Virus record (IMG/VR): IMGVR_UViG_3300005529_000001
Coordinates: 208,882-272,881 of that record
Origin: a virus
DNA length: 64,000 nucleotides
Direction: 5' to 3' (one strand)
In this document: one piece after another, positions 1 to 64,000 of the stretch
Layout: each line of letters begins with the position of its first letter
Numbering within the stretch: the stretch's first letter is position 1
Program-made: the position numbers and the translations under genes
Notes under the pieces: generated by a model
Database searches by the model: none
Told to the model about the DNA's origin: nothing
The model's input: the letters and a program-made list of their open reading frames with translations, nothing else

Positions 1-789
1 GTCAGCGAACTCAGCCGCTGTCATGCCCACCCACTCGTGAACCGAGACGTTCTGGTCAGCCCCAACACGATGTCGCCAATCATGCAGGTCATCTAGAATC
101 TCTCCGGGTTCAGCACAACCCGAAGCGTAACGAAGCATGAAGGGACCCTCGCAGATGTTGTCTTTGCGGTTCTGAAACAACATGTCAATCCTCTCTTTGC
201 GGATCTTCGCTTCATATTCAGCTGCCCGCATGAGGTTATGACTGTTCTCTTGACCCTTCTTGTGTGAACGTAGTCCGCGCCATAGGAACTTGCGAGTTTG
301 GCTGTCAAGTTGCAGTGCCAGCTTGACAAAAATGAACCAACTGTCAATGTCGAGGGGCGTCAACACTCTGATGCTGAAACGGATCAGGTTGGTCGTGATC
401 CAGAGGGGGCATGTCATGATAATCATGGGCAGACCGAAGATGGCGATGCCGATCCCGGCTGAACCCATGTACTCGTCACCCATCATGTCGCCCCATTCAG
501 CGACACCAACGGTGCCCTCTTCAGCATCAATGGCGATGCTCCAACTCTGGCCTTTGCCATTGACACCCCTGATGATGACCATCGCGGGGGTCTCCAACAT
601 CTCAGGTTCCTGAAGGTCGTGACCATGCCAGTACTTGCCCCACTCATCGGGGTGTTTCCCTCGAGCCCTATAAGTGACATCAGTGACCCGGAGACTGCCA
701 AAGTAAGGCAGGTTCAACGCCTTGATGGGAGCAATGACGTTGCTCATCAAGAGAGCACCAACCCACGTGTCCAGCAATGAACTAAGCAT
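1..789 (-). CDS. hypothetical protein, partial (C-terminus beyond the left edge)
   Basis: Hand translation from ATG at 789..787 (MLSSLLDTWVGALLMSNV...) runs open to position 1; ATGA overlap with the stop of the upstream gene; not in the ORF track because there is no in-window stop. Confidence 0.45.
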   Translation of the reverse strand, partial: MLSSLLDTWVGALLMSNVIAPIKALNLPYFGSLRVTDVTYRARGKHPDEWGKYWHGHDLQEPEMLETPAMVIIRGVNGKGQSWSIAIDAEEGTVGVAEWGDMMGDEYMGSAGIGIAIFGLPMIIMTCPLWITTNLIRFSIRVLTPLDIDSWFIFVKLALQLDSQTRKFLWRGLRSHKKGQENSHNLMRAAEYEAKIRKERIDMLFQNRKDNICEGPFMLRYASGCAEPGEILDDLHDWRHRVGADQNVSVHEWVGMTAAEFAD

Positions 790-1100
790 CACTCCACCTC
801 CGTCTCGACGTCGACCTTGACCGTCGCTTTACCCAAGCTATTGACATGATAGAAGACGAAGTTGGCACCAAATCGTGCAGCATCATCGACAAACATCTCA
901 AGATCGCTCTTCTTGGTGAAAACAAAGACCCTGACTTCGTCAACGGCATAGGAAGTGCCGCTATCGTGACGGTCGTAAGGGGGTGAGTACTCGTTACGTT
1001 GAGTGAAGAGCAGCACTTGGAAGTGAGGTCCCACGGGCATCTTGTCACGCTTTTTCAGCTCGAAGCTGAGCCAACGATACGTACTGAATTCTTTGTTCAC
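789..1100 (-). CDS. hypothetical protein (103 aa)
   Basis: ORF in the minus-strand gene series; stop overlaps the downstream start. Confidence 0.55.
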   Translation of the reverse strand: MNKEFSTYRWLSFELKKRDKMPVGPHFQVLLFTQRNEYSPPYDRHDSGTSYAVDEVRVFVFTKKSDLEMFVDDAARFGANFVFYHVNSLGKATVKVDVETEVE

Positions 1101-1444
1101 CGATCTCTCCTCCCCTTCTGGCTGTTACGAAGCTGCTTCGCCTTTCGAAGCTGGATCGATTCCTGCTTGTTTGGAATGTGCTCTCGCGTTGCGAGCTCGT
1201 TTTTCAGCTCAGCGATGGTGACCTGCACGTCGACGTAATCGTCATAACCGAACGCTCGTGGCTGCACGTAAGCTTGCTCGTAGTACTTCTCTTTCGACGT
1301 GTAGGCATCGATGGGAGGCAACATGAACATGGCTCGGTCAAAGTTGATCTTGATGAGTTGTTGGTCAAACGCACACGAATACCGCAGGGCCTTCAACAGG
1401 ACCCGGGTGTGCATGCGCTTCAGATCTTTGGCGGTGATGCTCAC
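1097..1444 (-). CDS. hypothetical protein (115 aa)
   Basis: ORF with 4-nt overlap coupling to neighbours. Confidence 0.55.
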   Translation of the reverse strand: MSITAKDLKRMHTRVLLKALRYSCAFDQQLIKINFDRAMFMLPPIDAYTSKEKYYEQAYVQPRAFGYDDYVDVQVTIAELKNELATREHIPNKQESIQLRKAKQLRNSQKGRRDR

Positions 1445-1737
1445 TTACACTCGCAGATGGCGGGCTTGGAGCCCCAGACCGAAGTGTCGCTGTATGCGCA
1501 CTCCTTGACTCCTGCATCAGCACACTTCTCAGCGCAAGTGATGCAGAAGCACTCTGACTCAAACTTACAACGTCCAGGTTCCTCCGGAGGCGTCTTGACA
1601 CGACACGAGTGCATCCAATTGTCGCACTCGAGGTTCGGGCTGTTGCAGGTGCCATCCTTGTTGCAAGCGCCACCGAAGTCACCGGGATGGTTTTGACAAC
1701 CAACCAGGAATGCTAACAAGAACAAGATCTTTTTCAT
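1441..1737 (-). CDS. cysteine-rich secreted lipoprotein (98 aa)
   Basis: N-terminal MKKILFLLAFLVGC lipobox-type signal peptide; 16 Cys in the mature part. Confidence 0.6.
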   Translation of the reverse strand: MKKILFLLAFLVGCQNHPGDFGGACNKDGTCNSPNLECDNWMHSCRVKTPPEEPGRCKFESECFCITCAEKCADAGVKECAYSDTSVWGSKPAICECK

Positions 1738-2729
1738 CAGAAGTTCCCTGGGGCGACTTGGAACGTGTGAAAGCCCATCTCACGCCAGTTGTCAACGACC
1801 TGGTTCCGGTCGTCCAAGATGAAGAGGATGTTCCACTTCCCCTTGATCTCGTTGTCGTACATCTCACGCTTGATGACGGCGTCCTTGCGCTGGTCACCCG
1901 TCTTGCGCATGTGCAGCTCGTACGGGATTCCAGGCAGGTGCTCCGCCAGGAACCGCTCGGTCGGCTCGCGGTACTTCTCCTGGCGACCCGACGTGAACAG
2001 AATCTTGATCGTCTTGGGATCCCGGTTTTCCTTGACTGCACGGGCGCACAGGTACACGTACATCCCCTTGATGCACTCGATGACAGGCGTGTTGGGCGGG
2101 TCCTGGTCGCAGTTGGTCGCGTCGTACGGGTCACGGCCGTTCAGCAACGAGGCAGTACCGTCCAGGTCGCTGTCGATGGTCGTCGGCAACGCCGGGTCGA
2201 ACTCGTAAGCCATCCCGTTGTCGCCGCCCTGGCCGGGAGCCCAACGGGGCGGGTAGTACGCTTCCTTGTCGGACAGCTTGCGGCCCTTGTCCAGGCCAGC
2301 ACCACGGGCCATGTCCTTGATGACCTTCTCACCAACGTGGGCAAAGCCCTCTCGCTTCGAGTCACGCTCGATGCAAGTGGCGACGCTCTCGTTGATGCCG
2401 ACCTCGATGACCTTGATGTCACCGATCGACTTGGCGAGGTCATGCATGCTCCTGACGGTCTTGGGAACCAGGTGGGTGTCATCCAAGATGACATCAAAGC
2501 CCTCCCGGATCGCCTGGCGAACCAGCTCAGCCTTGAAATTGCGGACCAGGTCTTCCCGCTCGTTGCGGTTGCCGCTGTACGGGTTGTTGCCCGGTCCCAC
2601 GCACATGCCCCGCAGGTCGTCACGGTTGATCCGGACCCAACGGGTCGGCTCCTTCTTGATGACCTCGGCAGCCTTGCGTGACTTGCCGCTTCCCGGCAAG
2701 CCCTTCATGATCATGATCGTTCGCATCAA
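1737..2729 (-). CDS. polynucleotide 5'-kinase/3'-phosphatase (T4 Pnk-like)
   Basis: N-terminal P-loop GLPGSGKS kinase; DSDLDGT (DxDGT) HAD phosphatase motif. Confidence 0.8.
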   Translation of the reverse strand: MMRTIMIMKGLPGSGKSRKAAEVIKKEPTRWVRINRDDLRGMCVGPGNNPYSGNRNEREDLVRNFKAELVRQAIREGFDVILDDTHLVPKTVRSMHDLAKSIGDIKVIEVGINESVATCIERDSKREGFAHVGEKVIKDMARGAGLDKGRKLSDKEAYYPPRWAPGQGGDNGMAYEFDPALPTTIDSDLDGTASLLNGRDPYDATNCDQDPPNTPVIECIKGMYVYLCARAVKENRDPKTIKILFTSGRQEKYREPTERFLAEHLPGIPYELHMRKTGDQRKDAVIKREMYDNEIKGKWNILFILDDRNQVVDNWREMGFHTFQVAPGNF

Positions 2730-3148
2730 CCTCTCCTAAGTTTTTCCAACCTTCGTTGCGCCGCAGCTAAGTCAGCCTCGGCTTGCTTCACGCGGTCTGC
2801 TTTGAGAGCAGCCTGACGCTCAGCCTCCTTGCGTTCTTTCGTAGCCTTGGCCTCCGCGACACGAGCTCGCTGGTCAACGACATGAACCTCCGTGACATGG
2901 AACTCGATGAGTTCGGGTACCATGCCCGGCGTTGACAATGCGGTGATCCTACTCTTTGCTGAACCAAGCTTGATCCAGAGCCTGGCATCTTCAAGTTTCT
3001 CTTCCCACCCGGCCCGGACGTTTTTCGAGTAGGTCTTGTAATACTTGTTCGACACCGGGTGGCGAATCGCGTAAAAAGTCGCTAGTGGTTTCGGCGACTC
3101 CGTCTGGTTCCAGAGCCTAGAGTGCACGTTGCCGGGGTCGACGTCCAT
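2726..3148 (-). CDS. hypothetical protein (140 aa), charged coiled-coil C-terminus
   Basis: ORF, translationally coupled to neighbours. Confidence 0.5.
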   Translation of the reverse strand: MDVDPGNVHSRLWNQTESPKPLATFYAIRHPVSNKYYKTYSKNVRAGWEEKLEDARLWIKLGSAKSRITALSTPGMVPELIEFHVTEVHVVDQRARVAEAKATKERKEAERQAALKADRVKQAEADLAAAQRRLEKLRRG

Positions 3149-3185
3149 GCCCGAACCTTAATCCAGACCAGGACGGGTTTTTCAC

Positions 3186-3695
3186 TCACTCGGGCAAAGC
3201 TGCCGACCCAAACACACGGTCCCAGACGAATGAAATGATGCCGTAGTTGACAGTCATGTCATGATGATGCAAGAAATGAAGCCTTCGCAGCCGCTTGTAC
3301 CACTTGAAGTGACCCCACGCGTGTTTCCGGACATGAAAGCTGTCATGGACATAGTCGTTGAAGAGCGCGAAAGCAATGATGCAGATACCAAGCACGCCGA
3401 CCATCCAATGAGGAGCACCAAGCACCCAAAGCAGCCCACCGAACACCGCTAGAATAACCAAGAGGGGCGGGGTGAAGAGCAATGGGCCGCTGTGGTACCA
3501 CTTTGCTGTGCGGTACTTGTCGCTGGTCAGCTTCCCGACGGGATACAGGTCAAGGTGGTGTTCCATGTGACCCTTGTACGCCGGTCCCGCCCATTTCTGG
3601 TGGATGGCCCAATGTACAACATGACCAAAGAAGCTGGCGATGACGAAGGAGGCTAGGATGGTGAGCAGCAAGAGCATGGCGCCCCTCCTGATCAT
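3186..3695 (-). CDS. integral membrane His-box hydroxylase/desaturase-like protein (fatty acid hydroxylase superfamily, CrtZ/ERG3-like)
   Basis: 169 aa with about 4 hydrophobic segments; His boxes HVVHWAIH, HMEHH, HDSFHVRKH, HFLHHH. Confidence 0.55.
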   Translation of the reverse strand: MIRRGAMLLLLTILASFVIASFFGHVVHWAIHQKWAGPAYKGHMEHHLDLYPVGKLTSDKYRTAKWYHSGPLLFTPPLLVILAVFGGLLWVLGAPHWMVGVLGICIIAFALFNDYVHDSFHVRKHAWGHFKWYKRLRRLHFLHHHDMTVNYGIISFVWDRVFGSAALPE

Positions 3696-3720
3696 AGGAT
3701 AGGGGCGCCCACGTCCGTGT

Positions 3721-4782
3721 TCAGCCGCGCAAGCGCAAATATCTTTCAGTCATGTCCACCAGGAACCGGTCGATCGAGACCCGGTCAGCTTCCCGGCGAA
3801 GCGTTGACGTCTGGTAGAGCTCTTCAGCACGTGTTTCGAGCTTCTCGGCGCCCTCGACCAGGTCATCGTACGAGAGCGACCCACGGCGGATGCCCATCAG
3901 GAAGTCACGCTGCTCATCAAACCACTTGACATGGACCCGGTGCTTCTCGAGGATCTCGATCCCCATCAGCTCCAACCGATACAGGTGCATGCCGTGCTTG
4001 GTGTCATACCCGAATTTGGCTTCGAGCTCGGCCCGCTTGGGGTTACGAGTCTTCAGCCAGTTCTGGTATTGCCCGTAATGGGCCATTGCCGCCTGGTACG
4101 CTTTCTCCCTGGTGAAGAGGGTGACAACGTCCTTTGGCAGCTCGATGCCCAGCTTTTCCTCAGCGGCGAGCTTGATGGCGATGGCTTGTTGCATCGGAGA
4201 CACGTGCGCGCCGTCATCGATGCTGGGCATCCCCAGCAACGAATCGAACGCTCCCAGCTCAGACTTGCTGACCTTGACCTTTTCATTCAGGCCAAACTCC
4301 TCGCGAGTGGGGGCGGTCTTGGGCGGGTCCAGCAACCACTTGCGATGGGTCTTGATCCGGTGCAGCTGCGCATGAGCGTATCCCGAAAAAGTGAACTTCG
4401 CTTTCTTGGACAGGAAGTCATCGCGGCGTGCACGGAGCTCTTCACCAAACGAATCGATCTTGATGATGTCAGAGTCATCGACGTGGAGAACCTCGATGAT
4501 GTTGGGGTTGCAGTCAGCAGCCAGGCTCGCGAACTTCTCGAGCGAGTAGATGACCACGTCAGCGTCCTTGCCCTTGAGGGACTTCAACGCAGCAAGGTTG
4601 CCACCCTCCTTGTTTCCCATCCGCTCGTACTGCTCGAAACGCTGGGTGAAACCAAAGTACGCTTCCTTGGGCTTGATGCACACCCCCTTGAAATCCTCGT
4701 CGGACTCGGGCGTGTTCAGACCGTAAGCGTGGCTGCCGTGCCTCACCAACAGGATCGAGCGTTGGTCAACATCGAAATTCAT
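3721..4782 (-). CDS. predicted nucleotidyltransferase (pol-beta superfamily, PF10127-like)
   Basis: N-terminal RHGSHAYGLNTPESDEDFKGV motif (GS..YG ... SD.D). Confidence 0.6.
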   Translation of the reverse strand: MNFDVDQRSILLVRHGSHAYGLNTPESDEDFKGVCIKPKEAYFGFTQRFEQYERMGNKEGGNLAALKSLKGKDADVVIYSLEKFASLAADCNPNIIEVLHVDDSDIIKIDSFGEELRARRDDFLSKKAKFTFSGYAHAQLHRIKTHRKWLLDPPKTAPTREEFGLNEKVKVSKSELGAFDSLLGMPSIDDGAHVSPMQQAIAIKLAAEEKLGIELPKDVVTLFTREKAYQAAMAHYGQYQNWLKTRNPKRAELEAKFGYDTKHGMHLYRLELMGIEILEKHRVHVKWFDEQRDFLMGIRRGSLSYDDLVEGAEKLETRAEELYQTSTLRREADRVSIDRFLVDMTERYLRLRG

Positions 4783-4818
4783 AGCCTGCGGATCCTACTA
4801 CGACCCAACTATGATGGT

Positions 4819-5508
4819 TCACAACGGGAGATCGTGGACCGTAACCGCAGCGTTGCTGATGACCGTCTCGCCGATCTTGTCCCATCCCGCAGCATGGTGG
4901 ATGTGGCCACAAAGGACGGCTTTCAATGGTTTGATGAAACGTCCGTAGTCCATGGCATTTCTCAACGCCACGGTGCCACAATGTTGTCCCCAGCCATTCA
5001 CATCGAGAGAACCGAACGGCGGCGAGTGCGTGACCAGCACGTCAACAGAGCCCTGGTTGCAGCGATCGACCAACGTATCAACCAACTCGAGCATCCTCGG
5101 AGCTTCGGTGCTGAAAGCCCACTCTGGACCGATCCAGGGCACGTACGGGAATCCCGTCCACCTCAACCCGCCAACCTCGACAACGTTGTCAACGAGGTTA
5201 AACGCGTTGATACCCATCACCTTCAGGTCCGGGACCGGATCGAAGAAGTCATGATTGCCCGGACAGAACAAGAAAGGCAGATCACCGCACAGTTGCTTGA
5301 TGTCAGCTTCAACGCGGTGAAGCCACGTCTGTTGGGTGTAGACAGACGCAGGCCTGACACGTGAACTAGCATCGAGACGGACCTGTTCATCCTTGGTCAA
5401 GTACCCGTCGGGTCCAAAGTCTCCCGAACACACGACGATGTCATATCCCGTAACCGGTGAGAGGGCCGGGATGCGACCGTGGTTGTCGGAAAAATGAAGG
5501 ACACGCAC
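4819..5508 (-). CDS. calcineurin-like metallophosphoesterase
   Basis: Motifs HFSDNHG, GDFGPDG, GNHD, GHIHH. Confidence 0.75.
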   Translation of the reverse strand: MRVLHFSDNHGRIPALSPVTGYDIVVCSGDFGPDGYLTKDEQVRLDASSRVRPASVYTQQTWLHRVEADIKQLCGDLPFLFCPGNHDFFDPVPDLKVMGINAFNLVDNVVEVGGLRWTGFPYVPWIGPEWAFSTEAPRMLELVDTLVDRCNQGSVDVLVTHSPPFGSLDVNGWGQHCGTVALRNAMDYGRFIKPLKAVLCGHIHHAAGWDKIGETVISNAAVTVHDLPL

Positions 5509-5533
5509 CTGACCGATCGTACCGCGAAAACCC

Positions 5534-5944
5534 TTAGACTTTCACTCTCGTCGAGACAATCTCAAATGTTTCTGTCTCGATTTGTAGGTAAGTTGTCAAC
5601 AGGCCTGAGCTGTTGTAATCGAGCTTGTCAAACCACATCTTCTGGGGACGTACCCTAAACTTCCACAGCTCAACGACAGTGCCCACAGGGTCCAAGAACT
5701 TCAGCTCCCCATCTTTCGACAGAGGCGCATCGAGCCAGGCTTTGAGGCGTTCGTTTTGATCGCCACTAGCTACGTTAAAAAGCCCAAGGACCAAAATCTT
5801 AGTCGAACTATTTGATTCGATCACCGGTGGTTCGACCGTCTTGACGAGGTAGGCGTCAACGCCCTCCAACATCATGACCCAGCGATTGACTCGCAAGGGT
5901 TCGAACTTGTTTGGCAACAGCTTATTTTCGTCTACAATCTTCAT
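5534..5944 (-). CDS. tail tube protein paralog (gp19 family-like), second copy
   Basis: N-terminus LPNKFEPLRVNRWVMMLEGVDAYLVKT matches the tube protein at 34721..35209 (LPNKFEPKRKNRWVLMIEGIDAYIMKT). Confidence 0.55.
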   Translation of the reverse strand: MKIVDENKLLPNKFEPLRVNRWVMMLEGVDAYLVKTVEPPVIESNSSTKILVLGLFNVASGDQNERLKAWLDAPLSKDGELKFLDPVGTVVELWKFRVRPQKMWFDKLDYNSSGLLTTYLQIETETFEIVSTRVKV

Positions 5945-5970
5945 GATCCTAGCTAGACGCTAGGTCAGGA

Positions 5971-6378
5971 TCAGTAGCCGTTATTGATCCGGTCAGTGTT
6001 GACGTCGCCCTTATCCAGGTACGCCTTGACTAACTCATCAAGGCTGATGCCGCTAGCAATGACCAGCTCGAAGTACAGGTGAAGAGCATCAACCAACTCC
6101 TCTTTGTATGCTTCGCGATCGACCTCAGGAAGCTCAGTTGCACGGTGAGACTTGGCGTTCTTCAGGTGCAATCCCGCCTCAAACAGCTCTTCAAAGATGT
6201 GGTTCCTGATGTCTTTCAGGAACTTCTGGCCTTTCTTGGACGTGATGTCCGTCGGAAACTCCGGGAAACCACGCTTCTCCTGGAGAAGATGCATGAAAGC
6301 GACCTGCTGGTCCCACATCGCTTTCAACCTGTCAGAATGCTGGTCCCCTGTCGGGGTGAGTTCAATTTCTGCGTTCAT
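5971..6378 (-). CDS. MazG-like nucleotide pyrophosphohydrolase
   Basis: All-alpha protein with EELFEA / EELVDALH acidic motifs typical of MazG/HisE. Confidence 0.6.
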   Translation of the reverse strand: MNAEIELTPTGDQHSDRLKAMWDQQVAFMHLLQEKRGFPEFPTDITSKKGQKFLKDIRNHIFEELFEAGLHLKNAKSHRATELPEVDREAYKEELVDALHLYFELVIASGISLDELVKAYLDKGDVNTDRINNGY

Positions 6379-6386
6379 GGTTTGTT

Positions 6387-6653
6387 TCAGTTGTCGGAAT
6401 CAGGTGGGATGATGAACTTGTTTCCACGCGTCTGGGCCTGGATCTCACGAGCCTGTGCCAACATCTTTTCGTGCATCTCACGGACCTGTTTCTGGTACTC
6501 TGGCGACAACACCAACACGTGAGAGTCTGATTCGTCAGGAATACAGCGGATCTGTCGCAAGTAATCGCTGCAATCTGTCCCGGTCAGCATTGCTTCCTGG
6601 ACGATTTGGACGACACGGTGCCACACGCTGTCAGCAAACTTCAGTTCTTTCAT
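6387..6653 (-). CDS. hypothetical protein (88 aa)
   Basis: ORF. Confidence 0.5.
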   Translation of the reverse strand: MKELKFADSVWHRVVQIVQEAMLTGTDCSDYLRQIRCIPDESDSHVLVLSPEYQKQVREMHEKMLAQAREIQAQTRGNKFIIPPDSDN

Positions 6654-6674
6654 TGATAAGCCTCGAACGTGATC

Positions 6675-7292
6675 CTACATCGACTTGAGCCGGCTGATAC
6701 TGTCCCTGATGTCTTCCCCGAGTGAAGTTGGGCACTCCCTGCCCACGCAGTGCCATCCTGGAGTGGCACGACGGGCGAACAACTCGAGCCTGTTCGCTTC
6801 CGGGAACATGGCCTCAAAGCTTGCGTGAAGGTGTTGGGGTTTAATGGAATGTCCCAGGTTCGGGTAAAAGCAGACGCTCCTTTGTGAGTGATCTTCCAAG
6901 CTCTTGTAGACACTCTTACCCGAAGCGCAGATGTATGCTGTCTCGTGTGTCTGTCGAAACAGCCGGCCCATGCCAAAAGCCAAGCACTCATCGACGTACA
7001 TCATGTGCTTGGGCATCTTCTTCTTGGTCTTGACCCAGACAAAGTTCTGCTTCAATTTGAAGCCCCAACCCTGGTAGACCTGGATTCCCGCCTCCATGAA
7101 CGATCCTGGGACCCACAGGCCCAGGACACAACCATCGGGATCAGCGAGCGACGCTACGTCAAGACCGATGATGTCATTGAGCGTCATCACGCCGTACTGT
7201 GACTCCGCCGAACGACGCGTGTTCGCTTTCATTTTCGCCAGCTTGTCATCGAACGACCAAGGCGGGTCAGCAATGATGACTTGGAATTTCAT
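6675..7292 (-). CDS. N6-adenine DNA methyltransferase (MT-A70/DPPW type)
   Basis: N-terminal IIADPPW motif. Confidence 0.75.
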   Translation of the reverse strand: MKFQVIIADPPWSFDDKLAKMKANTRRSAESQYGVMTLNDIIGLDVASLADPDGCVLGLWVPGSFMEAGIQVYQGWGFKLKQNFVWVKTKKKMPKHMMYVDECLAFGMGRLFRQTHETAYICASGKSVYKSLEDHSQRSVCFYPNLGHSIKPQHLHASFEAMFPEANRLELFARRATPGWHCVGRECPTSLGEDIRDSISRLKSM

Positions 7293-7915
7293 GCGTGTTG
7301 GCTCGTTGAGCTGCGGATGACGTTCGTGTTCTCCAGCAATGCTCGGATGCTGTGATGGACGTCCATGACCGCGTCATGGTTGTCAACCAACGCATGACCG
7401 GGCCAGTTCATGCCGATGCCACGGTAAGCGACCCTCACTTTGGTCTGGAGGTCTGAGTCTTTCTCGTAGGAATCATCCGTGGTCGTTGACCGTTTGTACG
7501 AGGTACCTGACAACACCAACGTGATGTCAGAACGCTTGACAAGGTTGAACATCCACTTGTTCAACGTGGGGTTGATTCCCTCAGCTTCGCCATAAACGAA
7601 GCCAGACAGGGCCCATCGGTCAAGGATGACGATCTCGTGTTCTCTCATCAGCTTGGGCAGCTTAAACAGCTGGAAGTAGACCTTATTGAGGAACTGGACA
7701 AACTGGAACGTGTTGGGGTGACGTTTAGCAGCACCCGAGTCGAGCATCGAGTAGATGAGTTTCTTCATCCTCGGGTGAGCTTCCTTGGAAGGCTCAACGC
7801 GGATGACCCGGAAGCCTTCGGCTTTCAAGACGTTGGCAAGCAACTTCGATTGCGTTTCTTTGCCCACCTTGTCAGGGCCCTCGAACACCACCAGCTTAGC
7901 TCTCATTGTCACCAC
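7289..7915 (-). CDS. tmk: thymidylate (dTMP) kinase
   Basis: P-loop FEGPDKVGKET; LDRW motif. Confidence 0.8.
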   Translation of the reverse strand: MVTMRAKLVVFEGPDKVGKETQSKLLANVLKAEGFRVIRVEPSKEAHPRMKKLIYSMLDSGAAKRHPNTFQFVQFLNKVYFQLFKLPKLMREHEIVILDRWALSGFVYGEAEGINPTLNKWMFNLVKRSDITLVLSGTSYKRSTTTDDSYEKDSDLQTKVRVAYRGIGMNWPGHALVDNHDAVMDVHHSIRALLENTNVIRSSTSQHA

Positions 7916-7940
7916 ATCCTATCCCTTATCTGCGTCCAGT

Positions 7941-8912
7941 TCATTCGGCGGGGCGCGCGAGGAAGTTTGCTTCGTGCGGTAACGTCTTCCGAAGCTGGAC
8001 CCAGCCCCTGAAGTTGCCACAGAAGTTTTTGGCTGGATCGAAGTTGTCGGCGATGAATTGACCAGGAGTCCCGTACTTGTATTCCGCCTCACTGACTGTC
8101 ATCGGACGAGCAACGTGTTCGAACGGTGACATGTGTCCCGCCTTTTGGAGACGAGTCGCTAGATCGATGTCGGCTTTGATGTCACGCTTGCCGGTGTCAT
8201 GCGTCAGGTACGACACCCGAGCACACCGACCAGCGCTGATCCAACACGCTTCCTGCCACCGCATCATCACGCAAGGTCCCGGCACGGGCTCGTTCCACTC
8301 AGGCGAGTCATCAGCAAGGACAAACTCATCGGGCTGCATTAGCGGCAAATGCCACTCATTGGGCATGACCTGTTTCGGCTGGGACGCATCAAACGCACGC
8401 TTCATGTGTTCAGCAGCGGTTCGCATCTCGGGTTGAGCGGCTTTATGACAACGCAAGCCCCAAAAATTGTCCCACTCCGTTGCAGTAACGATGACCGTGT
8501 GCCACAACCATGGCTCAAGGATCCGGTTGGCGATCTGCTTGTGAAGGTCAATGTCTTCTAGCTGCAAACGCTCAACGTGTCGGACAGCGCTGTCTCGAGC
8601 ACGCAACCACTCCGCTTCAGCTTTGACTTTGGGCATAGGTTCCAGTTCAACCTCTGCCTCCATCCCCTTCTGGTTCTTTCCCCAGAAAACAGGAAGGAAC
8701 GGGTCATTTGTCACCCGTTCCAACATCTTCTTGATCGGAATCGCTCGGCTAGAAGCACTGTTCCGAGAGAACATCCGATGCGTGTTAAGCTCCGCCAACA
8801 CGATCCGAGGAAGAGTGACTTCCATCGTCACAAGCCGTGGTCCTAACGTTTGATGGTTGGGCCACTTGATTACCGGAATGCTATCAGCAAGAACTCGAGC
8901 GCTAAAACCCAT
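7941..8912 (-). CDS. thyX: flavin-dependent thymidylate synthase ThyX
   Basis: ThyX signature NTHRMFSRNSASSRA (RHRxxxxxS). Confidence 0.85.
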   Translation of the reverse strand: MGFSARVLADSIPVIKWPNHQTLGPRLVTMEVTLPRIVLAELNTHRMFSRNSASSRAIPIKKMLERVTNDPFLPVFWGKNQKGMEAEVELEPMPKVKAEAEWLRARDSAVRHVERLQLEDIDLHKQIANRILEPWLWHTVIVTATEWDNFWGLRCHKAAQPEMRTAAEHMKRAFDASQPKQVMPNEWHLPLMQPDEFVLADDSPEWNEPVPGPCVMMRWQEACWISAGRCARVSYLTHDTGKRDIKADIDLATRLQKAGHMSPFEHVARPMTVSEAEYKYGTPGQFIADNFDPAKNFCGNFRGWVQLRKTLPHEANFLARPAE

Positions 8913-8920
8913 ACCCCAAC

Positions 8921-9187
8921 TTACACCCGACGGGTGAAGTTGAATAACGCATCTTCTAAGACGTCGTAAAGCTTTTCTTCAAGAGTATCACACACATCAT
9001 TCATCGCAGCAATGGCTTCACGCTGGTCTGATGGGTTCTCGCTCTTGTTCAGCAAGATGAATTGCTTGATCCGATCACGGACCTGATCGACAAAGTCAGT
9101 CGTGTCTTGGCGCAGCGCCCATTCTGGAACGCCGTGAAGGTATTCTTCTCTGATCAGCTTTCTGACGGCGCCAAGTCTGACTTTCAC
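8921..9187 (-). CDS. small protein with N-terminal MKVRLGAVRKLIREE motif (candidate capsid-targeted/internal protein)
   Basis: ORF; shares its N-terminal motif with 9184..9555, 35276..35683, 57690..58244 and 34090..34614. Confidence 0.55.
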   Translation of the reverse strand: MKVRLGAVRKLIREEYLHGVPEWALRQDTTDFVDQVRDRIKQFILLNKSENPSDQREAIAAMNDVCDTLEEKLYDVLEDALFNFTRRV

Positions 9188-9555
9188 GCGACAGCTTTCT
9201 TAGCGACTGGAGCGGGCTGTTCAGCTGAACCCGCTTTGGTTGCCTCGGCCCAAGCAGTTTGGACTGCTTTGTGAACACGAGCCATCATCACCTCGGTTGC
9301 CTTGTTGGACGCTGCTTTGATCTGCTCCCAAGCTTGATCATCGAACTCACGGGTCTCCGCGTTGTATTGGTCCTTTGCCGCGAGCATCATGTTCTGCTGG
9401 ATCGCGCCCCGAAACGGTTGCTCTAGCGATGCAAGCGCTTTTGCGATGTTCGGCTGGTCCATCGGATCCTGGACAGGCTTGTTGTTCGCAAACGCAGACG
9501 GCGAGACCGCGACCTCTCGCAAGATCCGTTTCAAAGTGCCCAACCGAACCCTCAT
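9184..9555 (-). CDS. small protein with N-terminal MRVRLGTLKRILREV motif (paralog of 8921..9187)
   Basis: ORF; tandem, with 4-nt overlap. Confidence 0.55.
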   Translation of the reverse strand: MRVRLGTLKRILREVAVSPSAFANNKPVQDPMDQPNIAKALASLEQPFRGAIQQNMMLAAKDQYNAETREFDDQAWEQIKAASNKATEVMMARVHKAVQTAWAEATKAGSAEQPAPVAKKAVA

Positions 9556-9558
9556 GGC

Positions 9559-10098
9559 TCAGTGCCTCCCGCGGGGATGCATGGGAGGCAGGACAGCGTC
9601 TTCATCACCGCTAGCGTGGTAACCGCGTTGCGGCTCACGGCCCGTCGGGGCGTGCTTCTCTGGACCGCCAACATCGACATGGCCCGTGCCACCTGTAACC
9701 CCGCCAGCTTTCCCAGTATTCCGCGGGTGCATCGGGAGGATGTCATCCTCATCCATCTCGTCAAACTCACCCGACTGGAGCATGTCAGCCGTCTCTCTGA
9801 CGTCGTTCTCGATCAACCGGCACAAGTAATGAGAAGCGAGCTTGGCTGCGCGCCCATCGTCTACTTCTACGCCCTCATAGAGCTGGTTGTCTGAGTGAAA
9901 AGCCTCGATCAGGTCAATGATCGCGTGCTGGAGCGCTGTCGAGAGCTCGACCTTTCTGGGCGTCTCATCGAGCAACTCATCTTCTGCATCGATCCCTTCA
10001 AGGATCCGGTGACGCTCCTGCTGAGAGCTGTGAAACGCTCGTGACTCTTCGATGACGATCTCGTTGATCATCTCCTCTTGACGCTTCGTGAGCCCCAT
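9559..10098 (-). CDS. acidic hypothetical protein
   Basis: ORF; the ATG at 10098 is preferred over the GTG at 10107 because AGGAGTG lies 6 nt upstream. Confidence 0.5.
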   Translation of the reverse strand: MGLTKRQEEMINEIVIEESRAFHSSQQERHRILEGIDAEDELLDETPRKVELSTALQHAIIDLIEAFHSDNQLYEGVEVDDGRAAKLASHYLCRLIENDVRETADMLQSGEFDEMDEDDILPMHPRNTGKAGGVTGGTGHVDVGGPEKHAPTGREPQRGYHASGDEDAVLPPMHPRGRH

Positions 10099-10116
10099 CT
10101 GTGACACTCCTGAGCG

Positions 10117-10124
10117 ATAAGTAT
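10117..10124 (-). promoter_or_regulatory. ATAAGTAT box upstream of the 9559..10098 gene
   Basis: Same motif family; about 19 nt from the ATG. Confidence 0.25.
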
Positions 10125-10131
10125 GGCTCGC

Positions 10132-12642
10132 TCAGCACTTGCTCCAGCCACACATGGTCCCGTCCTGCTTCACCCCTCCGAGGCACGACACGCATCCCTG
10201 CTGGTAAACAAGAGTCTCTCCCCCGCACTCTGGACACCGTTTCTCGCTAGTGTGAGCCTTGGTCCCGTCAACGATGTAGCCCTTCAGGACCCGGGCGACC
10301 ACCGAGCTAAAGCTGGTGATGTCACTGTGCTTGTCTTTTTTTAGCTGCTCAACCAAGAACTGGACAGGTGTCCCATGGCGGAGAGACAAGCTGATCATCC
10401 GGGTGAAAGCCCCGTGAACGGGGTTATCAAACATGCTGACGATGTCTTTCAACACTAGCTCGTCATCATCGCCCAATGGGATCCGCAAGTTGTATGTTGC
10501 GACGCCGTCTTTCTTGCCGTTCTTGACGATGAGAGCTTTCTTTGCTTTCTTTGGGATCTCAACCTGTTCGCTGAGGCCTGCGAAGATCTCGTAAGGCCTG
10601 TCGCCCAGGGTTCCGACCAGCATCAGGTATTGCTCGCCTTTGACGTTGACCCGATGGATGTCAGCCTGCATCTCCTTGGGACGCTTGGGAGCGTGAGTCT
10701 CAACGATGATCAGGGGCTGCCCGTTTTCGGACGTTGCACCCTCGTTGACAATGACAGCATCGCGGCTGCCGATCCGGTAGATGGTGACGCCTTTGCACCC
10801 AGTTTCCCAACCATGCCAGCACAGCTCTTCGACGTCATCATTAGAAACGTCTTTGGGCAAGTTGGTGGTGTTGCTGATGCTGTGACAGATCCATTTTTGT
10901 GCAGTGGCCTGGATGTCGATCTTCTTAATGAAGTCGATCTCTTCAACAGTAGAACCAAAGTAAGGTGACTCTTTGGGATCAGACTTCCCGGTTATCTCCA
11001 TCCATTTCTTGAACCCGGGATGGATGAGATCGTAGTACTGCCACTTGTCTCCCAGGGCATCGACTTCGTCGATCCGTGACGCACGGTCTTCTTCGGTGAT
11101 CTTACGCTTGCGACGTGACTTGACGAACAAAACGGGTTCACAACCGCTGGTCGTTTGGGTCAGGATCGACATGCTGCCTGCCGGAGCCGTCGTTGTCAGA
11201 GCGATGTTACGACGACCGAACTGCTTGTAAGCACGTCGCAAGTCAGGGTCTTCATCCATGATACGCTCGATGAACGGGTGACCCTTCTCTACATCGTGTG
11301 AGAAAATCGGGAACGCACCACGCTCCGCTGCCATGTCAACCGTCGATCGGTATGCCGACAGAGCAAGCTGCCTGTAGATCTTGTCTGCAAGCTGGATGCT
11401 TGCATCGCTACCATATTGCAGGTTGCACATCGCAAATGTGTCGCCCAGAGCAGTTATGCCCAACCCAGTGCGGCGGCCGTTGACTGCAGCGTTCTTGATC
11501 TTTGTCCACAAATCACGTTCAACGCGCTTGACGTCAGTAGGCTCGGGATCAACGTCAATCTTCGCCAGAATCCGGTCAACAGCTTCAAGTTCAAGATCGA
11601 TGAGGTCATCCATCAAGCGTTGAGCTTGATACGTTGATCTGTCAAAACGCTCAAAATCGAACCTAGCATCTTTGGTGAACGGGTTATTAACGAACTTTGA
11701 CAGGTTCATCAACAACAGACGACACGAGTCGTAAGCTGACAGGGTGATCTCGCCACACGGGTTGGTGCTGATGCTGCCATAACCAGACTCGCGGTAAGCG
11801 TCAGCGGGTCCCATCTTCTCGACCTGGTCCCAAAACAGCATGCCTGGTTCGCTGCAATCACGCATCGCAGCGACGATATTCTTCCAGACTTCTTTTGCAT
11901 CAACCCATTGTTCGATGACATACTGGCCTGGCTTGCCATCAACTGGGAAACGTTGTTGGTACTTCTCTCCCTTGTTGACAGCGCGCATGAACTCGTCTGT
12001 CACGCGGATGGAGACGTTCGCACCCGTCACCTTTTTCCGGTCACGTTTGATGTTTGCAAACGTCAACACTTCCGGATGATGGACGCTGATCGTCAGCATC
12101 AGAGCACCTCGGCGACCACCCTGTGCTACTTCTCGGCAGGTGTTGGAGTACCTCTCCATGAAGACGCCGATCCCGTCGGTGGTCCTAGCTGCGTTAGCCG
12201 CCGCCATGCCACGGGGCCTGATCGTCGATAGGTCAAAGCCCACGCCACCACGACGCTTCATGATCTGGACTTCTTCCTGGTCCGTCTTCATGATGCCACC
12301 GTAGCTGTCGAAGGGCGACTGGATCACAAAGCAATTGCTGAGGCTCTGTACTTGGTATGGGTTGCCAATAGCGGAGAGGGGCCCGCCTTGAGGGACAACT
12401 TCCCATGAAGTCAACAGGCGTTTGATCTCTTCAAACGAGATTGCGTTGACGTACTTGCTTTCAGCACGATGAAATTCCCGAGCAATGCGCTCATGCATCT
12501 CATCGGGTGATCGCTCGTAGAGAACACCCTTCAGGTCTTGAAGCGCGTACTTGCCCGCAAAAACGTCTGCAGCAAGCTCATCTCCGTGAAAATATGTGAT
12601 CGAGGCATCACGCACCTCGTTGTAGGTGTATGTCGTCGTCAA
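10132..12642 (-). CDS. nrdJ: class II (adenosylcobalamin-dependent) ribonucleotide reductase, monomeric type
   Basis: 836 aa; C-terminal Cys-rich ribbon CPECGG...CVSCLGG; overall class II RNR appearance; TTG start with a GGAGAGGG SD. Confidence 0.85.
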   Translation of the reverse strand: MTTTYTYNEVRDASITYFHGDELAADVFAGKYALQDLKGVLYERSPDEMHERIAREFHRAESKYVNAISFEEIKRLLTSWEVVPQGGPLSAIGNPYQVQSLSNCFVIQSPFDSYGGIMKTDQEEVQIMKRRGGVGFDLSTIRPRGMAAANAARTTDGIGVFMERYSNTCREVAQGGRRGALMLTISVHHPEVLTFANIKRDRKKVTGANVSIRVTDEFMRAVNKGEKYQQRFPVDGKPGQYVIEQWVDAKEVWKNIVAAMRDCSEPGMLFWDQVEKMGPADAYRESGYGSISTNPCGEITLSAYDSCRLLLMNLSKFVNNPFTKDARFDFERFDRSTYQAQRLMDDLIDLELEAVDRILAKIDVDPEPTDVKRVERDLWTKIKNAAVNGRRTGLGITALGDTFAMCNLQYGSDASIQLADKIYRQLALSAYRSTVDMAAERGAFPIFSHDVEKGHPFIERIMDEDPDLRRAYKQFGRRNIALTTTAPAGSMSILTQTTSGCEPVLFVKSRRKRKITEEDRASRIDEVDALGDKWQYYDLIHPGFKKWMEITGKSDPKESPYFGSTVEEIDFIKKIDIQATAQKWICHSISNTTNLPKDVSNDDVEELCWHGWETGCKGVTIYRIGSRDAVIVNEGATSENGQPLIIVETHAPKRPKEMQADIHRVNVKGEQYLMLVGTLGDRPYEIFAGLSEQVEIPKKAKKALIVKNGKKDGVATYNLRIPLGDDDELVLKDIVSMFDNPVHGAFTRMISLSLRHGTPVQFLVEQLKKDKHSDITSFSSVVARVLKGYIVDGTKAHTSEKRCPECGGETLVYQQGCVSCLGGVKQDGTMCGWSKC

Positions 12643-12725
12643 GTTCGCCCTCTCCTGGGTGACCGATGTGGTGTGTCAGGGGGCGAGCTGGCGCCGAGCC
12701 CGCCGGTACGCTATGCAGCTCATAC

Positions 12726-14168
12726 CTATTCCGCTCCCTGGGCAGGTGCGTTGACGTCAATCAGTTTTGGCGCAACGTTGAGCTGCTCTTTTTTCATCTC
12801 TTCGAGTTTGGCAAGAATCTGCCGCTTGGACGCTTTTTCATCATCTTCGGACGCTTTCTGGAAGCTCATCACGTTGCCTGAAACAGCGAACTTGCTCCGC
12901 GCCGTATCGATGAGCAGGGGATAGACCAGACCATCTCTGCCAAATCGGTTCTTGGCCACGCACAGGCGTCCCTCTCCAGTCGCCTTCTCGTGCGTCCGCC
13001 GGCTAAGGCTGAGAACAGCATCGGCGACAAACGCCTTGCCATAAGCCTCGCTCATGTTGTTGAGGTCAACAACTTCCTGGCTGCTTCCCTCACGGTTGGA
13101 CTGAGATGCCGTCCAACCTGGGATGTGCTTCTCTTGCAAGAACGATCGAAGTTCTTCGTAGATCAGTTTCAGTTCGTGCCGCAATGAGTCGTACTGACGA
13201 CTAGAACGCATGATGTCAGCGTAGTCAATCAGCAACAACCCAGGCCGGAAACCTCGCAAGTCAAGCCTCTCCATGTGAGCACGGATGGTGTAGATGGTCG
13301 CGGTGTTGGCGGGAAACTCTTTGATCATCAAACGTCCCAGCTTCATGCCCTGGTATGCTTGGATGACCTTGTCTTTGTTCTCGATAACGACGTTGCTGTC
13401 GATGTCGCAAAGATTTGAGTCGTATCTCAACCCGACTGCAGCTTCTGATAATTCTAGCGTGTAGTGAAGGACATCAACTCCCTCCCTGAGAGCCTGGCAA
13501 CCCAACGCCACCAAGAAGTGACTCTTGCCCACACCCGTGGGCGCGACCACCACACCCAGCTCTCCAGCACCGAGCCCGCCTTGGAGGACTTCTTTGCGGT
13601 CTAGCTCTTCGATGCCGGTGGGCACACAGTTCCGCTGGAGACGAGTGAACCTTGACTCGTAGTCAGTGAAAAAATCATGTCCCAGTGACGGGGTGGTGCC
13701 CACCTGCACTGCTTTCTTGATGCCATCAACGATCTCTTCGTACTTGCCGTCTTGGATCTTTTCCGCCGCGACCATCAGCTCCTGTTTCAGAGCTTGCTTG
13801 CGGCAGAAATCGAGTGATTTTTCTTTGACGAATTGCAAATCTCCAGAGTCAGGGTTCGCACGCATCCGCATCAAGTATTCGATGATCTGGTCACGCAACA
13901 GGATGTCGCTACCCTGTTTCAGGTCATCTTTGATGATAGTCACCAGCAGCTGGAATGACGGAAAGACCTTGTATTTCTTGGAGTAATCAAAGTACCTCTC
14001 GCCCAAAAACTGAAGGTACTTGAGATCAAAGTAAGAGACGTCAAACACCTCTCCCATCTGTTCTGCCCACTGACGGTCAGTCAGCAGCGCTTGCATGACC
14101 TTCTCTTGGAAGGGTTTTCCATACTGACCGAAGCTGACGTCAGTCCTGACAGATACGTGCTCAGTCAT
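12726..14168 (-). CDS. DnaB-family replicative helicase (gp41-like)
   Basis: Walker A VVAPTGVGKSHF; start reset to ATG 14168 (ATGA coupling to the upstream stop, SD GGAGACAAGGA). Confidence 0.8.
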   Translation of the reverse strand: MTEHVSVRTDVSFGQYGKPFQEKVMQALLTDRQWAEQMGEVFDVSYFDLKYLQFLGERYFDYSKKYKVFPSFQLLVTIIKDDLKQGSDILLRDQIIEYLMRMRANPDSGDLQFVKEKSLDFCRKQALKQELMVAAEKIQDGKYEEIVDGIKKAVQVGTTPSLGHDFFTDYESRFTRLQRNCVPTGIEELDRKEVLQGGLGAGELGVVVAPTGVGKSHFLVALGCQALREGVDVLHYTLELSEAAVGLRYDSNLCDIDSNVVIENKDKVIQAYQGMKLGRLMIKEFPANTATIYTIRAHMERLDLRGFRPGLLLIDYADIMRSSRQYDSLRHELKLIYEELRSFLQEKHIPGWTASQSNREGSSQEVVDLNNMSEAYGKAFVADAVLSLSRRTHEKATGEGRLCVAKNRFGRDGLVYPLLIDTARSKFAVSGNVMSFQKASEDDEKASKRQILAKLEEMKKEQLNVAPKLIDVNAPAQGAE

Positions 14169-15145
14169 TCCTTGTCTCCAGATGTTTTGTGTTCGATATT
14201 CTCGATGCAATGGAAGGCATAGAAGAAGTCTTCTACGTCAAAGTCTCCGATCCCTTCCTTGGCTAGCTGCTTCATCAGACCCATTCTATCCGCCTTGGGC
14301 AGGAAGTTTTGGATGCGGTGATCGATCTGTTGTTGTTGGTTTGCTGATAGCATGCTACCGTCGAGGTAGACCAAACGCCAGTTACGCCTGACGTCATCTT
14401 CCTGTTCCACAATCTGTTGGAATTTGGGAGAGTCATCGGTGTGGGTGTGAGCGTAGTCGATGACCTGTTGCAACACCACGTCATCATCAATTCCCAAAAA
14501 CGGGAACAGCTTGGCGACCGTCTTGAAACCCACGCCCTTGATGCCCGGGACGTTGTCTCCGTTATCACCACACAGAGCCTTTGCCAACGCAAAATGCTTA
14601 GCTTGCACGCGAAATTCCTCCATGACTGTTTCTTTAGTCACGAAAGTTTTCTTGTGCAAGCTGTAGACCTTGGTCTGGTCGTCGAGTAGCTGATAAAGGT
14701 CCTTGTCCGATGAGACGATGATCTTGTCTTCTGCCCGCATCGGTCCGCGGCATAGGTATGCGACTAAGTCGTCTCCTTCGCAATCAGACACATACAGTTG
14801 ACACACTGGTACGCACCTTGTCATGTGCAACAACGCTTCGATCTGGTATTTCTTGTTATCATCTGAGTCAGGGATATCATCCTCGTAAAAGCGATTCAGC
14901 TTTTCGGGCTTCCGGTTCATCTTGTACTCGCTATACAGACGCCGGCGCTTGGTTGATCCCCCTCCCTCCCAACAGATGTAGACTGCCTTGGGTTGTGACT
15001 CAAAGACAATACGTCGCAACGTTTTCAAGAAACCGATGCAACCTCCCATTTGGTAGCCATGCGCTGACATCGTTGGGTAAGCGCTGTAGCTACGAACAAA
15101 GAGGTTCATCGCGTCAACGATCAGAACCGGACGCGTGGTTGACAT
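14165..15145 (-). CDS. 5'-3' exonuclease / flap endonuclease (RNase H-like)
   Basis: PIN-like N-terminus LIVDAMNLFVRSY; H3TH GDNGDNVPGIKGVGFKTVAKL. Confidence 0.85.
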   Translation of the reverse strand: MSTTRPVLIVDAMNLFVRSYSAYPTMSAHGYQMGGCIGFLKTLRRIVFESQPKAVYICWEGGGSTKRRRLYSEYKMNRKPEKLNRFYEDDIPDSDDNKKYQIEALLHMTRCVPVCQLYVSDCEGDDLVAYLCRGPMRAEDKIIVSSDKDLYQLLDDQTKVYSLHKKTFVTKETVMEEFRVQAKHFALAKALCGDNGDNVPGIKGVGFKTVAKLFPFLGIDDDVVLQQVIDYAHTHTDDSPKFQQIVEQEDDVRRNWRLVYLDGSMLSANQQQQIDHRIQNFLPKADRMGLMKQLAKEGIGDFDVEDFFYAFHCIENIEHKTSGDKE

Positions 15146-15178
15146 GGGCTACACTGTAACCCTATCTGTGCCGAGAGT

Positions 15179-15454
15179 TCAGGCAGCAGGTTTGGGCGTC
15201 TCTTTGGGCACCAGAGCAACGATCTCCATCACCAGCTGCGCCACAGGTTTGGCGAGGTCTTCCGCATCAAAGGTGACGCTTTCACACGGAGCAACATGGA
15301 CGAGGTTAAGCTGCAGCTTGCCCTGGTGAAGTGTGATCGAGTGATGGTGACGCCCGAGGGGCGGGAACTTTTTCGTCAGGTGTGTCAGAAGCGTCTGCGC
15401 GCCCGCCAACGTTCCAGGGATGGGTACCAACCGTTTGTCTGTCTCTTCGTTCAT
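15179..15454 (-). CDS. hypothetical protein
   Basis: ORF; start set to the ATG at 15454 (ATGA overlap with the upstream stop). Confidence 0.4.
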   Translation of the reverse strand: MNEETDKRLVPIPGTLAGAQTLLTHLTKKFPPLGRHHHSITLHQGKLQLNLVHVAPCESVTFDAEDLAKPVAQLVMEIVALVPKETPKPAA

Positions 15455-15852
15455 CGCGTCACTAGCGCTACGTTGCCGTAACAGCTCTCCCACTCTTCTT
15501 TGTTGACCTCGAACTCCATCGCGATCCTGACATCATCATCGCCAACGACATTGTCTTCTACGACTTTAAAGAGCTCAAAGTCAGCGACCATCTTCTGCGA
15601 ATGCGGACGTTTGTCATGACGACGGATCTCAAAATCGTCTTTCGTCTCCGAATAGTCACGCCACATCTGGCTTACGCTCAGCAGCTGGCACACTTTGGGA
15701 GAAGCATGGACGTCACAGTAGCGGATCTTGGTGTTGCGGTTGTATGGGTTCCTCGTCTTGACGTGGTTGATCAACTGTTTGCGACAAGCAACGATCGCCT
15801 CGACGAGCGAGTCAACCTTGGATGAGATCTTCCATGTTTCTCTAGCGTCCAC
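15451..15852 (-). CDS. hypothetical protein
   Basis: ORF; GTG start at 15852 preceded by GGAGG with 4-nt spacing; avoids a 158-nt overlap with the upstream gene. Confidence 0.45.
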   Translation of the reverse strand: MDARETWKISSKVDSLVEAIVACRKQLINHVKTRNPYNRNTKIRYCDVHASPKVCQLLSVSQMWRDYSETKDDFEIRRHDKRPHSQKMVADFELFKVVEDNVVGDDDVRIAMEFEVNKEEWESCYGNVALVTR

Positions 15853-16276
15853 TGTTCCTCCATGATTCAACGCTTTTGGCCAAGTCTTCTGCAGTCCGGT
15901 TAGGACGGTGTTCTGTCTCTTCTGCGTGATTGGCACGTAACATGTTCGGGATCTCGCCATTCCAGTCACCCGTGTTTGCTGCCTGAAACGGTTCGACACC
16001 GGGACCCTTAATGCCGTAACCGATCAGATCGCACATCAACCACAACAGGTTTGCACGTTGGTACTCGTTCAGCGTGATGTGCCAAGCGATCGGCTTGCCA
16101 TCTTTGTCGAGAGTGACCCGGGGCGCCTCAGCGGTCGTCCAGTGATCGTACAGCGGCTTGCCTTGCAGCTTGCCCTCGAGCATCGCAATCTGGAACCTAG
16201 CCATCGCCAGATCACCCTTGGTCTCATGCAATTCTCTTCTGAGACGTTGCAGTTCAGTGTCAGGTCCCTCGCCCAT
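15842..16276 (-). CDS. hypothetical protein (144 aa)
   Basis: ORF. Confidence 0.5.
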   Translation of the reverse strand: MGEGPDTELQRLRRELHETKGDLAMARFQIAMLEGKLQGKPLYDHWTTAEAPRVTLDKDGKPIAWHITLNEYQRANLLWLMCDLIGYGIKGPGVEPFQAANTGDWNGEIPNMLRANHAEETEHRPNRTAEDLAKSVESWRNSGR

Positions 16277-16281
16277 GGGAC

Positions 16282-16713
16282 CTATCGTACACCGGTCGAG
16301 CCAAAACCTCCAGCCCCTCGCGTCGTCTCCGAAAGCTCATCAACCACGTCGAACTCAGCTTGGACGACAGGAGAGAAGACGAACTGCGCGATGCGCATGC
16401 CCTTCTCGACCTTGAAATCGTTGTCGCTGTGGTTGATCAGCAGGACCTTGTTTTCGCCGCGATAATCGCTATCGATCGTGCCCGGTGAGTTGAGGACAGT
16501 TATCCCAAACTTCGCCGCCAAGCCCGACCGCGGCCTGCACTGGCACTCGTACCCTTCGGGCACCTCAAGAAAAAGTCCCGTCCCAACCATGCAGGTTCCC
16601 CTGGCTGGGACAATGGCTTCTTCTGCCGAACACACGTCGCACCCCGCCGACCCCGGCGTCTGGTAGACTGGGATCGGCACTTCGGGGTGCTTCTGCTTGA
16701 CGCGAACTCTCAC
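16282..16713 (-). CDS. dut: dUTP pyrophosphatase (trimeric dUTPase)
   Basis: Motifs [26 protein letters not shown]. Confidence 0.85.
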
Positions 16714-17999
16714 TCTTCGCCCTCGTCGGTGTCAGGGCTCTCGCCCTCGCCAGATTCCGCTTTCTCACCCGCTTTCGTGGTGTAAGCAGCTTCGATCAGA
16801 CGATCGACGAAAGGTTGGTACTGTGGGCTCGCCATGATCTCGTCGAAGCCACTCTTGGTGAACTTCTTCTCGAGCAAGACCTCTCCCGAGGTCGCGTCTG
16901 AGACCTGGAGCTGCCTCCAAGCTGAAGTGCCGCTGATGCTGCACTCGACCTTGTCGCCCTCTTTTGCTTTTGACTTGGGATCTTCAGCGATGAGAGCGGC
17001 GGCAGCGGCCATCGTCAGGTCCATCGAGACCTTGTTGTTCTCGCAGTACGACCTGACCTCGTCAAAGATGTACTCGTGCTCGACGATCCCCTTGCCGAAG
17101 ATGATGTCGAACTCGTACTTCCTGAACGGTGGGGCAACCTTGTTCTTCTTCACCGTCATGATGACGTGGATGCCGATGATGTTGCCCGCCTTGTCCTTAA
17201 CCTGCGTGCCGCTGGTGAGGCGGATACGGACCGAGGCGTGGTACGGGATGGCTTTGCCTCCCGGTGTTGTCAGCGGGTCACCGTGAGTCACGCCGATGGC
17301 GTCACGGAGCTGGTTGATGCACAGCAACGTGGCGTGGGTCTGGCCAATGACCCCCGTCACCTTCCGCATGGCGCGGCTGATGATGCGGGCCTGGAGACCG
17401 ACAGTGTTGTCGTCATACTCGCCCTCGAGCTCAGCTTTGGGTGAGGATGCTGCAACGCTGTCCCAGATGACGAAGATGGGCCTGTCCTTCGAAGCCGCGA
17501 TTGACTTGGCTTTCAGGACAACGTCTTCGATGATCTTGAAGACCTCTTCAGTGCAGTGGGTGTCGCAGTAGATGAACCGACGGCCGATGTCGACACCCAT
17601 CGATGCCAGCTTGTCAACTGGCGTCGCGTTCTCGGTGTCGATGTAAACGACCAGCCCACCCATCTTCTGGACGATCGCCGCACACGCATATGCGATGTGT
17701 GACTTGCCGATGGATGGCGTTCCTGCAACCTCGATGATGCGTCCTTCTGGGAACCCACCACCCGCCGCGTTTCGGATCGCATAGTCCATCTGGATGCTGC
17801 TGGTTGGTAACCAGCGCTTCACAACCGTGGGAGCTTCGTCTTCGCCCAGGTTGTACGCCACCCTCATGCCGAATTCTTTGTTGATATCCTTGATTAAGGA
17901 CGTGCAGAGCTCATCGAGCTCGTCACGTTCCTTCTTCTTGGATTTCACCTCGGATTCGGCAGCTCTCGTCGCTGCTTTCGCCATGGTGTTTCCTTTCAC
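16710..17999 (-). CDS. uvsX: RecA/UvsX-family recombinase
   Basis: Walker [11 protein letters not shown]; RecA-like core; acidic C-terminal tail. Confidence 0.8.
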
Positions 18000-18946
18000 T
18001 CGTCGCGCGTCAACTCGTCAAACGCTTCTTCAAGCGACGTCTTCTTGCCCGCGGGCGCTTCTGCGTCAACGTCTGCATCACCGCGCTTGCCACGCTTGCT
18101 CTTGGGAGCTTCAGCCTTGGGAGACTCCGCCTTCGCAGAGGGCTTCACCTCAGCCTTGACCTCATTCACCAGCTTGTCAAGCTCGTCCTGCGGCTTGTCA
18201 CCGCGGCTCTCACCGTCGCTGGAGACATCATCAGCGCCACCACCCTGTAGCCAGTCGTTCAGGACCTTCTCGATCTCGGCCGCTGACTTCTGCGGGTACA
18301 TGTCATCGATGTTGGGCACCGAATCCATCCACTTCTTCGCCTGCTCGGCGTCTCTCGAGAGAGCTGACGGAGCGCGGGCAGCGTCAATGACAGTGTCCAT
18401 CACTTCCTTGTTATTGAACTTCTTGCCCGAGGGCTTGACGGTCACCTTCAGGTCGAACCCACCCTGCGGGTCAAGGATGTCACCAACCTCAGCGTCGGTG
18501 AAGAACCCAAGCAAACGCTGGTAAATGAACTTGTTGAAGCTCCACACCAGGACGCCCTTGGACTCCTGGTTGTCGACGATGTTCCAGTCAGCATCACACT
18601 TGCCACGGACGATGACCGCGGCATACGCCGTCATCTTGGGTTGCAGCTTCTTGGCCAGAGCGCGGTCTTCTGCCTTGCCCGAGCTGTAGAGCTTTCGGAG
18701 CAGGTCATTGATCGGATCGGGCTTCTTGAACTGGGAGGGCGCCAGGATGCGCGGGTTGTCTCCGATGTAGTAGAAGCGACGCTCGACGAACGGCGTGCCG
18801 TCGTCCTGAAGGACCGCTGACGGCCAGGGGACGCAACGCACCTTGTACTGGCCCGCTTCGGGCTTCCACAGCTGGACATTCGAGTTCTTGCGCTGTCCGT
18901 TGAGTTCCTGGACGCGCTTACGAATTGCCTCTAGATTGACTGACAT
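17996..18946 (-). CDS. gp32-like single-stranded DNA-binding protein
   Basis: N-terminal LWKPEAGQYKVRCVPWP and PNIDD segments align to T4 gp32; long acidic/Lys-rich C-terminus. Confidence 0.7.
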   Translation of the reverse strand: MSVNLEAIRKRVQELNGQRKNSNVQLWKPEAGQYKVRCVPWPSAVLQDDGTPFVERRFYYIGDNPRILAPSQFKKPDPINDLLRKLYSSGKAEDRALAKKLQPKMTAYAAVIVRGKCDADWNIVDNQESKGVLVWSFNKFIYQRLLGFFTDAEVGDILDPQGGFDLKVTVKPSGKKFNNKEVMDTVIDAARAPSALSRDAEQAKKWMDSVPNIDDMYPQKSAAEIEKVLNDWLQGGGADDVSSDGESRGDKPQDELDKLVNEVKAEVKPSAKAESPKAEAPKSKRGKRGDADVDAEAPAGKKTSLEEAFDELTRDE

Positions 18947-19076
18947 GTTCTTCTCCGATTTCCTTTTTCCTACGTTCGATCAACGTAACCTGCAGGATTG
19001 CAGGTGAAGCTGATCTTACATTCTCTAAGCCGCTTAAGTTCAAGCGGCAGCGCAGAAAGATCCGCGCTGCCGAAGT
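18947..19076 (-). promoter_or_regulatory. structured 130-nt leader upstream of the SSB gene (candidate translational operator)
   Basis: Overlapping hairpins GGCAGCGC..GCGCTGCC, GCCGCTT..AAGCGGC, CCTGCA..TGCAGG, then an A-rich unstructured stretch before SD GGAGAAG. Confidence 0.35.
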
Positions 19077-19307
19077 TCATTTCCTACGAGGCTTGTTCTT
19101 TTTCCTACCGAGACGATCTGGGTCCATGCCGAGAGGTGCCGTGTATCCTGCGATACCGCCGCCAACCGCTGCGAACTCGTCCATCTCCTCAGTTGCCTCT
19201 TCCGTTTCGCCTTCGTGACTTCCGTCCGACACGAGCTGGTTTGGAACCCTTGCCAGGTGACCTTCGACCACTTGCCTAATATAACGCATGAGCAGTTTAG
19301 AGCTCAT
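19077..19307 (-). CDS. hypothetical protein (76 aa)
   Basis: ORF; CCTATTTAG motif 4 nt upstream of the ATG. Confidence 0.5.
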   Translation of the reverse strand: MSSKLLMRYIRQVVEGHLARVPNQLVSDGSHEGETEEATEEMDEFAAVGGGIAGYTAPLGMDPDRLGRKKNKPRRK

Positions 19308-19338
19308 GATCTAAATAGGCGGTCCGGATGGTCTTGCC

Positions 19339-19554
19339 TCAGGTTTTTGCCTTCGCGCAGCTGCTGTGGTGGGCCAACATGCGGCCGTACCCGTGGGGCA
19401 ATTTTCGGTTCTGCTCACGGCGGTCAGGCGGGAACCAGTAGTCGGGACACGTACACTTGACGTTCGCCTGAGCTTTGCACGCCAAGCAGTTGTTACGCGA
19501 GGCCAGGCCTTCGATGGTGTTCCAGGGCTGGCAAGTGTGCCCAGCGAAGTTCAT
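19339..19554 (-). CDS. small Cys-rich protein (71 aa)
   Basis: ORF with 8 Cys; coupled to the HD gene (ATGA). Confidence 0.4.
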   Translation of the reverse strand: MNFAGHTCQPWNTIEGLASRNNCLACKAQANVKCTCPDYWFPPDRREQNRKLPHGYGRMLAHHSSCAKAKT

Positions 19555-20168
19555 TCCACGGGCCAGATGATTCCCGGTTTCTCTTCCATCGTCGAGATGT
19601 AGTCAGCAGTCTGAACACCGTAGACAAGGGGCCTGATCTTCAGACAATATTTTTTGTTTTCTTCGGGCTTGAACCCGTCGTTGAGCTTGATGGCCAGGAA
19701 CTCATCAACAGTCAGTTGGATGCCGTAGTGCTGCATCAGGAACAACGAGCGATCGGGAGTCGAGAAGTAAGGGAGCTCATCGTTGTACTTGTACTCTTCA
19801 CCCAGCTTTTCAGCGCGCCAAGCGTCTGTCTGCGGGATGTAGAAATCGTTCTCACTGCCCTTTCCCGGCATGCCAACCTTGCCGATGTCATGGAAGAGCG
19901 CCGCGATGATCATCGCTTCTTTGTTCAGTTTCCAGCCGTACCCGTTATTGAGAACAACGAGGTTGTTGAGCACCCGGAGGCTGTGATCGACCAGCCCACC
20001 CGGGAATGCTCCGTGATAATCGACCTTTGCCGAAGCTGGAGCTAGGCACAATCGTTCGTCGAGATCATCGAGCATCTCGGACAACGCTTGCCCACGGGTT
20101 GGGCATTTGTCACACAACCCACGAAACTTTTTCCAGTTCTGCTCGATCTCTTCAGGTGTCAACGACAT
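19551..20168 (-). CDS. HD-domain phosphohydrolase
   Basis: HSLRV ... LFHDIGK (H...HD) motifs. Confidence 0.75.
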   Translation of the reverse strand: MSLTPEEIEQNWKKFRGLCDKCPTRGQALSEMLDDLDERLCLAPASAKVDYHGAFPGGLVDHSLRVLNNLVVLNNGYGWKLNKEAMIIAALFHDIGKVGMPGKGSENDFYIPQTDAWRAEKLGEEYKYNDELPYFSTPDRSLFLMQHYGIQLTVDEFLAIKLNDGFKPEENKKYCLKIRPLVYGVQTADYISTMEEKPGIIWPVE

Positions 20169-20200
20169 GCTGTAATCTTACAAGCACAATCTTAGCTTGT

Positions 20201-21430
20201 TCAACACACGGGTTCGAGTCTCAGAGGGAACTTCTGCACGTAACCCGTGACCTTAACGTCTGTGATCTTTCTGACCTCGGGCTCTTCATCCAAGTGTACG
20301 TCAAGGAACAGAGCATCGTGCAATGTCCCAATCGCACATGTCTGGGGCGCAGCGTGTTCCAGCTGTTCGATCACTTGAGCAAACCCCAACAGGGTGACAT
20401 CAACTCCCGTCGATTGAGCGTAGTAATTTATCAGAATGTTGTCCAGCGGTTCGTCAACGAGCACCCGGCGTCCGTATCGGTTCTCTAGGTAACCCGTCGA
20501 TACGAACTGGGCCTTGATCCTCTTCAGGAGATCGTTGGTACGAAAGTACAGCTTCACCTGTTTGAGGAATGCCTTGAGTTCCTTTCCCTCCATTCCCAAG
20601 TGCTTTCCCAAGACATAGTCGGTCATCCCATATAACATCGCGATGACGGCGCCCTTGACGACCTTGCGTTCACGGTTCAGTTCACGTGCCATCATCCCGT
20701 ACAGGTCAACTTCTTCACACCTGCGGCCGAACTCATACAACAGGACACGGACCTCAAGCGCCGCAAAATCCAGAGCAAAAATCCGGCCCCTGTCACCGTG
20801 TCGAGACTTGATCAGATTACGATGCTCTTTCTTGATCGTCAAGATCTGCGGACCGCTGTCAACGATCAGGCGTCCTGTTAGGGTGCCAAACCTGTTGTAA
20901 CAGATGGGTTGAGCAAAACCATTGGCGTCAGGCTGGAACGATTTGATCGCGGGCACGTTTCCCTCGCCTGCCAAAACGAGGTCACGCCAACGCTCTCCGT
21001 CGATGGCCATGGGCCTGAGGCTGCGGAAGACACGGTTTCCCGGCCCCCACACTGTCCTGTAATAATTCGTGGGAGCCGAAGCCATGGCAACCATCGCGGC
21101 ATCGACCAGCCCTTTCACGAAGGCACGGTGTTCAGCAACAGGCATCACCTTTTGCCAGGGTACCGGCGTGTTTGCCAGTGAACCAGACAGCTGCGACATC
21201 ACGTTGACAAATCGCTTGGGAGGCGAGACATCGAGCTTGTTCCCACCCAGTTTTAGCACCGTGTCAAAGCACCAGTCGCTCTCGTCTTTGATGTGACCGT
21301 TCAACCACCACATCTCGGGTGGGATCGTGTTCGACCACTCAAACGTCCCGTCGCCAACAACCAAGTGATTGTCAGTTCCGAGGAGACAGCTGTCAATGCA
21401 CAGACGAGACACGAGATCATTGTATTGCAA
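20201..21430 (-). CDS. family A DNA polymerase, polymerase domain only (409 aa)
   Basis: Motif A LDFAALEVRV; motif B RKVVKGAVIAMLYGMTDYVLGKHLG; motif C LHDALFLDV. No 3'-5' exonuclease motifs in the short N-terminus. Confidence 0.8.
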   Translation of the reverse strand: MQYNDLVSRLCIDSCLLGTDNHLVVGDGTFEWSNTIPPEMWWLNGHIKDESDWCFDTVLKLGGNKLDVSPPKRFVNVMSQLSGSLANTPVPWQKVMPVAEHRAFVKGLVDAAMVAMASAPTNYYRTVWGPGNRVFRSLRPMAIDGERWRDLVLAGEGNVPAIKSFQPDANGFAQPICYNRFGTLTGRLIVDSGPQILTIKKEHRNLIKSRHGDRGRIFALDFAALEVRVLLYEFGRRCEEVDLYGMMARELNRERKVVKGAVIAMLYGMTDYVLGKHLGMEGKELKAFLKQVKLYFRTNDLLKRIKAQFVSTGYLENRYGRRVLVDEPLDNILINYYAQSTGVDVTLLGFAQVIEQLEHAAPQTCAIGTLHDALFLDVHLDEEPEVRKITDVKVTGYVQKFPLRLEPVC

Positions 21431-21447
21431 TGACCCCGGAGTCTACA

Positions 21448-24426
21448 TCATCCCTTCTGGCCGGGAACTTTGGCTGACAAGCTAGCGACCCACTGGTCGA
21501 TCTGCTGGGCACCCTCCCAGACACCGTACGCGTCAGCGTAACCGAACTGCCACGTTGTCTCGTACTTACCCGGCCCGATCGTGTGCGACAGGCCCGTGAC
21601 GATGTAGATGTTGTCAAGCGTCGTGCCCGTCTGAAAATCAATGAAGTACATCTGGGCCATGGTCGCGAGCGGGTTTCCGATCGTTGTCATGTTGAGCATC
21701 GCTGGGATAACGCGGACTGGAAAGCCACGTTCGCCACCGCCAGCGGGATGAGCATCGTTCCTGATGTTCATCGTCCGTTGCATCTGGACAGAAGACACCC
21801 GGGGGTCCGCTTTGGATGCTAGGGCGGCGGAGACGATGGTCGTTCCGTTCGCACCGAACCTGATGGTCGGCACCATCTTTGAGACCAGGTCTTTTGCTTG
21901 CTGGTAGCTCGCGGGTTGGGCGATGATGCTGGCGTTCGTTTTGGGATCCTGTGTCACCTGGCTACCCGGCGCTGCTTGCGCATACGCTTGCGCAAACTTC
22001 TGGATCTGCTGGCCGTCAGACGGTGACAGCTGCTTGTTTGCCGCGGGGGAGGCCACCTGGATGAAGTCCCGGTTGGCGCTGTCACGTAACAGCGTCGCCG
22101 CGCCCTTGTATGGGTTCAGCTGCTTGTCATAGATGTGAATGCGCATGATGCGCTTGACACCCGCAGCGTTCGGCCCCTTGTTGGCTTCGATCGCAGTGTT
22201 CTTGGCCGAGTAACCGATCAACTGCAAGATGTCGTTTTGGGTGCCCGTGTTATCACCCGGTCGCTGGTGTGCACACTCGATGTACATCTCGATCATCGGT
22301 TGCTTGAACGTCCCGTATTTCAGCTGCCACTTGTCCAGCTCAGACGGGCTGTCACCCTGTCTGTCCTTGACTCTAGCTTCAGGGTTGTTAGAGTCGTAGG
22401 GCTGGTAAGCACCCTTCATGCCATACCCGAGGTTGCGGGGGTCGAGGAACTGAGCGTTGATGACCAAACCCAAGAAATCTTCCAGGGTCATGTTCTGTCC
22501 GCCAGTCCTGATCACATTCTCTCGGTATTGGTCAGCAAACATGCCCATGTCAATTGGGAACGAAGCAATCGATGTGCTAGAAACAGGCCCACACTGTTCA
22601 TTCATTTGGTAAAAGAAGATCTGGAGCTCGTCATGGCTCCCGAGCTGTGCTGCGCTTGTCAAGTTACGACCCGCAAACACCGAAAACAGCTTTCCAAATG
22701 AAACAACGCCCTTCCTGAGTGTCTGGTTGGAATTCTTGGGCGCAGTAACCCACGCATCTAGAGCTTTTTTCAAGTCGCTTGATCCATCAATCGTCGATTG
22801 CTTTTTCAGGGTGGGCAAGAACGGATCGGGTCCCGTGTAGACCTCCTCAAACATCTTGTTGACCGTGTTATCGACGTTCGTGGGGTTGTAAGCAAACTTT
22901 GTTGATGGGTCAACTGACGCATAGTTCTTCGCATACTGTTGCATCGTCGTGATCAGCTGCGTAGCTTTACCCTGGTCAACACCAGGTGTCTTCGATAGGA
23001 TCGTAGCTAGCTGTATGATCGCTGCGTCCAAAGCGTTCTTTGACAGGTTGGGACGTTGGCCCTGTTCCATCGCATCAAGGACCATGTAAGCACGGCTGTC
23101 ATGGTTAAGGCCCGCTCCCACGCCACCGTTGCCTGACGGGTCTAATCCCGTTGCAACGAACAGCTCTGCGATCTGCTCGCCAACCTGTCTCGCTGACTTG
23201 AGCAAAAACGTTTGGTCGTTATTGTTGTCAGCGATCTTTGATTGACGCATCTCGTTGACACCTTTGGTGAACAGCTCCAACGTCAGAGTGACCTGGCCCA
23301 CGTTGTCAAACGAAAAATTGCTGTTGACGATCCCATAGGCTTCTCGCATCAACATGTTGTTGTTGATGTACTCAAAGTATGGGTTATCTTTGGGATCGCT
23401 CCTCACCGGAGCTCGCCACCCATATGTCAGCCAGACAGTAACACCAGTGTAAACCCTGGGTCTGATCAGGTCGCTGATCTCACTCAGACGTGACCGATCA
23501 TGGATCTTGATCTGCAATGTTGCCTTCTTGTAGGTGTAGAAACCTGCACCAGCTGGAACGATGTTGATTGTCGCGTGTTCTAGCGTAGCAAACGGCCGAG
23601 TCGGATCGAGCACATCAGCGTAACGAGCACCCCCAGTAGCTTTCCCAACAGTATTGGGTGATGGGTTGTAGAGCGTCTGGGGAGATGTGAACATCTCCAT
23701 CCCAGCAAAATCGACTTCAGGTGAACCGGGTTGGTTTCCGGACGGGTTTGTCGCACCAAGAAGGTGAGCACCTATCATAGCATCGTTCGCCGTCTTGGGG
23801 TTAGCCGCGTTGCTGGTATCAACAGCTCCGATCAGGAACTTCAACAGTCCAGCAGTCTGGAGCTGGTTGGTGACCCGAGCAGGACGTGATATCATGAACT
23901 CAGCTTGTAGGAACGGGACTAGCTGTGCCAAGACAGTGTTTGGCATGTTGTTGAGGAACGGTTCAGCACGATGGCAGTTCCTCGTTTGTGGGCTAAAGAA
24001 CGGCGTGCGGCTGCAGATCAGTGCAACGTCAAGCGACACGGACCCACCCGTGGGTAATGGGAAATCAGCGCCGATGATCTGTTGCAATGCATTGCCCAGC
24101 TTTGCCGTCGCGCCCTGCGAGTCAACGTAGCTGTCTTGGTCCGAGCTGGTTCCCAGGTTGGGGATGGGTCCTTGCGTAGAATAAAACGACAGGTAATCAG
24201 ACAAGACTTCCGCGCTTGATTTTGTTCCCAAAGCACCGATCTGCGCGATGATGTCAGCAGTGCTGTACACGCCACGACCGCTGTTCTCAAGGACTTGTAA
24301 CAGTTGCTTGAACACGTCTTGGTTTTGGGTGTTGGGATCTTGCCCGAGGCTCGGCGTCACCGTCCCAAGCATGTCGCTGGGCGTAAATGAGTTTAAGATC
24401 CCTTCGATGGTGGTGAAGTCAGCCAT
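21448..24426 (-). CDS. large virion/baseplate-hub candidate protein (992 aa)
   Basis: Long ORF adjacent to the X-like gene; no motif recognised. Confidence 0.5.
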   Translation of the reverse strand: MADFTTIEGILNSFTPSDMLGTVTPSLGQDPNTQNQDVFKQLLQVLENSGRGVYSTADIIAQIGALGTKSSAEVLSDYLSFYSTQGPIPNLGTSSDQDSYVDSQGATAKLGNALQQIIGADFPLPTGGSVSLDVALICSRTPFFSPQTRNCHRAEPFLNNMPNTVLAQLVPFLQAEFMISRPARVTNQLQTAGLLKFLIGAVDTSNAANPKTANDAMIGAHLLGATNPSGNQPGSPEVDFAGMEMFTSPQTLYNPSPNTVGKATGGARYADVLDPTRPFATLEHATINIVPAGAGFYTYKKATLQIKIHDRSRLSEISDLIRPRVYTGVTVWLTYGWRAPVRSDPKDNPYFEYINNNMLMREAYGIVNSNFSFDNVGQVTLTLELFTKGVNEMRQSKIADNNNDQTFLLKSARQVGEQIAELFVATGLDPSGNGGVGAGLNHDSRAYMVLDAMEQGQRPNLSKNALDAAIIQLATILSKTPGVDQGKATQLITTMQQYAKNYASVDPSTKFAYNPTNVDNTVNKMFEEVYTGPDPFLPTLKKQSTIDGSSDLKKALDAWVTAPKNSNQTLRKGVVSFGKLFSVFAGRNLTSAAQLGSHDELQIFFYQMNEQCGPVSSTSIASFPIDMGMFADQYRENVIRTGGQNMTLEDFLGLVINAQFLDPRNLGYGMKGAYQPYDSNNPEARVKDRQGDSPSELDKWQLKYGTFKQPMIEMYIECAHQRPGDNTGTQNDILQLIGYSAKNTAIEANKGPNAAGVKRIMRIHIYDKQLNPYKGAATLLRDSANRDFIQVASPAANKQLSPSDGQQIQKFAQAYAQAAPGSQVTQDPKTNASIIAQPASYQQAKDLVSKMVPTIRFGANGTTIVSAALASKADPRVSSVQMQRTMNIRNDAHPAGGGERGFPVRVIPAMLNMTTIGNPLATMAQMYFIDFQTGTTLDNIYIVTGLSHTIGPGKYETTWQFGYADAYGVWEGAQQIDQWVASLSAKVPGQKG

Positions 24427-24719
24427 CAGGTCACCAATGCAGCGACCTGTACCAGGTTAGGTACCGTCAGAAGCGTTCCTGGGGGCACTTGAAGCCCCCA
24501 ACCGATGTTACTCGCTGCCGCCAAGACCCACCAGTACCGTGCGTCACCGTAGATCACACCTGCCATGGTGTCTAGGCGTTCACGACCACGAAGAACGATC
24601 TGGTTTGACTGGATCAAACCGCTCTTGATCCCAGCGCGGATAGCTTCTGCAGCACGGCCTGTCCCATATTGCTGTCCGTAGGCGAGGATGGGCGTTCGAG
24701 TGTATCTGCTAGACGGCAT
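24426..24719 (-). CDS. tail protein X-like (LysM-type) baseplate protein
   Basis: LRGRERLDTMAGVIYGDARYWWVLAAASNIG...PPGTLLTVP resembles P2 gpX/LysM. Confidence 0.55.
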   Translation of the reverse strand: MPSSRYTRTPILAYGQQYGTGRAAEAIRAGIKSGLIQSNQIVLRGRERLDTMAGVIYGDARYWWVLAAASNIGWGLQVPPGTLLTVPNLVQVAALVT

Positions 24720-24727
24720 CGATCACC

Positions 24728-27700
24728 TCATTGGTTCGTCGGAGGGATAAAACCAGGAGCCATTGGACCAACCGGGTAGACTGGTGCGCGGTTGTAACCA
24801 AAGTGATCAAGACCCGGGCTGATGTCATGAACGGGTGAAAAGTTCAAAGTGACTTTGCACAGTTTTGGTGCAACGCGACCCGTGTGAAGCTCCCACGTCA
24901 CCTTGTCATACCAGTCAAAACTCATCGTCTCGATGAAACCAGCTAGACCCTTTCCACCAGTATCAGCAAACGACTTAGCAATCGCATTACTGGCGGGAGA
25001 CAGGAAGTTTGTCAGGTCATCGGCGCCTGTCTGTGATCCAGGAGCTTGTTTTGCGATGATGTTCTGTCGCGTCTTGGACGTTGGAGTCAAAGCATTGGGT
25101 GGGATGATGTATTGCCCACCGATGACATTGCGAATCAGTTTGTCAGTGTTTGCGTACTCTCCTTGAGCGGCTTGGATTGCCTTAGCATACGCCAGCTGGA
25201 ACTGTGGGTCATCATTCACCTTGACTTGGCAGACTAACGGTGCTGGATAACCAGGTGGGTTGATTCCCTGCGCTGCTGCGGTTGATTTCATCGCTGTCAC
25301 TGTGAACAAGTGAGGGATGTGAGCTTTTTGGGGTTCAAACGTGGGTGCAAACTGCGGAGCGTTGCTTGACCCGCCCAGAGCGCCACCCAGAGCGCCGGCA
25401 CCAAGGCTGATCCCACCATTGTTGGAAGCAAGAGCATATGTGCCAGGCGCAATGTAATAATCGTTGGTCCCGTCAGGGTTTGCAAGAGCCGTTGCGATGA
25501 GAGTCGGTAGCTTGTCAATGATACCCTGGTCAATTGTTGCAGTGCTCTGGTAGCTGTTCACCTTGAAGTTGTTGTTTCCCATCCCAAACAGACGAGCAAG
25601 AGCGAACTGGCTGTAATTTCCATGAAGCAGGTTACCCAACCTGATCCGGATCAGCGGTGAGGCGCCAATCAACTGGCTGAACGGCTGCGTGAAAACGTAA
25701 TTCCCGTCGGGAGAAGACAGCTGCACGCCCTGGGTGTACTGCGGGTAAACCAGGGTGATGAGCTTGTTGATCTTTACCCACATGTCATCAAAATCGGGCT
25801 CGCTGGTCGCTGCGATGAAGAAAGACAAGCCTATCCTTCTCTCCGTTGACTTGTAGACCCGGACGGGCTCAACGCGTCCATAACCCTCTGTCTTTTCATA
25901 CGCCGCTGAGAAATCATCGGTCAGTGACGCAAGGAATGCATGGAATGCCACCATTTCATTCGTCCGCAAGTCGTGGAAATAGAACGGCACGTACTCGGAG
26001 TCCAACGTGGCTTCGAACGCTTGCGCCGTTGCAGAATCGATCCGAGCCAGGCCTTGTGAGCTGTCAACGACCTTAGCGGTCACATTTGACAGAGGATCAT
26101 GTTTGATGCCAATGATCGGATCAAACTGACCCAGACCAGTGATCCCGGCACTGGCGGCGATGATGGTGCTGGGTAACAGGACCTGTGCAGGTGCTCGGTT
26201 GGATGCCCAAGCCAGCTTGAGGCTGTTCTGCAACCTAGACTTGCCTGCCGCGTGGGTCAGGTTATCGTCTAGCTGGTCCATGGTGCTGATCTTGGTCCCG
26301 CCCACCGCTGTGGAGTCTGTGTCGCTAGATGGCAACGTCAAGATCTGATCGCCCAGCGTTGCCCACACGTTGATCGCGGCAACAACTTTTGAACCGCGGA
26401 TGGTGTCGATCATCGACAAGACCGAGTTGATGACATTCATCGGGTTGCCGCCGATCTTTGACAGAGACTTGCTGATGACGACAAACCCCCTGATGATCGA
26501 ACGAGAAACGTTGACCAAAAAACCTGGAGAGTCGGTCGCGGTGCTCAGGCTCAAACTGAGGCTGATCCCGCCGGAAGGTTGTGGCAAGCCATAGAATGCA
26601 GCCAAGCCCGAGTTCATCGCTTGTGACAGCGGAAATACGGTCGGGTTTATGCCCAACAGGGCGCCGAAGTTCAAAGACGCCAACGCGCTGATCGCCCCCA
26701 ACGGCCCACCACCGGACACTGCATTGGGTGGCTTGCTAGCTGGGAAATACTGACCCACAGCATAGCGACCGACGCTGTCACGTTGGGCTACTTTCGTTTG
26801 CGGGGTCACCAAGCCCATCAAGATGCCCAAAGCACCGATGACGACCTGAACTCCAGCAACCAATGCTAATGTCAGCGTCACCATGCCCAAAGCGTTCGTG
26901 CCATCATATGGATCGTTTGTGTCATTGAGCTGGCCCCATGATTGCGATCCCGGGCTGATGACGTTGGAGCTTGGCACTTCGTCATTTGTCAACGAATTGA
27001 GGATGTCTTTGGCTTGCAAGACATGTTGGTCGATCGTTGCCGTCCCGAGCTGAGCCAATCCCGGCAACAACGCAGCTGCCTCCATGCCGCCCGAGTTCGG
27101 ATCAGCACCCGCTGATGTCGCGCCCAATGTCGTGGTCGCACGGAGCCCCAATAGCGGACCGATCGTCGCTAGACGCCCGGTCGTATACGACTTTGCACTA
27201 GGATCCCACTCGCCCAGCTTGCTCTGCACTGACAAGGCAGGATCGTAACCGTTACCCGGATCAGTAACGTCAGCAACCTGAGCAAACGCTGCATGCGCGC
27301 TCGTGAAACGGTTGTTAGACAGCACTGCTGACGTGTATGGGTTGATGATCTTGGCGCTTGTGTCGGTGCGGCCCGGGATCGATGTCTGCTTTAGCTGCGG
27401 AGCATCACCCACCAAGCTTGTCGGGTCAGTCGCAACGTAAGTGCTCGTCCCTGTCACACCAGGCAACAGATCATTGCCATCAGTAGCGTTAGCGCTAGAC
27501 AGTCCCTTCTTGACTAGCTGTTGGATCGACGTAAACTGCTGGGTTGGGTAATCGACCTGCTTCTCTGCACCGCCCGCAAAGGTGGCTGGGTTCTGGGGAG
27601 GTAGCTCTAGTGGGGCAGGAAAGCCCTTGGAGTCTGTGGTTGACACCGTGTTCAACGTCGCGGTCCCGTCGCCCACTGGGTACTTGTTACCTACGGGCGG

Positions 27701-27973
27701 TGCGTTGGTCGGGTCAGCCCCCTCCTGGCCCATCGTCAGCTTGCTGAGGTACTGGGCTAGCGTTGTCTTTGTCGGGGTTGAGAGGTCCTTCGGCTTCCCA
27801 GACGAATCCTGGTAACCATCGCTGACATCGACGCCCTTGGTGTAAGAACCGTAGCCCGGCTGCCCGTTGATCTGTGCCTTTGCATCGGGCACGCCAACGT
27901 CATACGTTTGTTTTCTCCCGTTGAGGGGGAAACCATTGTCGCCAGTGTTGAGATTCTTTCCAGGGTCGGCCAT
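24728..27973 (-). CDS. large tail/baseplate protein (1081 aa)
   Basis: Long ORF between the tape measure and the X-like gene. Confidence 0.5.
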   Translation of the reverse strand: MADPGKNLNTGDNGFPLNGRKQTYDVGVPDAKAQINGQPGYGSYTKGVDVSDGYQDSSGKPKDLSTPTKTTLAQYLSKLTMGQEGADPTNAPPVGNKYPVGDGTATLNTVSTTDSKGFPAPLELPPQNPATFAGGAEKQVDYPTQQFTSIQQLVKKGLSSANATDGNDLLPGVTGTSTYVATDPTSLVGDAPQLKQTSIPGRTDTSAKIINPYTSAVLSNNRFTSAHAAFAQVADVTDPGNGYDPALSVQSKLGEWDPSAKSYTTGRLATIGPLLGLRATTTLGATSAGADPNSGGMEAAALLPGLAQLGTATIDQHVLQAKDILNSLTNDEVPSSNVISPGSQSWGQLNDTNDPYDGTNALGMVTLTLALVAGVQVVIGALGILMGLVTPQTKVAQRDSVGRYAVGQYFPASKPPNAVSGGGPLGAISALASLNFGALLGINPTVFPLSQAMNSGLAAFYGLPQPSGGISLSLSLSTATDSPGFLVNVSRSIIRGFVVISKSLSKIGGNPMNVINSVLSMIDTIRGSKVVAAINVWATLGDQILTLPSSDTDSTAVGGTKISTMDQLDDNLTHAAGKSRLQNSLKLAWASNRAPAQVLLPSTIIAASAGITGLGQFDPIIGIKHDPLSNVTAKVVDSSQGLARIDSATAQAFEATLDSEYVPFYFHDLRTNEMVAFHAFLASLTDDFSAAYEKTEGYGRVEPVRVYKSTERRIGLSFFIAATSEPDFDDMWVKINKLITLVYPQYTQGVQLSSPDGNYVFTQPFSQLIGASPLIRIRLGNLLHGNYSQFALARLFGMGNNNFKVNSYQSTATIDQGIIDKLPTLIATALANPDGTNDYYIAPGTYALASNNGGISLGAGALGGALGGSSNAPQFAPTFEPQKAHIPHLFTVTAMKSTAAAQGINPPGYPAPLVCQVKVNDDPQFQLAYAKAIQAAQGEYANTDKLIRNVIGGQYIIPPNALTPTSKTRQNIIAKQAPGSQTGADDLTNFLSPASNAIAKSFADTGGKGLAGFIETMSFDWYDKVTWELHTGRVAPKLCKVTLNFSPVHDISPGLDHFGYNRAPVYPVGPMAPGFIPPTNQ

Positions 27974-27978
27974 GGGCT

Positions 27979-28248
27979 TCAGGCAATAGAACCAGAGGTC
28001 GGTGTCTGGCTCTGGTTGCTAAGTACGCTCTGCTTCTCAACCAATGCCTGGCCAAGTTTAGCAGCGAACTCGGGGTCGTTTTCTGCCCGTTCGATGGCGG
28101 GACCCAAGATGTCAGCAAACGGGGCCACAAAGCCCTCCACGAGCTTTTGGATGGTTTTTCGTTCGCCAGCGTTCTGGGCACGGCCCAAGGCTTCGCGGTA
28201 TGCCGGGTCTTCTCTCAAGCGCTTGAGAAACTCGTCCCTCGTTTTCAT
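27979..28248 (-). CDS. small hypothetical protein (89 aa)
   Basis: ORF; N-terminal FLKRLRED resembles the shared propeptide motif. Confidence 0.5.
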   Translation of the reverse strand: MKTRDEFLKRLREDPAYREALGRAQNAGERKTIQKLVEGFVAPFADILGPAIERAENDPEFAAKLGQALVEKQSVLSNQSQTPTSGSIA

Positions 28249-28260
28249 GTCACGATCCTA

Positions 28261-31200
28261 TCAACCGGCGCCTACTGGGTTCGGGCCCGGAACGTTGTCA
28301 GACGGGGTGTAACCGCTCAACGGGTTGGATGCTTTCTGGTCTGGATGTGACGTTGCAAAGTCAATACGATCTCGAACGATCGATCCAGCACGGAGGATCA
28401 TGACCTTTTCCACCTTGTCGACGTCCATCGTCACCTCCAGGTTGATGTTGAGCTGGACGTTTCTGCTTGGGTTGACTTGGTAGTTGACCTTGCCTCCCAG
28501 ACCGACTGTCTTAGCGACCTGGTCCAGCTTGGCTTTGACGTCAAAGTCCTTGTTGAGACCCTGTAGCGCTGTGTCAAGATCATTGCTCGCCTTGACCATC
28601 TCGCTGATGGCGACAAGCGCGCCTGTCACGCCACCCTTGCCATCACCCCTCAACGTTGAACCGAGCGCGCTCATGTTCTGTTCGAAACCTTGCAGCGTAT
28701 CGCTGATCAACTTGGAGTTGCCGGTTAGCTTGGTGAGTGAAGCGATCTGGTCATCATTGATGACATTGAAATCGACTTTTGATAGCTTGTCCTTGATCGT
28801 CTGAAGCGTCCCAGCGATGTCAAAGTTCTTGTCATCAAGCTGCTTCTGGACATCTTTCACTGCGCTGATGTTTTCAGACACTTGTGAGATGACGCTGGTC
28901 GTGCTTGCGGCAGCGTCTCGTGCGGCATCGGCGGTAGCATCGGTCGTTGTCTTGGTCATCGCTGCGGCTTTACGAGCTGCTTCTGACGCTTTGTCTTTCT
29001 CCGACCTAAGGTACTTGTCTTGGATCTCATCAGACGCTTGTGAGAATGCCGCTGACACGTCAGACATGCCCTTCGTCATCTGGTCAGACTTCTGATCGAT
29101 GGTCTTCTTGATGCTGTCAGTGAACCCATCGATCTTCTTAGCAAAGTCCGTACCAAAGACCTTGTCCAGACCCGAAGCCATTGAGCTGGCTAGCGATCCC
29201 ACCAATCCCAGGACAACGTTTTCGATCATCGTGAACAGCTGGATGCCTAGTTTGCCCAACACGATGGGCAACTGGATGAAAACGAGGTTCACCGCACCGA
29301 CCAACAACCTCAACACCGACAACCCTAGGTCTTTCATCGATTGGTTGATCGAAGCTTGGTCGCCCGTGAACAGGTTTGTCAAGACCGTCCACACAGAACC
29401 AAAGACCTCAAAAGCTCCCGCAAGAGCTTTCTTGAGAGAGTTACCGAACCCAGTCCCAAATGCTGAGTTGATGCTCTTGAAGAGCGTATCAACGACCTTG
29501 GCTAGCACGTTTGCGATCGTCGTCTGCAGGTCATCGGGCAACAAGCCCAATGTCAGAGCATCGATCAACCCCGTGGTGCCCGCCGCGATGACGGCCGAGG
29601 ACCGATCAAGAGTTGACGTCACGTCTTTGGTGTACTTGGCAACGCCACTGCCCACCGCAGCGGCAGCTGCAACGAACGCAGCAGGACCAGCAAACTTGGA
29701 GACGCCCTTCATCAACCCTTCGCCGGCTGTTGACTTAGCAAGCGATGCTCCAGCCTTCTGGATGACAGTCTTTGTCAAGCTTGGGATCACGTTTTTCAGT
29801 ATCGTTGTTCCCAATGCGCCCAGGATGCCACGACCAAACGCAGGACCAAACAGCATCGCTGCGAGAGCACCAAGCACGGGTTTCGCTATCGTAGCGATCT
29901 CCTTTTGGTGCTTTTTCATGAACTGGACAAACAACCGTCCCATTGTCTTGACAAGCGATTCCAAAGCGGGAGCGAGCACTGTCCATGCATGCTTCAAAGC
30001 ATCGACCAACGGGGTGATGACCTCCTGAAGGAAGCCCAAGCCTCCCTTTGCCGTCGCACCGGCTCCCTGGGCATAAGCCGACAAGCCTCCCGGTGTCGTC
30101 AGCATCTTGACGATCTCTCGGGCCCCCGTTGCAATCTCATCAGCGAGGTACTTGATGCCAGCTGCAGCGGTGGTGCTGAGGAACTTGAAGAACGTCTTGA
30201 AACCGCTAACCAGCTTCTTGGCACCGGGCTTTTCAATGTCAAAGAAGTTTTGGAACGTTTTCTTCAGGTTCATCACCAAGTCAGGGATGGAACCCTTTGA
30301 TGGGTTCTTTGGATCCATGCCAGGCTTGCCCAAGAACTTTTCGATAGCCTCGCTCACGCCCTTGAAGAGCGACGTGATCTTCTTTGGGTCAAACATCTCA
30401 TTAAGAGCTTTGCCAACCTCTTGGAAACCCGGGACTATCTTCACCAATGCACGTCCCAGGTCAACACCGATGTACATGACCTGACGCAAAGCGATGCGAA
30501 TCTTGTACATCAAGCCCACAAATTCCTGGCTTGACATGATGCCACGTCCGATGCCCGCGACGAACATCTTCCAGAAGCCGCCCTCCATGCCACCGCCCGA
30601 GAAGACCATGCGCTCGATGGCGTCGGCAAGCTTGCTCATCGCTTCAGCCTGGGTCAACGTCTTCTTCTCAGCCATGACGCTCTTCTTCTGGACTTGGTCC
30701 ATCGAGAGCCCCTGATTCTTGAGAGAAAGAGCTGATTGCACCGTTGCTTCATCAAGGCCCGTTGTTGACGCCACCAGCTTCAACTGCGCGCGGTTGAACT
30801 GGCTGGCATCCACCCCCGCCTTAGCAAAGCTCTTGCGCAACATGTCGAGCTGTTCAGCTGGCGACTGCGCCGACATCATCTCAAAAGCATCGACCTGGAC
30901 ACCCATCGCTTGTGACAGCTTGGCGGCATTCTCTGCGGCGGTGTCAAAGGTGTCAAAAGCGTCAAGCGTTCCCGTGATGTCTTTCAGCTCAAACCCTAGC
31001 TTGCGAGCGTACGTTGACGCTTCAGCGATCTGCTTGACGGTTGCACCACCAAAGTGAGCAACATCGCCCAACGCTTTGCCCATGTCCCTTGAGATCAGCT
31101 TAGCATCCAAGCTAAACGCATCGCCAAGCTCATAAGAGTACTTCGTCATGTCACGGAGGTTCTTCTCCGTCTTGGTCCCCATCGCAGTGCTGCGCATGGT

Positions 31201-32010
31201 GACGGCCTTCATCTCCTCGCCGGCCAGGCCCAAGCCCTTCTGGTAACCGAGGATCGCGCCACCGTTGTTCTCCATCTCGGCACGCAGCTTGGAGAAGGAG
31301 CCTCCCATGTCTTTGGCTAGCTCACCGATGTACTTCAAGCGGTCTGCCATGTTACCAAAGACGCGCCAGGTTGACAGCCCGGTATCTTTGAACCCAGTCA
31401 TCGACTTTGACGTGTCAATGATCGCTTTGTTGGTCGGTCCGTAGAAAGCTCCGAACTCCTTACGCAAGTCTTCAAGGGCTTGCATCAGCTCGTTGCTACC
31501 CCCAGCGCTCTGGGCTGCCATATCAATGAGCCCGCTAAAGATCTTGATTGGGATCGCCAAGATCGATGCGGTAATGTTCCCAAGCCCTGATATGAAGCTG
31601 GTCACAAAGCCGCCGACACCCTTGCCCACCGCGATGATGTTGCTCAAGCCCTGCGACAAGCCCGAGATTGCGCCAGTCGCTATGCCAACCGACTTGGGAA
31701 ACTTGTCGTGGAACTGCTTGCTAGACTCCTCAACTTTCTTGCCCAGCTTCTTGAAAACTGACTCACCCGTACGGCTGGTATCATCAAGCCCGCCCTTCAC
31801 TTTTTTCAGCGCATCAGCTAGCGCCTGTACTCCCTGAACGCTTCCCTGGACGTTGAGCTGTGACAGGGCTTGAGCCAGCTGTCCGAGCGTTGCTGATTGA
31901 GCGGTGTACGATCCCTCGAGCTTCTCCGCAGCGGCAGCCATGCGCTCGACCTGGGCGGCCAGCTTGGTCGTCAGCGCTAACTGTTCTGAGAGCTCGTCTT
32001 TTGAAGGCAC
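28261..32010 (-). CDS. tail tape measure protein (1249 aa)
   Basis: Very long Ala/Gly/Lys-rich helical ORF downstream of the tube/chaperone genes; GTG start. Confidence 0.8.
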   Translation of the reverse strand: MPSKDELSEQLALTTKLAAQVERMAAAAEKLEGSYTAQSATLGQLAQALSQLNVQGSVQGVQALADALKKVKGGLDDTSRTGESVFKKLGKKVEESSKQFHDKFPKSVGIATGAISGLSQGLSNIIAVGKGVGGFVTSFISGLGNITASILAIPIKIFSGLIDMAAQSAGGSNELMQALEDLRKEFGAFYGPTNKAIIDTSKSMTGFKDTGLSTWRVFGNMADRLKYIGELAKDMGGSFSKLRAEMENNGGAILGYQKGLGLAGEEMKAVTMRSTAMGTKTEKNLRDMTKYSYELGDAFSLDAKLISRDMGKALGDVAHFGGATVKQIAEASTYARKLGFELKDITGTLDAFDTFDTAAENAAKLSQAMGVQVDAFEMMSAQSPAEQLDMLRKSFAKAGVDASQFNRAQLKLVASTTGLDEATVQSALSLKNQGLSMDQVQKKSVMAEKKTLTQAEAMSKLADAIERMVFSGGGMEGGFWKMFVAGIGRGIMSSQEFVGLMYKIRIALRQVMYIGVDLGRALVKIVPGFQEVGKALNEMFDPKKITSLFKGVSEAIEKFLGKPGMDPKNPSKGSIPDLVMNLKKTFQNFFDIEKPGAKKLVSGFKTFFKFLSTTAAAGIKYLADEIATGAREIVKMLTTPGGLSAYAQGAGATAKGGLGFLQEVITPLVDALKHAWTVLAPALESLVKTMGRLFVQFMKKHQKEIATIAKPVLGALAAMLFGPAFGRGILGALGTTILKNVIPSLTKTVIQKAGASLAKSTAGEGLMKGVSKFAGPAAFVAAAAAVGSGVAKYTKDVTSTLDRSSAVIAAGTTGLIDALTLGLLPDDLQTTIANVLAKVVDTLFKSINSAFGTGFGNSLKKALAGAFEVFGSVWTVLTNLFTGDQASINQSMKDLGLSVLRLLVGAVNLVFIQLPIVLGKLGIQLFTMIENVVLGLVGSLASSMASGLDKVFGTDFAKKIDGFTDSIKKTIDQKSDQMTKGMSDVSAAFSQASDEIQDKYLRSEKDKASEAARKAAAMTKTTTDATADAARDAAASTTSVISQVSENISAVKDVQKQLDDKNFDIAGTLQTIKDKLSKVDFNVINDDQIASLTKLTGNSKLISDTLQGFEQNMSALGSTLRGDGKGGVTGALVAISEMVKASNDLDTALQGLNKDFDVKAKLDQVAKTVGLGGKVNYQVNPSRNVQLNINLEVTMDVDKVEKVMILRAGSIVRDRIDFATSHPDQKASNPLSGYTPSDNVPGPNPVGAG

Positions 32011-32037
32011 GCGTCACCCACCCTGCAGAAACTTATC

Positions 32038-32331
32038 TCACAGGGGCCACGGGACGCCCAAGATCCGCTCGAACTCCCGGGCGCTCGCGTGTTTCAGGTT
32101 GAGCTTTTGCATCACTGTCTCAACTGTCGCACCAGACCTGTTGAGTTCCTGCTGGAAACGTCGAGATGCCATCAATGCGCTACTGACGGCTTGCACTTCC
32201 GCGGGAGTTCCCCTGATCTTCAGGTTTATGGCCCTGCCGACCAACCAAGCCGCTGCTGCAGTGAAAAAGATCTTCCCGAGCAAGTTGAGCTTTAGCTCGT
32301 TTATCGAAACCTTGGTGTCAACGCCGTCCAT
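32038..32331 (-). CDS. hypothetical protein (97 aa), tail assembly chaperone-position gene
   Basis: ORF; CCTATTTAG motif 5 nt upstream of the ATG. Confidence 0.45.
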   Translation of the reverse strand: MDGVDTKVSINELKLNLLGKIFFTAAAAWLVGRAINLKIRGTPAEVQAVSSALMASRRFQQELNRSGATVETVMQKLNLKHASAREFERILGVPWPL

Positions 32332-32346
32332 GACCCTAAATAGGCC

Positions 32347-32682
32347 TCACTGGAACCGCCTGAGGCGACTCGGGGACTGGCTTCGCATCCTGCCCTGCAT
32401 TGTCCTGACATCAGGAGCGTTCTGGTGAAGTGCTCGTGACTGTGATGAGCTCCCATTCGGATCGTTCGGGTTGCTCTTGTTCAGTTCGGTGACGATCCTC
32501 TCGATCCACCACCGTTTGATGGGCACGGGGAGGTTGTACGCCTCCCCCGCTGTCATCCCACCGTAGTAGACCAACAGGAAGCACGGCTCCCAGATCAGCT
32601 GTTCTTTATCGCTGGGCTGCAGGCCAAAGAAAGTTGACCCCGATTGGCATCGAGACCTCCTCTTCGTGACCACAAGACGCAC
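32347..32682 (-). CDS. ORF in the +1 frame, overlapping the end of 32606..33493 (independent GTG-start gene or frameshift extension)
   Basis: No ATG; 77-nt overlap with the upstream gene. Confidence 0.3.
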   Translation of the reverse strand: MRLVVTKRRSRCQSGSTFFGLQPSDKEQLIWEPCFLLVYYGGMTAGEAYNLPVPIKRWWIERIVTELNKSNPNDPNGSSSQSRALHQNAPDVRTMQGRMRSQSPSRLRRFQ

Positions 32683-33493
32683 ACGTCACTTCCTGGCGCA
32701 TGATCATTCCTGGCTCATTGTCACGAATGTAGTTTCGCAAAGCCAGAGAGTCACGAGCGGGCATCATGCGGACGAACGCCGCGATCTTGGCTCGGTCTTC
32801 GATGTTATCGACAGACTGGATGCAGTGAAGCAGGTTTGATGTCACTGACGTCTCGTTCTGAGACAGCGCCAGCTTCTTCTGCTTCTCCTGCAAGGCAGTG
32901 ATCTGCTCTTCGTCACGGCCCGTCAAGAACTTGAAGCGGACGGTCTTCTTGCTCATGGGCAGCTGGAACTCAAACAGGTTCATCCCCTCTTGCACGGGGG
33001 CGATGCTCAGTCGCTTGATCGGCAGCTGGGCGAGGTTGAACGCTCTGGGTCCCTTCGTCTCGCACTCACCGCACTCGAGCTCCGCGTCATAATCAGCGCC
33101 GTACATGGTGATGCGGATCGCGACCATCAACGCATAGCGATCGCCGATGACCATGTCAATCGGATCGATCGCTTTGTTGACAAGGCACGACTTGATCAGC
33201 TCGGTGATGACCGTCCCCTTCTTCAGGAGGGCTCGGCTCGTCAAGATGTCTTCTTCACGAGCGGTACCAGCCCGGATCTCAACGAGCTCAACGCCGTGTA
33301 GCGGGTGGTTGGGCGGGTAGACGCGGCCTGCAGACGGCAACGGGACCGTCTCAACCGGGATCTCGATGCCGAAGTCCGCCTTGAACTTCTCAGCCTGCGA
33401 GAGAGCCTGGACGCCCGCTTGGACTGCGCCCGGGGGCGGTGCTTGTGTTGATGCAGAAAAGACTTGGTTACGCTGCTCGCGTTCCTCAGACAT
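32606..33493 (-). CDS. zinc-ribbon protein (295 aa)
   Basis: CGECE...CASCGH Cys pairs; SD GGAGCG. Confidence 0.55.
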   Translation of the reverse strand: MSEEREQRNQVFSASTQAPPPGAVQAGVQALSQAEKFKADFGIEIPVETVPLPSAGRVYPPNHPLHGVELVEIRAGTAREEDILTSRALLKKGTVITELIKSCLVNKAIDPIDMVIGDRYALMVAIRITMYGADYDAELECGECETKGPRAFNLAQLPIKRLSIAPVQEGMNLFEFQLPMSKKTVRFKFLTGRDEEQITALQEKQKKLALSQNETSVTSNLLHCIQSVDNIEDRAKIAAFVRMMPARDSLALRNYIRDNEPGMIMRQEVTCASCGHEEEVSMPIGVNFLWPAAQR

Positions 33494-33571
33494 GTTCGCT
33501 CCTAGTGTTCAGAAATTACTCCTGCCACCTCGAGCGTAAATGTAAGGGTTGCTACGATTCCCGAGCCGTTT

Positions 33572-33778
33572 TCAGCACTTGAACAGCGGGCTCTCAGCTC
33601 TCTTCTGCGGCGTCCATCGCTTCTCAACCTCGGTCGCGAACTCTTCCCAAGTCCACCCAGCGAACTCGATCAGCTCGTTCCACTCGTTGACATACTCAGA
33701 ATCGTCAATTCGATGATGCAAAAAGTCGTCAGTGAGCTTCTCAAGCATCGCCTCGAGCTGGTCCCACCCGAGCTTCAT
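33572..33778 (-). CDS. small acidic protein (68 aa)
   Basis: ORF. Confidence 0.45.
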   Translation of the reverse strand: MKLGWDQLEAMLEKLTDDFLHHRIDDSEYVNEWNELIEFAGWTWEEFATEVEKRWTPQKRAESPLFKC

Positions 33779-33794
33779 GCTCTGACTGTATCAC

Positions 33795-34073
33795 TCACCA
33801 GTGCGCTTTTGCAGGAGTTGGCTTCGCAACGAGATGCCATACGATATCTTCGTCACGAAAGCCGTGTGCTTTCAGCCCGTTTGCATCCAGTGGGACGACG
33901 AGCCCACGTTCCTGCATTGTCTCGAGCATCTCCTGCGTCCGAGCCAACGACCACCCAACGTACAGCGAGATGGCTCCCAAGTACATAGGGCGGGCAACCC
34001 TATGGAGGTAACGCTCGATTATTTCGAGGACAACCTGTGGGGGCTGCTTGCCATCACGGAGCCACGAGGCCAT
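33795..34073 (-). CDS. winged-helix DNA-binding-like protein (92 aa)
   Basis: ISLYVGWSLARTQEMLETMQERGLVVP resembles a wHTH recognition unit. Confidence 0.45.
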   Translation of the reverse strand: MASWLRDGKQPPQVVLEIIERYLHRVARPMYLGAISLYVGWSLARTQEMLETMQERGLVVPLDANGLKAHGFRDEDIVWHLVAKPTPAKAHW

Positions 34074-34089
34074 CGGTCTACACCCTACA

Positions 34090-34614
34090 TCAGTCAGCTG
34101 CGGGTGGAAACAGGTCAGGACGAGATTTCATCCATTCATCAGCTTCTTTAGCGAACTGTTCGACTTTCTCGGTCACCGTGTAGAGCAGCGAGTTCCCCCG
34201 TTTGCCTACGTCCTTGACCAAGCCTCGAACCAGGACGCCCTGGGCCAACGGTCCCGTCACATCGTTTGGGACTTCTTCATAGTTCCCAAGGAAACGACCC
34301 GGGGTCTCCGGGTCTTGGACGAGTTGGCCGTGTTCGTTACGTTGCCACTGCATCTTCATTCTCGTTGCAGGGGCCCAGTACGAAACGTTGCTCGTTGGCT
34401 TGAAGCTAACGGGATCCTTGCCTTCAAGGCTATGAACTTGCTGCATCACCTCGGGACGGGTCAGCGGACGCCCAGCATGCCACAGAACATAACAGATCAT
34501 GTGGACCTTGTCTCCGGGATAGCCCCTGTCACCGACAGCTTCCCGGATCACGGACTTCAGCTCTGCGAGGGTCAGCTGCATGCTCATATGTATCGCGTGT
34601 GTCAGAAACGACAA
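34090..34614 (-). CDS. hypothetical protein with internal start candidate MQLTLAELKSVIREAV (shared propeptide-like motif)
   Basis: ORF; a likely true start about 11 codons in would place the motif at the N-terminus. Confidence 0.45.
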   Translation of the reverse strand: MSFLTHAIHMSMQLTLAELKSVIREAVGDRGYPGDKVHMICYVLWHAGRPLTRPEVMQQVHSLEGKDPVSFKPTSNVSYWAPATRMKMQWQRNEHGQLVQDPETPGRFLGNYEEVPNDVTGPLAQGVLVRGLVKDVGKRGNSLLYTVTEKVEQFAKEADEWMKSRPDLFPPAAD

Positions 34615-34720
34615 GCCCCGGGCATCGTTTCAGACGAGCCGGGACTTGGAGGCAGGACCGCCGCTGTCTACCGGTGACAGGAGAACCAGCGGCGCCCGCA
34701 CCTGGCCGGAGTGCCAGGAA

Positions 34721-35209
34721 TCAGAACTGCAGAACGGCGTTGTCGAAGCGCAGCGTCAGGCTGATCTCAGCCAGGGTACCGTCTTCATAGGTGAGCTCGC
34801 CGAAGTTAGCTTCGGTTATCCAGGCGCCCTTGATGTCCCAGAGCTCGACAACGGTGCCGACCGGGTCAAGCAGCTTCAGCTGGATGTCACGCTTGTAGAA
34901 GTCAGCGTAGCCAGCGCGGCCCGAGACAGTCTCCAGGGTCAGGCGGATCCACTCCATGACCTGCTGCGCGCCCGAGGGAGCGATCGGGTCATAGAGCGTC
35001 ACAGCCAGGGTATTGAACTTCGTCAATCCCGCAAGGTAACGACGGAAGTTGATGAACGGCACCTCGACCTCTTCCGTGGTCACGGTCGGGCGTGCAGTGG
35101 TCTTCATGATGTAGGCGTCGATTCCCTCGATCATGAGCACCCAACGGTTCTTCCGCTTGGGTTCAAACTTGTTTGGAAGCATCGACGTTACGTCGAGTGT
35201 CTCAGCCAT
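34721..35209 (-). CDS. tail tube protein (gp19 family)
   Basis: LPNKFEPKRKNRW ... TLRFDNAVLQF resembles T4 gp19 (RPNLFQVEI ... TLALDYWE); adjacent to the sheath genes; SD AGGAGAG. Confidence 0.8.
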   Translation of the reverse strand: MAETLDVTSMLPNKFEPKRKNRWVLMIEGIDAYIMKTTARPTVTTEEVEVPFINFRRYLAGLTKFNTLAVTLYDPIAPSGAQQVMEWIRLTLETVSGRAGYADFYKRDIQLKLLDPVGTVVELWDIKGAWITEANFGELTYEDGTLAEISLTLRFDNAVLQF

Positions 35210-35238
35210 TTTTCTCTCCTGTCACCGGGTTCGATCGT

Positions 35239-35245
35239 AACTATC
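35239..35245 (-). promoter_or_regulatory. TAACTAT box upstream of the tube gene
   Basis: Same motif family; about 24 nt from the ATG. Confidence 0.25.
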
Positions 35246-35275
35246 GGCCTTGCGAGTTCGCTGCCCCTTGCGGGA

Positions 35276-35683
35276 TCAGTTCTGTCCGTACATCGCCGCC
35301 TCGGCGGTCTGGACAAATTGCTTGATTCGTTTCAAATAGTTGGCAGCACTGTCTTCGTCGCCGATGCTGACGGCGTTCTCGAGACGTTCGACAGAAGCCT
35401 TCAGCATCCCGACCGTCTTGCCGACCTTTTCTAGGCGAGGGTTACCCTTGCTGATCTTCTTCTCGCTGCCGGAGTAGTTGAACAGGTCCTCATTCATGAC
35501 GCTGTGCTCAATGAGCGCATCATCATATTCTTCATCAACGATCTGTTGCAACTGTTCTAGCGTTACGATGGGCCCGCTGATCTGCACGGGCTCACGGTAA
35601 ACGGGCACGTCTTCGCCAAGGTCCAGCTTACGCCGGACAGCTTCGCGGATGATGCTTCGGAGCTGGTTCTTTGTCACCTTCAT
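35276..35683 (-). CDS. small protein with N-terminal MKVTKNQLRSIIREAV motif
   Basis: ORF between the tube and sheath genes. Confidence 0.55.
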   Translation of the reverse strand: MKVTKNQLRSIIREAVRRKLDLGEDVPVYREPVQISGPIVTLEQLQQIVDEEYDDALIEHSVMNEDLFNYSGSEKKISKGNPRLEKVGKTVGMLKASVERLENAVSIGDEDSAANYLKRIKQFVQTAEAAMYGQN

Positions 35684-35697
35684 GAAGCTACCCTAAA

Positions 35698-38600
35698 TCA
35701 CCCCTGTTGCGAGATGTTGTTCGTCACAACGAAGTCCAACGAGACGTACTCGAGCGACTTGGTGGGCTGGACGAAGATCTTCCCGCGGATGGTGTTGTTC
35801 TCGATGTCGAGCTGCGTCGTTGTCGAGGAGTCGATGACGACCTTGAAACGCTGCAGGCCAGCCTGGGCCTGGATCTTCTGCAAGACGGGGGTGACCGCCG
35901 CAGAGAACCGAGCCAGGGTTGCGTCACGGTTCTGCTCGAACAGGATGGTGTTGGCAATGTCACGGACCTGGCGACGGATCTCGATCAGGAGGCGCCGCAC
36001 GTTGACACGGTCAAGGGCCGAAGCAGCTTGCTGGAGCGTCTTCTGTCCCCAGACCACCACGCCACCCTTCGGGTTGGTGCCGCCCGAAGCGTTGCCCGGG
36101 AAGGCGACCAACGGGTTGACGTTGGCGTCGTAAAGGGCGTCCATGTTGGTCTTCGACAGCTTGACACGAGCCTCGAGGGTCGTCTGCAACGCACCACGAG
36201 TGAAGCCTGCGGGAGCGAACCATGGGTGACCGACCGCGTCGTTGAGAGCGAGAGCGCCCAGGACGGCGACAGACGGGGGAGCAACGACGTTGTTGCCCGT
36301 GTTCGGATCGGGCATCACGACGTCTGGGAAGTACGCTGCACCGAAGCTGCTGTTCACTGACCGCAGCAGGAAGTTCTGCAGCGTGTATGTCACGCTGGGC
36401 AGCTGCGTGTCGGTGGTGACCAGCTGGTCGTTGTTATCATACTGGTCGATGTCCATCAAGAACATGCAATCAAAGCGCTGTTCACAAGCCGCCAATGCTG
36501 CGTCAGTGACGACCGGGTGCCTGATGCCGGGAACGGCGAGCAACATGATGTCCACGTTCGTGGTGTCGCTCATGATGTTGAGGCCAGCGTTGTAAGCTGA
36601 CACTGTCGATCCGAGGTTGAAACCACGGTTCGATGCATTCATGTCATCTTCAACGGCGGTGTTCGTCAGCTGGCGCTGGTCGGGATCAAACAGGTTGGTC
36701 CCATCGAAACCTCCCTGGACCATGAACGTCCACTTGAGGAAGCGCCTGTTGGCCTGGACGAAGTCGCTCGGCAACAGCGCACGGGTTGCAGCGGAGTTGT
36801 TCGTTGCAATGTTCCCGTTGCGGACATAGACTGCGTTCACCCACTGTGTCGGGTCGGCGATGCCAGCCGAGCTGGTGACGACCTGGATGTTCAGCAAGCT
36901 GAAGGCGTTGAAGTTGAACCTGTCGGCGTCCATGATGGCGCCGTTGACGGTGGGTGCTCCGGGCTTGCCACCGTTCTCATACCCAATGCGGACGTTCTGC
37001 GCATCGGTGCGGAACTCGGGCAAGAACTTTGCAAAAGCATGCATTGACTGGTTTGCCAGCGTGCTCAAGTTCGGGGTTGACACACTAGCAACGTGCTCAA
37101 ACTGCATGCCCCAGTACAGCAAGGGGTTGACCTGCAGCTTGGCGCCAGAGCCCTGCGTGATGTTCTGCCGCAGCGGGACCGGCGGCTCGATGACTTGGCT
37201 TGCCCAGGTGGTGCTGTTCAGCGCGATCTCGCTAGAGCTACCGCTGATCAACGAGTTTGCAGGCTGTGCCAGGCAACCGCCAGCTGTCACCAAGTGATGG
37301 ATGCCACGAAGACCGACAGGCAACACCGTCGGATCGACCTGGCCGAGGTCAGTTGACGTATCCATCTCGATGCGGATGTAGTTCGAAGCGTTCGGGTACT
37401 GGCCATCAACGACCAGCTTCTGTGCGGTCGGTCCACGGTCAAAGTCAAAGAACGCGTGGGCGTCACCGATGACAGCAGCGATGTACCGTGAGTCGCTTGG
37501 GTTCAGCGTCAGGCCGCGGAACTGCTCGAGGTAGACGGGTGCTCCGTCGGTGTCACCCCACTGGCGGACGACCAGGTCAAAGGTGCCGTACTGGTTCAAC
37601 GGATCGGTCGAGAGCGCGATGTTCTCGATGCTGATCTTGTAAAGCCTGCTAACGTTGAAGCCGTCATCAAGGGCGTGGACGCGGAACAGGTTGTGGGGCT
37701 TGCCGCCGAACGGTTGTGAGACAACCCACGGTGACGTTGCGTGCTCAAACCGGTCACGGAAGTCCTCATAGTCGGGGACGGTCGATGAACCGTTGTCATA
37801 CTGCAACGAGCTGGTCAAGATGAACGCTGCAAACTCAGCGCCCGGAACGTTTGCAGACGCTGCGCCGGCGCCGAACGAGGAGCTGACGAGACCCGATCCG
37901 GTGACCACTGCCTGCGCAGGGTGGATATCATAGTGGCTGTAGAGGTAGTGACCTGCCTGTTGCAGGTTGTCAGGGTTGGTGTTCAGGACGTTCGCAAAGT
38001 AGTTTGGCGACGTCATGTCGAACGACGCGGTGATCACGTTCGGGAACAGTGGGTTCGTTCCCATGAGACCGTTAAGGAAGAGGACGAAGTCTTGCTTGGC
38101 GATCGACCCAGCGAACAACGTCACGTCACCGATGCTTGCACCGTTGTTGTCAGTCGCTACTGCAGTTGCAGGCGGAGCAACGTTGGTCTGCGCTCCCGTG
38201 AGCGGGAACGAAGCTGACAGCGTCAGGATGACGCCTGAGGCGGCCATGATCATGCCGCGGACGATCGGGACACACGAACCGGACGTTGACGTTGTCTGGA
38301 TGCCCGCAGACGAGAAGAACGTTGAGCCGGCCGACTCGGACATGAAAGCGCCCAAGAAGTACGTACGACCCGACAGGTAGCTGGTCCGGCCTGGTTGGAC
38401 GGGAGTTGCTCCCGTCGATGACGTCGGGTTAGCATAAGGGTTTGGGCTCAGCTGACCATTGTTGTTGGGATCAGGTTCCTTTTCGCCGACTGTCCAGCCT
38501 GCGCCTGTCACGCCACCTGTTGCACTGTTGGGACCCGAGGGTTGGCTAGCGAGACCCTGCCGTGCTTGTCCCTGGCCAACGCCGAGCACCCTGACGTAGG

Positions 38601-38844
38601 TCAGCGCTTGCGCGTTGCGGAGCCACTCTGTCACCGCAAGCGGGCCAAACTTCCGGCCATCAGTCTGACCAAACTTTCCATAGAAGTCGTTGACCAGACC
38701 AACAGTGACAGGAACGAATGCTGGGCCCTTCAAAGAAGTGCCAACAACGCCTGCTGGGGTGCCTGTCGGGGTGATCGCTAGCGGTTGAGAGAGATCGATC
38801 TCTGTCGTCGATACTCCTGGCGCGCCGAACTTGAGCTGTGACAT
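35698..38844 (-). CDS. tail sheath protein, copy 1 (1048 aa)
   Basis: N-terminus GVSTTEIDLSQP...GTSLKGPAFVPVTVG sheath-like; paralog of 38954..42142; C-terminus FVQPTKSLEYVSLDFVVTNN. Confidence 0.8.
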   Translation of the reverse strand: MSQLKFGAPGVSTTEIDLSQPLAITPTGTPAGVVGTSLKGPAFVPVTVGLVNDFYGKFGQTDGRKFGPLAVTEWLRNAQALTYVRVLGVGQGQARQGLASQPSGPNSATGGVTGAGWTVGEKEPDPNNNGQLSPNPYANPTSSTGATPVQPGRTSYLSGRTYFLGAFMSESAGSTFFSSAGIQTTSTSGSCVPIVRGMIMAASGVILTLSASFPLTGAQTNVAPPATAVATDNNGASIGDVTLFAGSIAKQDFVLFLNGLMGTNPLFPNVITASFDMTSPNYFANVLNTNPDNLQQAGHYLYSHYDIHPAQAVVTGSGLVSSSFGAGAASANVPGAEFAAFILTSSLQYDNGSSTVPDYEDFRDRFEHATSPWVVSQPFGGKPHNLFRVHALDDGFNVSRLYKISIENIALSTDPLNQYGTFDLVVRQWGDTDGAPVYLEQFRGLTLNPSDSRYIAAVIGDAHAFFDFDRGPTAQKLVVDGQYPNASNYIRIEMDTSTDLGQVDPTVLPVGLRGIHHLVTAGGCLAQPANSLISGSSSEIALNSTTWASQVIEPPVPLRQNITQGSGAKLQVNPLLYWGMQFEHVASVSTPNLSTLANQSMHAFAKFLPEFRTDAQNVRIGYENGGKPGAPTVNGAIMDADRFNFNAFSLLNIQVVTSSAGIADPTQWVNAVYVRNGNIATNNSAATRALLPSDFVQANRRFLKWTFMVQGGFDGTNLFDPDQRQLTNTAVEDDMNASNRGFNLGSTVSAYNAGLNIMSDTTNVDIMLLAVPGIRHPVVTDAALAACEQRFDCMFLMDIDQYDNNDQLVTTDTQLPSVTYTLQNFLLRSVNSSFGAAYFPDVVMPDPNTGNNVVAPPSVAVLGALALNDAVGHPWFAPAGFTRGALQTTLEARVKLSKTNMDALYDANVNPLVAFPGNASGGTNPKGGVVVWGQKTLQQAASALDRVNVRRLLIEIRRQVRDIANTILFEQNRDATLARFSAAVTPVLQKIQAQAGLQRFKVVIDSSTTTQLDIENNTIRGKIFVQPTKSLEYVSLDFVVTNNISQQG

Positions 38845-38862
38845 CTAGTGCCTCTGCGCTCT

Positions 38863-38869
38863 AAGTATC
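38863..38869 (-). promoter_or_regulatory. TAAGTAT box upstream of sheath gene 1
   Basis: Same motif family; about 19 nt from the ATG. Confidence 0.3.
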
Positions 38870-38953
38870 GGATCGTCACGTTTATGGACCCACGAAAGAA
38901 AACGGCCCGAGAAACTCAACGAGCCCCTATGTAAAGGGCCCGTTGTGAGTGAC

Positions 38954-41900
38954 TCACACGAACTGGACGCCGCTGTTCGTGATGATGAAGTCAACTGCGA
39001 TGAACTCAACCACGCGGGTCGGGACCACGACGATCCGACCGTTCATCTTGTACTGGTCAACGTCAGCTTGCGAGTTGTTGGTCGAGTTGCAGATGACCTG
39101 GAAGGCTTCGATGCCTGCCTGGGTCTGGATCAGTCCCAGTTGCAACACTGCCTGTGCAGTGAACTTGTTCTGGGTGTCGGGCGTGTTCTGCTCGAACTCC
39201 AGTTGCAGAGCGATGTTGCTGATGATGCGCTTGACCTCCAGCAACAGACGCCTAACGTTGACCCGGTCAAGAGCCGAGGGCTTGGCTTGCAGTGTCTTCT
39301 GGCCGAAGATGACGAATCCCTGTCGTGGGAACGTTGCGATCGGGTTGATGCGGCTAGAGTACAGCGTGTCCCGGTCGCTCGAGTTGAGACGCACGCCCAC
39401 GTTGACAACGAAGTCGAGCGCTGCGCGGTTGAAGCCCGCAGGAGCGAACCATGGGTAACCGATCTTGTCGTTGAAGCCCAGGGCTCCCAACGCTGCGATC
39501 GAAGCGGGCACCTTGACACGACGGTTGTTGACCACGTCCTGGATGAAGACATCCGGGAAGTAGGTTCCCATGTAGTTGTTGTCGATAGCACGGGTGTTGA
39601 GACCGACGCTGGTCTGACCCACGTCTGCACGGACCGCGCTACCGTTTGCCCCGATGGTGGTCGAGTACAATCTGTTCTGTAGCTCGTCATAGTTTACCAG
39701 GTCCATGACGTAGAAGGCCAAGCCGTAGTCACGGACATGGCTTCCCGCGTAATCCGTCAGGAAGGGCTCTCGGATGCCCGGCATCGCCAGGATGTTGTGG
39801 TTGACCTGCATCGGGTCAGTCATGATGGTGAGGGCCGTGACGTACGAGGAGACGTTGGAGTTGCTCTGGCCCGTTCCGTTCATGTTGGCAGCAAACCCAG
39901 GCGGGATGAAGCCCGGGAACGCACCGCCAGTATCACCCAACAGGTTCGAATCGAACGACGTTGACTTGTCGTTCATGCGGCTAGCGTCAGGATCCAAGAA
40001 GTTGACACCGTCCCAGCCGCCGGCCAAGAAGGTCGAGAACTTCAGGTAAGGAGCAAAGCGGTTGAACTGCTGTGCTGTTCCCTTGGCGAGCAAGGTTGCC
40101 AGGGTGACACGCCGGCTTGCCGTCTTCTGGTTGTTGAGCTCGACCGGATCGATGTAAACGTACGTCGCGCCATCCAGCACGCCGTTTCTGATGTAAGCTG
40201 CTTCACGCATGTGACCGTCGATCGACGCCGTCAAGCCGCTGAGGCTCGTCCCATCAAAGACGTCGGTGAAGTCGTTCGAAAGAGCAACCTTGGCCAGCGT
40301 GAACTTGTTGTCACAGAACTGGTCTGCGCCTGCCCCGGTGACGAACGTGTCCAAGCCAGAGCAACCCAGGAACTGGGTGTAAGAGCTGATGCAGTTGTTT
40401 GCCACCGTCTCAACGTTCGGGTTGAGTGGGATGTCGAGACGCTCGAACTGGACGCCCCAGTACAACGGCGGGTAAGAGATCTCGGTGGGAGCGGGGTTGC
40501 CGAACCAGGACGTTGACGTCGGGCGGTTTCCCTTGGTCACCTTGGTGCGGAACGGAACTGGGGGCAAGACCGAACCAGTCAACGCGTTTGCGCTGCCCGA
40601 GGTCACGCCATACAGACGAGTGAAAGCTGCCTGGAGAGCGTTGCTTGCACCTGCCGACAGGACGCCGTTTGACGCACCATCAGTCAAGCTATCGTTGGTC
40701 TTCAACAGTGCCGCGCCGCGGAAACCGAAGGGCAAGCACTGCGGCGGCACTCGAGCCTGGTCAACTGCGTCAGTTGGGATGACGCGGATGTAAGCAGACT
40801 GGTTCTGGTACTTGCCACGTGACACGACACGTTGCTCGGTGCTGATCGTTGCATCAAAGTTGTAGTAGACCTTGCGATCGCCGATCACGTTAGCGATGTA
40901 GTTTGCAGCCGTCGGGTCAAGGCTCAGGTTGTTGAACTGCTCCAGGACGTTCGGGTTGATGTCGGTGTCATCCCAGCTGCGGACCTGCAACGCAAAGGTT
41001 CCGTACTTGTAGCTGTCAACGGTCGATGCTTGCAGGTTGACGATGCTGATCTTGAAGAGGTTGTTGGCGTACTGGCCGTCATCGAGCGCTTCGACACGGA
41101 ACAGGTCGTACTCCACCTTGCCAAAGGGCTGGCTGATGAACTTCGTCGTCGTTGGGGTCTGGTAACGGGCGTCAAACGCTCCGTACGAGGCCCGGTACGT
41201 CGTGTTGTCGTTATAGGGGGCACCCGTGAACGAGAGGTCCGCGTTGTTCTGGCTGCTGTTTGTCGAGCCGATCAGGACACCCGCGATGTTTGCCGTAGCG
41301 ATCTGATCATCAACGGCGAAATCAGCGTAAAGAACGTGTTGCGATGCAACGAGGCTGTCCGGGTTGCTGTTCAGCAGCTTGGCAAAGTAGTTCTTGTCAT
41401 CGGGATCGAAAGATGCAGTCAGGATCTTGCAACCCGGGTTGCCATCATCGTTTGCAAACGAAGTGCCCAACGTTGAGCTGATGATCAGCTTGAAGAAGCC
41501 GCTTGGGCTGGTTGGCGATGTCCCCTGCATGACACCGAAGTCCTGCAGTGAGTCGATCTTGCCTTTGACCGAGAAGTCGTTGTTTCCGTCTGCGACGCAC
41601 AGGCGAGCGCCCGAGGCCATCAGGACCATGCCCCTGATCAGGTGCGCGGTGCCACCCGAGAAGCTGTCGTTGTCGGTGAAGATCGCGGGACCCAGGATCT
41701 CGTTGCCCTGGACCAGGTGTTGGGCGACCAAGAACTGCACTGCGCCCGTGAAACGGCTGCCTGAGACGTCAGAGATTGAGACTGCTGTCCCGTTCAGGTG
41801 GAACCCGGCGTTGACAGTGCGACCCGTTGCCGTGGTTCGTGAGATGTCAGTGCCCGTTGCATTGGCACCCGCGCCCAAGACCCTAAGGTAAGTCAGGGCT

Positions 41901-42142
41901 TGGCGGTTTGCCAAGAAGTAGTAGGCGGCGTAAGGGCCGAAGCGGTTGGGGTCCAGGGTGCCGAAGACGGCATTGAACTGGTCGAAGTTGCCGACAGTGA
42001 CAGGCACGAAGGCCGGGCCACGGTTCGACGTCCCGATCACACCGGCGGGGACTCCGACCGGCCCCTGTGGGGCGGGAGCGGAGAGATCGATCTCTCGCTG
42101 GTAGAAATTGGGGGACAGAAAAGTCTGCAGCTGCTGCGGCAT
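38954..42142 (-). CDS. tail sheath protein, copy 2 (1062 aa)
   Basis: N-terminus REIDLSAPAPQGPVGVPAGVIGTSNRGPAFVPVTVG; C-terminus RIVVVPTRVVEFIAVDFIITNSG; SD AGGAG. Confidence 0.8.
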   Translation of the reverse strand: MPQQLQTFLSPNFYQREIDLSAPAPQGPVGVPAGVIGTSNRGPAFVPVTVGNFDQFNAVFGTLDPNRFGPYAAYYFLANRQALTYLRVLGAGANATGTDISRTTATGRTVNAGFHLNGTAVSISDVSGSRFTGAVQFLVAQHLVQGNEILGPAIFTDNDSFSGGTAHLIRGMVLMASGARLCVADGNNDFSVKGKIDSLQDFGVMQGTSPTSPSGFFKLIISSTLGTSFANDDGNPGCKILTASFDPDDKNYFAKLLNSNPDSLVASQHVLYADFAVDDQIATANIAGVLIGSTNSSQNNADLSFTGAPYNDNTTYRASYGAFDARYQTPTTTKFISQPFGKVEYDLFRVEALDDGQYANNLFKISIVNLQASTVDSYKYGTFALQVRSWDDTDINPNVLEQFNNLSLDPTAANYIANVIGDRKVYYNFDATISTEQRVVSRGKYQNQSAYIRVIPTDAVDQARVPPQCLPFGFRGAALLKTNDSLTDGASNGVLSAGASNALQAAFTRLYGVTSGSANALTGSVLPPVPFRTKVTKGNRPTSTSWFGNPAPTEISYPPLYWGVQFERLDIPLNPNVETVANNCISSYTQFLGCSGLDTFVTGAGADQFCDNKFTLAKVALSNDFTDVFDGTSLSGLTASIDGHMREAAYIRNGVLDGATYVYIDPVELNNQKTASRRVTLATLLAKGTAQQFNRFAPYLKFSTFLAGGWDGVNFLDPDASRMNDKSTSFDSNLLGDTGGAFPGFIPPGFAANMNGTGQSNSNVSSYVTALTIMTDPMQVNHNILAMPGIREPFLTDYAGSHVRDYGLAFYVMDLVNYDELQNRLYSTTIGANGSAVRADVGQTSVGLNTRAIDNNYMGTYFPDVFIQDVVNNRRVKVPASIAALGALGFNDKIGYPWFAPAGFNRAALDFVVNVGVRLNSSDRDTLYSSRINPIATFPRQGFVIFGQKTLQAKPSALDRVNVRRLLLEVKRIISNIALQLEFEQNTPDTQNKFTAQAVLQLGLIQTQAGIEAFQVICNSTNNSQADVDQYKMNGRIVVVPTRVVEFIAVDFIITNSGVQFV

Positions 42143-42177
42143 TACCGTGCTCCTATAGCGCGCTGTGAATCGCTATA

Positions 42178-42186
42178 GTAAGTACC
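42178..42186 (-). promoter_or_regulatory. TAAGTAC box upstream of sheath gene 2, inside CTATAGCG...CGCTATAG inverted repeat
   Basis: Same motif family. Confidence 0.25.
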
Positions 42187-42214
42187 ACCCGCACGGGTGA
42201 AAGACCACTAACGG

Positions 42215-43645
42215 TCAGTCTTCAACGGTGACGATGGTCAAGCCGCCAAGCGTAGCATCTGCGGGCGATAGCACCGTTTCGCCAGTGAACTTGTTGATGC
42301 TCTTGACACGAAACAGCTTCGTCACCAGGTTCCCGTTCTTGTCATAACCCGTGACTTTCTTGAAACGTCCCGGACGGGTGCCTCGCGGCAGGACTCCGAC
42401 TGCTGGATCGTCAGGGTTGACAGAAACGTCTTCGTTTGGGTACAAACGGGTCCCGCGAGTGTTCCTCTGGTCACGCTGTCGGTTAGCCCAGTTTGGTTGC
42501 TGGTCAGAATCGCTTCCCAAGGGAAGTGTCGGGTCATCTGCACCCAAGAACGGGTTGATGGATGAGTCACCCTCGTCAAGCTCAGCCGTGTTCGTACCGA
42601 TCGAAAACTCGATCGTTGGAGAAGACAGGTAGCGTTTCAACGGGACGGGAGCACCGGGAACGCCTGTCGCCAAGATGTACCCAGGCACCTTAACAACGAA
42701 TTTGTACTTTATCAGCCGTTCGACTTGCGAGTAATCATCTGCGTTGTTATCAGCTGTATAAGTGTTGGCATCAACGTTGGCCAAGAACCAGTAACCCTTC
42801 GGGGTGTTCAGCTGCCATTGGTTTCCCTGTGGGAGGAACGATGCAATCAGCATCTCGATCAGCTGGTTCATGTGCTTGGTGTACTGCGTCCAAAACGTGA
42901 CGTCGTATTGCGCGGTGAAAAACTGCGGTGCTGGCACCACGACTGTCTCCCAGACATTGTTCGCGCGGTTGGGGATCAGCAACCCTCCCTGTTGGATAGC
43001 GGGATCCTGTTCCAGATTGCCAACTGAACGTAACGTTGTCAGCTGTGGTGTGAAGTTCTGCACATCAGTCTCTTCACCGAATGGTGCGTCAGCTCCGAAC
43101 AGGTCATCACCAAACTCACCCGGTACGATGGTGCTAACGCTTGATGGGTACGCGTTCTGTGGGTTCACCGCCAGGTTCTGTTGGTTCGGAACGAGCAGAC
43201 GGTTGACAAGCTGCTGGTAATCACGGTCAGTGCGGTCAAGCTTACGACGGATGACGATCTCTCCCGTCTGTTGGTTGATGCCCCGACCCGTGATGTCTTC
43301 GTTCGGAGTCTGGAAGATATTGGTCCTGATGATCGTGATTATGGGCAAGATCAGGGCGCCGTTCCTGTCTTTCAGGCCTCTCTGTCGTTTGTTGAGAGCC
43401 CACTTCTCACCAGCGGTCATCAACACGGGCACTTTGCGAAGACCGTCTGGATCATCAGCGCCGCCCACGACAGTGAACGGAATCTCCTTGTCAAACAAGT
43501 TGAACAACGCTCGGTCCACGTCGTCAATGCCAACGGGTGGGATGACCAAGTCACGTGACGTAGACTTCCCCTGGTATCCCGACTGTAGTGGCGGGATACC
43601 GAGGCGAACCTGAGAAGAGCTCTGCGAATTAAAGCGAGTGGGCAT
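42215..43645 (-). CDS. hypothetical neck/tail-completion candidate (476 aa)
   Basis: ORF upstream of the sheath genes. Confidence 0.5.
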   Translation of the reverse strand: MPTRFNSQSSSQVRLGIPPLQSGYQGKSTSRDLVIPPVGIDDVDRALFNLFDKEIPFTVVGGADDPDGLRKVPVLMTAGEKWALNKRQRGLKDRNGALILPIITIIRTNIFQTPNEDITGRGINQQTGEIVIRRKLDRTDRDYQQLVNRLLVPNQQNLAVNPQNAYPSSVSTIVPGEFGDDLFGADAPFGEETDVQNFTPQLTTLRSVGNLEQDPAIQQGGLLIPNRANNVWETVVVPAPQFFTAQYDVTFWTQYTKHMNQLIEMLIASFLPQGNQWQLNTPKGYWFLANVDANTYTADNNADDYSQVERLIKYKFVVKVPGYILATGVPGAPVPLKRYLSSPTIEFSIGTNTAELDEGDSSINPFLGADDPTLPLGSDSDQQPNWANRQRDQRNTRGTRLYPNEDVSVNPDDPAVGVLPRGTRPGRFKKVTGYDKNGNLVTKLFRVKSINKFTGETVLSPADATLGGLTIVTVED

Positions 43646-44328
43646 CAGCTATTCTCCGGGTCTTCATCATCATAGAATGCGCTGTCACCTGAAAACTCTC
43701 CGCCCTTCTTTGACACTTCCTTGGCACCCGTGATGGGCTTGTCAAGGACATCGGGCGTCTGCAAGTCTCGAACGTCACCAGTGACGCCTTCCTTGTTGTG
43801 AGCTTGCCCTCGTTGTTGGTAAAACTCTCTCTGTACCGCGTCTTTGTCAGGACGGCTGACGTCTGTCGGGCCGATCGTGAGAGCCTTGAATTGCGTTTCA
43901 CGGGCCTTGGTTCCGATCAACTTGACACCGTCCTTGTGTTCGGGCATGCCGTAGATGTTTCGCATGAACAGCTTCTCAGTGACTTCGTAAAAAACATCTG
44001 AGAAAGAAAAGAAGTCTCCGATGGATGGGCTGATCCCCTTGTCAACCAGGTCACGCCACTGGATGTATACCTCAACCTTGAACTGAGCGTCTACGCCAAA
44101 AGCGGTGATCTTGGTGTCAGCTTGGAAGTGAGTGTCTACCAAGCAATCCAACGCAATAGGAGCGTCAAAGACCTTTTGTACTGCTTCGTTGTAGACAGTG
44201 TCAGTCTTCGTCTTGTCTTCGTTGATGGCATAGTAGTAGACTTTCTGGCCCACCACGTCCTTGATGAGTTCCTTCGTGATGTCCGAGATGAAGTTGAACT
44301 CACGTTGTGTCAGGTACAAGCGTCCCAT
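43645..44328 (-). CDS. hypothetical structural-module protein (227 aa)
   Basis: ORF, ATGA-coupled. Confidence 0.5.
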   Translation of the reverse strand: MGRLYLTQREFNFISDITKELIKDVVGQKVYYYAINEDKTKTDTVYNEAVQKVFDAPIALDCLVDTHFQADTKITAFGVDAQFKVEVYIQWRDLVDKGISPSIGDFFSFSDVFYEVTEKLFMRNIYGMPEHKDGVKLIGTKARETQFKALTIGPTDVSRPDKDAVQREFYQQRGQAHNKEGVTGDVRDLQTPDVLDKPITGAKEVSKKGGEFSGDSAFYDDEDPENS

Positions 44329-44336
44329 GTGTCACC

Positions 44337-45569
44337 TCATCCAAAGATGATCGCCTTGCCACCCGGGACAGCGGTGTACTTGAGCATCTTCTGCATCTGT
44401 TCACCGATGTTTGCTTGTGACTCAAGGAGCTTCTCATACGTCAGCTTTTCAAGGAACTCTTTCAAGTTCGTCATCAGCTTCTCTTTGTCCTCACGGCCCT
44501 GGGTGATCAGCGCTTCACCGTTAAGCTGGAGGTCTGCGTTCGGGATCGGGATGACCTGGAACTTGCTGCGGTTGATGCCCAACAGCTCACGGCACAACGC
44601 CAGTGCATACTGCCGGATCCATTGCCTTCCAGGCGTGGTGATGGTGCTGTAGGGCAGGATGCTGAAGGGAACGTTCTCGGGACCGCTGACGCCGTATGCG
44701 CTAGCGTCCTCAAAGTCAGGTTGCATCACTGACTTGGGGGTGAAGACCCTGACATAGAGGTTGCCCATGCCAAACGGGCCCAACCCATCGCTACCAAAGG
44801 ATTGGGGCTGTGGGAAGATCCGGATCTTGGTGCCGATGACCTGGTAGCTGTAGTTGCTGCGCCTGACGCGGAACGCTTCCTTCAACATGCCACGACGGAC
44901 GACGTCCTCAAAGACGGGCAACACGTAGAACACAGTGCTGTTGACATATGACTCGTAGTTGAAGTTCGTGGCAAGAAAGTTGGTGATGTTTGAAGCGTTC
45001 AGCAAGAAAGTCTGCGCTGCTAACGGTTCGAAATGGAAGACTTCCATCACGCGCAGCTTTCCCTTCAAGCCAGCAGGAAGGTTATCAACGACCAGTCCCA
45101 TGTCAGGGCTTGTCATGCCGACAGTTGTCGGATCGTAGTTGATGGTCTGGTGCAGTTCCGTGTAGATGTCGTAGTCTTGCTTGCCGGGAATCAGGTTGAA
45201 GAATCCCAACGTGTAGTTGTAGTTTCCACCCACGTATGAAGCTTGCGCATAAGCATCAGCCAACCTGAACAAGAAGTCGAGGTTCTGCTGCAGGTACCTG
45301 TTGGTCAGGTCCGTTGACCCAGTGGGCTGACCGAGAACGTTCGCCAGTTGGCTAACGATCTTCAGTTCTTGGATCAGGCGGCCATACTCAAGGCACGATT
45401 GCTCGAGACACGACCAGATTTCCTTCTTGGTCAGCTCGACGCTGAGGACATCATCTCCCAACATCCGCTTAGCAAACGTGACCATCGCATCAGCTTCAAC
45501 CTGGAAAGCTGCATCTGTGTCAAAGAAGCCAAACGGGGTGGGGTTGACGGTCTGGTTAAAGTTCGGCAC
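44337..45569 (-). CDS. hypothetical structural-module protein (410 aa)
   Basis: ORF; GTG start. Confidence 0.5.
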   Translation of the reverse strand: MPNFNQTVNPTPFGFFDTDAAFQVEADAMVTFAKRMLGDDVLSVELTKKEIWSCLEQSCLEYGRLIQELKIVSQLANVLGQPTGSTDLTNRYLQQNLDFLFRLADAYAQASYVGGNYNYTLGFFNLIPGKQDYDIYTELHQTINYDPTTVGMTSPDMGLVVDNLPAGLKGKLRVMEVFHFEPLAAQTFLLNASNITNFLATNFNYESYVNSTVFYVLPVFEDVVRRGMLKEAFRVRRSNYSYQVIGTKIRIFPQPQSFGSDGLGPFGMGNLYVRVFTPKSVMQPDFEDASAYGVSGPENVPFSILPYSTITTPGRQWIRQYALALCRELLGINRSKFQVIPIPNADLQLNGEALITQGREDKEKLMTNLKEFLEKLTYEKLLESQANIGEQMQKMLKYTAVPGGKAIIFG

Positions 45570-45646
45570 GAGCTTAACTATGGCGCTGTGAGAGCCCCGA
45601 TCTAGGCTCTAAGCTCCCCAGCGATCACCAGAACGGATAACCGAGA

Positions 45647-46189
45647 CTAGCCCACGAACCGGAACACGTCAAATGTCCCGTAGTTAAGCTGGAAGTTCGC
45701 GCCCGCGTTGTTGCATTTGACCCTGAGATCATGGATAACAGGAACATCGCTGGGACCGTGAAAATCGAGATCGGAAATGGTCACTGAGTCAGGGAAGGGC
45801 TGACCGTTTGCGATCGTCGTTTGGAGCGTGTTTCCTTGTTGCCCGTTGAGAAACAACGCAAAAGTGTAAATTCCCGCCGACCCAGAAAAGCTCAGGGCAA
45901 TGCTGTGAAAATACGTTCCCGGCAAGCTTGCGGTGATGCCGTTGTTGGCCGCAACACACCCTGGTGAGTTTAAAGAAGACGTCAACCACTGCGTCACTTG
46001 GGTCCAAGTGTTGGGAGCTCCCAAGTTCTGCCCGCTCTGGCCGTTGTTTTGAGTCGTCAGCTCGGCAAACGCGCCCACGGAAGAGGTGATCTGTCCGGCG
46101 GACGTCAACGTTCCCACGCTGACAGAACCTGCCACAGTAAGGTTTGAGCTTCCATCATCAACCAAACCCTGTGAGTTTATGTACGCCAT
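45647..46189 (-). CDS. small beta-rich virion protein (180 aa); paralog of 58275..58736
   Basis: N-terminus MAYINSQGLVDDGSSNLTVAGSVSVG vs MATIDSRGFVDDGSGNLSVAGQVTVVG. Confidence 0.5.
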   Translation of the reverse strand: MAYINSQGLVDDGSSNLTVAGSVSVGTLTSAGQITSSVGAFAELTTQNNGQSGQNLGAPNTWTQVTQWLTSSLNSPGCVAANNGITASLPGTYFHSIALSFSGSAGIYTFALFLNGQQGNTLQTTIANGQPFPDSVTISDLDFHGPSDVPVIHDLRVKCNNAGANFQLNYGTFDVFRFVG

Positions 46190-46213
46190 GGCATTTCCGA
46201 CATTAAATATGTC

Positions 46214-46729
46214 ATGGCCACGTCGTTAGTCTTCACCACTTCATCTCACTGGCTATCACGAGTCATCAGGATGGTGACAGAGAGCGAAGTCTCACATGTG
46301 GCGATAGGAACAGAGATCTTTGGCGAACCAGTCCTGATCCATTCTGCACTCGACGGTGACACGGGACGCAGCGGCGTCCAGATCACGCCCAGGAACAAGT
46401 GGCTCAGAGACAACTACGTTGTTGCTGAGTACGACATCGTCCCAGACGTCTCAGAGAACATGGGTTCCCTGATCAAGCTCCTCTGTGAACGTTATGACAA
46501 AATGGGCCTTGTGGGTCACTTGATCGTGATTGCTGCCAAGTACTTGGGCAAGAAGATCATGAACCCGTTGTCACGACCAAACTACTGGGTCTGTTCACGA
46601 TACGTGCTGAAGCTCGACCCATCGGGCCAGACCATCCCAGAGTGGGCTGGGTTGGACCCAGAAAAAACCACTCCGCATGACCTGTTGATGCTGTGTCGGA
46701 CAGGCGCTAGTTTTCGTGAACTGACCTAG
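46214..46729 (+). CDS. permuted papain-fold (YiiX/C92-like, His-then-Cys) hydrolase candidate
   Basis: Only plus-strand gene in the window; SHVAIG ... WVCSRYV order suggests a circularly permuted NlpC/P60-like fold (tentative). Confidence 0.5.
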   Translation: MATSLVFTTSSHWLSRVIRMVTESEVSHVAIGTEIFGEPVLIHSALDGDTGRSGVQITPRNKWLRDNYVVAEYDIVPDVSENMGSLIKLLCERYDKMGLVGHLIVIAAKYLGKKIMNPLSRPNYWVCSRYVLKLDPSGQTIPEWAGLDPEKTTPHDLLMLCRTGASFRELT

Positions 46730-46736
46730 GATTGGG

Positions 46737-47492
46737 TCACGGAGCGCCAATTCCATACAGCGACAGGAAGTAAGCGCTCATCTGGGACACCTCGGCCGCG
46801 TTCAGGGGCCGGTTGAAGGCGCCCTGTTCAGCGATGTTGCCGTTGAAGAAGTTGCTGCTGTTGGTGTTGAGGCCGATGTTGACGCCAGCAGACGTTGCGA
46901 CCTGGTTCGTGGTCGGGCTAGCCAGCGCCTGGGGTTGGCCGTTGACCCACAGCCTGGTCGTCGTCCCATCGTTGGTCGCGATCCACGCCTCCCAGTTGGT
47001 GGTGTTGGTGCCGTCAGTGTGGTCGATCACGCCGATGGCCGACACGTCGCGGCTGGTGCCGTTGTTGGCGAGGGCGATGCCGTTGGTCGCTGCACCGCCG
47101 AAGCTGATGACGGCTTGGTTTGTTATCGATGCGAACTGGTGGATTGAGAAGATCGTCCAGTTCGTCGACGTGATGACCTGCGCAGAGTTCGTGAGACACT
47201 GCGTGTTGGCTGCCAGCAGGGTGAGGCAGGGCTTCCTGAGGTTGGGGTCGGGGGCGACCCACACCGGCCGCTTGCTGGCCGTCGCCTGGCTGACGCCGTT
47301 GCCGTTGCCCGACAGGTCGCCCCACGACGTGACCAGGCCGCTGGCATCGAAGTTGAGGCCCTGGTCTGCCCTGAGCCACAGCACGCAACCCCCGAGCTGG
47401 GTTGGCTGGAACAGCATCTGTCTCCCGACGACTGGCATCTTCAGCTCCACGCTCCTGGGTTGTACTTCGATGACAGGTACTGGAAGACCCAC
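46737..47492 (-). CDS. LamG/jellyroll-like fiber protein, paralog 1
   Basis: Shared core C.LWLRADQGV...W.D.SGNGN ... Y..S.Y with the next three genes. Confidence 0.55.
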   Translation of the reverse strand: MGLPVPVIEVQPRSVELKMPVVGRQMLFQPTQLGGCVLWLRADQGLNFDASGLVTSWGDLSGNGNGVSQATASKRPVWVAPDPNLRKPCLTLLAANTQCLTNSAQVITSTNWTIFSIHQFASITNQAVISFGGAATNGIALANNGTSRDVSAIGVIDHTDGTNTTNWEAWIATNDGTTTRLWVNGQPQALASPTTNQVATSAGVNIGLNTNSSNFFNGNIAEQGAFNRPLNAAEVSQMSAYFLSLYGIGAP

Positions 47493-48190
47493 GACACCTG
47501 TTGGGGCGTGTGTGCGCCCTGGTAGATGATCACCTCGGCGATCGACCCAGATGTGAAGTTGATCCCGGCAAAGCCGAACAGCTCGGCCTGGACAAGGGAA
47601 TTGGCGCCAGCCGCAAAGGCTGACAGGCCCACGACGGCGGCTTGGCTGGTTCCCGGTTGGCTGGTCCCCAGGTAGACGTTCGAGTTGCTGCCGTTGAAGA
47701 CGCCCGCTGCACAGAAGGGCTGCCCTACCGTCAGGACGTTGTTGGTCGAGTTCTTGACCGACCCAGCGAATGCCCCGATGCCCGTTGTCGGGCCCGACCC
47801 GATGACAGCGTACAGCGTCTGCCGGGTGCCCGGGCTGTCGAACAGCGTCAGGTTGATGTTGGGGTTGAACGTGCTGATGTAGCTGACCACGTACGCTGTG
47901 TTCGGCTGCGGGACGTTGAGCGAGGTGTTGGTCAGTATCTGGGCCGAGCTGCTGACGAAGGTGATGCTGGGTTGGCCGTTCAGCAGCGGGTCGGTCGCTA
48001 TCAGGCTGGGCCTCGTGGTTACAGCTCCCGTCGAGGTGAAGTGGTTTCCTGCTCCCGAGGAGTCAGCCCACGTGACGACGTTGCTGCCCGACAGCTGGAC
48101 GCCGCGGTCTGCAGACAGCCACAGCACGCAGCCATTCATCTGCGTCGGGACGAAGCCCACTCCCCTCAGTCCAAACGGCATCAGAAGCAC
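47441..48190 (-). CDS. LamG/jellyroll-like fiber protein, paralog 2
   Basis: GCVLWLSADRGVQLSGSNVVTWADSSGAGNHF ... QYLSSKYNPGAWS. Confidence 0.55.
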   Translation of the reverse strand: MLLMPFGLRGVGFVPTQMNGCVLWLSADRGVQLSGSNVVTWADSSGAGNHFTSTGAVTTRPSLIATDPLLNGQPSITFVSSSAQILTNTSLNVPQPNTAYVVSYISTFNPNINLTLFDSPGTRQTLYAVIGSGPTTGIGAFAGSVKNSTNNVLTVGQPFCAAGVFNGSNSNVYLGTSQPGTSQAAVVGLSAFAAGANSLVQAELFGFAGINFTSGSIAEVIIYQGAHTPQQVSWVFQYLSSKYNPGAWS

Positions 48191-48966
48191 CTGTAGCGGC
48201 TACGGACGTACTGCCTCAGCAGGTCCTGGTTGGTCTTTGAAGCAACGTTGAAGGCACCGATCTCGTAGATCTTGCCCGGGAAGGCGCGGTTGCTGACAGC
48301 GCCGATGAGGCCCACGTAGAGGGTGTTGGTCTGCGTTGCGCTGGTGTACGTGGAGATCGACTGCTGGAAGATGGTCTGTCCGTTCATCGATATCGTCAGC
48401 ACCCCGCCGTCCCACACTGACTCGATCATGTACGTCGAGTTGTTGACCATCGTCGCTGTGGGGATGTTCTGTGCCTGCAGCAGGCCCGGGTAGAGGAATG
48501 ACCACGTCCCCTGGCCGCTGATGACGTTGATGCCCAGGCCGACGCCGTCGCCCGTGTTGGGACCCGTCCATGCGCTTGTCGAGTTCTTGTCGAAGATCGG
48601 ACCGTGGATGGTGTGGGTGCCCGGCCACGTCGCTGGGGTGCCGATGACAGCCCACAGGTGGATGGGGCCCGTCCCAGTGTTCCAGCCCGCCGGGTTGGCA
48701 ACGTTGAAGGCGCCGATGATGGCATCGGTGGTGTCGCACAGCATCTGGTGACTGGGCTGCGGCGAGTCGCTGGGCAGCCACAGCGGGTTGGTGCTGCCAC
48801 CGATGTTGAGGCCGAGGAGGTGGTTGCCATACGGAGACATGTCTGCCCACCGCACCACCGAGGTGTTGGAGTTGGCAGTGACGCCCATGTCGGCACGGCA
48901 CCACAAGATGCAAGCGTTGCCTGGCACCGACGGGTTCCAGTTGGGGGCGCGGCCGATGACTGTCAC
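48181..48966 (-). CDS. LamG/jellyroll-like fiber protein, paralog 3
   Basis: ACILWCRADMGVTANSNTSVVRWADMSPYGNH ... QYVRSRYRCF. Confidence 0.55.
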   Translation of the reverse strand: MTVIGRAPNWNPSVPGNACILWCRADMGVTANSNTSVVRWADMSPYGNHLLGLNIGGSTNPLWLPSDSPQPSHQMLCDTTDAIIGAFNVANPAGWNTGTGPIHLWAVIGTPATWPGTHTIHGPIFDKNSTSAWTGPNTGDGVGLGINVISGQGTWSFLYPGLLQAQNIPTATMVNNSTYMIESVWDGGVLTISMNGQTIFQQSISTYTSATQTNTLYVGLIGAVSNRAFPGKIYEIGAFNVASKTNQDLLRQYVRSRYRCF

Positions 48967-50405
48967 GACCAGTTCCCCGGGTTGTAGCGGCTCGCCAGGT
49001 ACTGGAAGAGCCAGGAGAGCTCGACCTGCGACAGCGGCCTGTTGAAGAACATGATCTCAGCGATCTTTCCATTGAGGGTGATGGTGCCTGTTCCCGTGCC
49101 TCCCAGCGACTCGACGCCCGACGGGCTCGTTGCGCCCGCGGAACCCGCCCCGACTGAACCGCTGCTGTTGTTGATGTAGAGGGCTGAGCTGGCGACGTTG
49201 AAGACCGCTGCCATGCACAGGCTACGGCCGTTGGCGTTTGCGTAGGGTCCCAAGGCGCTGACGTTGCTGCCGGCGAACATCGCCCAAGTGGCGCCAGTCC
49301 AGTAGGGCCCAGTGACGTTGTTGACCGAGTCGCCAAAGAATTGCTGCTGTGTCGCTCCGCTGGTTGACTCACCGACGACAACGCAGGTCATCGGTTGCGA
49401 CGGCATGATTTTCTGCAGCGCCAGCGATTGGGTGCTGGCTTTGGTGAACTGGACGGTGGGCTGGCCGTTGTAGCCCGGGTCGCTCGGGACCAGGACGGGC
49501 CTGTTGGCCAGGGTGCCCTGGCTGGCGTTGTTGCCGTTGCCGCTGATGTCCGACCACGATTGGACGTTGCCTGCGTTGTCGAGCGAGACACCTTGGTCAG
49601 CACGCCACCAGCCGACCAGCCCATTCATCTGCGTCGGTTGGAAGCCCACACCTCGTGATCCACCCCCCACATTGTAGCGGGTCATCAGGTAACGGGTGAC
49701 CAGGGCAGCTTGGGCATCGCTGAGCACGTTGGTATAAGAAATGGCCTCGAACATGTCGCCTGCAAAGAACAACGAACCCCCGTTACGGCTGCCGATGACA
49801 GTGCCTCCGTTGCCGTTGTTGGGCGGGAAGTTATTGTAGGGAGCTTGGTGCTGTTGGCCGTTGACCAGCAGGTTCCATGTTCCACCTGGTGTTTCGGTGA
49901 CTTGCCAGATCTCGGTATTGGTGCTGATGTCGTCGAAGATGGGAAAGCTGCTGACGCTGGCGATGTTGACATTGCGCTTGCCACCCGTGATCGGATTGAA
50001 ACCGATCTCGAGGCCGCCTGACCCGCCCGATGGGTTGTCACGGGTCGACAGGAAGAAAGAGAAGTTTCCAGGCGTTAGCGTCGAGTACCTGATAGCGAAG
50101 AAGTAGGTGCAGTTGGTGGTCGTCAGGTTGACTGATGATGTTAGGTTTTGTGTAGATCCATTGAATGACAGTTTGGGGATGTTGGGTAACCCGTTGACGC
50201 CGCTTGAACCGGTGTACTGCGGTGGTGACAGGGCATTTGATGGGGTGAAGATCGATCCGTTGGGCGACTGGTCGACCCACTGGGAGACGAAGCTGCCGCT
50301 GAGGGTCACGCCCAGGTCAGAGCGCAACCACAGCTGGCAGCCCGCGATGCTAAGCGGGTTGAAAGCAGCGGCCGAGAACCTCAGACCTGTTCCGGGACCG
50401 GGCAC
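48963..50405 (-). CDS. double LamG/jellyroll-like fiber protein (two repeats of the paralog domain)
   Basis: Two internal copies: CQLWLRSDLGV...SQWVDQSPNG and GWWRADQGVSLDNAGNVQSWSDISGNGNN; ends QYLASRYNPGNWS. Confidence 0.55.
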   Translation of the reverse strand: MPGPGTGLRFSAAAFNPLSIAGCQLWLRSDLGVTLSGSFVSQWVDQSPNGSIFTPSNALSPPQYTGSSGVNGLPNIPKLSFNGSTQNLTSSVNLTTTNCTYFFAIRYSTLTPGNFSFFLSTRDNPSGGSGGLEIGFNPITGGKRNVNIASVSSFPIFDDISTNTEIWQVTETPGGTWNLLVNGQQHQAPYNNFPPNNGNGGTVIGSRNGGSLFFAGDMFEAISYTNVLSDAQAALVTRYLMTRYNVGGGSRGVGFQPTQMNGLVGWWRADQGVSLDNAGNVQSWSDISGNGNNASQGTLANRPVLVPSDPGYNGQPTVQFTKASTQSLALQKIMPSQPMTCVVVGESTSGATQQQFFGDSVNNVTGPYWTGATWAMFAGSNVSALGPYANANGRSLCMAAVFNVASSALYINNSSGSVGAGSAGATSPSGVESLGGTGTGTITLNGKIAEIMFFNRPLSQVELSWLFQYLASRYNPGNWS

Positions 50406-50414
50406 TGGGTCACC

Positions 50415-51410
50415 TCACTTCCACATGAACGCGGAGTCGAATGGAGCCGTCGCTGCGACGCCATAGTTGGCTGCCGCGGTGTAAGTGCCCGGGGTCGATG
50501 AGAAGCTGGCGGCAATGCCCGTCGAGAAGAACGCTCCCCAGGGAGCAAAGTCGACGATGGGTTCTGAAGCGCAGGTCTGAGTGCCCGATACGCTGGTCGG
50601 CACCACGATCCACGAGAACAGCGGGACAGCGCCTGCTGCTGGTGTCGTCGTGCTGTTGAAGAGTTGCAGGTAGACGCTGCCGCTGCTGCGGTTGGTCGCC
50701 CAAACCCTGTACATGACGCCGGGAGAGCCCTTGATCACTGTCGGGGTGCCACCGCCCGGCATGATGTTGAGGCTGCCCGAGAACGTCGGCGTGTAGATCG
50801 ATGCGGTGGTGGGCAGCAACGCAGTTGCAAAGACACCGTTGAAGTTGTCCTCAGCAACGGGAGCAAACTGCTCTCTCATCGCCACGTTACCCTGGAAGTC
50901 TGACTTGAGGGGAGTGATCTGACCGTTAGAAGCCGAGAGAGAGCCGGTCAGAGACACCGACCAACCGATGGTGTCCTGGATGTTTGCGGGCGCCGTGAGC
51001 GGAGCCAGCGGGCTCGGGAGCCCGGTATAGAGGTTGGTGACACCCACAGAACCAGTGACGAACACCGGGATCGCTGCAGACGAAGAGACACCCACCGGGC
51101 CAGTCGAGAACACCGGGAGCTGGACAGACGCGCTCACTCCAACGTTGCCCTCAGACCAGATCTGGATCGGAACACCGCCCACGACACCCTGCACGGGAAG
51201 GGTCGCCGATGCGGTGACACCCAAAGGATTGGACGTGGTGACCAGCATCGCGCCGCCGCTCGATGACAGGTACTCGACAAGGCCCGTGCGAGCGTTGTAA
51301 GCAGCTTGCAGCTGGCCGATCGCCCCAGTGGGCAAAGCCATGCTGCCTGAAACGCCAACGACGTTTCCGTTGATGTCGAACAATATTGTCGTCGGGTTGT
51401 TGATGATCAT
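50415..51410 (-). CDS. tail fiber-like protein with short internal repeats
   Basis: Repeats LPVQGVVGGVPIQI / LPVFSTGPVGVSSS / IPVFVTGSVGV. Confidence 0.5.
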   Translation of the reverse strand: MIINNPTTILFDINGNVVGVSGSMALPTGAIGQLQAAYNARTGLVEYLSSSGGAMLVTTSNPLGVTASATLPVQGVVGGVPIQIWSEGNVGVSASVQLPVFSTGPVGVSSSAAIPVFVTGSVGVTNLYTGLPSPLAPLTAPANIQDTIGWSVSLTGSLSASNGQITPLKSDFQGNVAMREQFAPVAEDNFNGVFATALLPTTASIYTPTFSGSLNIMPGGGTPTVIKGSPGVMYRVWATNRSSGSVYLQLFNSTTTPAAGAVPLFSWIVVPTSVSGTQTCASEPIVDFAPWGAFFSTGIAASFSSTPGTYTAAANYGVAATAPFDSAFMWK

Positions 51411-52258
51411 GGCGTCGTCCTTGTCCTCGACGTCTCAAAGACGCCGTTGTAGACAAAACTATCTGTGAATGAATCAGCCACGGTCACCCCGTCAGACTGG
51501 TAGACTGTCCAGCTGCTGGAGATTATAAGCTGCTTCGAATTCCGTGTGACTATGTTTGTTAGGAACTTCTTGGCCCGCGTGGAGTCTGTCCACCAGATGC
51601 TCGCCGTCGGGAAAGGCCAGGGTCCCGTGTCACGGACAGCGCCCGACGTCCAGAGCTGGCCCCTGGGCCCGTCCTCGTTGGCTAGGTGAACGAGCTGCAG
51701 CAACAGTTCATGTTGCGTGGGAGTCATCGATCCCGTTGGAACGCTGAGAGCGACGCTGATCGTGGTGCCCGGGCCGTTGTCGGTAACGGTGATGCCGTTG
51801 GTCCCCGACAGCACCCGGAAGTTCGGGTTTTCGGCGTCGGGTTGTGCGAGGACGTATGACGCAAACTTGTCGTCTCCCGCGCTGGAGCTGATGGTCACTT
51901 GGCCTGACGAGTTTGTCGAGACCAGGATGCCACCTATGCCTATGAACGCAGCGAGCGGGATCGACGAGCCCTTGGGAGTGAACTGTGTCAACGATCCCGA
52001 GAGGGCCGCGGCAGAGATCGTTCCCGAGGCTGTGATGAACGACATGTCATAGATGCCGTGGCCGCCCCAGTCGATGTCTGAAGTGATCGTGAGTGAACCG
52101 CTGCTCATGTTCAGCGGAGCGCCCTTGCCCGGGCTGTGATCGTGAGCATCGACAACCGCCAGGGCACCCGTCAGCAGCGGGCCCCAGGCCGAGCCGGCGT
52201 TACCGCCTGGGGTCACCCCCACGACGGGGAGCGACATCGACATAAAGGGGGTGGACAT
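51407..52258 (-). CDS. hypothetical fiber/baseplate-module protein (283 aa)
   Basis: ORF; CCTATTTAG motif 7 nt upstream of the ATG. Confidence 0.5.
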   Translation of the reverse strand: MSTPFMSMSLPVVGVTPGGNAGSAWGPLLTGALAVVDAHDHSPGKGAPLNMSSGSLTITSDIDWGGHGIYDMSFITASGTISAAALSGSLTQFTPKGSSIPLAAFIGIGGILVSTNSSGQVTISSSAGDDKFASYVLAQPDAENPNFRVLSGTNGITVTDNGPGTTISVALSVPTGSMTPTQHELLLQLVHLANEDGPRGQLWTSGAVRDTGPWPFPTASIWWTDSTRAKKFLTNIVTRNSKQLIISSSWTVYQSDGVTVADSFTDSFVYNGVFETSRTRTTP

Positions 52259-52315
52259 CGTGTGGCTAAATAGGCGGCTGGAGATCGATGAACCACCCTC
52301 AGCGGTTCTCTCTCA

Positions 52316-52585
52316 TCACCGCGCCAACAACGTGCCGATCAGCTTCTTCAGCTCACGAACGGACATTGACACCATGCGCTCGTCACGGCCATCATCAACG
52401 ATGGGGCCCTTCAGTGTCGTCGGGTCATCGTCTGTGATGAGTTGCTGGCCCTGGCGATCGGGATCGTCATCTGACGCGCCTGCCACTTTCATCATCCCGC
52501 TCCTCGCAGCGGGCGGCTGGAATGCACCGCCAGAAAACCTATCAGCTTCCGCTGTCAGGGCTCTCTGGGTTTTTCTGGTGGCCAT
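52316..52585 (-). CDS. hypothetical protein (89 aa)
   Basis: ORF. Confidence 0.4.
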   Translation of the reverse strand: MATRKTQRALTAEADRFSGGAFQPPAARSGMMKVAGASDDDPDRQGQQLITDDDPTTLKGPIVDDGRDERMVSMSVRELKKLIGTLLAR

Positions 52586-52862
52586 CTAGCACCTCCGAGA
52601 TGGGCTGGGGGACCCGCTCTCGGCAGTAACTAGGCACGTGGCCCTTGACGATGCTCAGGATGTCTCGAGAAGAGACGAGGGTGCACCGTCCGGTGATCTC
52701 GGCGATCCTTCGCTTTGGGATGTCATAGTGAGGAAACGCTGACGAAGCGTGGAACCAGCAGCGCTTGATGCCCAGGTCACGAGCCATCTCGTGAAGGTTC
52801 TCTACCGAATACGGAAGACAGACCAGGTGCCTGGCGTTGTCGCAGACGTACCTGAGGTCCAT
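52542..52862 (-). CDS. hypothetical protein (106 aa)
   Basis: ORF. Confidence 0.4.
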   Translation of the reverse strand: MDLRYVCDNARHLVCLPYSVENLHEMARDLGIKRCWFHASSAFPHYDIPKRRIAEITGRCTLVSSRDILSIVKGHVPSYCRERVPQPISEVLDGHQKNPESPDSGS

Positions 52863-52881
52863 GTCATAATTCGTTGTTGTT

Positions 52882-53427
52882 TTACTCGGGCTTGTGTGTG
52901 GTAGGGAGCAGGTCCTTGCCCAACGAAGCCACGGCCTCAGCTAGCTCCCGGTTGGCAGCTTCGACATCGATGTAAGCCTTGATGACCCGTTGCAGCGGTG
53001 CGGGCATCGTGTCAAAAGAGATGAACTTCTCGTCGTACTTTAGCGGTTCACGCATCCGATTGATCATCTGCAAAACGATATCACGAGACTTGTCAAGGTC
53101 CTCGCGGAGCTCCGCGTTCTCTTTGGCACGGCGTTGGAGGTCTCGTTCGCGAGCCGCTTCTAACACTTCCGCAGTTGGATGTAACGGGTTCGTCGTCATC
53201 CTGACTGCTTCGTCGATCAAGCGTTGGGACACCATGATGCCAGGCACCATCTCAACCTGCTCATCAAGCAGCTTGCGTGAGGTCACTGGGATCGTCATGC
53301 CAGGACCTGGTTCCACCGCGTTAAGGTCATCAACTGTCGCGACGCCAGTCAAGATCTCGTTTAAAGCCTTTCGGTCATGGATGATCGGGTTTCCCTCAGG
53401 ACCCGTCTCGATCTGGTCATCGTTCAT
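52882..53427 (-). CDS. hypothetical protein (181 aa)
   Basis: ORF, ATGA-coupled. Confidence 0.5.
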   Translation of the reverse strand: MNDDQIETGPEGNPIIHDRKALNEILTGVATVDDLNAVEPGPGMTIPVTSRKLLDEQVEMVPGIMVSQRLIDEAVRMTTNPLHPTAEVLEAARERDLQRRAKENAELREDLDKSRDIVLQMINRMREPLKYDEKFISFDTMPAPLQRVIKAYIDVEAANRELAEAVASLGKDLLPTTHKPE

Positions 53428-54116
53428 GGAGTTGCCTCTTCATACTTGGGCGGGATCGTTGCCCACAACAACCGGAGCCATTTTACTGCACCCGCACGAC
53501 CTGGGTGTACCCCGTCTTCCAACGGGATGCCAGCAGCTTCGGTGTCAAAATACAAGCACTGTTGGGTGACAGCATCGCGAAGCAGCTCGTTGACGTCCCA
53601 GCTCTTGCCTGACACCGAAGTGTTGCCGACCCAGACACAGTTCGTGTTTTTCAACAGGTCGGTCACGGCCTTGACATCAGACAACGTCAACTGTCCCGGT
53701 TTGGTCGCTTTCTTTGGGATCTCTCTCACCCAGTAATGGTTGGTGCCCAGAAAGACCAGCACGTCATCGGGATTGGGATGACGAGATAAGGCCAGTTTGA
53801 GGTTGCCGCCTATTCCCCAGTATTGGACGGTCGTGGAACCCATGCAATCGACGTCAACGACGTCACGTGGTTGGCCGCTCTCGTCGTTAAGCTCTCGGAC
53901 CGTCTCCTTGACGTAGTAGCCAACCCTGCATGCCTCGCTGTCACCGACGATCAGGACGTGCCTCGACAGCGGCCTCCGAGAGATGACCGGGACTGAGACC
54001 ATGGTCTCCTCAGCATCATCCTTCACGCCAGCATCAGCTCGGACAGAGCTCACGGTCAGGCTTGCATTGATGTTGCACGACAGCAAGCACGCGATGAAGG
54101 GAAGGGCGAATCGCAC
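53424..54116 (-). CDS. secreted SGNH/GDSL-family hydrolase
   Basis: Signal peptide MRFALPFIACLLSCNINA; block I LIVGDSEA; block V DGVHP. Confidence 0.7.
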   Translation of the reverse strand: MRFALPFIACLLSCNINASLTVSSVRADAGVKDDAEETMVSVPVISRRPLSRHVLIVGDSEACRVGYYVKETVRELNDESGQPRDVVDVDCMGSTTVQYWGIGGNLKLALSRHPNPDDVLVFLGTNHYWVREIPKKATKPGQLTLSDVKAVTDLLKNTNCVWVGNTSVSGKSWDVNELLRDAVTQQCLYFDTEAAGIPLEDGVHPGRAGAVKWLRLLWATIPPKYEEATP

Positions 54117-54117
54117 G

Positions 54118-54726
54118 TCAGCTCGTCTTGCGCATCAGCAGCACGGGCTCTCCCGTGATGGGTTGGGCCTTCTGCCACTCTGGGTGCTCAGCCAGCCATT
54201 CATCGATGGCAGGCTTGACGCCGTGCTTGTCAGTGTCCACGGGCTTGGTCGCGTGAGCGTTGCCCTCGTAGCCCTCGCGTTGGGCATACCAGAGGTCACG
54301 GTCGCTCCACCTGCCATCATAGTCGTCACAGATGACGATGCCATTGGGCTTGATCAGCTTGCCCACGAGCTCCATCTCTTGCTTGACGGTATGATAGTTG
54401 TGATCGCCATCGAGCAACAAGACATCGAACTGCAGGCCTTGTTCAACCATGACGGGCAACACTTCGAGAGAGTTCTTCTCAAGCAAGTAAGCGTTCTGGC
54501 TCGGCTGGCGGTCGATGTTCTGCAACATCAGTTGCACCTGTTCCTGGACCAGGATGTCAACGCCGATAGCGGTGAAAGCGGGGCGGGTACGGGCCAAGAA
54601 GACGACCAACGACAGGAACGTCACGCCCCTGTCAACGCCGATCTCCAAGAGAGCGGGTGACACGCTGGGGGCGACCTGCTGGTGCAAGTACTGTTTGACG
54701 AGCGGGATGTAGCCATGGTATGACAT
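54118..54726 (-). CDS. class I SAM-dependent methyltransferase (O-MT-like)
   Basis: Motif I LEIGVDRGVTF; LLLDGDHNYH acidic motif. Confidence 0.65.
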   Translation of the reverse strand: MSYHGYIPLVKQYLHQQVAPSVSPALLEIGVDRGVTFLSLVVFLARTRPAFTAIGVDILVQEQVQLMLQNIDRQPSQNAYLLEKNSLEVLPVMVEQGLQFDVLLLDGDHNYHTVKQEMELVGKLIKPNGIVICDDYDGRWSDRDLWYAQREGYEGNAHATKPVDTDKHGVKPAIDEWLAEHPEWQKAQPITGEPVLLMRKTS

Positions 54727-54968
54727 CAGTCCCTCTTACCCCTGTTCAAGAGCAAATTGAGGAAACCCTTGACGTTGGCTGCCAACGAGGTCCCTGCCGT
54801 TGCCGTTGTGTCGAGCTTGCCCAGCGAAGCACCGCACAGCTCGATGGGCGCGACGGTCGAGATCGAGACCGTCCCATCAGCACGGATTGTTATCGTCCCG
54901 TCTTCGTTCGTCAACGTGAGGTCGCCGTTCGGGTCGGCGGCGAGCTGGACTGAGGTCCTGTGGTTCAT
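54726..54968 (-). CDS. hypothetical protein (80 aa)
   Basis: ORF. Confidence 0.4.
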   Translation of the reverse strand: MNHRTSVQLAADPNGDLTLTNEDGTITIRADGTVSISTVAPIELCGASLGKLDTTATAGTSLAANVKGFLNLLLNRGKRD

Positions 54969-55201
54969 CCAGCAGTTATTAAGGCCTGGACTGCTAGTTC
55001 TACACGGCGACGGAGCTCGTCGGGGAGCGCGCTGAGCAACACGTATGTCTCAACCTTCATGTTGCCGACGGGCACGCCGTCAGCGATCGAGTTCTGGTTG
55101 ACGACCCCGACTCGCATCGCGAGAGGCGCGGGGCCCCTGCTGGCGATCATCGGCTGGTACAGGTCAACTCTTTGGGCGGGGGTCGGTCGGGGGTTTTCCA
55201 C
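54965..55201 (-). CDS. hypothetical protein (78 aa)
   Basis: ORF. Confidence 0.4.
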   Translation of the reverse strand: MENPRPTPAQRVDLYQPMIASRGPAPLAMRVGVVNQNSIADGVPVGNMKVETYVLLSALPDELRRRVELAVQALITAG

Positions 55202-55385
55202 GGTTTTTCTCCAGTTCCTCCCGCTTTCCGGGGGGTGCTATCTTTATCAGCTCGTCAAGCTCAGCTTGCAACGGCTTGGGGTCATTGCCGATCGCAGCGT
55301 GTGCCATCACCCGTTCTAGGAACTTGGCGAACACGATGTTCCATTCAGCATCGGACAACGTCTTAGGCTGCTGCTTTGCCATCAT
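55164..55385 (-). CDS. hypothetical protein (73 aa)
   Basis: ORF. Confidence 0.4.
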   Translation of the reverse strand: MMAKQQPKTLSDAEWNIVFAKFLERVMAHAAIGNDPKPLQAELDELIKIAPPGKREELEKNRGKPPTDPRPKS

Positions 55386-55560
55386 CCCTTGAGAATTTGC
55401 CTGCCCTCGGTCAGGGCTTCGTTGGCTTGCGTGAGCTCCTTGCGGCGAGCGACAAGCTGCTCGCGGAGCGTGACAACGTTGCGAGACCCAGACGGCTCAG
55501 AAGCGATCTTGGTCTCGAGCTCACTGATCTCGGTGAGCAGCTGTTCAGTACGTGCTGACA
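55381..55560 (-). CDS. small coiled-coil protein (59 aa; below the ORF-track cutoff)
   Basis: Hand translation MSARTEQLLTEISELETKIASEPSG...; TGATG coupling to the downstream gene; SD AAGGTAGG. Confidence 0.3.
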
Positions 55561-55627
55561 TGAGAGAATCCTACCTTATCGTGAGGTAGGTATCCACCCA
55601 CGCACAAAAACATCACACGTGGGCCCC

Positions 55628-55951
55628 TCAGGGCAGGAAAACCACCACCGAGACTGAGTCGGTGAGGTTGTGCAGCTGGCTCATCAGCCTGTTGTGCTCC
55701 CAAGCGTGCGGCTCTTCGCTCATGCAACCAAAATAGAGGAGGTTCCTGGCGGGAGTGTCGTGCTTGTCGTTAAAGCTGTCAGCGAAGTTGGCCAACACCA
55801 AGCACGTCATGTCATCGTCGATGCCGAAGCGGACGACCATCCCAGGCTCGACCTCGCCCACTGGGATGCGAGGCTCGCCAACGCCGTTGGCCCCGACGAC
55901 GTGGAACCTACTCGGCAGCCCAGCTCTTCCGGACAAAGCCGCTGACGACAT
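55628..55951 (-). CDS. hypothetical protein (107 aa)
   Basis: ORF. Confidence 0.4.
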   Translation of the reverse strand: MSSAALSGRAGLPSRFHVVGANGVGEPRIPVGEVEPGMVVRFGIDDDMTCLVLANFADSFNDKHDTPARNLLYFGCMSEEPHAWEHNRLMSQLHNLTDSVSVVVFLP

Positions 55952-56198
55952 CGACCATCACCTTGGGACCCGTGTTGAGCACCACGCCCGTCCTGGGAAC
56001 CCCATCATGCTTGTTGACTTGCAACGAGAAACCCGCGGACTTTGTCACCACAAAGGCCTGCGCCAGCAACATCCCGTTCACTTCTTGTGCAACCCGCATC
56101 GCAAGCGCACGTCCGTCGAGGCGGCTGCCGTTTGGGCGCCTGCGCTCTGTCCTATCGTTCTTCATGTGTCCATCTCCGTGCGATGCATCTGATCGCAA
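55908..56198 (-). CDS. hypothetical protein (96 aa)
   Basis: ORF; overlaps the next gene by 44 nt. Confidence 0.35.
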   Translation of the reverse strand: MRSDASHGDGHMKNDRTERRRPNGSRLDGRALAMRVAQEVNGMLLAQAFVVTKSAGFSLQVNKHDGVPRTGVVLNTGPKVMVDVVSGFVRKSWAAE

Positions 56199-56204
56199 CT
56201 GGGA

Positions 56205-56576
56205 TCGGTGGAAGCGCCGGGAATCGAACCCGGGTCCGCAACTGCTAACCGTCTACGTCTACATGCTTGTCCCTTCTGGGTGTTCATCCTCGGGCGGGAC
56301 TATCCGGTGGAACTTTTACGACCAACACCGTCACGGTCGGCACTACGTTTTACGCCCAGCGCTTTGGCGTTTTTGCATCCAGGTAGCTGGGTGCGCCCCC
56401 ACGCATTCTGTTGCTAGGCCGCGTGGTGCCCCAGACGATCAGGCCGCGAGGCGGACGTCGTCAGCGAAGCCGTTGTCGTTGGCGTTCATTCGTCACTGAG
56501 GTTTTTAGACCGGACCTTGGTGCCACCGGTGCATGCAGCAAACAGTCTCACGATCACGTCGAAACCTGTCGCCCCC
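56205..56576 (-). ncRNA. ssrA: tmRNA (ssrA), one-piece, tag peptide ANDNGFADDVRLAA
   Basis: 5' GGGGGCGACAGGTTTCGAC; 3' CCGGGTTCGATTCCCGG-CGCTTCC-ACC (T-arm, acceptor, discriminator); GCATGC and TAAAAA conserved elements; in-frame tag GCC AAC GAC AAC GGC TTC GCT GAC GAC GTC CGC CTC GCG GCC TGA. Confidence 0.85.
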
Positions 56577-56670
56577 AAATCATTGGGTGTGCTTGCTAGT
56601 GCTGGGTTGTCAATGAACAACGGTTGTTACAACCGTCAAGACTGTATCTACCCCACCCAGGGACCGTTTT

Positions 56671-57083
56671 TCACCGCTTGTTGCCGCGGAACTTCCGGCT
56701 TGATGGTGCCGGGCCCTTTCGGGGATAGTTGTCGGGCAACATGTCAGTGTCTTCGGCAGACATGATGACAGGAATCGTTTCACGGTTGTCTTCGACAACT
56801 TGATCACCCGGTCCCTTGAGCTTGGCCGAGGTCTCAACATCGTGTTGGCCAAGCTTGCGTCGCTGGCCCTCAAGCCAGGAGTCAAGCGGGTCAACCATCT
56901 TGTTTCCCAAGCTAGCGACAACGATCGACTTGACCCGGTTGTAGATCTGGCGAAGCTGCTCGTCAGTCGTCGCCCGCGGGTCACCCTCTATGTACTCTTT
57001 CTCAAATGGATGCTGGATCTCATACCTCTCGTAGAGGACGTTGTAGAGAGCCAACAGCTCCTTGGCATTGATGTTCAGCTTCA
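56671..57083 (-). CDS. hypothetical protein (137 aa from the internal ATG)
   Basis: MKLNINAKELLALYNV...; ATGA coupling with the upstream 61-aa ORF. Confidence 0.45.
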
Positions 57084-57266
57084 TGTCTCTTCTGCTTCTT
57101 GTTTCGCCTTGATGGCAGCCTCGAGCTTGGCTTGTTTCTCCGCTGCGAGTGCAGCCGGGAGCCGACGACGCCAGGTCGCAGCCTTCTCCTTGGACCGTGC
57201 GTTGAACCGCGTACGTTTTGCCTGCAACCGTCGGCGCTGGACAGACGTTGTTGTGGGTTTTCTCAT
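57081..57266 (-). CDS. small basic protein (61 aa)
   Basis: ORF. Confidence 0.35.
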   Translation of the reverse strand: MRKPTTTSVQRRRLQAKRTRFNARSKEKAATWRRRLPAALAAEKQAKLEAAIKAKQEAEET

Positions 57267-57285
57267 GTCGGCTCCCGGACACTCT

Positions 57286-57600
57286 TCAGAACGCAGGTGA
57301 CAGCGAGGGCGTCTCGGTGTTCTGGAAGTGCCGGCTCAGGGCGATGAACAGCGTCCTGGCTTCACGCCCGCTGAGGCGCAGCGTCTCGCCCTTGCGGAAC
57401 CCACGCTCGCGGCCGTCACGGTCAAAGAAGACCTGCGTCTTCCCCGTGACAGGGTTCGTTGAGACTGCGATGTCAAACTCGCCATCGTCCCGGCGAGCCG
57501 TCTCGGTCCGGATCTTCCCGGTGCGGTCAACGCGGGTGATGATGTGAGCGTTCTTGTTGGTGTCAGGATTCCTCTTCTTGCCCATGATCTGTGTCTCCAA
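57286..57600 (-). CDS. hypothetical protein (104 aa)
   Basis: ORF. Confidence 0.45.
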   Translation of the reverse strand: METQIMGKKRNPDTNKNAHIITRVDRTGKIRTETARRDDGEFDIAVSTNPVTGKTQVFFDRDGRERGFRKGETLRLSGREARTLFIALSRHFQNTETPSLSPAF

Positions 57601-57689
57601 GTCAGCGACGGCCGTCTCAGGCCGCCAACCAGCTCAATCTAACACAGATGCGCAGAATGTGTACAACCGTTCGGTCGCTTACCGTGGCA

Positions 57690-58244
57690 TCACTTAAACG
57701 AGCCGCGGATCGCGCCGATGTCTTGCGTCACTCCCTCGAGAGATGACAGCCCATCCTGGACTTTGCGGAGGGCGTCCTGCAACGCTTTCTTCATCTCGGG
57801 GGTCCTTGCTGAGCGCAGGGCATTTGCAAAAGCATCGGGCAGCTTGAAAAGACCTGCGTCAACCACGTGAGCCCAGATGGTGACTGCGTTGACAGCGGGT
57901 TGAGTCTGGCCTTCGTTGATCTTCCCCTCGCCCACCGCTCTGGGAAGGTTGGTCCGCATGCCCGTGGGTTCTTCTGGTTCTTCTGGGAGATCGTCGCTAA
58001 TATCATCGCCAGCCATGTCAACGTGACCGCGGCGGTGGCGATAGAGAGCCTTGACTTTCTCGCCCGGATCGAAATCGGGAACCTGGCTGCGACGTAAGAA
58101 ACGGCGTCCGCCCTTTTCGGGCTCGACCATCGGGTCATCTGGTAGCTGTCGCTTTCCCCAGTGACGAGCGTCGCCTTCTGAACCGGTGATCCCCAGCTTC
58201 GCTTCTCGGATCTCACGCTTGAGTTGCCCGATTGTCATCCGCAT
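57690..58244 (-). CDS. protein with N-terminal MRMTIGQLKREIREAK motif (candidate capsid-targeted protein)
   Basis: ORF; shared propeptide-like motif. Confidence 0.5.
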   Translation of the reverse strand: MRMTIGQLKREIREAKLGITGSEGDARHWGKRQLPDDPMVEPEKGGRRFLRRSQVPDFDPGEKVKALYRHRRGHVDMAGDDISDDLPEEPEEPTGMRTNLPRAVGEGKINEGQTQPAVNAVTIWAHVVDAGLFKLPDAFANALRSARTPEMKKALQDALRKVQDGLSSLEGVTQDIGAIRGSFK

Positions 58245-58274
58245 CTGATCACCCCCGATAAGGGTCGTTATCTG

Positions 58275-58736
58275 TCAGGGAGCCAGCGTCAACGTTCCGG
58301 ACGCTGCGCAAACAAGCCAGCCCTTGCCGTTGGACCAGAGGCCAACGCTGCCGCCCTGGGCGACTGTCAGCTTGGTGCCGTTGACGGTCGTCATTGACGT
58401 GCTTGAGGGTGTCTGAGTGCCAGACATCATGGCCATCGAACCGGTCAGCAAGTAGGGGTAGATGCCCAGAGTGTCAACGACCATCAGATGGCTGCCTGGG
58501 AAAGATGCCGCTGCGGGCAATGACCCAGTGAACTGTCCCTGGCCTGCTGAACCAGTGACGGGGACCTGGTAGTAGCCTGGCGAGCTAAGCGCCACCAAGC
58601 TGCCGCTTCCCGCAGCTGTCGCAACAGAAGCGACTTCATAAGCGCGAGTCGTCGGACCGACAACTGTCACCTGACCGGCGACGCTTAGGTTTCCGCTGCC
58701 ATCGTCTACAAAACCGCGAGAGTCGATCGTTGCCAT
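58275..58736 (-). CDS. small beta-rich virion protein (153 aa); paralog of 45647..46189
   Basis: Shared N-terminus; ATAAGTAG motif about 20 nt upstream; SD AAGGAT. Confidence 0.5.
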   Translation of the reverse strand: MATIDSRGFVDDGSGNLSVAGQVTVVGPTTRAYEVASVATAAGSGSLVALSSPGYYQVPVTGSAGQGQFTGSLPAAASFPGSHLMVVDTLGIYPYLLTGSMAMMSGTQTPSSTSMTTVNGTKLTVAQGGSVGLWSNGKGWLVCAASGTLTLAP

Positions 58737-58804
58737 GTGTTATCCTTGTGATAAGTAGGTCAGCGATCTGCTTAAAACAGACAGCCCCAACAAATCCTTA
58801 AACG

Positions 58805-58845
58805 GCGAAGGCCCGCTATTGCGGGCCCTCAAACCTTTATCTTGT
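58805..58845 (-). terminator. intrinsic terminator-like hairpin after the major capsid gene
   Basis: GGCCCGC-TATT-GCGGGCC (7-bp GC stem) flanked by U-rich tracts on both strands. Confidence 0.4.
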
Positions 58846-58855
58846 TTCCCTCACA

Positions 58856-60778
58856 TCAGATGATGTTGAGGTCCATGACCGTGACGGTTCCGTAGAAGTC
58901 GCTACGAACGACCTTCTTGCCGTACCGGGTCATGACGCCCTTACGAGGTGTGAAATCCTCAGGGGCGAAGATCGTCGGAGTCACGATGAGGGGGACGTAC
59001 GGTGAGTACACGTACCCAGTCTCGAGGTAGCTGCCGCCCTTGTACCCGACGAGGATGCGGTTCCTCGGGAAGTACGGGTCCTTGTAGACCGTGAAGCGGT
59101 TGCTCAGGGTGCCGATCGCCTCTGCACCGATGGTGAAGGGCGAACCGACCTGACCCTCGCCGTCGATCGAGAACTTCGGCTTGTAGAGGACCGAGGCCTC
59201 GAGGATGGTGGCGACATCCGGGCTGGTGACCATGAAGTTGGCCGAGCCGCGGAGCGTCTTGCGGTGGATGGTGTTGGCAACGTCGATGATGGTCTCGACC
59301 AGGGTCTCGTACCACTCACGAACCGTACCAGTGAACTGCGGACCGATGCTGAGCGAGGTGTTCAGCGTGACCGGTTGGCCCGTCAGCTTGTTGACGAACT
59401 TGCCCGGAGCGCGGCTCCAGTACATGTTGGCGCCGTTGGCCTGGGTCACGAGGTCGTTCAGGATCTCGCGGTCAATCTCGAGAGCGATCTGCTCGCTCAG
59501 GATGCTGGTCAGCTCGACCTCTGCGTCCATCGAGTGGTACGCGTTGAGGTCCTGTGCCAGCTCAGGGCTCCACCGGGCGCGCAGCTTGCGCGTGGTGGCG
59601 GTGATTGCGATCGACTCGATCTTGATGTCGATCTCTGGGATCGCCGGGGTCGGGTTGACGTTGAAGTCAGACTCGAACGATGGGATCGTCAGCGTTGCAC
59701 CAGCGGTGCTGTCGACAGTCAGTGAGTCAGCGATTGCCATCGATGCAACGATCTGGCCGGAACCCGAGAGGACCAGCTGAGGACCAGCACCGTTGACAGC
59801 GACTGCGAAGACCAGCTGGACCTGTGTGCCGTTGAGCGGAGCAGGCGTGAAGGTCGTGCCGTTGAAGTTACCGCGCTTGTTCAGGCGGCGCAGGTTGAGG
59901 ACGCCGTTACCTGACTGGTAAGACTGGCCCCAAGCGAACGTGCCACCGAGACCGGCGCCCGTTGACTGGAAGTTGAAGACCGCGAGCTGCTCGATGGCGA
60001 GGAAGTCACCGTTCGGGATCGCCGTCGTGATCGCCGAGACGTCAAGGTGACCGAACTGGATCCACTCGGAACCGTTCTGGAGATCAACCTCGAGCTGGGG
60101 ATCGAAGTTCAGGAAGCGAGCGTTGGTGCCCGAGAAGTCCGTCGAGGACTTGACGAAGTTACCAACAACGAAGGCTCCGTTGGTGCCGTTGAAGGCTCCG
60201 AAGTTCAGCATCGAACCTGAGACAGAACCGGAGGCGTGCACCTTGGTGTAGCCCACGTTGACCAGGTCGTAGAAACCGCCCGTTGCGAGCGATCCCGACT
60301 GGATGCCCTTGCCGGTTGGGTTGTTGTAGATCGACTGGCCGGAACCGTAGGTCGCTGCGCTTGCACCGCCTGGCTGGTTCAGCTGCAGACCTGACTGGCC
60401 ACCGACGTTGCTGCCGTAGGTGTAGTCAAGGTAGAAGATCAGGCCCGAGGGGAGCGACATCGGCTGGATCGAGACGAGCTCGTTGGCGACGAGGCCACCG
60501 AAGACACGACGGACGATCGGGAAGGCGATGTTGGTGAAGCCCTGGATCTGACCCGAGGAAGCAACGTTCGCGCCGCCCGTGGACAGCGAGTTGCCGACTT
60601 CCTTCAGGACCTGAGCTGCCTGGTTCTCCAGGAGCTGGGCCATCGTCTCGCGCTTGTGACCGTCAAGGCCGCGGAGCAAGCCAGTGCGGCTCCACTTCTC
60701 GACCAGGCGGGCACGCTCGGCGCCGACGTGCCGCTCGCGGATGCCAGCGGCTAGTTGTTCCATTGTAAAGAACTTCAT
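58856..60778 (-). CDS. major capsid protein, T4 gp23-like
   Basis: RKLRARWSPELAQDLNAYHSMDAEVELTSILSEQIALEIDREI aligns to T4 gp23 SRQLKAAYSIELAQDLRAVHGMDADAELSGILATEIMLEINREV; C-terminus YVYSPYVPL...TRYG; SD GGAGAG. Confidence 0.9.
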   Translation of the reverse strand: MKFFTMEQLAAGIRERHVGAERARLVEKWSRTGLLRGLDGHKRETMAQLLENQAAQVLKEVGNSLSTGGANVASSGQIQGFTNIAFPIVRRVFGGLVANELVSIQPMSLPSGLIFYLDYTYGSNVGGQSGLQLNQPGGASAATYGSGQSIYNNPTGKGIQSGSLATGGFYDLVNVGYTKVHASGSVSGSMLNFGAFNGTNGAFVVGNFVKSSTDFSGTNARFLNFDPQLEVDLQNGSEWIQFGHLDVSAITTAIPNGDFLAIEQLAVFNFQSTGAGLGGTFAWGQSYQSGNGVLNLRRLNKRGNFNGTTFTPAPLNGTQVQLVFAVAVNGAGPQLVLSGSGQIVASMAIADSLTVDSTAGATLTIPSFESDFNVNPTPAIPEIDIKIESIAITATTRKLRARWSPELAQDLNAYHSMDAEVELTSILSEQIALEIDREILNDLVTQANGANMYWSRAPGKFVNKLTGQPVTLNTSLSIGPQFTGTVREWYETLVETIIDVANTIHRKTLRGSANFMVTSPDVATILEASVLYKPKFSIDGEGQVGSPFTIGAEAIGTLSNRFTVYKDPYFPRNRILVGYKGGSYLETGYVYSPYVPLIVTPTIFAPEDFTPRKGVMTRYGKKVVRSDFYGTVTVMDLNII

Positions 60779-60797
60779 GAATTCTCTCCGTTTACGT

Positions 60798-60804
60798 AAG
60801 TAGT
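60798..60804 (-). promoter_or_regulatory. TAAGTAG box (coding strand CTACTTA) about 20 nt upstream of the MCP start
   Basis: Member of the recurring TAA[A/G/C]TA upstream motif family. Confidence 0.3.
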
Positions 60805-60828
60805 TGGTTCAATCTGCGTTGTTTAGCA

Positions 60829-62949
60829 TCACCGCTTGGAGATGCCCGCGAGCTGTGCCCAGCGCTCCACGTCAGCACCCTCGTTGAGGGACTGCGTAGA
60901 AGCAGGACGCGTTGCCCGAGAAGCGGAGCCGAGGATCCTGCGATCCGCGCCTTCCTTCAGGGACTGTGTCGGTGCTGCCAGGGTCCTGACCAGGCTCTGG
61001 TAGACCAGCTTCGCTTCCCGCACCGTCTGAGCCTCATCCAGCTGCTTGATGACCTGCGCCTTTTGCTTGGCAGTCAGGCCCTCAGTCTGGAGGAGCTTGT
61101 TGGTGAAGAGCAGCTTCGCGTTGAGCAGATTCGTTTCTGCCAACTTCTTGCGGACATCATCGCCGGCCTTGTCCGCGGACCGTTCGGCAACGCTATTCGA
61201 GCGTGCCTCTTGCAGCTTCTTGGCGGCAACCGCCTTGATCTGCTCAAGCTTCTGGGTGCGGGCGAGCGACTCGTTGAAGCGCTTTGCCACCACCGCGTAC
61301 TCCTTCTTGACCTCAGCCAAGCGCTTGCCGTTCTTGGCAGCGCGGGCCTTTGCCGCTTCCTTCTTCAGGGTTGCAGCACGAGCCTTGGCGCGCTCCTGGA
61401 GCGTCTTCTCAAAGCCCAGGCGCTTGACTGCCTCGCCGTGGCGAGCAGCCGGGTTGCTCTTGTCCTTTGACGGGACTGACGTTGCTGAAGCGCCAAAGTC
61501 ATCACGGGTACGCTCGTCGCCGACCTGGTCGAGTGCAGCTTCCTGCATCGCCATGTCCTTCGTCTTCAGGCCAGCGGCAGTGCCCTGGTCCATCTGGTCC
61601 TGGGACTCGTCCATCTGGTCATCGTCGGCTTCGTCCATCTGGTCGTAACCTTGATCCATCTGGTCCTGAGCCTCTTCGAGGTCCTCATCAGCCTCACCGA
61701 GCGGGCGGGCTGCCTTGGCAGGAGAGAGGTCAGTGATCTCTTGGTCATGAGGGTCACCCTCACCCTTGCCGCCACCAAAGTCGTCAAGGATGTTCGCGCC
61801 GCCAGGGCCATCGCCCCAAGCAGCCGGCTTGGTCTCCTCACGAAGCGAGCGCATCCGAGCAATCTCGCGACGGAGCATCTTCTCATCGATCTCGACGATC
61901 GTGTCGTCGCTTAGCTCGCGGCTTTCCATCTGTGACTCCTGGTCTTGTCCACCCATGCCCATGCCGCCCTGACCTGCCTGATCGCCGTCAAAGTCGCCAT
62001 CTGCATCCATCTCTAGGCCCTCGCCACCCTCTTCGTCTTCCTCACCCGTGATGAGGTCCACGCCGACGGCGTCGAGGTTATCCTCAACATCATCCGGCAA
62101 ACCGGTCAGCTTCAGCGTAAGATCCGCTTCGTTCATCTGACCCTTGTTCGTCTTCTGTGACATTGTCGTTGACTCCTGGAGCTTGTTGAGTACCTTGAAG
62201 GTGTTCTCGAGCGTGATCTCGTATGAGCTCTTCAACGCAGGCTCGGCAACCGATTCCTGCACGTAGTCATACATATCCTCCACACGAGAAATCATCAGAG
62301 CGATGTGCTCTCCGTAGGAGGAAGTGGCCTTGACTGCTTCTCCTGCATCACGAAACAGCTTAGCTTGCTTCACTACCTCGCCCAACATGGCCTTAAAGCT
62401 CTTGGTTGGGATGGGCTTAGCGTTCTTCTTGGCAGCGCTCAGGATCGGCTTGAGAGAGTCAAGAGACTCCATGCTGATCTCATACTCAACCTCTTCGGGC
62501 CGGGGCTGCGGCTTGCCAAACATCGGCGGGGGAACAGCGGGACCAGGAGCGTTTGTGGGCATCGCCTCGTGTGCTGCGGGGGTCCCGCTACACAGCGCGT
62601 CCAGGTCGATCGTAATCTTGCCCTCGGCATCGGGCGGGGTAATCCCACTAGCTGGCATGTCACCAACTGGACCAGCTGCGCTCATGCTTCCTGCAGGGGC
62701 TGAAACGGGCTCTACGTCAGTCAACAGCTCGCCTTCGGGCGCAGGTGCTCCAGGCTCAGCAGGGGCTGCGTCGTCTGAAGCCATGTTGCCTTCAGCTTCC
62801 TCGTCAACCTCTTGCAGGATCGCCCTGTCAATGAAATCACGGATGCGTGGCGTCACAGCTTCGGTCAGCGCACGAAGAGCGTTCTCCTCAGCGACCTTCT
62901 TGATCTGCTTGACGTCCGCTAGCGCTTCTTCGAACAGCTGCTTGGGCAT
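60829..62949 (-). CDS. prohead scaffolding protein (gp22-like, acidic)
   Basis: 706 aa, Glu/Asp/Ala-rich, coiled-coil; sits between MCP and core genes; N-terminus ALRALTEAV (LxE site). Confidence 0.65.
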   Translation of the reverse strand: MPKQLFEEALADVKQIKKVAEENALRALTEAVTPRIRDFIDRAILQEVDEEAEGNMASDDAAPAEPGAPAPEGELLTDVEPVSAPAGSMSAAGPVGDMPASGITPPDAEGKITIDLDALCSGTPAAHEAMPTNAPGPAVPPPMFGKPQPRPEEVEYEISMESLDSLKPILSAAKKNAKPIPTKSFKAMLGEVVKQAKLFRDAGEAVKATSSYGEHIALMISRVEDMYDYVQESVAEPALKSSYEITLENTFKVLNKLQESTTMSQKTNKGQMNEADLTLKLTGLPDDVEDNLDAVGVDLITGEEDEEGGEGLEMDADGDFDGDQAGQGGMGMGGQDQESQMESRELSDDTIVEIDEKMLRREIARMRSLREETKPAAWGDGPGGANILDDFGGGKGEGDPHDQEITDLSPAKAARPLGEADEDLEEAQDQMDQGYDQMDEADDDQMDESQDQMDQGTAAGLKTKDMAMQEAALDQVGDERTRDDFGASATSVPSKDKSNPAARHGEAVKRLGFEKTLQERAKARAATLKKEAAKARAAKNGKRLAEVKKEYAVVAKRFNESLARTQKLEQIKAVAAKKLQEARSNSVAERSADKAGDDVRKKLAETNLLNAKLLFTNKLLQTEGLTAKQKAQVIKQLDEAQTVREAKLVYQSLVRTLAAPTQSLKEGADRRILGSASRATRPASTQSLNEGADVERWAQLAGISKR

Positions 62950-62971
62950 GTCGTCTCCGGAAATCCTAAGT

Positions 62972-62978
62972 TAAGTAT
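62972..62978 (-). promoter_or_regulatory. TAAGTAT box upstream of the scaffold gene
   Basis: Same motif family; about 23 nt from the ATG. Confidence 0.3.
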
Positions 62979-63007
62979 CCAGCCCCCACCTAAGGTGAGG
63001 AAGGGCC

Positions 63008-63550
63008 TCACTCAGGAGCGCCAGAATTGCCCTTGATCTGTGGCTGCCCGATGGTGCTGCTCTTGTAGATGGCAGGACCGTTCTTTGAAGGATCGGCCAA
63101 GCCCTGTTCAGACGGGTCTTCGGTCGTTGCTTCAACTTGAATCTGTGGGATCGTTCCCGTTGGATCACCCGTCTTGTCAGTTCCCTGGGTGTGACCCGGA
63201 CCTGCGGTGGGAGAAGTGACGTCAGGGATGTAACCGTTGGCTGGATCGCCTGGCTTTGCCCACTTGACCTTACTGACATCGGGAGCGCCACCATACGTCA
63301 AGTCAACGCCCGATGGGAACATGCCCAAATCACCTGCCTGGATGCCACCCTTAGGTTGCAGGCCGCCACCATTAGGATCCGGTCCCGGATCGGAAGTAGC
63401 GATGCCCTGGATCAGAGCTTGCGCCTTCTTTTCGTCGCCGTTAGACAGCATCGAAGCAAAGGGGCTGTTGGGGTACAGGGTAGCGAGCAACGCATGCGTC
63501 GGGCTAGCACCTCCACCAACATAAGTTGTGTACCTACCAAGCTGTCCCAT
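63008..63550 (-). CDS. hypothetical head-module protein (180 aa)
   Basis: ORF, Gly/Pro-rich. Confidence 0.45.
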   Translation of the reverse strand: MGQLGRYTTYVGGGASPTHALLATLYPNSPFASMLSNGDEKKAQALIQGIATSDPGPDPNGGGLQPKGGIQAGDLGMFPSGVDLTYGGAPDVSKVKWAKPGDPANGYIPDVTSPTAGPGHTQGTDKTGDPTGTIPQIQVEATTEDPSEQGLADPSKNGPAIYKSSTIGQPQIKGNSGAPE

Positions 63551-63566
63551 AGCGCTCCCTCAGCCT

Positions 63567-63848
63567 TCAGATCTTCTCGGCAAGGTACCGAGCTGCGTTC
63601 TTCTTTGACTCCTGGACACGAGCGAGACGAGCCTTCAGGCGCTTCTCCTCGACCTTCAGCGCTTTCATGTAGTCGATGTGCTTGTCCAGGTTGTCGTCTT
63701 TTCCGAACTCATCGGCATCGACTTCCTTGGTATCATCTGCACGCTTCTCGACATCCTCTACGTCGCCGAAACCCTTCTTGACTTCGGCCTCAATGAGGTT
63801 GCGAAGCATCTTGGGGGTCAGCTGAAGTGGCTTCTTGTCAGTCTTCAT
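63567..63848 (-). CDS. prohead core-like small protein (93 aa)
   Basis: Charged protein with LQLTPKMLRNLIEAEV motif; SD GGAGAGGG. Confidence 0.5.
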   Translation of the reverse strand: MKTDKKPLQLTPKMLRNLIEAEVKKGFGDVEDVEKRADDTKEVDADEFGKDDNLDKHIDYMKALKVEEKRLKARLARVQESKKNAARYLAEKI

Positions 63849-63900
63849 CGGTGCACCCTCTCCGTGGTATGCTACCGACTAAATATGCAGACTGCAGAGA

Positions 63901-64000
63901 TTACGCCGTTTTCTTCGTGGCCATGAATGCCAGGTCTGCCCACCTGGATGCGGTTTCTTCCCCAAACACCTGTTCAGGTGTACCGTTAATCTGTTCGACT
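63901..64000 (-). CDS. C-terminal fragment of a gene continuing beyond the right edge
   Basis: Minus-strand frame ...VEQINGTPEQVFGEETASRWADLAFMATKKTA ends at TAA 63903..63901. Confidence 0.35.
   Translation of the reverse strand, partial: VEQINGTPEQVFGEETASRWADLAFMATKKTA

Follow-up and report, generated by a model that had tools for sequence, protein, structure and literature searches.

A probable RlaP-Pnkp-RNA ligase module for RNA break repair in an uncultured T4-like jumbo phage

Introduction

RlaP, a nucleotidyltransferase of family PF10127, owes its name to a genomic linkage with RNA ligases, and across jumbo phages the two are distributed alike (PMC7824862). RNA repair operons containing RlaP were described by Burroughs & Aravind 2016 (as cited in PMC7824862 and PMC12776372), and clusters of RlaP, Pnkp and Rnl have since been described in jumbo phages (PMC7824862). 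The biochemistry of RlaP was published in 2025, together with the characterization of a Pseudomonas rtcB-rlaP-rtcA operon: the enzyme adds one or two NMPs onto an RNA 3'-OH, is inactive on DNA and on 3'-P ends, favours mimics of broken tRNA and is compatible with 5'-P ligases (PMC12776372). Phage T4 encodes an RlaP homologue of its own, NrdC.11 (PMC12776372).

In T4 the corresponding genes are dispersed around the genome (pseT at 134 kb, rnlA at 136 kb, rnlB at 109 kb and nrdC.11 at 55 kb). Among cultured large phages, Vibrio phage D181 carries genes for a CCA enzyme, RlaP, Thg1, Rnl1 and Pnkp together, and Pseudaeromonas phage KLEP7 groups a CCA enzyme, Pth2, RlaP and a phosphoesterase. The bacterial Pnkp/Hen1 system, of the Clostridium thermocellum Pnkp type, follows a similar logic of healing plus sealing, in which a calcineurin-type phosphoesterase provides the 2',3'-cyclic/3'-phosphatase step; in that system kinase, phosphoesterase and ligase are fused in one polypeptide and are accompanied by the Hen1 methyltransferase.

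Results

The DNA studied here (the window) is a 64-kb stretch of an uncultured virus, and its contig is ENA ERZ27279688 k141_1055159, 369,506 bp long and 100% identical across the overlap (14,782 nt compared, 0 mismatches; position 14782 of contig locus L091 is window position 1). The gp23 capsid, portal and baseplate of the phage are T4-like. Four genes had been picked out in the initial annotation, encoding a polynucleotide kinase/phosphatase (Pnkp), a His-box membrane protein, the RlaP nucleotidyltransferase and a calcineurin-like phosphoesterase; all four were correctly placed on the minus strand and are confirmed by Pfam or PHROG matches, with catalytic motifs intact in each. In the order of the contig, they and their neighbours are as follows.

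4819..5508, minus strand: MPE1, calcineurin-like metallophosphoesterase, 229 aa (PF00149, 1.1e-11)
3721..4782, minus strand: RlaP (PF10127), Pol-beta nucleotidyltransferase, 353 aa (PF10127, 3.9e-19; PHROG 388, 3.2e-63)
3186..3695, minus strand: FAhyd, membrane di-iron protein of the FA_hydroxylase superfamily, 163-169 aa (PF04116, 1.1e-9)
2726..3148, minus strand: hyp140, conserved small protein with a C-terminal coiled coil
1737..2729, minus strand: Pnkp, T4-type bifunctional polynucleotide 5'-kinase / 3'-phosphatase (PF13671 and PF25109, PHROG 505)
1441-1737, minus strand: cys98, small, uncharacterised ORF
1097-1444, minus strand: hyp115, small, uncharacterised ORF
789-1100, minus strand: hyp103, small, uncharacterised ORF
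1-789, minus strand: orf283, 5' part, uncharacterised ORF running off the window edge
L091:14832-15635, same strand as Pnkp: PF09414 RNA ligase, 50 nt past window position 1

Beyond the ligase the contig continues with p241, p217 and a second phosphoesterase, MPE2. From hyp140 to p217 the genes overlap or are separated by intergenic gaps of at most 1 nt, and the successive gaps from Pnkp through the small ORFs to the ligase are -1, -4, -4, -1 and -14 nt. The coding strand showed no terminator-like site. The surroundings form a nucleotide-metabolism and replication block (RNR, ThyX, Tmk, MazG, dUTPase, RecA-like, DnaB-like and 5'-3' exonuclease), a setting that would also fit a role on DNA ends.

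The initial annotation had seen no ligase, and within the window this holds: Pfam scans of 45 window ORFs found none, and T4 RnlA, RnlB and gp30 and E. coli RtcB, used as queries in phmmer and profile searches, gave no match among all window ORFs of at least 80 aa on either strand. However, the PF09414 ligase (E 8.5e-33, also matching PHROG RNA ligase families) belongs to the same tightly packed gene string, where, 2.1 kb downstream of Pnkp, it closes a series of ORFs that overlap or abut. The ligase therefore seemed absent because the window stops short of it, and the RNA-repair partner that the annotation suggested seeking elsewhere in the genome is present on the contig. Four or five ORFs, four of them with no assigned function or family, separate it from Pnkp. 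The protein retains motifs I (EK45xDG), III (E106), IIIa (F126D127), IV (E213GxxxK218) and V (K230). At 267 aa it comprises the nucleotidyltransferase domain alone, lacking the C-terminal domain of T4 Rnl2 and the N-terminal domain of NgrRnl, and for this reason its substrate preference is uncertain. A T4 RnlB query missed it directly and matched only after profile iteration, and the vicinity of the cassette showed no Rnl1-type ligase.

Pnkp, for which the gene caller puts the ATG at 2726, combines an AAA_33 kinase domain (PF13671, 4.6e-18) with a HAD_PNKP domain (PF25109, 4.5e-40) and matches the polynucleotide kinase family PHROG 505 (4.7e-77). Identity to T4 PseT is low (phmmer 3.9e-30), yet every catalytic residue of the T4 kinase (K16, S17, D37, R40 and R126) and of the T4 phosphatase (D188, D190, R199, R249, D283 and D306/307) is kept. 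Similarly, RlaP aligns over its whole length with PHROG 388 and with T4 NrdC.11 (BLASTP E 2e-11), and its G16S17, D28xD30 and D75 are unchanged across nine diverse homologues. The nucleotidyltransferase thus belongs to an RNA-ligase-associated family, not to the antibiotic or cGAS nucleotidyltransferases, which supports the earlier reading of the cassette as one of RNA repair. The CCA-like addition first proposed for it is not supported: what has been shown for RlaP is the addition of one or two NMPs to the 3'-OH end of a broken RNA (PMC12776372).

The clustering of these genes extends beyond a single phage. In 80 RlaP-anchored IMG/VR loci, each fetched with 10 kb on either side, Pnkp lay within that distance in 32 and an RNA ligase in 26, so the clustering is not accidental. 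Related uncultured jumbo phages share the order RlaP, hyp140, Pnkp, RNA ligase, p217 and second phosphoesterase; in this clade of 26 loci, many of them incomplete at their ends, all 26 have RlaP, 16 have Pnkp, 13 the ligase and 16 MPE2, and the order never varies. Among more distant phages, RlaP, Rnl2 and Pnkp directly adjoin one another in two loci (L034 and L069) with the same RNR-ThyX-Tmk-MazG context, and distant jumbo-phage contigs carry RlaP followed by Pnkp-Rnl1, a PF09414 ligase or both. Nevertheless, the parts can be uncoupled, because in a sub-lineage (L006, L007 and L024) that keeps RlaP and MPE2, the 10 kb of downstream sequence fetched beyond RlaP contained neither Pnkp nor ligase.

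Discussion

We consider it likely that this region makes up the upstream two-thirds of a full RlaP-Pnkp-RNA ligase module for the repair of breaks in RNA, presumably tRNA, in a T4-like jumbo phage of 369.5 kb known only as uncultured sequence. What we observe directly is the family membership of the genes, their intact catalytic motifs, their order and operon-like packing, and the conservation of their linkage. The linkage of RlaP with ligase and Pnkp was described between 2016 and 2021, and the cassette is a known kind of phage RNA-repair set. The initial description of the combination as outside the textbook T4 arrangements was therefore overstated, as T4 has NrdC.11 and clusters of RlaP, Pnkp and Rnl are on record for jumbo phages (PMC7824862) and present in phage D181. 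As in T4, the locus has a Pnkp of the same bifunctional architecture, an RlaP homologue and an ATP-dependent ligase joining 5'-P to 3'-OH, but the genes form one co-oriented string and the ligase is a nucleotidyltransferase domain only. With other RlaP operons it shares a PF10127 enzyme with three catalytic acidic residues and a genomic link to an RNA ligase and end-healing enzymes. In Pseudomonas the partners of RlaP are RtcB, a 3'-P ligase, and RtcA, whereas here they are a 5'-P ligase and Pnkp, a chemically more straightforward pairing because the RlaP product ends in a 3'-OH. The locus resembles D181 in the clustering of RlaP with Pnkp and RNA ligase, and KLEP7 in the metallophosphoesterase adjoining RlaP; however, RlaP in these cultured phages is only about 34% identical to that found here, and no CCA-adding enzyme, Thg1, Pth2 or Rnl1 was found near the cassette. 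The locus differs from the Clostridium thermocellum Pnkp/Hen1 system in having the HAD domain of a T4-type Pnkp as its phosphatase and phosphoesterases that are proteins in their own right; a Hen1 was not seen.

From published work on T4 PseT/Rnl and Pseudomonas RlaP we infer what each enzyme does, that the substrate is tRNA, and in which order the steps follow. A ribotoxin of the host or a competitor, such as an anticodon nuclease, would cut the RNA and leave a 2',3'-cyclic phosphate and a 5'-OH. The HAD domain of Pnkp would then strip the cyclic or 3' phosphate, perhaps helped by the metallophosphoesterases, and the P-loop domain would phosphorylate the 5'-OH. Where a nucleotide-trimming toxin of the RloC type had acted, RlaP would add one or two NMPs to the 3'-OH; as it strictly needs this end, it would have to act after the phosphatase step. 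Finally, the ATP-dependent PF09414 ligase would seal the 3'-OH to the 5'-P.

Other explanations of the locus have to be weighed against such a repair module. A cassette that only heals ends, with no dedicated ligase and with the nucleotidyltransferase and phosphoesterase substituting in 3'-end repair through CCA-like addition, would agree with the lack of a ligase inside the window, but a ligase with an intact motif I lysine stands just past the edge on the same strand and ORF chain and is conserved at that site in relatives, and RlaP adds one or two NMPs of any kind, not CCA (PMC12776372); we regard this explanation as extremely improbable. Alternatively, Pnkp and the ligase might process DNA ends rather than RNA, for example 3'-P/5'-OH nicks made in replication or after attack by a host nuclease. 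T4-type Pnkp acts on DNA ends too, in vitro, and the module does lie within a block of nucleotide-metabolism and replication genes. However, the ligase falls in the RNA ligase families of Pfam and PHROG and not in DNA ligase families, RlaP is inactive on DNA (PMC12776372), and in cultured phages the trio is linked to a CCA enzyme, Thg1 and Pth2, all of which makes a role on DNA very unlikely. It had also been suggested that the cassette and a tmRNA form a set of genes for maintaining the translation apparatus. The tmRNA is real (56206-56576, minus strand; ARAGORN and Rfam, 87 bits), both elements act on that apparatus, and the contig encodes a peptide deformylase. Yet 50 kb separate the tmRNA from the cassette, its neighbours are structural and uncharacterised genes, and nothing ties the two together. 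No tRNA genes were found in the window or L091, no conserved linkage of tmRNA and cassette was seen, and such genes are commonly carried independently by jumbo phages (PMC7824862). A coordinated set thus seems unlikely.

The position of MPE1 is less clear-cut. Its metallophosphoesterase motifs are complete (D8xH10, G29D30, G84NHD87, H161 and G201HxH204), and it may act as a 2',3'-cyclic or 3'-phosphoesterase; the Clostridium thermocellum enzyme is a possible precedent for both MPE1 and MPE2. However, the phosphoesterase cannot be counted as a conserved member of the cassette, because it occurs in just one of the 26 related loci (L001). MPE1 is a variable, optional accessory gene, and its slot is hypervariable, with Hsp20 and HExxH genes there in relatives. 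The chances are close to even, and slightly against, that it is an independent gene unconnected with repair, such as a cyclic-nucleotide phosphodiesterase breaking down the immune signals of the host, and stands beside RlaP by chance. Among solved structures its closest relative is MPPED2, a cyclic-nucleotide phosphodiesterase (9e-9), metagenome sources label its homologues 'Icc-related', two homologues (P0009 and P0011) are not adjacent to RlaP, and a role in countering nucleotide signals is predicted for calcineurin-like phosphodiesterases of jumbo phages (PMC7824862). Against such independence, a 423-kb contig of a distant megaphage (L098) again has a homologue, of 37% identity, 0.85 kb upstream of RlaP and carries Pnkp 5 kb downstream, and a different phosphoesterase adjoins RlaP in KLEP7. 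Furthermore, P0009 and P0011 sit 2-4 kb from a Ro60-type vWA protein, Ro/TROVE proteins having been described as an RNA-repair platform, and in a few jumbo phages the 3'-phosphatase step is reportedly carried out by calcineurin-like domains (PMC7824862).

Between RlaP and Pnkp sits the membrane di-iron enzyme, a protein with no known RNA role. Its His boxes (H28xxxH32, H43xxHH47, H117xxxH121 and H140xxHH144) are unchanged in 25 homologues, and its AF2 model (pLDDT 90.8) has the Scs7p hydroxylase domain as its top, weak, fold match. The gene occurs in 13 of the 26 clade loci, a tblastn search of 50,697 phage genomes gave no match, and it is a clade-specific insert whose product probably functions outside RNA repair; together with the small ORFs it most likely represents passenger genes. 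The small protein hyp140 gave no family match and its AF2 model is poor (pLDDT 65), but its gene lies immediately upstream of Pnkp in 14 of the 26 clade loci, and here its stop codon overlaps the Pnkp ATG by 1 nt.

Results

The ligase lies just beyond the window edge

The repair locus of this phage is a standard module of RlaP (the PF10127 nucleotidyltransferase), Pnkp (the T4-type polynucleotide kinase/phosphatase) and an RNA ligase, and its 'ligase-less' appearance is a product of where the window was cut. The four genes recognized in the initial annotation are all where it had placed them, with their active-site motifs intact, and the RNA-repair interpretation offered there is upheld and strengthened. 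The same annotation had seen no ligase in view. That is correct inside the 64-kb window, where Pfam scans, phmmer and profile searches found no ligase of any type; direct phmmer searches with T4 RnlA, RnlB, gp30 and E. coli RtcB/RtcA likewise gave no window ligase and recovered just a few ligases in distant loci. It is not correct for the contig. When the RlaP protein was looked up by exact sequence, the window's own contig proved to be ENA ERZ27279688 k141_1055159 (369,506 bp, of which the analysis covered ~84 kb), and the fetched part of it designated L091 is identical to the window across the entire 14,782-nt overlap, such that window position 1 is L091 position 14782. A PF09414 RNA ligase gene, a partner of the kind that the initial annotation had suggested looking for elsewhere in the genome, starts 50 nt past window position 1, on the same strand as RlaP and 3.8 kb downstream of it.

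Genes of the repair locus (window positions unless marked L091)
4819-5508 (-): MPE1, metallophosphoesterase (PF00149)
3721-4782 (-): RlaP nucleotidyltransferase (PF10127, 3.9e-19; PHROG 388, 3.2e-63)
3186-3695 (-): FAhyd, PF04116 FA_hydroxylase-like membrane protein
2726-3148: hyp140, 140-aa ORF between the His-box gene (FAhyd) and Pnkp
1737-2729 (-): Pnkp (PF13671, 4.6e-18; PF25109 HAD_PNKP, 4.5e-40; PHROG 505, 4.7e-77)
1441-1737: cys98, small ORF
1097-1444: hyp115, small ORF
789-1100: hyp103, small ORF
1-789: orf283, 283 aa, gene cut by the window edge
L091:14832-15635: RNA ligase, 267 aa
L091:15632-16357: p241
L091:16359-17012: p217
L091:17045-17872: MPE2, second metallophosphoesterase
Next after MPE2: two N6/N4 DNA methylases

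Nearly all genes of the window are on the minus strand. From hyp140 to p217, neighbouring ORFs overlap by 1-14 nt or sit 1 nt apart, and a promoter/terminator scan found no terminator-like site on the coding strand (counts were at shuffle level); Pnkp and the ligase therefore lie in a single tightly packed, co-oriented gene string. MPE2, with p217, is 2.3-3.1 kb to the left of window position 1 on the same contig. The start of Pnkp is an ATG according to the gene caller, with an alternative TTG one codon upstream.

Assignment of the three core proteins

Pnkp appears, on its sequence, to be a T4-type polynucleotide kinase/phosphatase with both domains. Its kinase motif GLPGSGKS fits GxxGxGK[ST], and K16, S17, D37, R40 and R126 align with K15, S16, D35, R38 and R126 of the T4 kinase. 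The phosphatase motif D188-L-D190-G-T fits DxDGT, with D188/D190 equivalent to T4 D165/D167, and R199, R249, D283 and D306/307 match R176, R213, D254 and D277/278 of the T4 phosphatase. Every catalytic residue of T4 PseT is thus kept, and the PF25109 score is 137.5 against a cut-off of 27.6.

The nucleotidyltransferase is, as judged from its model match, catalytic signature and linkage to an RNA ligase, a member of the RlaP (PF10127) family. The Pfam match (69.7 bits, cut-off 23) covers the N-terminal nucleotidyltransferase half of the model and the PHROG 388 match spans the full length of the protein; searches of the PDB with the single sequence and with an RlaP profile gave no sequence match. 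G16S17, D28xD30 and D75 are invariant in nine homologues including T4 NrdC.11, to which the protein is homologous over its full length (E 2e-11), and in the C-terminal part, where the PfRlaP structure has a helical domain, R250, E254, G258, D260, K262, H266 and R269 are conserved in the alignment with NrdC.11 and other RlaPs. NrdC.11 has itself been described as an RlaP (PMC12776372). T4 carries its own RlaP, and the contrast drawn with the textbook T4 arrangements was overstated.

The ligase matches PF09414 RNA_ligase with an E-value of 8.5e-33 (114.3 bits, cut-off 27), and PHROG RNA-ligase families match too. Profile iteration was required to reach the clade ligase, and Pfam then confirmed the result, as a guard against profile drift. 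Motifs I (EK45MDG), III (E106), IIIa (F126D127), IV (E213GLYIK218) and V (K230) are invariant in 12 homologues. The protein begins only ~40 residues ahead of motif I and ends ~35 residues past motif V, leaving no counterpart of the T4 Rnl2 C-terminal domain in its 267 residues. A ligase profile matched NgrRnl weakly in the PDB (E 1e-4, nucleotidyltransferase domain only), while a single-sequence search of the PDB gave no match. Assignment to T4 Rnl2 sensu stricto or to Rnl5 (NgrRnl/DraRnl) was rejected, since the protein has neither the Rnl2 C-terminal domain nor the Rnl5 N-terminal OB-like domain, accessory domains on which substrate binding depends in those enzymes; it is therefore filed simply as a PF09414 member. 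Searches of NCBIfam with RlaP, the ligase, MPE1, FAhyd, hyp140, orf283, p241 and p217 brought no further assignment.

Conservation of the module in uncultured jumbo phages

We fetched 80 RlaP-anchored and seven Pnkp-anchored loci from IMG/VR, and defined a clade of 26 loci of uncultured jumbo phages in which RlaP identity is 52-71%. Gene order in the clade runs from RNR through ThyX, Tmk, MT-A70, hyp88, MazG and a variable slot to RlaP, and continues with FAhyd and hyp140 (each in some loci), Pnkp, optional small ORFs, the PF09414 ligase, p217 (again optional), MPE2 and a methylase.

Occurrence of genes in the 26 clade loci (counts are lower bounds, since many loci are truncated)
RlaP: 26/26
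Pnkp: at least 16/26
MPE2: at least 16/26
hyp140: at least 14/26
ligase: at least 13/26
FAhyd: at least 13/26
p217: at least 10/26
MPE1: 1/26 (L001)

Two loci (L034 and L069) have an Rnl2-like ligase directly between RlaP and Pnkp, with unchanged flanking synteny. On jumbo-phage contigs that are more distant, 4-9 kb separate RlaP and Pnkp, and Rnl1-type and/or PF09414 ligases come after Pnkp; within the flanks fetched for all 80 RlaP-anchored loci, Pnkp is found in 32 and a ligase in 26. Three loci of one sub-lineage (L006, L007 and L024, one of them a contig of 215,857 bp) retain RlaP, FAhyd, p217, MPE2 and the methylases. The 10 kb that were fetched downstream of their RlaP genes do not contain the block from hyp140 and Pnkp to the ligase, so that the genes for healing and sealing have been either cleanly deleted or moved elsewhere. 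A megablast of window positions 1-12000 against 50,697 phage genomes gave no match, so this is a phage without a close cultured relative. Among cultured phages, the same RlaP-Pnkp-ligase association is seen in Vibrio phage D181, where a CCA enzyme, RlaP, Thg1, Rnl1 and Pnkp occur together, and Pseudaeromonas phage KLEP7 has a CCA enzyme, Pth2, RlaP and a metallophosphoesterase in one cluster.

Two unrelated phosphoesterases

MPE1 has all of its metal-binding motifs (D8xH10, G29D30, G84NHD87, H161 and G201HIH204), and MPE2 has the full calcineurin-like set (DxH, GD, GNH[DE], H and GHxH); apart from these superfamily motifs the two are unrelated. MPE1 was rejected as a conserved component of the module, being present in only one of the 26 clade loci. 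It sits, with hyp136, in a hypervariable slot between MazG and RlaP (window 4783-5970). In relatives L002-L021 this slot holds a ~205-aa HExxH protein as well as Hsp20/alpha-crystallin genes (PF00011) in one to three paralogous copies. It is MPE2 that shows a consistent linkage to the ligase: most of the related contigs have both p217 and MPE2 after the ligase gene. MPE2 matches TIGR03729 ('putative phosphoesterase') weakly.

Calcineurin-like phosphoesterases of jumbo phages have been regarded as RNA-repair 3'-phosphatases in a few cases, or as counter-signalling phosphodiesterases (PMC7824862), and for MPE1 we consider the odds between these two roles to be roughly even. On a 423-kb contig (GCA_902725685.1), the gene of a homologue with 37% identity immediately precedes RlaP, and Pnkp follows 5 kb further on. 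Two further homologues are near a Ro60-type vWA protein and not near RlaP, the closest relative with a solved structure is MPPED2, a cyclic-nucleotide phosphodiesterase, and metagenome sources label MPE1 homologues 'Icc-related'.

Discussion

The analysis establishes to which families the proteins belong, which motifs they carry, how the genes are ordered and that their linkage is conserved; the activities, substrate and order of steps are inferred from the named families. A ribotoxin cut would leave 2',3'-cyclic phosphate and 5'-OH ends. The HAD domain of Pnkp would then open the cyclic phosphate and remove it, and the kinase domain would phosphorylate the 5' end. RlaP would restore one or two nucleotides where the toxin had excised them, a step that could come only after the phosphatase step because RlaP requires a 3'-OH, and the PF09414 ligase would finally close the break. 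It had been proposed that the nucleotidyltransferase could perform, for example, a CCA-like addition. The literature points elsewhere: two Pseudomonas RlaPs, the only enzymes for which this chemistry is established, extend RNA 3'-OH ends by one or two NMPs, do not act on DNA or on 3'-phosphorylated ends, favour the 5' half when given a mimic of broken tRNA, and are chemically compatible with 5'-P ligases (2025 preprint, PMC12776372). [quoted passage not shown]

A very different possibility is that the clade-specific proteins embedded in the module, namely FAhyd, hyp140 (which is translationally coupled to Pnkp) and the p217-MPE2 pair, which invariably comes after the minimal ligase, are not passengers, but working parts of a modified repair machine. 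In one form of this reading the repair complex would be anchored to the membrane; in another, p217 or MPE2 would provide the substrate binding or end cleaning that is missing in the minimal ligase. We think it highly improbable that these genes are working parts of the machine.

Half of the clade loci carry FAhyd between RlaP and Pnkp, and it is a membrane protein of 163-169 aa with the HxxxH, HxxHH and HxxHH boxes of a di-iron enzyme, its four His boxes being invariant in 25 homologues. It belongs to the fatty-acid-hydroxylase superfamily (PF04116, 39.3 bits, cut-off 31). Its AF2 model is a helical bundle (pLDDT 90.8) with Scs7p as best PDB match (probability 0.97, E 0.036), and an RNA-related fold was rejected, as the sole fold matches, all weak, were lipid hydroxylases. 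The 25 homologues, of ~163 aa, are all metagenomic, several on contigs of 127-357 kb, and tblastn found no match among the 50,697 deposited phage genomes. As for p217, an N-terminal CCHC zinc knuckle is present on this contig only and scores below the Pfam threshold; the knuckle is missing from seven aligned homologues, and p217 was therefore rejected as an RNA-binding zinc-knuckle partner in general. Only three homologues of hyp140 were found, and its AF2 model (pLDDT 65) was too poor for a fold search. FAhyd is treated here as a passenger or auxiliary gene and as a curiosity.

Once the locus is read as the standard RlaP-Pnkp-ligase module, what is still new about it is limited to the minimal ligase, which has no accessory domain, to hyp140 and p217 as conserved proteins without an assigned function, and to the FA-hydroxylase-like gene embedded in the locus. 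The significance of the clade is that it adds one more group of uncultured jumbo phages in which RlaP, Pnkp and a 5'-P ligase are physically strung together, such a ligase being the simplest fit for an RlaP whose product ends in a 3'-OH. With the three enzymes joined in this way, the clade could be a handy source of a compact, presumably co-transcribed system for the reconstitution of repair after damage by nucleotide-excising ('smart') ribotoxins.

Other features of the window

The tmRNA, which had been grouped with the repair genes as one set for maintaining translation, is real (56206-56576, minus strand; Rfam RF00023, 87 bits, full length) and encodes the tag peptide ANDNGFADDVRLAA. Nothing ties it to the cassette, from which it is 50 kb distant, amid genes of structural and unknown function, and there are no tRNA genes in the window or in L091. 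It is potentially useful for host prediction. The rest of the window is that of a T4-like myovirus, with a gp23 capsid protein and T4 baseplate and sheath-like proteins, and further genes for RNR, ThyX, Tmk, MT-A70, dUTPase and RecA-like and DnaB-like proteins.

Several additional genes were recorded.

10132-12642 (-): ribonucleotide reductase large subunit, 836 aa, with a C-terminal TSCPD domain
19551-21430 (-): 409-aa protein, beside an HD-domain protein, whose only match is to the C-terminal part of family A DNA polymerase; possibly a PolA that has been split or fragmented
21448-32010 (-): three huge ORFs (992, 1081 and 1249 aa) without a Pfam match, flanked by the polymerase fragment on one side and by baseplate genes on the other
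35698-38844 and 38954-42142 (-): adjacent paralogues of ~1050 aa each, unusually large duplicated sheath-like genes in which the match to the tail-sheath C-terminal domain is limited to the last ~100 residues
L091:19891-20826: weak Pfam match to Gad2 (PF26128), 4 kb past the ligase
L100:8057-8551 (L100 being another part of the same contig): peptide deformylase amid head genes, past the right edge of the window

Follow-up and report, generated by a model that had tools for sequence, protein, structure and literature searches.

A short TA(C/T/G)TTA box as the probable core of a phage-specific promoter class in an uncultured jumbo phage

Analysis of a 64,000-nucleotide stretch of a viral genome (IMG/VR record IMGVR_UViG_3300005529_000001, positions 208,882 to 272,881; hereafter the window) revealed a short box that very probably serves this phage as a promoter signal of its own, one that differs from host-type as well as T4-type promoters. 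The box reads a-TA-(C>T>G)-TTA on the coding (minus) strand, with an A preferred just before the hexamer. Judging from its sequence context, the box is likely to be the core, and apparently the sole element, of a phage-specific -10-only promoter class that serves all virion operons and some others. We propose that it is a -10-type hexamer read on the non-template strand without a -35 partner, and that transcription would start approximately 5–7 nt past its last A. A start codon located 4–8 nt past the box would then give a leaderless mRNA, while the other sites would give a 14–46 nt leader carrying a Shine-Dalgarno (SD) sequence. The class would drive all recognisable virion-morphogenesis operons and several unassigned genes elsewhere.

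Sequence, position and conservation of the box

An earlier note on this DNA had listed seven words, all of which were found; on the coding strand, six of them read TACTTA and one reads TAGTTA (35238..35243), with four of the seven displaced by 1 nt from the coordinates originally given. The note had also described a fixed distance of 19–24 nt to the start codon, while we measured 15–36 nt from box end to start codon at these seven sites. In the head module, TACTTA at 62972..62977 (all window boxes listed here are on the minus strand) lies 22 nt before the ATG of a 706-aa gene (60829–62949), with an SD between, and the copy at 60797..60802 lies 18 nt before the ATG of the gp23-type major capsid gene (58856–60778). 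The next copy (58752..58757), located 15 nt before the ATG of a 153-aa gene (58275–58736), is preceded by a terminator-like hairpin that follows the capsid gene. Further TACTTA boxes precede the two tail sheath paralogs, namely 42179..42184, 36 nt before the ATG of paralog 1 (38954–42142) with an SD between, and 38862..38867, 17 nt before the ATG of paralog 2 (35698–38844). The TAGTTA box lies 28 nt before the ATG of the tail tube gene (34721–35209), again with an SD between. The remaining TACTTA (10118..10123) is found 19 nt before the ATG (10098) of a 179-aa gene located after RNR, with the SD GGAG, and sits in the loop of a perfect 8-bp hairpin with the arms CTGAGCGA/TCGCTCAG. The motif is indeed shared by head and tail genes, as the note had stated; its 'replication-module gene' is this 179-aa ORF, which has no assignment.

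Eight further coding-strand boxes had been overlooked. Five of these read TATTTA, and they are located at 63880..63885 (31 nt before the ATG of a 93-aa gene, 63567–63848, with an SD between), 52267..52272 (8 nt before the ATG of a 283-aa gene, 51407–52258), 46204..46209 (14 nt before the ATG of a 180-aa gene, 45647–46189), 32337..32342 (5 nt before the ATG of a 97-aa gene, 32038–32331, which is followed by a 1249-aa gene), and 19312..19317 (4 nt before the ATG of a 76-aa gene, 19077–19307). The boxes at 52267, 32337 and 19312 lack an SD and are of the leaderless type. Two others read TAGTTA: one (52627..52632), inside the 3′ end of the preceding ORF, lies 41 nt before the ATG of an 89-aa gene (52316–52585) with the SD GGAGG, and the other (45575..45580), preceded by a strong hairpin, lies 5 nt before the GTG of a 410-aa head-tail adaptor-like gene (44337–45569) without an SD. 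The eighth, TACTTA at 28020..28025, is the weakest site of all, as it lies 46 nt before the ATG of a 1081-aa gene (24728–27973) and has no clear SD. The consensus (A/C)TA(C/G)TTA proposed earlier is corrected to the form given above, which takes in the missed TATTTA variant.

Within the window, TA(C/G/T)TTA occurs 15 times on the coding strand versus twice on the opposite strand, and TACTTA alone 7 times versus once; TAATTA, looked for as the fourth third-position variant, had no occurrence. Intergenic DNA, which accounts for 2,789 nt (4.4%) of the window, holds 13 of the 15 boxes. In a scan of approximately 4,000 hexamers up to 50 nt upstream of starts in the window, TACTTA (p = 3e-7) and TATTTA (p = 8e-7) ranked first and second. 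We further analysed 134 kb (positions 222,574–356,576; 36% of the genome) of the 369,506-bp source contig (ENA ERZ27279688, k141_1055159) with the database's independent gene calls. Here, TACTTA ranked at the top of all 4096 hexamers, with 15 of its 19 copies located within 50 nt upstream of a same-strand start (p = 2.6e-20), and the corresponding figures were 7 of 9 for TATTTA (p = 5.5e-10) and 6 of 11 for TAGTTA (p = 2.3e-7). Taken together, 28 of the 39 boxes in the 134 kb are so placed versus about one expected, and approximately 10 of the 39 lie within genes or distant from any start. The source genome has 56% GC and a TA dinucleotide observed/expected ratio of 0.41, and the box is A/U-rich.

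Position matrices built from 18 sites of this genome and 123 sites of its relatives displayed information only in the hexamer and the base preceding it, with no -35 partner, TGn or longer motif in either set. Five of the six hexamer positions are invariant, including the final A; the preceding base is A in 70 of the relatives' 123 sites, and a purine is preferred 7 nt downstream of the box.

Across 49 non-redundant related loci (~800 kb), TACTTA or TATTTA was the top upstream hexamer in every GC class (25/37, p = 1.6e-21; 23/41, p = 2e-18; 40/122, p = 1.9e-20), and the motif frequency upstream of genes is above background in these loci as well as in the window and the 134 kb, the comparison on which the earlier note had staked its proposal. 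The hexamer is found 16–24 nt upstream of the capsid gene in 18 related loci whose flanks differ, and orthologs of the 'MRTLY' gene retain the box, 4–5 nt and the ATG within unrelated flanks; the exact box before the capsid gene is missing in many AT-rich relatives. T-rich variants seen ahead of the capsid gene among relatives include TTTGAA, TTTTTG and TATTTT. Since the box-bearing relatives span 36–66% GC, they probably infect diverse hosts. The clade is uncultured and widespread and comprises phages of 300–370 kb; relatives of the capsid protein at 73–91% identity number in the hundreds. The nearest cultured relatives of this protein share only 30–50% identity, and no match was returned when 10 kb of the window were compared by megablast with 50,697 phage genomes.

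Spacing, strand and gene sets

The distance between box and ATG is bimodal. The phage itself has sites at 4, 5, 5, 5, 6, 6, 6, 6, 7 and 8 nt, followed by a single 10 nt and then by 14–46 nt. Among 137 sites of 25 relatives, 17 lie at 4–5 nt, none at 9–11 nt, and the others form a hump at 16–36 nt, whereas control words of the same composition displayed a flat spacing profile. An SD is present at 1 of 25 sites of the short-spacing class versus 66 of 76 sites of the long-spacing class. This bimodality therefore implies an RNA 5′ end approximately 5–7 nt past the box, and the 4–8 nt ATG spacing, together with the purine 7 nt downstream, would put the box at roughly -12/-10 to -7/-5. Three sigma70-type promoters of the same genome have a -10 hexamer that ends exactly 6 nt before the database-called ATG, which indicates that leaderless starts are used in this genome.

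Throughout the 134 kb, the strand of the box is that of the gene, including the rare opposite-strand genes, and this rule holds likewise in one relative (L090). Three of the four opposite-strand transcription units in the 134 kb carry a box in their own orientation, at 22, 7 and 6 nt from the ATG, and two opposite-strand boxes sit in divergent intergenic regions of 46 and 51 nt.

The box-bearing virion operons include terminase, portal, prohead protease, capsid, adaptor, both sheaths, tube and large tail proteins. This virion module is T4-type, whereas the replisome (DnaE, PolA-like, DnaB) is not, and clamp-coupled late transcription therefore cannot be assumed. Box density is 20 in the 60-kb structural part versus about 12 in the 59-kb non-structural part, where one box precedes a 91-aa gene followed by DnaE. 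Because boxes precede some non-structural genes too, the class may not be exclusively 'late', and the box promoters are presumably middle or late. A separate sigma70-type class (TTGAAC-N17-19-TAAGAT or TACATT), which has the -10 and -35 elements expected of such promoters, is apparently the one that serves some accessory and early-looking genes. A generic sigma70 scan revealed no enrichment (6 sites versus 3.6 expected), nor did a terminator scan (14 versus 16.4 expected), and hairpins before boxes were not significantly enriched (median best -11.9 versus -10.7 kcal/mol in random windows). A family of small proteins with the N-terminal pattern 'L..L(R/K).(I/L)(I/L)RE' has four members under the strict pattern, each encoded just downstream of a box-bearing gene; a tie of the box to this family was discarded, as none of the four lies directly behind a box.

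Candidate readers and known promoter systems

The search for a recognition factor covered several regions. In the 134 kb, phmmer, PHROGs and Pfam yielded no homolog of gp55, gp33 or gp45, and when T4 gp55 and gp45 were compared by phmmer with all ORFs of ~1.1 Mb of clade capsid-region loci, no hit fell below E = 0.2. The window ORFs and the unassigned ORFs of 17 kb of flanking DNA, which together make up essentially all ORFs of an 80-kb region, were scanned with PHROGs and Pfam and revealed no sigma region 2 or RNA polymerase (RNAP) family, and Pfam hits for called genes along the 134 kb included neither sigma region 2 nor RNAP beta/beta′-like proteins. Two ORFs considered as gp55, namely the 179-aa ORF after RNR, which is of gp55-like size, and a 182-aa ORF (15451–15999), were rejected, as neither has similarity to gp55 or any PDB chain. 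No common C-terminal clamp-binding tail was seen in small proteins. The clade encodes a conserved 95-aa protein with a zinc ribbon and a sigma-region-4.2-like part (contig positions 223,036–223,323), which sits behind an early-type promoter.

T4 late promoters carry TATAAATA at -13 to -6, with variants mostly at -13, and are recognised by gp55 together with gp33 and the gp45 clamp (PMC2988020, PMC7892883). The box resembles them as a single short A/T box in the predicted -10 region, without a -35 element, before virion genes of a T4-type module (PMC2988020, PMC7892883). If the A of leaderless ATGs is taken as +1, the box would span about -11 to -6 and share A-12 (57% of sites), T-11, A-10, T-7 and A-6 with T4, but differ at -9 and -8, the positions at which T4 bases are flipped into pockets by gp55 (PMC7892883). 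The two classes share the missing -35 and the location at virion genes, whereas the 8-bp consensus does not occur here: TATAAATA had no copies on either strand of 80 kb, and ATAAATA none on its coding strand. The box further departs from T4 in its sequence, in the many transcripts predicted to be leaderless, in the DnaE/DnaB-type replisome and in the lack of a gp55, gp33 or gp45 homolog in the 36% of the genome read. The earlier note had proposed a phage promoter class other than that of the T4 late box, and this proposal is supported by orientation, the missing -35 element, conservation, enrichment, spacing and the absence of TATAAATA.

Thermus phage P23-45 has two promoter classes, one with -10/-35 elements and one lacking a -35, and RNAP is moved to the latter by phage proteins directed at sigma region 4 or the beta flap (PMC3950348). 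Its promoters are of the extended -10 type (TGn with a TATAAT-like element) and use host sigmaA (PMC3950348). The likeness to P23-45 and its gp39 would lie in the two promoter classes and the clade's 95-aa sigma-region-4-like protein, whereas the box has no TGn and ends in A, and the 95-aa protein is unrelated to gp39. Phages phiKZ, 201phi2-1 and AR9 are jumbo phages with very short -35-less motifs near the start site, and the box is likewise a very short -35-less motif of a jumbo phage; unlike in these systems, the virion module is T4-type, the motifs differ, and Pfam and PHROGs searches revealed no split beta/beta′-like RNAP subunits in the 134 kb. The short promoters of phiKZ, 201phi2-1 and the AR9 non-virion RNAP are those of phage-encoded multisubunit RNAPs (PMC5312081, PMC11512511). 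In bacterial leaderless promoters, such as those of mycobacteria, only a few nt separate the -10 element from an ATG with which the transcript itself begins, and no SD is present (PMC4633059). The canonical spacing of exactly 6 nt is seen at the three sigma70-type promoters described above, while at the box a phage-specific hexamer replaces TAnnnT and the modal spacing is ~1 nt shorter (4–6 nt). In our literature search, neither TACTTA nor the motif was linked to a phage promoter.

We see an even chance that the box is read by host RNAP together with a phage-specified factor functionally like T4 gp55, and not by a phage polymerase. A specificity factor or polymerase outside the known phage families (neither gp55 nor phiKZ-type RNAP), with the 95-aa sigma4-like protein switching the RNAP, is a rather doubtful alternative; in that case, the early-expressed 95-aa protein would be a stand-alone sigma4 decoy that acts on the beta flap or on -35 elements.

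Alternative explanations and implications

A promoter would act on DNA, and the box could instead be a signal in RNA, where a phage or host endoribonuclease cuts polycistronic transcripts a few nt past UA(C/U/G)UUA to give leaderless or short-leader mRNAs. Strand, position and bimodal spacing are informative about an RNA 5′ end at that place and not about its origin, and primer extension cannot tell initiation from processing at putative T4 late promoters (PMC2988020). Moreover, as hairpin terminators show no enrichment ahead of the boxes, many of these fall within transcripts that could arise by read-through. We nevertheless consider cleavage improbable: the boxes of isolated opposite-strand genes, in divergent regions of 46–51 nt, would require a precursor from a second promoter, and none is visible there. 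In addition, no nuclease with such a 6-nt specificity was identified in the 134 kb, and the architecture and gene set fit known -10-only phage promoters. Quite improbable, too, is a reading of the boxes as common -10 hexamers of the host's sigma70 type with a weak or missing -35, used by the housekeeping holoenzyme and not phage-specific. The box does start with TA and take the place of a -10 element, host sigmaA reads the middle and late promoters of P23-45 although these have no -35 (PMC3950348), and the -10 consensus compared, TAnnnT, may not be the host's. Yet the box ends in A instead of the near-invariant final T, it has neither a TGn extension nor a TTGACA-like -35, the same genome holds the separate class with a proper -35 and a TAAGAT or TACATT -10, and the box is conserved over relatives of 36–66% GC with probably diverse hosts.

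We give very little weight to a translation-initiation element, whether an A/U-rich enhancer, an S1-binding site or an SD substitute, although the box is rich in A and U within a genome of 56% GC, lies near starts and stands in for the SD in the short-spacing class. The long-spacing class has a normal SD between box and ATG, and its spacing varies over 14–46 nt, so that the box has no set place with respect to the ribosome; an exact sequence is not a feature of S1 and enhancer sites, in contrast to five invariant positions of six, and the 9–11 nt gap would be left unexplained. Compositional bias could make TA-rich hexamers pile up intergenically if they are kept out of coding DNA, given the low TA ratio (0.41) and the two TA dinucleotides of the box. 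However, the reverse-complement words have no copies on the coding strand of the window's intergenic DNA versus 13 for the box, unbiased ranking places the box words above all other hexamers, control words of the same composition lack the spacing pattern, and box orientation flips with gene orientation. Such an artefact is hence extremely improbable, and is effectively refuted by the strand and orientation tests. It is just as hard to credit that the other strand is the relevant one, where TAA(A/G/C)TA resembles the last six bases of T4 TATAAATA and would drive antisense or upstream-directed transcription. TAAATA, the reverse complement of TATTTA, does equal T4 positions -11 to -6, but there are no ORFs in that direction, the preceding-A preference is found on the coding strand, and the 4–8 nt spacing and SD-containing leaders make sense on that strand only. 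Spacing and orientation ruled out this T4-like reading.

If the decoy mechanism were true, it would represent a new reprogramming of host RNAP together with large-scale use of leaderless mRNA by a jumbo phage. As the phage's own promoter signal, the box would provide the first regulatory map for a large uncultured jumbo-phage clade, which has no DNA match by megablast and whose capsid relatives among sequenced phage isolates reach at most 50% identity. It would mark transcription units and correct start codons, including those of predicted leaderless genes that gene callers handle poorly, and would serve as a concrete bait for the specificity factor. Finally, a T4-type virion module under a non-T4 promoter signal, beside a non-T4 replisome, bears on the modularity of late-gene control in large phages.

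Occurrence and conservation of the box

The seven words cited in the earlier note as candidate phage promoters are all present in the window, four of them displaced by one base, and read TACTTA (six) or TAGTTA (one) on the coding strand, which for nearly all window genes is the minus strand. A full search for TA[C/G/T]TTA, hereafter the box, found 15 coding-strand copies against two on the other strand (TACTTA, 7:1; TAGTTA, 3:1; TATTTA, 5:0) and no TAATTA anywhere in the window, so that the earlier list, although its sites are real, had missed the TATTTA variant and eight sites. The window has a GC content of ~56% and is strongly depleted of the TA dinucleotide (observed/expected 0.41). Thirteen of the 15 boxes lie in intergenic DNA, which totals 2,789 nt (4.4%), whereas the remaining two are no more than 50 nt from a start codon. 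When ~4,000 hexamers were ranked without bias by their enrichment in the 50 nt upstream of starts, TACTTA came first, the overlapping word ATTTAG second and TATTTA third, all three ahead of SD-like words.

The window derives from a metagenomic contig of 369,506 bp (ENA ERZ27279688), of which we analysed 134,003 nt (positions 222,574-356,576; 36% of the genome); window position w equals contig position 318,729 - w. On both strands of this portion, using the database's own gene calls and upstream windows that cover 2.9% of strand positions, TACTTA, TATTTA and TAGTTA were again the top words, with 15 of 19 (p=2.6e-20), 7 of 9 (p=5.5e-10) and 6 of 11 copies (p=2.3e-7), respectively, within 50 nt upstream of a same-strand start. 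The frequency of the motif upstream of genes is thus above background. Only four transcription units in the 134 kb run on the opposite strand, and in three of them a box on that strand precedes the respective ATG by 22, 7 and 6 nt; two of these boxes fall between divergent genes, in gaps of only 46 and 51 nt. The fourth unit, the gene of a sigma4-like protein, has a sigma70-type promoter in place of the box. The rule that the box follows the gene strand was repeated in one relative's locus.

Applying the same unbiased test to 49 non-redundant loci of relatives (~800 kb; capsid identity 68-90%; GC 36-66%) returned TACTTA or TATTTA as the top upstream hexamer in each GC class: TACTTA at high GC (25 upstream of 37 in total, p=1.6e-21), and TATTTA at mid (23 of 41, p=2e-18) and low GC (40 of 122, p=1.9e-20). 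Before the capsid gene, the hexamer is kept 16-24 nt from the ATG in 18 loci with varying flanking bases; T-rich variants (TTTGAA, TTTTTG, TATTTT) stand there in other, mostly AT-rich, relatives, and the exact box is therefore not universal at this gene. Orthologs of the MRTLY... gene in four lineages keep the box, 4-5 nt and the ATG between unrelated flanks. The word AACCAAC, directly upstream of the capsid-gene box (window 60803-60815, minus strand), is conserved in most of 80 related loci (L002-L081) and persists also in lineages where T-rich variants (TTTGAA, TTTTTG, TTTATT) replace the box.

Position matrices built from 18 sites in this genome and 123 in relatives confined the information to the hexamer, whose positions 1, 2, 4, 5 and 6 were set by the search pattern itself and not derived from the matrices; at position 3 the preference is C > T > G, never A. 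The tests of enrichment and strand bias used whole hexamers; for single-position variants, the analysis was limited to counts per strand. Weaker features are an A preceding the box (70 of 123 sites), in this genome an upstream flank poor in T, and a purine preferred 7 nt after the box; neither a -35 element nor a TGn extension appeared in these matrices. The TACTTA box after the RNR gene lies in the loop of a perfect 8-bp hairpin (window 10100-10135, minus strand; CTGAGCGA-GCCATACTTA-TCGCTCAG) that overlaps the downstream SD and may act as a terminator or attenuator, or regulate that one site through its structure.

Spacing to the start codon

The spacing between box and start codon is the most informative result. 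The earlier note had described a fixed distance of 19-24 nt, but its seven sites actually lie 15-36 nt from the start codon, measured from the box end. Ten further sites in this genome lie at 4, 5, 5, 5, 6, 6, 6, 6, 7 and 8 nt, without an SD and in one case before a GTG start; the other sites within 50 nt of a start comprise one at 10 nt and the rest at 14-46 nt. The 137 TA[CT]TTA sites of 25 non-redundant relatives (GC ≥ 0.46) form a sharp peak at 4-5 nt (17 sites) and, apart from it, a broad hump at 16-36 nt; none of them falls at 9-11 nt. Reverse-complement and same-composition control words gave no comparable pattern in these relatives. An SD-like word accompanies 1 of 25 short-class sites and 66 of 76 long-class sites, there between box and ATG, and the short class is found before many unrelated genes.

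Such bimodal spacing would be expected if the RNA 5' end lay ~5-7 nt after the box: in the short class the ATG itself would be the 5' end, giving a leaderless mRNA, and in the long class the leader would have to be long enough for an SD. A separate sigma70-type promoter class in this genome, TTGAAC/CTGAAC/GTTACA/TTGTAC-N17-19-T(A/T)AGAT, offers a calibration. It occurs at window 20175-20180, 19013-19018 and 57637-57642 (minus strand) and at L001:5113-5118 and L082:13351-13356 in two further loci, and it precedes accessory and replication-side genes (an HD phosphohydrolase, a GIY-YIG gene, a metallophosphatase and, 66 nt ahead, the gp32-like SSB). At three of these promoters (GTTACA/TTGAAC/CTGAAC-N17-18-TAAGAT) exactly 6 nt separate the end of the -10 hexamer from the database-called ATG, a spacing that predicts leaderless mRNAs and so indicates that leaderless starts are used here; by this calibration, the box would occupy the same slot as a -10 hexamer.

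Genes behind the boxes

A box is present at every recognisable morphogenesis operon. It leads a 126-aa gene followed by the terminase, a 105-aa gene followed by the portal and a 287-aa gene followed by the protease, as well as the genes of a 706-aa protein, the gp23-type major capsid protein (58856-60778, minus strand), the adaptor-like protein, the tail tube (34721-35209, minus) and large tail proteins. Two adjacent, unusually long tail-sheath paralogs (1,062 and 1,048 aa; 38954-42142 and 35698-38844, minus) each have their own box, as do two paralogous small proteins (58275-58736 and 45647-46189, minus) that begin MA.I.S.G..DDGS.N. The window also encodes several baseplate and virion proteins, and its contig contains genes for a T4-type terminase, portal and S77 prohead protease. 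An N-terminal helix, M(R/K)x(R/T)LGxL(K/R)x(I/L)(I/L)RE..., is common to many small proteins of this phage and its relatives (window 9184-9555, 8921-9187, 34090-34587, 35276-35683 and 57690-58244, minus; L082:19654-19875), and all members found sit just downstream of a box-bearing gene. This helix terminates in (I/L)-x-E, which resembles the cleavage motif of T4-type prohead proteases, and it might be a capsid-targeting or propeptide sequence.

Genes with assigned replication or nucleotide-metabolism functions mostly have no box. Their block (window 1-21.4 kb) encodes PNK, nucleotidyltransferase, MazG-like, MT-A70, dTMP kinase, ThyX, a class-II-like RNR, DnaB, exonuclease, dUTPase, UvsX, a gp32-like SSB and a PolA-like fragment. 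About 12 boxes fall in the 59-kb non-structural part, among them one that precedes a 91-aa gene with DnaE behind it and several ahead of small unassigned genes, against 20 in the 60-kb structural part. For the virion operons, "late" can reasonably be inferred; for the class as a whole, whose boxes extend beyond the structural part, it is only a possibility.

Despite the T4-type virion module, the replisome combines a DnaE-type Pol III alpha (1,263 aa; PHP, DNA_pol3_alpha), the PolA-like fragment and a DnaB-type helicase (L084:15672-19463, contig ~332.6-336.4 kb; window 20201-21430 and 12726-14210), with UvsX and the SSB, whereas that of T4 consists of gp43, gp45 and gp41. Megablast of 10 kb of the window found no DNA match among 50,697 phage genomes; capsid relatives number hundreds at 73-91% identity, many on 300-370 kb contigs, and the phage is a member of an abundant, uncultured jumbo-phage clade. 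A tmRNA (56206-56576, minus; ARAGORN tag peptide ANDNGFADDVRLAA; full-length match to Rfam RF00023, 87 bits), the sole Rfam match in the window, accounts for most of the 472 nt, nominally intergenic, that separate ORFs 56671-57282 and 55908-56198. Auxiliary genes on the contig (L001:5886-6380; L084:13149-13670; L088:15004-15762 and 11743-12918; L085:2345-2635) include a peptide deformylase, a cupredoxin/copper-binding protein, an Fe-type superoxide dismutase, a CCA-adding/poly(A) polymerase-family enzyme, TnsA-like and GIY-YIG/HNH endonucleases and an LD-carboxypeptidase (Peptidase_S66).

Probable promoter type and a sigma4-like protein

The T4 late promoter, which has an 8-bp box from -13 to -6 and lacks a -35 (PMC2988020), is the closest known architecture. 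Its gp55 reads the non-template strand and flips A-12, A-9 and A-8 into pockets (PMC7892883). With +1 placed at the A of the 5-nt-spaced leaderless ATGs, our box spans -11 to -6 and, together with its preferred preceding A, shares A-12, T-11, A-10, T-7 and A-6 with T4 but differs at -9 and -8; as this register is uncertain by ±1 nt, we treat the correspondence as no more than a lead. The data do not support membership in the gp55 system, because the consensus differs, the replisome is non-T4 and no gp55, gp33 or gp45 homolog was found in the 36% of the genome examined or in ~1.1 Mb from loci of relatives. In 80 kb, the canonical T4 late box TATAAATA did not occur. Comparative and positional evidence supports the earlier proposal that these boxes form a phage promoter class different from that of T4.

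The box does not fit the sigma70 definition either, since its last base is A and it has neither a -35 nor a TGn. The strand, orientation and control-word tests refute both a compositional artefact and a reverse-strand reading, as box orientation follows gene orientation. The 5'-end geometry would fit an RNA-processing signal just as well, but boxes lie within short divergent intergenic regions that contain no other promoter-like element, and we consider this reading improbable. It is also unlikely that the box acts in translation, since its distance to the ATG ranges widely at sites that have an SD.

The sole sigma-related gene found lies outside the window, on the opposite strand (contig 223,036-223,323; L089:463-750, minus). 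It encodes a 95-aa protein that combines a Cys/His-rich segment at the N-terminus with a sigma region 4.2 helix-turn-helix at the C-terminus (Pfam Sigma70_r4, 34.7 bits; cut-off 24.1); in the PDB, the protein best matches region 4 of housekeeping SigA, sigma4-beta-flap chimeras among the entries. Its promoter, TTGAAC-N18-TACATT, is conserved in this phage and one relative, and with ~200 homologs (60-85% identity) on the clade's 340-357 kb contigs it is a core gene of the clade. The protein may be a sigma4 mimic or a -35-binding regulator. Phage proteins that target sigma4/beta flap, such as P23-45 gp39, T4 AsiA and gp33, shift RNAP from -10/-35 to -35-less promoters (PMC3950348); by analogy, the 95-aa protein, as a sigma4 module on its own behind a host-type promoter, could have an RNAP-shifting role here.

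Taken together, the best-supported reading of the box is a putative -10-only, phage-specific promoter, because it is a strand-specific exact hexamer without a -35 whose orientation flips with the gene, it stands one half-turn to one turn upstream of the predicted RNA 5' end, and it is conserved across a clade spanning 36-66% GC. Beside this promoter class, the widespread predicted leaderless transcripts and the conserved sigma4-like protein are notable features of these phages.

Follow-up and report, generated by a model that had tools for sequence, protein, structure and literature searches.

Two-protein tail sheaths have been published for the Pseudomonas jumbo phage PaBG and its relatives (PMC7412058), and two sheath proteins were also noted in 'some phage genomes' (PMC9230969). 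As Kurochkina et al. 2018 are summarised in PMC7412058, the two-component sheath of PaBG consists of gp76 and gp213. Both paralogues were detected in the virion (PMC7412058, Table 1, section 3.5.4) and their reported identity is 38 % (PMC7412058). The PaBG proteins are small two-domain sheaths of 528 and 547 aa, encoded about 117 kb apart, and the phage lies outside the T4-like lineage to which the window belongs. In the literature searched, PaBG was the only phage case with experimental support that we found, and we found no high-resolution structure of a phage tail with two sheath paralogues; the Eneladusvirus and Cronobacter papers mentioning 'tail sheath genes/proteins' did not describe double sheaths.

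Paralogous sheath genes in one cluster are also known from the PVC and AFP injection systems (Pvc2/Pvc3/Pvc4, Afp2/3/4). These are capsid-less tailocin-like particles with subunits of 350-450 aa and a gp18-like core fold, in which the three paralogues include one dedicated initiator and co-polymerise through N- and C-terminal beta-strand handshakes. In PlPVC1 the layers of Pvc2 and Pvc3 alternate and are joined by such handshakes (PMC12546770).

Phage T4 has a single sheath gene of 659 aa (gp18), but much larger sheaths of 1100-1500 aa are already known (PMC9230969), and 'type 3' multi-domain sheaths above 1000 aa carry extra beta-rich surface domains (PMC9230969). Giant sheaths occur in huge or uncultivated phages and in cyanophages, e.g. 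LacPavin_0818_WC45 (1283 aa), Mad1_20_16 (1248 aa), S-TIM5 (1137 aa) and S-CBWM1 (1492 aa); all are described as single, and a conserved tandem pair has not been reported for them.

Two full-length sheath genes in a T4-like tail module

The window, a 64-kb stretch of DNA situated on a phage contig of ~370 kb, carries two adjacent sheath genes on the minus strand, the upstream copy A (38954..42142, 1062 aa) and the downstream copy B (35698..38844, 1048 aa), both of the multi-domain T4 gp18 type. We found both ORFs uninterrupted and without frameshifts, in agreement with the positions and lengths given in a preliminary description of this DNA, and there is no third sheath copy in the 64-kb window. 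The pairwise alignment that the description had proposed confirmed tandem paralogy, with 32 % identity across the full length (BLASTP, E=1e-159), or 40 % when counted over shared columns. The description had also named a pseudogene, or a copy belonging to a different protein class, as grounds against the pair; neither gene is a pseudogene, and both are assigned to sheaths by PHROG, PDB sequence and AlphaFold/Foldseek searches.

The 'tail sheath' profile PHROG_23 matched A with E=6.7e-48 and B with E=3.2e-56. With Pfam PF17482, B scored 28.0 bits, above the cut-off of 26.9, and A scored 22.7 bits, below it. The C-terminal domain of T4 gp18 was recovered from PDB sequences by phmmer for both proteins (A E=1.6e-28, B E=4.7e-23), with residues 849-1061 of A aligned to 446-651 of gp18. 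AlphaFold (AF2) models had a pLDDT of 80.3 for A and 74.4 for B, the N-terminal ~25 residues (1-26) being below 50 in both monomer models. Both models superpose on gp18 along the full length (AF2/Foldseek). The best Foldseek matches in the PDB were T4 gp18 and the KP1 sheath (E about 1e-14, probability 1.00), the top hits being the T4 and KP1 sheaths for A and T4 gp18 for B, with pyocin and eCIS sheaths ranking next and matching over the core; the Pvc/Afp sheaths match both models over a core of ~300 residues. T4 gp18 and T4-like sheaths (PDB 3J2M, 9MKB; Klebsiella phage KP1 9EV2/9F4A) are thus the best matches in both sequence and structure. Invariant sheath-core motifs, e.g. PWFAPAGF, GQKT and DRVNVRR, are kept in both copies, and N- and C-terminal arms exist in both and are conserved inside each clade. 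By sequence and predicted structure, A and B are contractile tail sheath proteins of the T4 gp18 type (PHROG_23, Pfam PF04984/PF17482), and polymerisation around the tube followed by contraction may be expected as their function.

Each protein is about 400 aa longer than gp18. The extra length is a central insert, flanked by the N-terminal segment on one side and by the gp18-like C-terminal domain on the other, and the central region holds roughly twice the inserted sequence of T4 gp18. The central regions had been described as diverged; they are indeed more diverged and the site of the extra length, but they are not unrelated, as identity per 50-aa block ranges from 16 to 52 % and the regions are alignable and homologous throughout. 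No Pfam or PHROG family covers the central domains (~700 variable surface residues), and fold searches that included them returned sheath proteins only.

The gene neighbourhood around the sheath is the same as in T4. The pair is preceded by a gp13-like gene and neck genes and followed by a gp19-like tail tube protein, the inner partner of the sheath (34721..35209, minus strand; Pfam PF06841 E=5.5e-7, PHROG_4542 E=3.6e-29), and by a T4-type baseplate hub (T4_baseplate, 32606..33493). Other genes of the window specify a T4-type major capsid protein, a UvsX-like recombinase, a DnaB helicase, a DNA polymerase and a ribonucleotide reductase. We place the uncultivated phage in the distant T4 superfamily, as a jumbo member. 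A near-identity DNA search of positions 35000-43000 against GenBank phages gave no match, so no isolate or deposited genome represents the clade. We also considered the gene at 34090..34614 as a tube paralogue, by comparison with gp74/gp75 of PaBG, and rejected it, as it has no similarity to the tube. A distant tube-like paralogue is located at 5534..5944; with only about 8 orthologues, it was rejected as a partner that would generally accompany the two sheath genes.

Conservation and origin of the pair

The order A, B, tube was found in all 12 related loci with enough downstream sequence, the tube lying 0.5-1.5 kb downstream of B in every case with 81-99 % identity. Orthologues in these loci are 60-78 % identical, while A against B stays near 33 %; identities ranged over 56-78 % for A orthologues and 59-80 % for B orthologues. 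When the best 120 homologues of each protein were compared, ~44 contigs of at least 20 kb were common to both lists (contigs paired by identical size). The pair is therefore not a local accident. Hundreds of orthologues of each paralogue come from independent assemblies and several data sources, and the order of A and B is conserved over GC3 values from 0.43 to 0.91.

In the phylogenetic tree, the A and B clades each received 100 % bootstrap support and were sisters with 81 %, with congruent internal topologies. Pairwise distances of A and B orthologues from the same contigs were strongly correlated (r=0.92) and had nearly the same mean (0.268 and 0.267), which argues for equal constraint and co-evolution of the two proteins. 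The alignment, with 198 shared conserved columns, contains 79 clade-specific fixed differences between A and B. They are concentrated in the arm at the N terminus and in the C-terminal core: 33 of the 79 fall in residues 851-1050 of A, corresponding to the gp18-like C-terminal core, and each clade has its own exchange arm (the first ~15 residues), reading QTFrSPNF.. in A and LKFGsaGV.. in B. In solved sheaths, the N-terminal arm and C-terminal core form the subunit contacts, a mesh of beta-strand 'handshakes'.

PaBG resembles the phage studied here in being a jumbo myovirus with two full-length paralogous sheaths from a lineage-specific duplication, and its 38 % identity is similar to the 32 % (BLASTP) or 40 % (shared columns) of A and B. 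It differs in the size of the proteins (A and B are ~1050 aa) and in the arrangement of the genes, which are in tandem here; moreover, presence in the virion has been demonstrated for PaBG and is predicted for A and B. The PaBG pair is monophyletic with 100 % bootstrap and stands far from A+B, with cross-identities of 25-26 % against 40-42 % within pairs. Descent from the gp76/gp213 duplication (the 'Lupandier' lineage) was rejected on the bootstraps of 100 % for PaBG and 81 % for A+B. Two sheath paralogues of 824 aa were also found in the 484-kb megaphage LR756508.1; its copy 2 groups with the single sheath of Mel-JY01 (98 % bootstrap), whereas A groups with B (81 %). We likewise rejected one ancient duplication common to A/B and this megaphage or PaBG, since an A/B-specific orthology signal is lacking and separate events are favoured by the bootstraps. 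Sequence comparison thus indicates that the A/B duplication is ancient, tandem and independent of those of PaBG and the megaphage. The sheaths of PaBG and of this clade are of independent origin and may be analogous in function.

The locus shares tandem paralogous sheath genes with the PVC/AFP clusters, but it belongs to a true phage with T4-like replication genes and two equal-sized subunits, and the capsid gene on the ~370-kb contig sets it apart from a capsid-less locus in a bacterial genome.

Expression signals and codon bias

The preliminary description had assigned each gene its own TAAGTA box and Shine-Dalgarno sequence, and both signals hold up and are conserved upstream of A and B orthologues. 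On the minus strand, a TACTTA box (TAAGTA on the plus strand), a candidate promoter element, is situated 36 nt upstream of the A start codon (42179..42184) and a second one 17 nt upstream of that of B (38862..38867). Shine-Dalgarno-like sequences on the same strand are AGGAG, 7 nt before the ATG of A (42150..42154), and AGAGG, 6 nt before the ATG of B (38851..38855), the latter conserved in orthologues. Before A orthologues the box keeps its position and reads TACTTA, TAGTTA or TATTTA, and their Shine-Dalgarno sequence is kept as (t)agaggagcacggtaATG; before B orthologues the box reads gaTACTTAgagcgcagagg, with atagtta in the distant loci. The window contains 8 copies of TACTTA against 3.07 expected by chance, seven of them located 10-46 nt upstream of minus-strand start codons. 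We flag this TACTTA-type sequence as a conserved promoter-like motif of the clade.

A GC-rich, terminator-like hairpin directly follows the stop codon of A (38909..38955, minus strand; RNA fold, -33.7 kcal/mol, z=-3.1). A hairpin was present after A in every orthologue tested, at the same place and with a different sequence in L003, L004, L007 and L014, several with U-rich tails. A scan of positions 34600-42400 for sigma-70 promoters and simple terminators showed no enrichment over shuffles; the simple terminator scan missed the hairpin after A, which was seen by RNA folding only.

Codon bias among the non-reference genes of the window is strongest in A and B (CAI 0.61 and 0.58; Nc 40.5 and 42.9), against a CAI of 0.43 for the likely low-copy neighbours orf476 and orf227. 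Both genes carry codon bias like that of abundant virion proteins, codon bias being a soft proxy for abundance. Their bias ranks at or near the top in L003, L004, L006, L007 and L014, and Nc is 30-35 in the four of these that are GC-rich; the low-GC relatives L011 and L016 gave no codon-bias signal for A and B.

Composition of the sheath

An intact ancient pair that is kept by the relatives makes it most likely that the tail is built of two different sheath proteins. Of the two suggestions in the preliminary description, the heteromeric sheath has the best support, which comes from the strict co-retention of the genes, their equal rate, their equally strong codon bias and the fixed differences in arm and core; the other, spatially distinct sheath segments, may also apply. 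From the sequences, A and B are probably two paralogous major subunits of one contractile tail with a two-component heteromeric sheath. We consider it quite likely that both are bulk components of the same tail, and both proteins would then be present in the virion and co-polymerise.

Other explanations of the pair were weighed against the heteromeric sheath. One paralogue could form the bulk sheath and the other a low-copy ring, either a baseplate initiator or a neck terminal ring, as Pvc4/Afp4 do. This appears unlikely, as A and B are of the same length and domain layout, homologous throughout, and evolve at the same rate, whereas known sheath-initiator paralogues do not share the architecture of the bulk subunit; in addition, the codon usage of both genes is biased as in abundant virion proteins, which is not the case for orf476 and orf227. 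Nevertheless, the hairpin after A and the separate box before B would permit unequal expression, the clade-specific core substitutions also fit a baseplate or neck partner, and a Pvc4 paralogue does serve as the dedicated sheath initiator in PlPVC1 (PMC12546770). The individual promoter-like boxes also make it formally possible that the two genes are used differentially, as alternative or redundant sheaths of which either suffices alone, under different conditions, in different hosts or in two tail types. However, both boxes have the same motif, so there is no sign of different regulation, and the pair is accompanied by a single conserved tube gene and a single baseplate module. Redundant gene copies are normally lost, but no loss was seen in the 12 loci, the pair is present in ~44 contigs and the rates are identical, which makes such sheaths very unlikely.

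It is highly improbable that one copy has acquired a new non-contractile role, such as an outer decoration, a polysheath-like structure or another tail-associated scaffold. Such a change is common after duplication and the ~700 central residues, variable surface domains without a family match, could accommodate it, but the invariant core motifs among the 198 shared columns, both arms and the full-length superposition on gp18 are retained in the two proteins alike. The idea that one copy is decaying, as a pseudogene or an assembly artefact, was refuted by the intact ORFs, the hundreds of orthologues of each gene (56-80 % identity) in independent assemblies and the order conserved in 12 of 12 loci and across the GC3 range; we give it virtually no chance.

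For the heteromeric sheath, we propose that one ancestral gp18-type gene, already enlarged by extra surface domains, would have been duplicated in tandem at the base of the clade. Both copies would then have become indispensable, each made abundantly from its own promoter-like element, with the hairpin after A separating the two units. The copies would have kept the shared sheath core while fixing different residues in the N-terminal arm and C-terminal core, which suggests that A and B may occupy distinct, complementary positions in the lattice. Alternating hexameric layers, like those of Pvc2 and Pvc3 in the Photorhabdus PVC particle, would be the most likely geometry; on this analogy alternating layers specifically are proposed tentatively, and alternation within rings is possible. 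An obligate heteropolymer of A and B, in which strict alternation would double the axial repeat of the lattice and which would be fixed as a trait across the clade, is doubtful.

The preliminary description had called two sheath proteins of this size uncommon. Two-protein sheaths are rare, but novelty was overstated, as PaBG and sheaths of 1100-1500 aa had been published. The pair is not new in kind, being preceded by PaBG, the large sheaths and the megaphage pair; it arose by a duplication of its own in a large uncultivated clade, and the finding alone extends known biology without overturning it. The two-sheath trait is not an oddity of PaBG. The uncultivated T4-superfamily jumbo phages in which it is fixed form a very large and diverse clade, comprising hundreds of clusters at 90 % identity and spanning GC3 values of about 0.4 to 0.9. 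If the alternating lattice is real, uncultivated phages of 300-370 kb that form a large clade of global distribution would share it as a fixed trait. Jumbo phages would then have acquired two-protein sheaths on at least three independent occasions, in this clade, in the 484-kb megaphage lineage and in PaBG. This would suggest that very large tails are under a general selective pressure, possibly for a periodic surface on which fibres or decorations dock, or for tuned contraction energetics. The question why two sheath proteins are used becomes a comparative one with at least three replicates, and the matched sets of A and B orthologues can be used for co-evolution analysis, multimer modelling and recombinant polysheath work.

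Tandem sheath genes and their neighbourhood

Two long minus-strand ORFs were found exactly where the preliminary description had placed a tandem pair of tail sheath genes: the upstream paralogue A (38954..42142, 1062 aa) and the downstream paralogue B (35698..38844, 1048 aa), separated by 109 nt. Long ORFs also run on the other strand here; these are shadow ORFs of the kind usual in GC-rich coding sequence. Pairwise alignment by BLASTP confirmed the tandem paralogy, with 32 % identity over nearly the whole length (E=1e-159). A third sheath copy was not found by tblastn within the 64,000-nt window.

Both A and B are tail sheaths, as had been proposed, and several lines of evidence agree on this. 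Both matched PHROG_23 'tail sheath' (B, E=3e-56; A, E=7e-48), and the Pfam family Phage_sheath_1C was over the cut-off for B and slightly under it for A. The top phmmer matches among PDB sequences were T4 gp18 (659 aa) and T4-like sheaths, with A 849-1061 aligned to gp18 446-651 (E=1.6e-28) and B 819-1041 to gp18 435-645 (E=4.7e-23). AlphaFold2 models built from 78-sequence alignments were of good quality (A, pLDDT 80.3 and pTM 0.79; B, pLDDT 74.4 and pTM 0.74). When these were searched against the PDB with Foldseek, the best matches were the T4 and Klebsiella KP1 sheaths over their full length, followed by sheaths of extracellular contractile injection systems (eCIS), pyocins and other phages, which matched over a core of ~300 residues only. 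The gene neighbourhood is also T4-like. Downstream of the pair lie a gp19-type tail tube gene (34721..35209) and a T4-type baseplate hub gene (32606..33493), and upstream of A there are a gp13-like gene and two genes without assignment.

Identity between A and B, calculated per 50-aa block, was best in the gp18-like N-terminal segment (58 and 42 %) and in the C-terminal domain (34-50 %). The ~700 residues in between ranged from 16 to 52 % and held most of the indels, with a well conserved stretch inside them at A 351-450. The N- and C-terminal sheath parts are thus shared, as first noted; the reported divergence of the centre stands as variability, but homology runs throughout the alignment. 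The middle region is mainly beta-strand in the AlphaFold2 models, no Pfam or PHROG family covers it, and the central inserted region is about twice the size of its gp18 counterpart. In one compared locus (L017), the alignment of the B-type orthologue (1233..4541) was split into two in-frame parts by ~59 additional residues close to B residue 530, within a variable, low-confidence loop of B; this insertion suggests that the region tolerates large insertions.

Conservation and candidate expression signals of the pair

Homologue searches returned more than 2000 matches for A and likewise for B. The best 120 for each query were proteins of ~1000 aa with 56-80 % identity on contigs of up to 357 kb, and ~44 contigs of at least 20 kb, matched through their identical length, were common to these two lists. 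We compared loci from one ENA soil contig and 14 IMG/VR contigs. The order of A, directly followed by B and then by the tube gene, was found in 12/12 loci having sequence downstream of A; orthologue identity across loci was 60-78 %, against ~33 % between A and B. A neighbour-joining tree of 29 sheaths, computed on 781 columns, gave the A and B clades 100 % bootstrap support each and made them sisters with 81 %, and the topology within the two clades was congruent. Distances among A copies and among B copies, taken from eight contigs carrying both, were correlated (r=0.92) and had nearly equal means (0.268 and 0.267). The pair is a fixed trait of a large clade, and the comparisons point to a single tandem duplication of old date, after which the two copies evolved in parallel and were equally constrained. 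The conserved pair, the congruent clades and the equal distances rule out a pseudogene or an assembly artefact.

The GC3 of the sheath genes spanned ~0.43 to ~0.90 at ~62 % protein identity (loci L011 and L016 vs L004, L006 and L007). This wide range implies that the clade infects hosts of widely different base composition.

Using the capsid and tube genes as the reference set for CAI, the strongest codon bias among the other genes of the window was displayed by A and B (CAI 0.61 and 0.58; Nc 40.5 and 42.9). CAI was 0.37-0.45 for the replication genes and for the two immediate upstream neighbours. In codon bias A and B also ranked at or near the top of their locus, close to the tube gene, in L003, L004, L006, L007 and L014, and in the four GC-rich loci among these their Nc was 30-35. 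In low-GC relatives, codon bias gave no signal in either direction.

The TAAGTA box and SD previously ascribed to each gene were also recovered, the box reading TACTTA on the coding strand. The window holds 8 copies of TACTTA against 3.07 expected, and 7 of them are located 10-46 nt ahead of a minus-strand start codon (motif on the minus strand; plus-strand coordinates 10118-10123, 28020-28025, 38862-38867, 42179-42184, 58752-58757, 60797-60802 and 62972-62977). The genes behind these boxes include those for the major capsid protein, the adjoining 706-aa protein, a 1081-aa protein and ribonucleotide reductase, as well as A and B. Orthologous loci keep the box at this position ahead of each of the two sheath genes; it reads TACTTA, or TAGTTA or TATTTA in the more distant members, and a conserved leader and SD come after it. 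We regard TACTTA as a candidate promoter motif specific to the phage, which may be an analogue of the late promoter box of T4. Folding placed a GC-rich hairpin directly after the A stop codon (38909..38955, minus strand). A strong GC-rich hairpin of differing sequence occupies the equivalent position in every locus tested (the window, L003, L004, L007 and L014; z-scores -2.3 to -3.1), with a U-rich tail in L003, L004 and L014. The hairpin resembles a conserved terminator or attenuator placed between the sheath genes, and we infer that A and B would be separately initiated units with this putative element between them.

Two-component sheaths and the proposed roles of A and B

A 'two-component tail sheath' has been published for the 258-kb Pseudomonas jumbo phage PaBG, whose gp76 and gp213 (~58 kDa each, 38 % identity) are both present in the virion proteome and originated by duplication within the PaBG group (PMC7412058). 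We located both genes in the PaBG genome. The 484-kb uncultured megaphage LR756508.1 encodes two 824-aa sheath paralogues ~1 kb apart (4825..7299 and 8314..10788; 29 % identity, E=6e-102). Because in the tree the PaBG pair was monophyletic with 100 % support, megaphage copy 2 grouped with the single Mel-JY01 sheath with 98 % and A with B with 81 %, the three duplications appear to be separate events, that of the megaphage belonging to another lineage of huge phages. Viral sheaths of up to 1492 aa occur in BFVD. Length and duplication are both already known in kind. The observation itself is sound and well supported, and the A/B pair adds a further, very widespread case, evolved independently, to a phenomenon described before.

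In PaBG, the sheath gene gp76 adjoins two adjacent genes annotated as tail tube, gp74 and gp75 (662..1165 and 1226..1732), and the tube of this phage may also be two-component.

Comparing 57 A-type and 21 B-type sequences, we found 198 columns conserved and identical in both clades, including PWFAPAGF, GQKT and DRVNVRR. A further 79 columns were fixed within each clade but unlike between A and B, 33 of them in A 851-1050, the gp18-like core. The first ~15 residues were clade-specific as well (QTFrSPNF.. in A, LKFGsaGV.. in B). In solved sheaths, these parts, the N-terminal residues and the core, carry the inter-subunit beta-strand handshakes (PMC12546770), and because the clade-fixed differences fall there we infer that A and B hold non-equivalent, complementary lattice positions.

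The best explanation, which we regard as probable, is that the sheath has two components, both paralogues being abundant and assembling together. The main rival, a bulk subunit accompanied by a specialised low-copy ring, seems unlikely, as A and B are alike in size, evolutionary rate and codon bias. Three sheath paralogues are known from eCIS, and in PlPVC1 Pvc4 initiates while Pvc2 and Pvc3 alternate by layer (PMC12546770). For the geometry of the two-component A/B sheath, alternating layers are the leading but unproven arrangement. The case would gain in value if a structure revealed that the lattice necessarily alternates, or if a survey linked convergence with tail size.

The phage and other genes of the window

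Besides the tail genes, the window codes for a T4-type major capsid protein, a UvsX-like recombinase, DnaB helicase, ribonucleotide reductase and DNA polymerase. The closest deposited phages by sheath and capsid proteins were Microcystis phage Mel-JY01, the uncultured megaphages LR756508 and LR756511, Flavobacterium 'immuto' phages and Rhodothermus phage RM378, all with less than 50 % identity in these proteins. As no near-identical DNA was found in the phage collection and one protein of the window was found identical on a 369,506-bp metagenomic contig, the source is an uncultivated jumbo phage of the distant T4 superfamily.

Neither Pfam nor PHROG gave a match for four large minus-strand ORFs. 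Three come after the baseplate hub gene and may encode baseplate or fibre proteins (21448..24426, 992 aa; 24728..27973, 1081 aa; 28261..32010, 1249 aa), and the fourth adjoins the major capsid gene (60829..62949, 706 aa). A 480-aa protein (48963..50405, minus strand) contains a Laminin_G_3/ConA-like lectin domain and matched a 'virion structural protein' PHROG. The interval from the tube gene to the hub gene contains a 92-aa ORF (33795..34073, minus strand) with a weak IclR-type HTH match under the Pfam cut-off. A second, shorter tail-tube-like gene (5534..5944, minus strand, 136 aa) sits amid nucleotide-metabolism genes ~29 kb off the tail module. Its product shares 33 % identity with the gp19-like tube (E=6e-21), and two stretches, of 16 and 13 aa, are missing from it; with only ~8 orthologues found, the gene is confined to the close subclade of the window.
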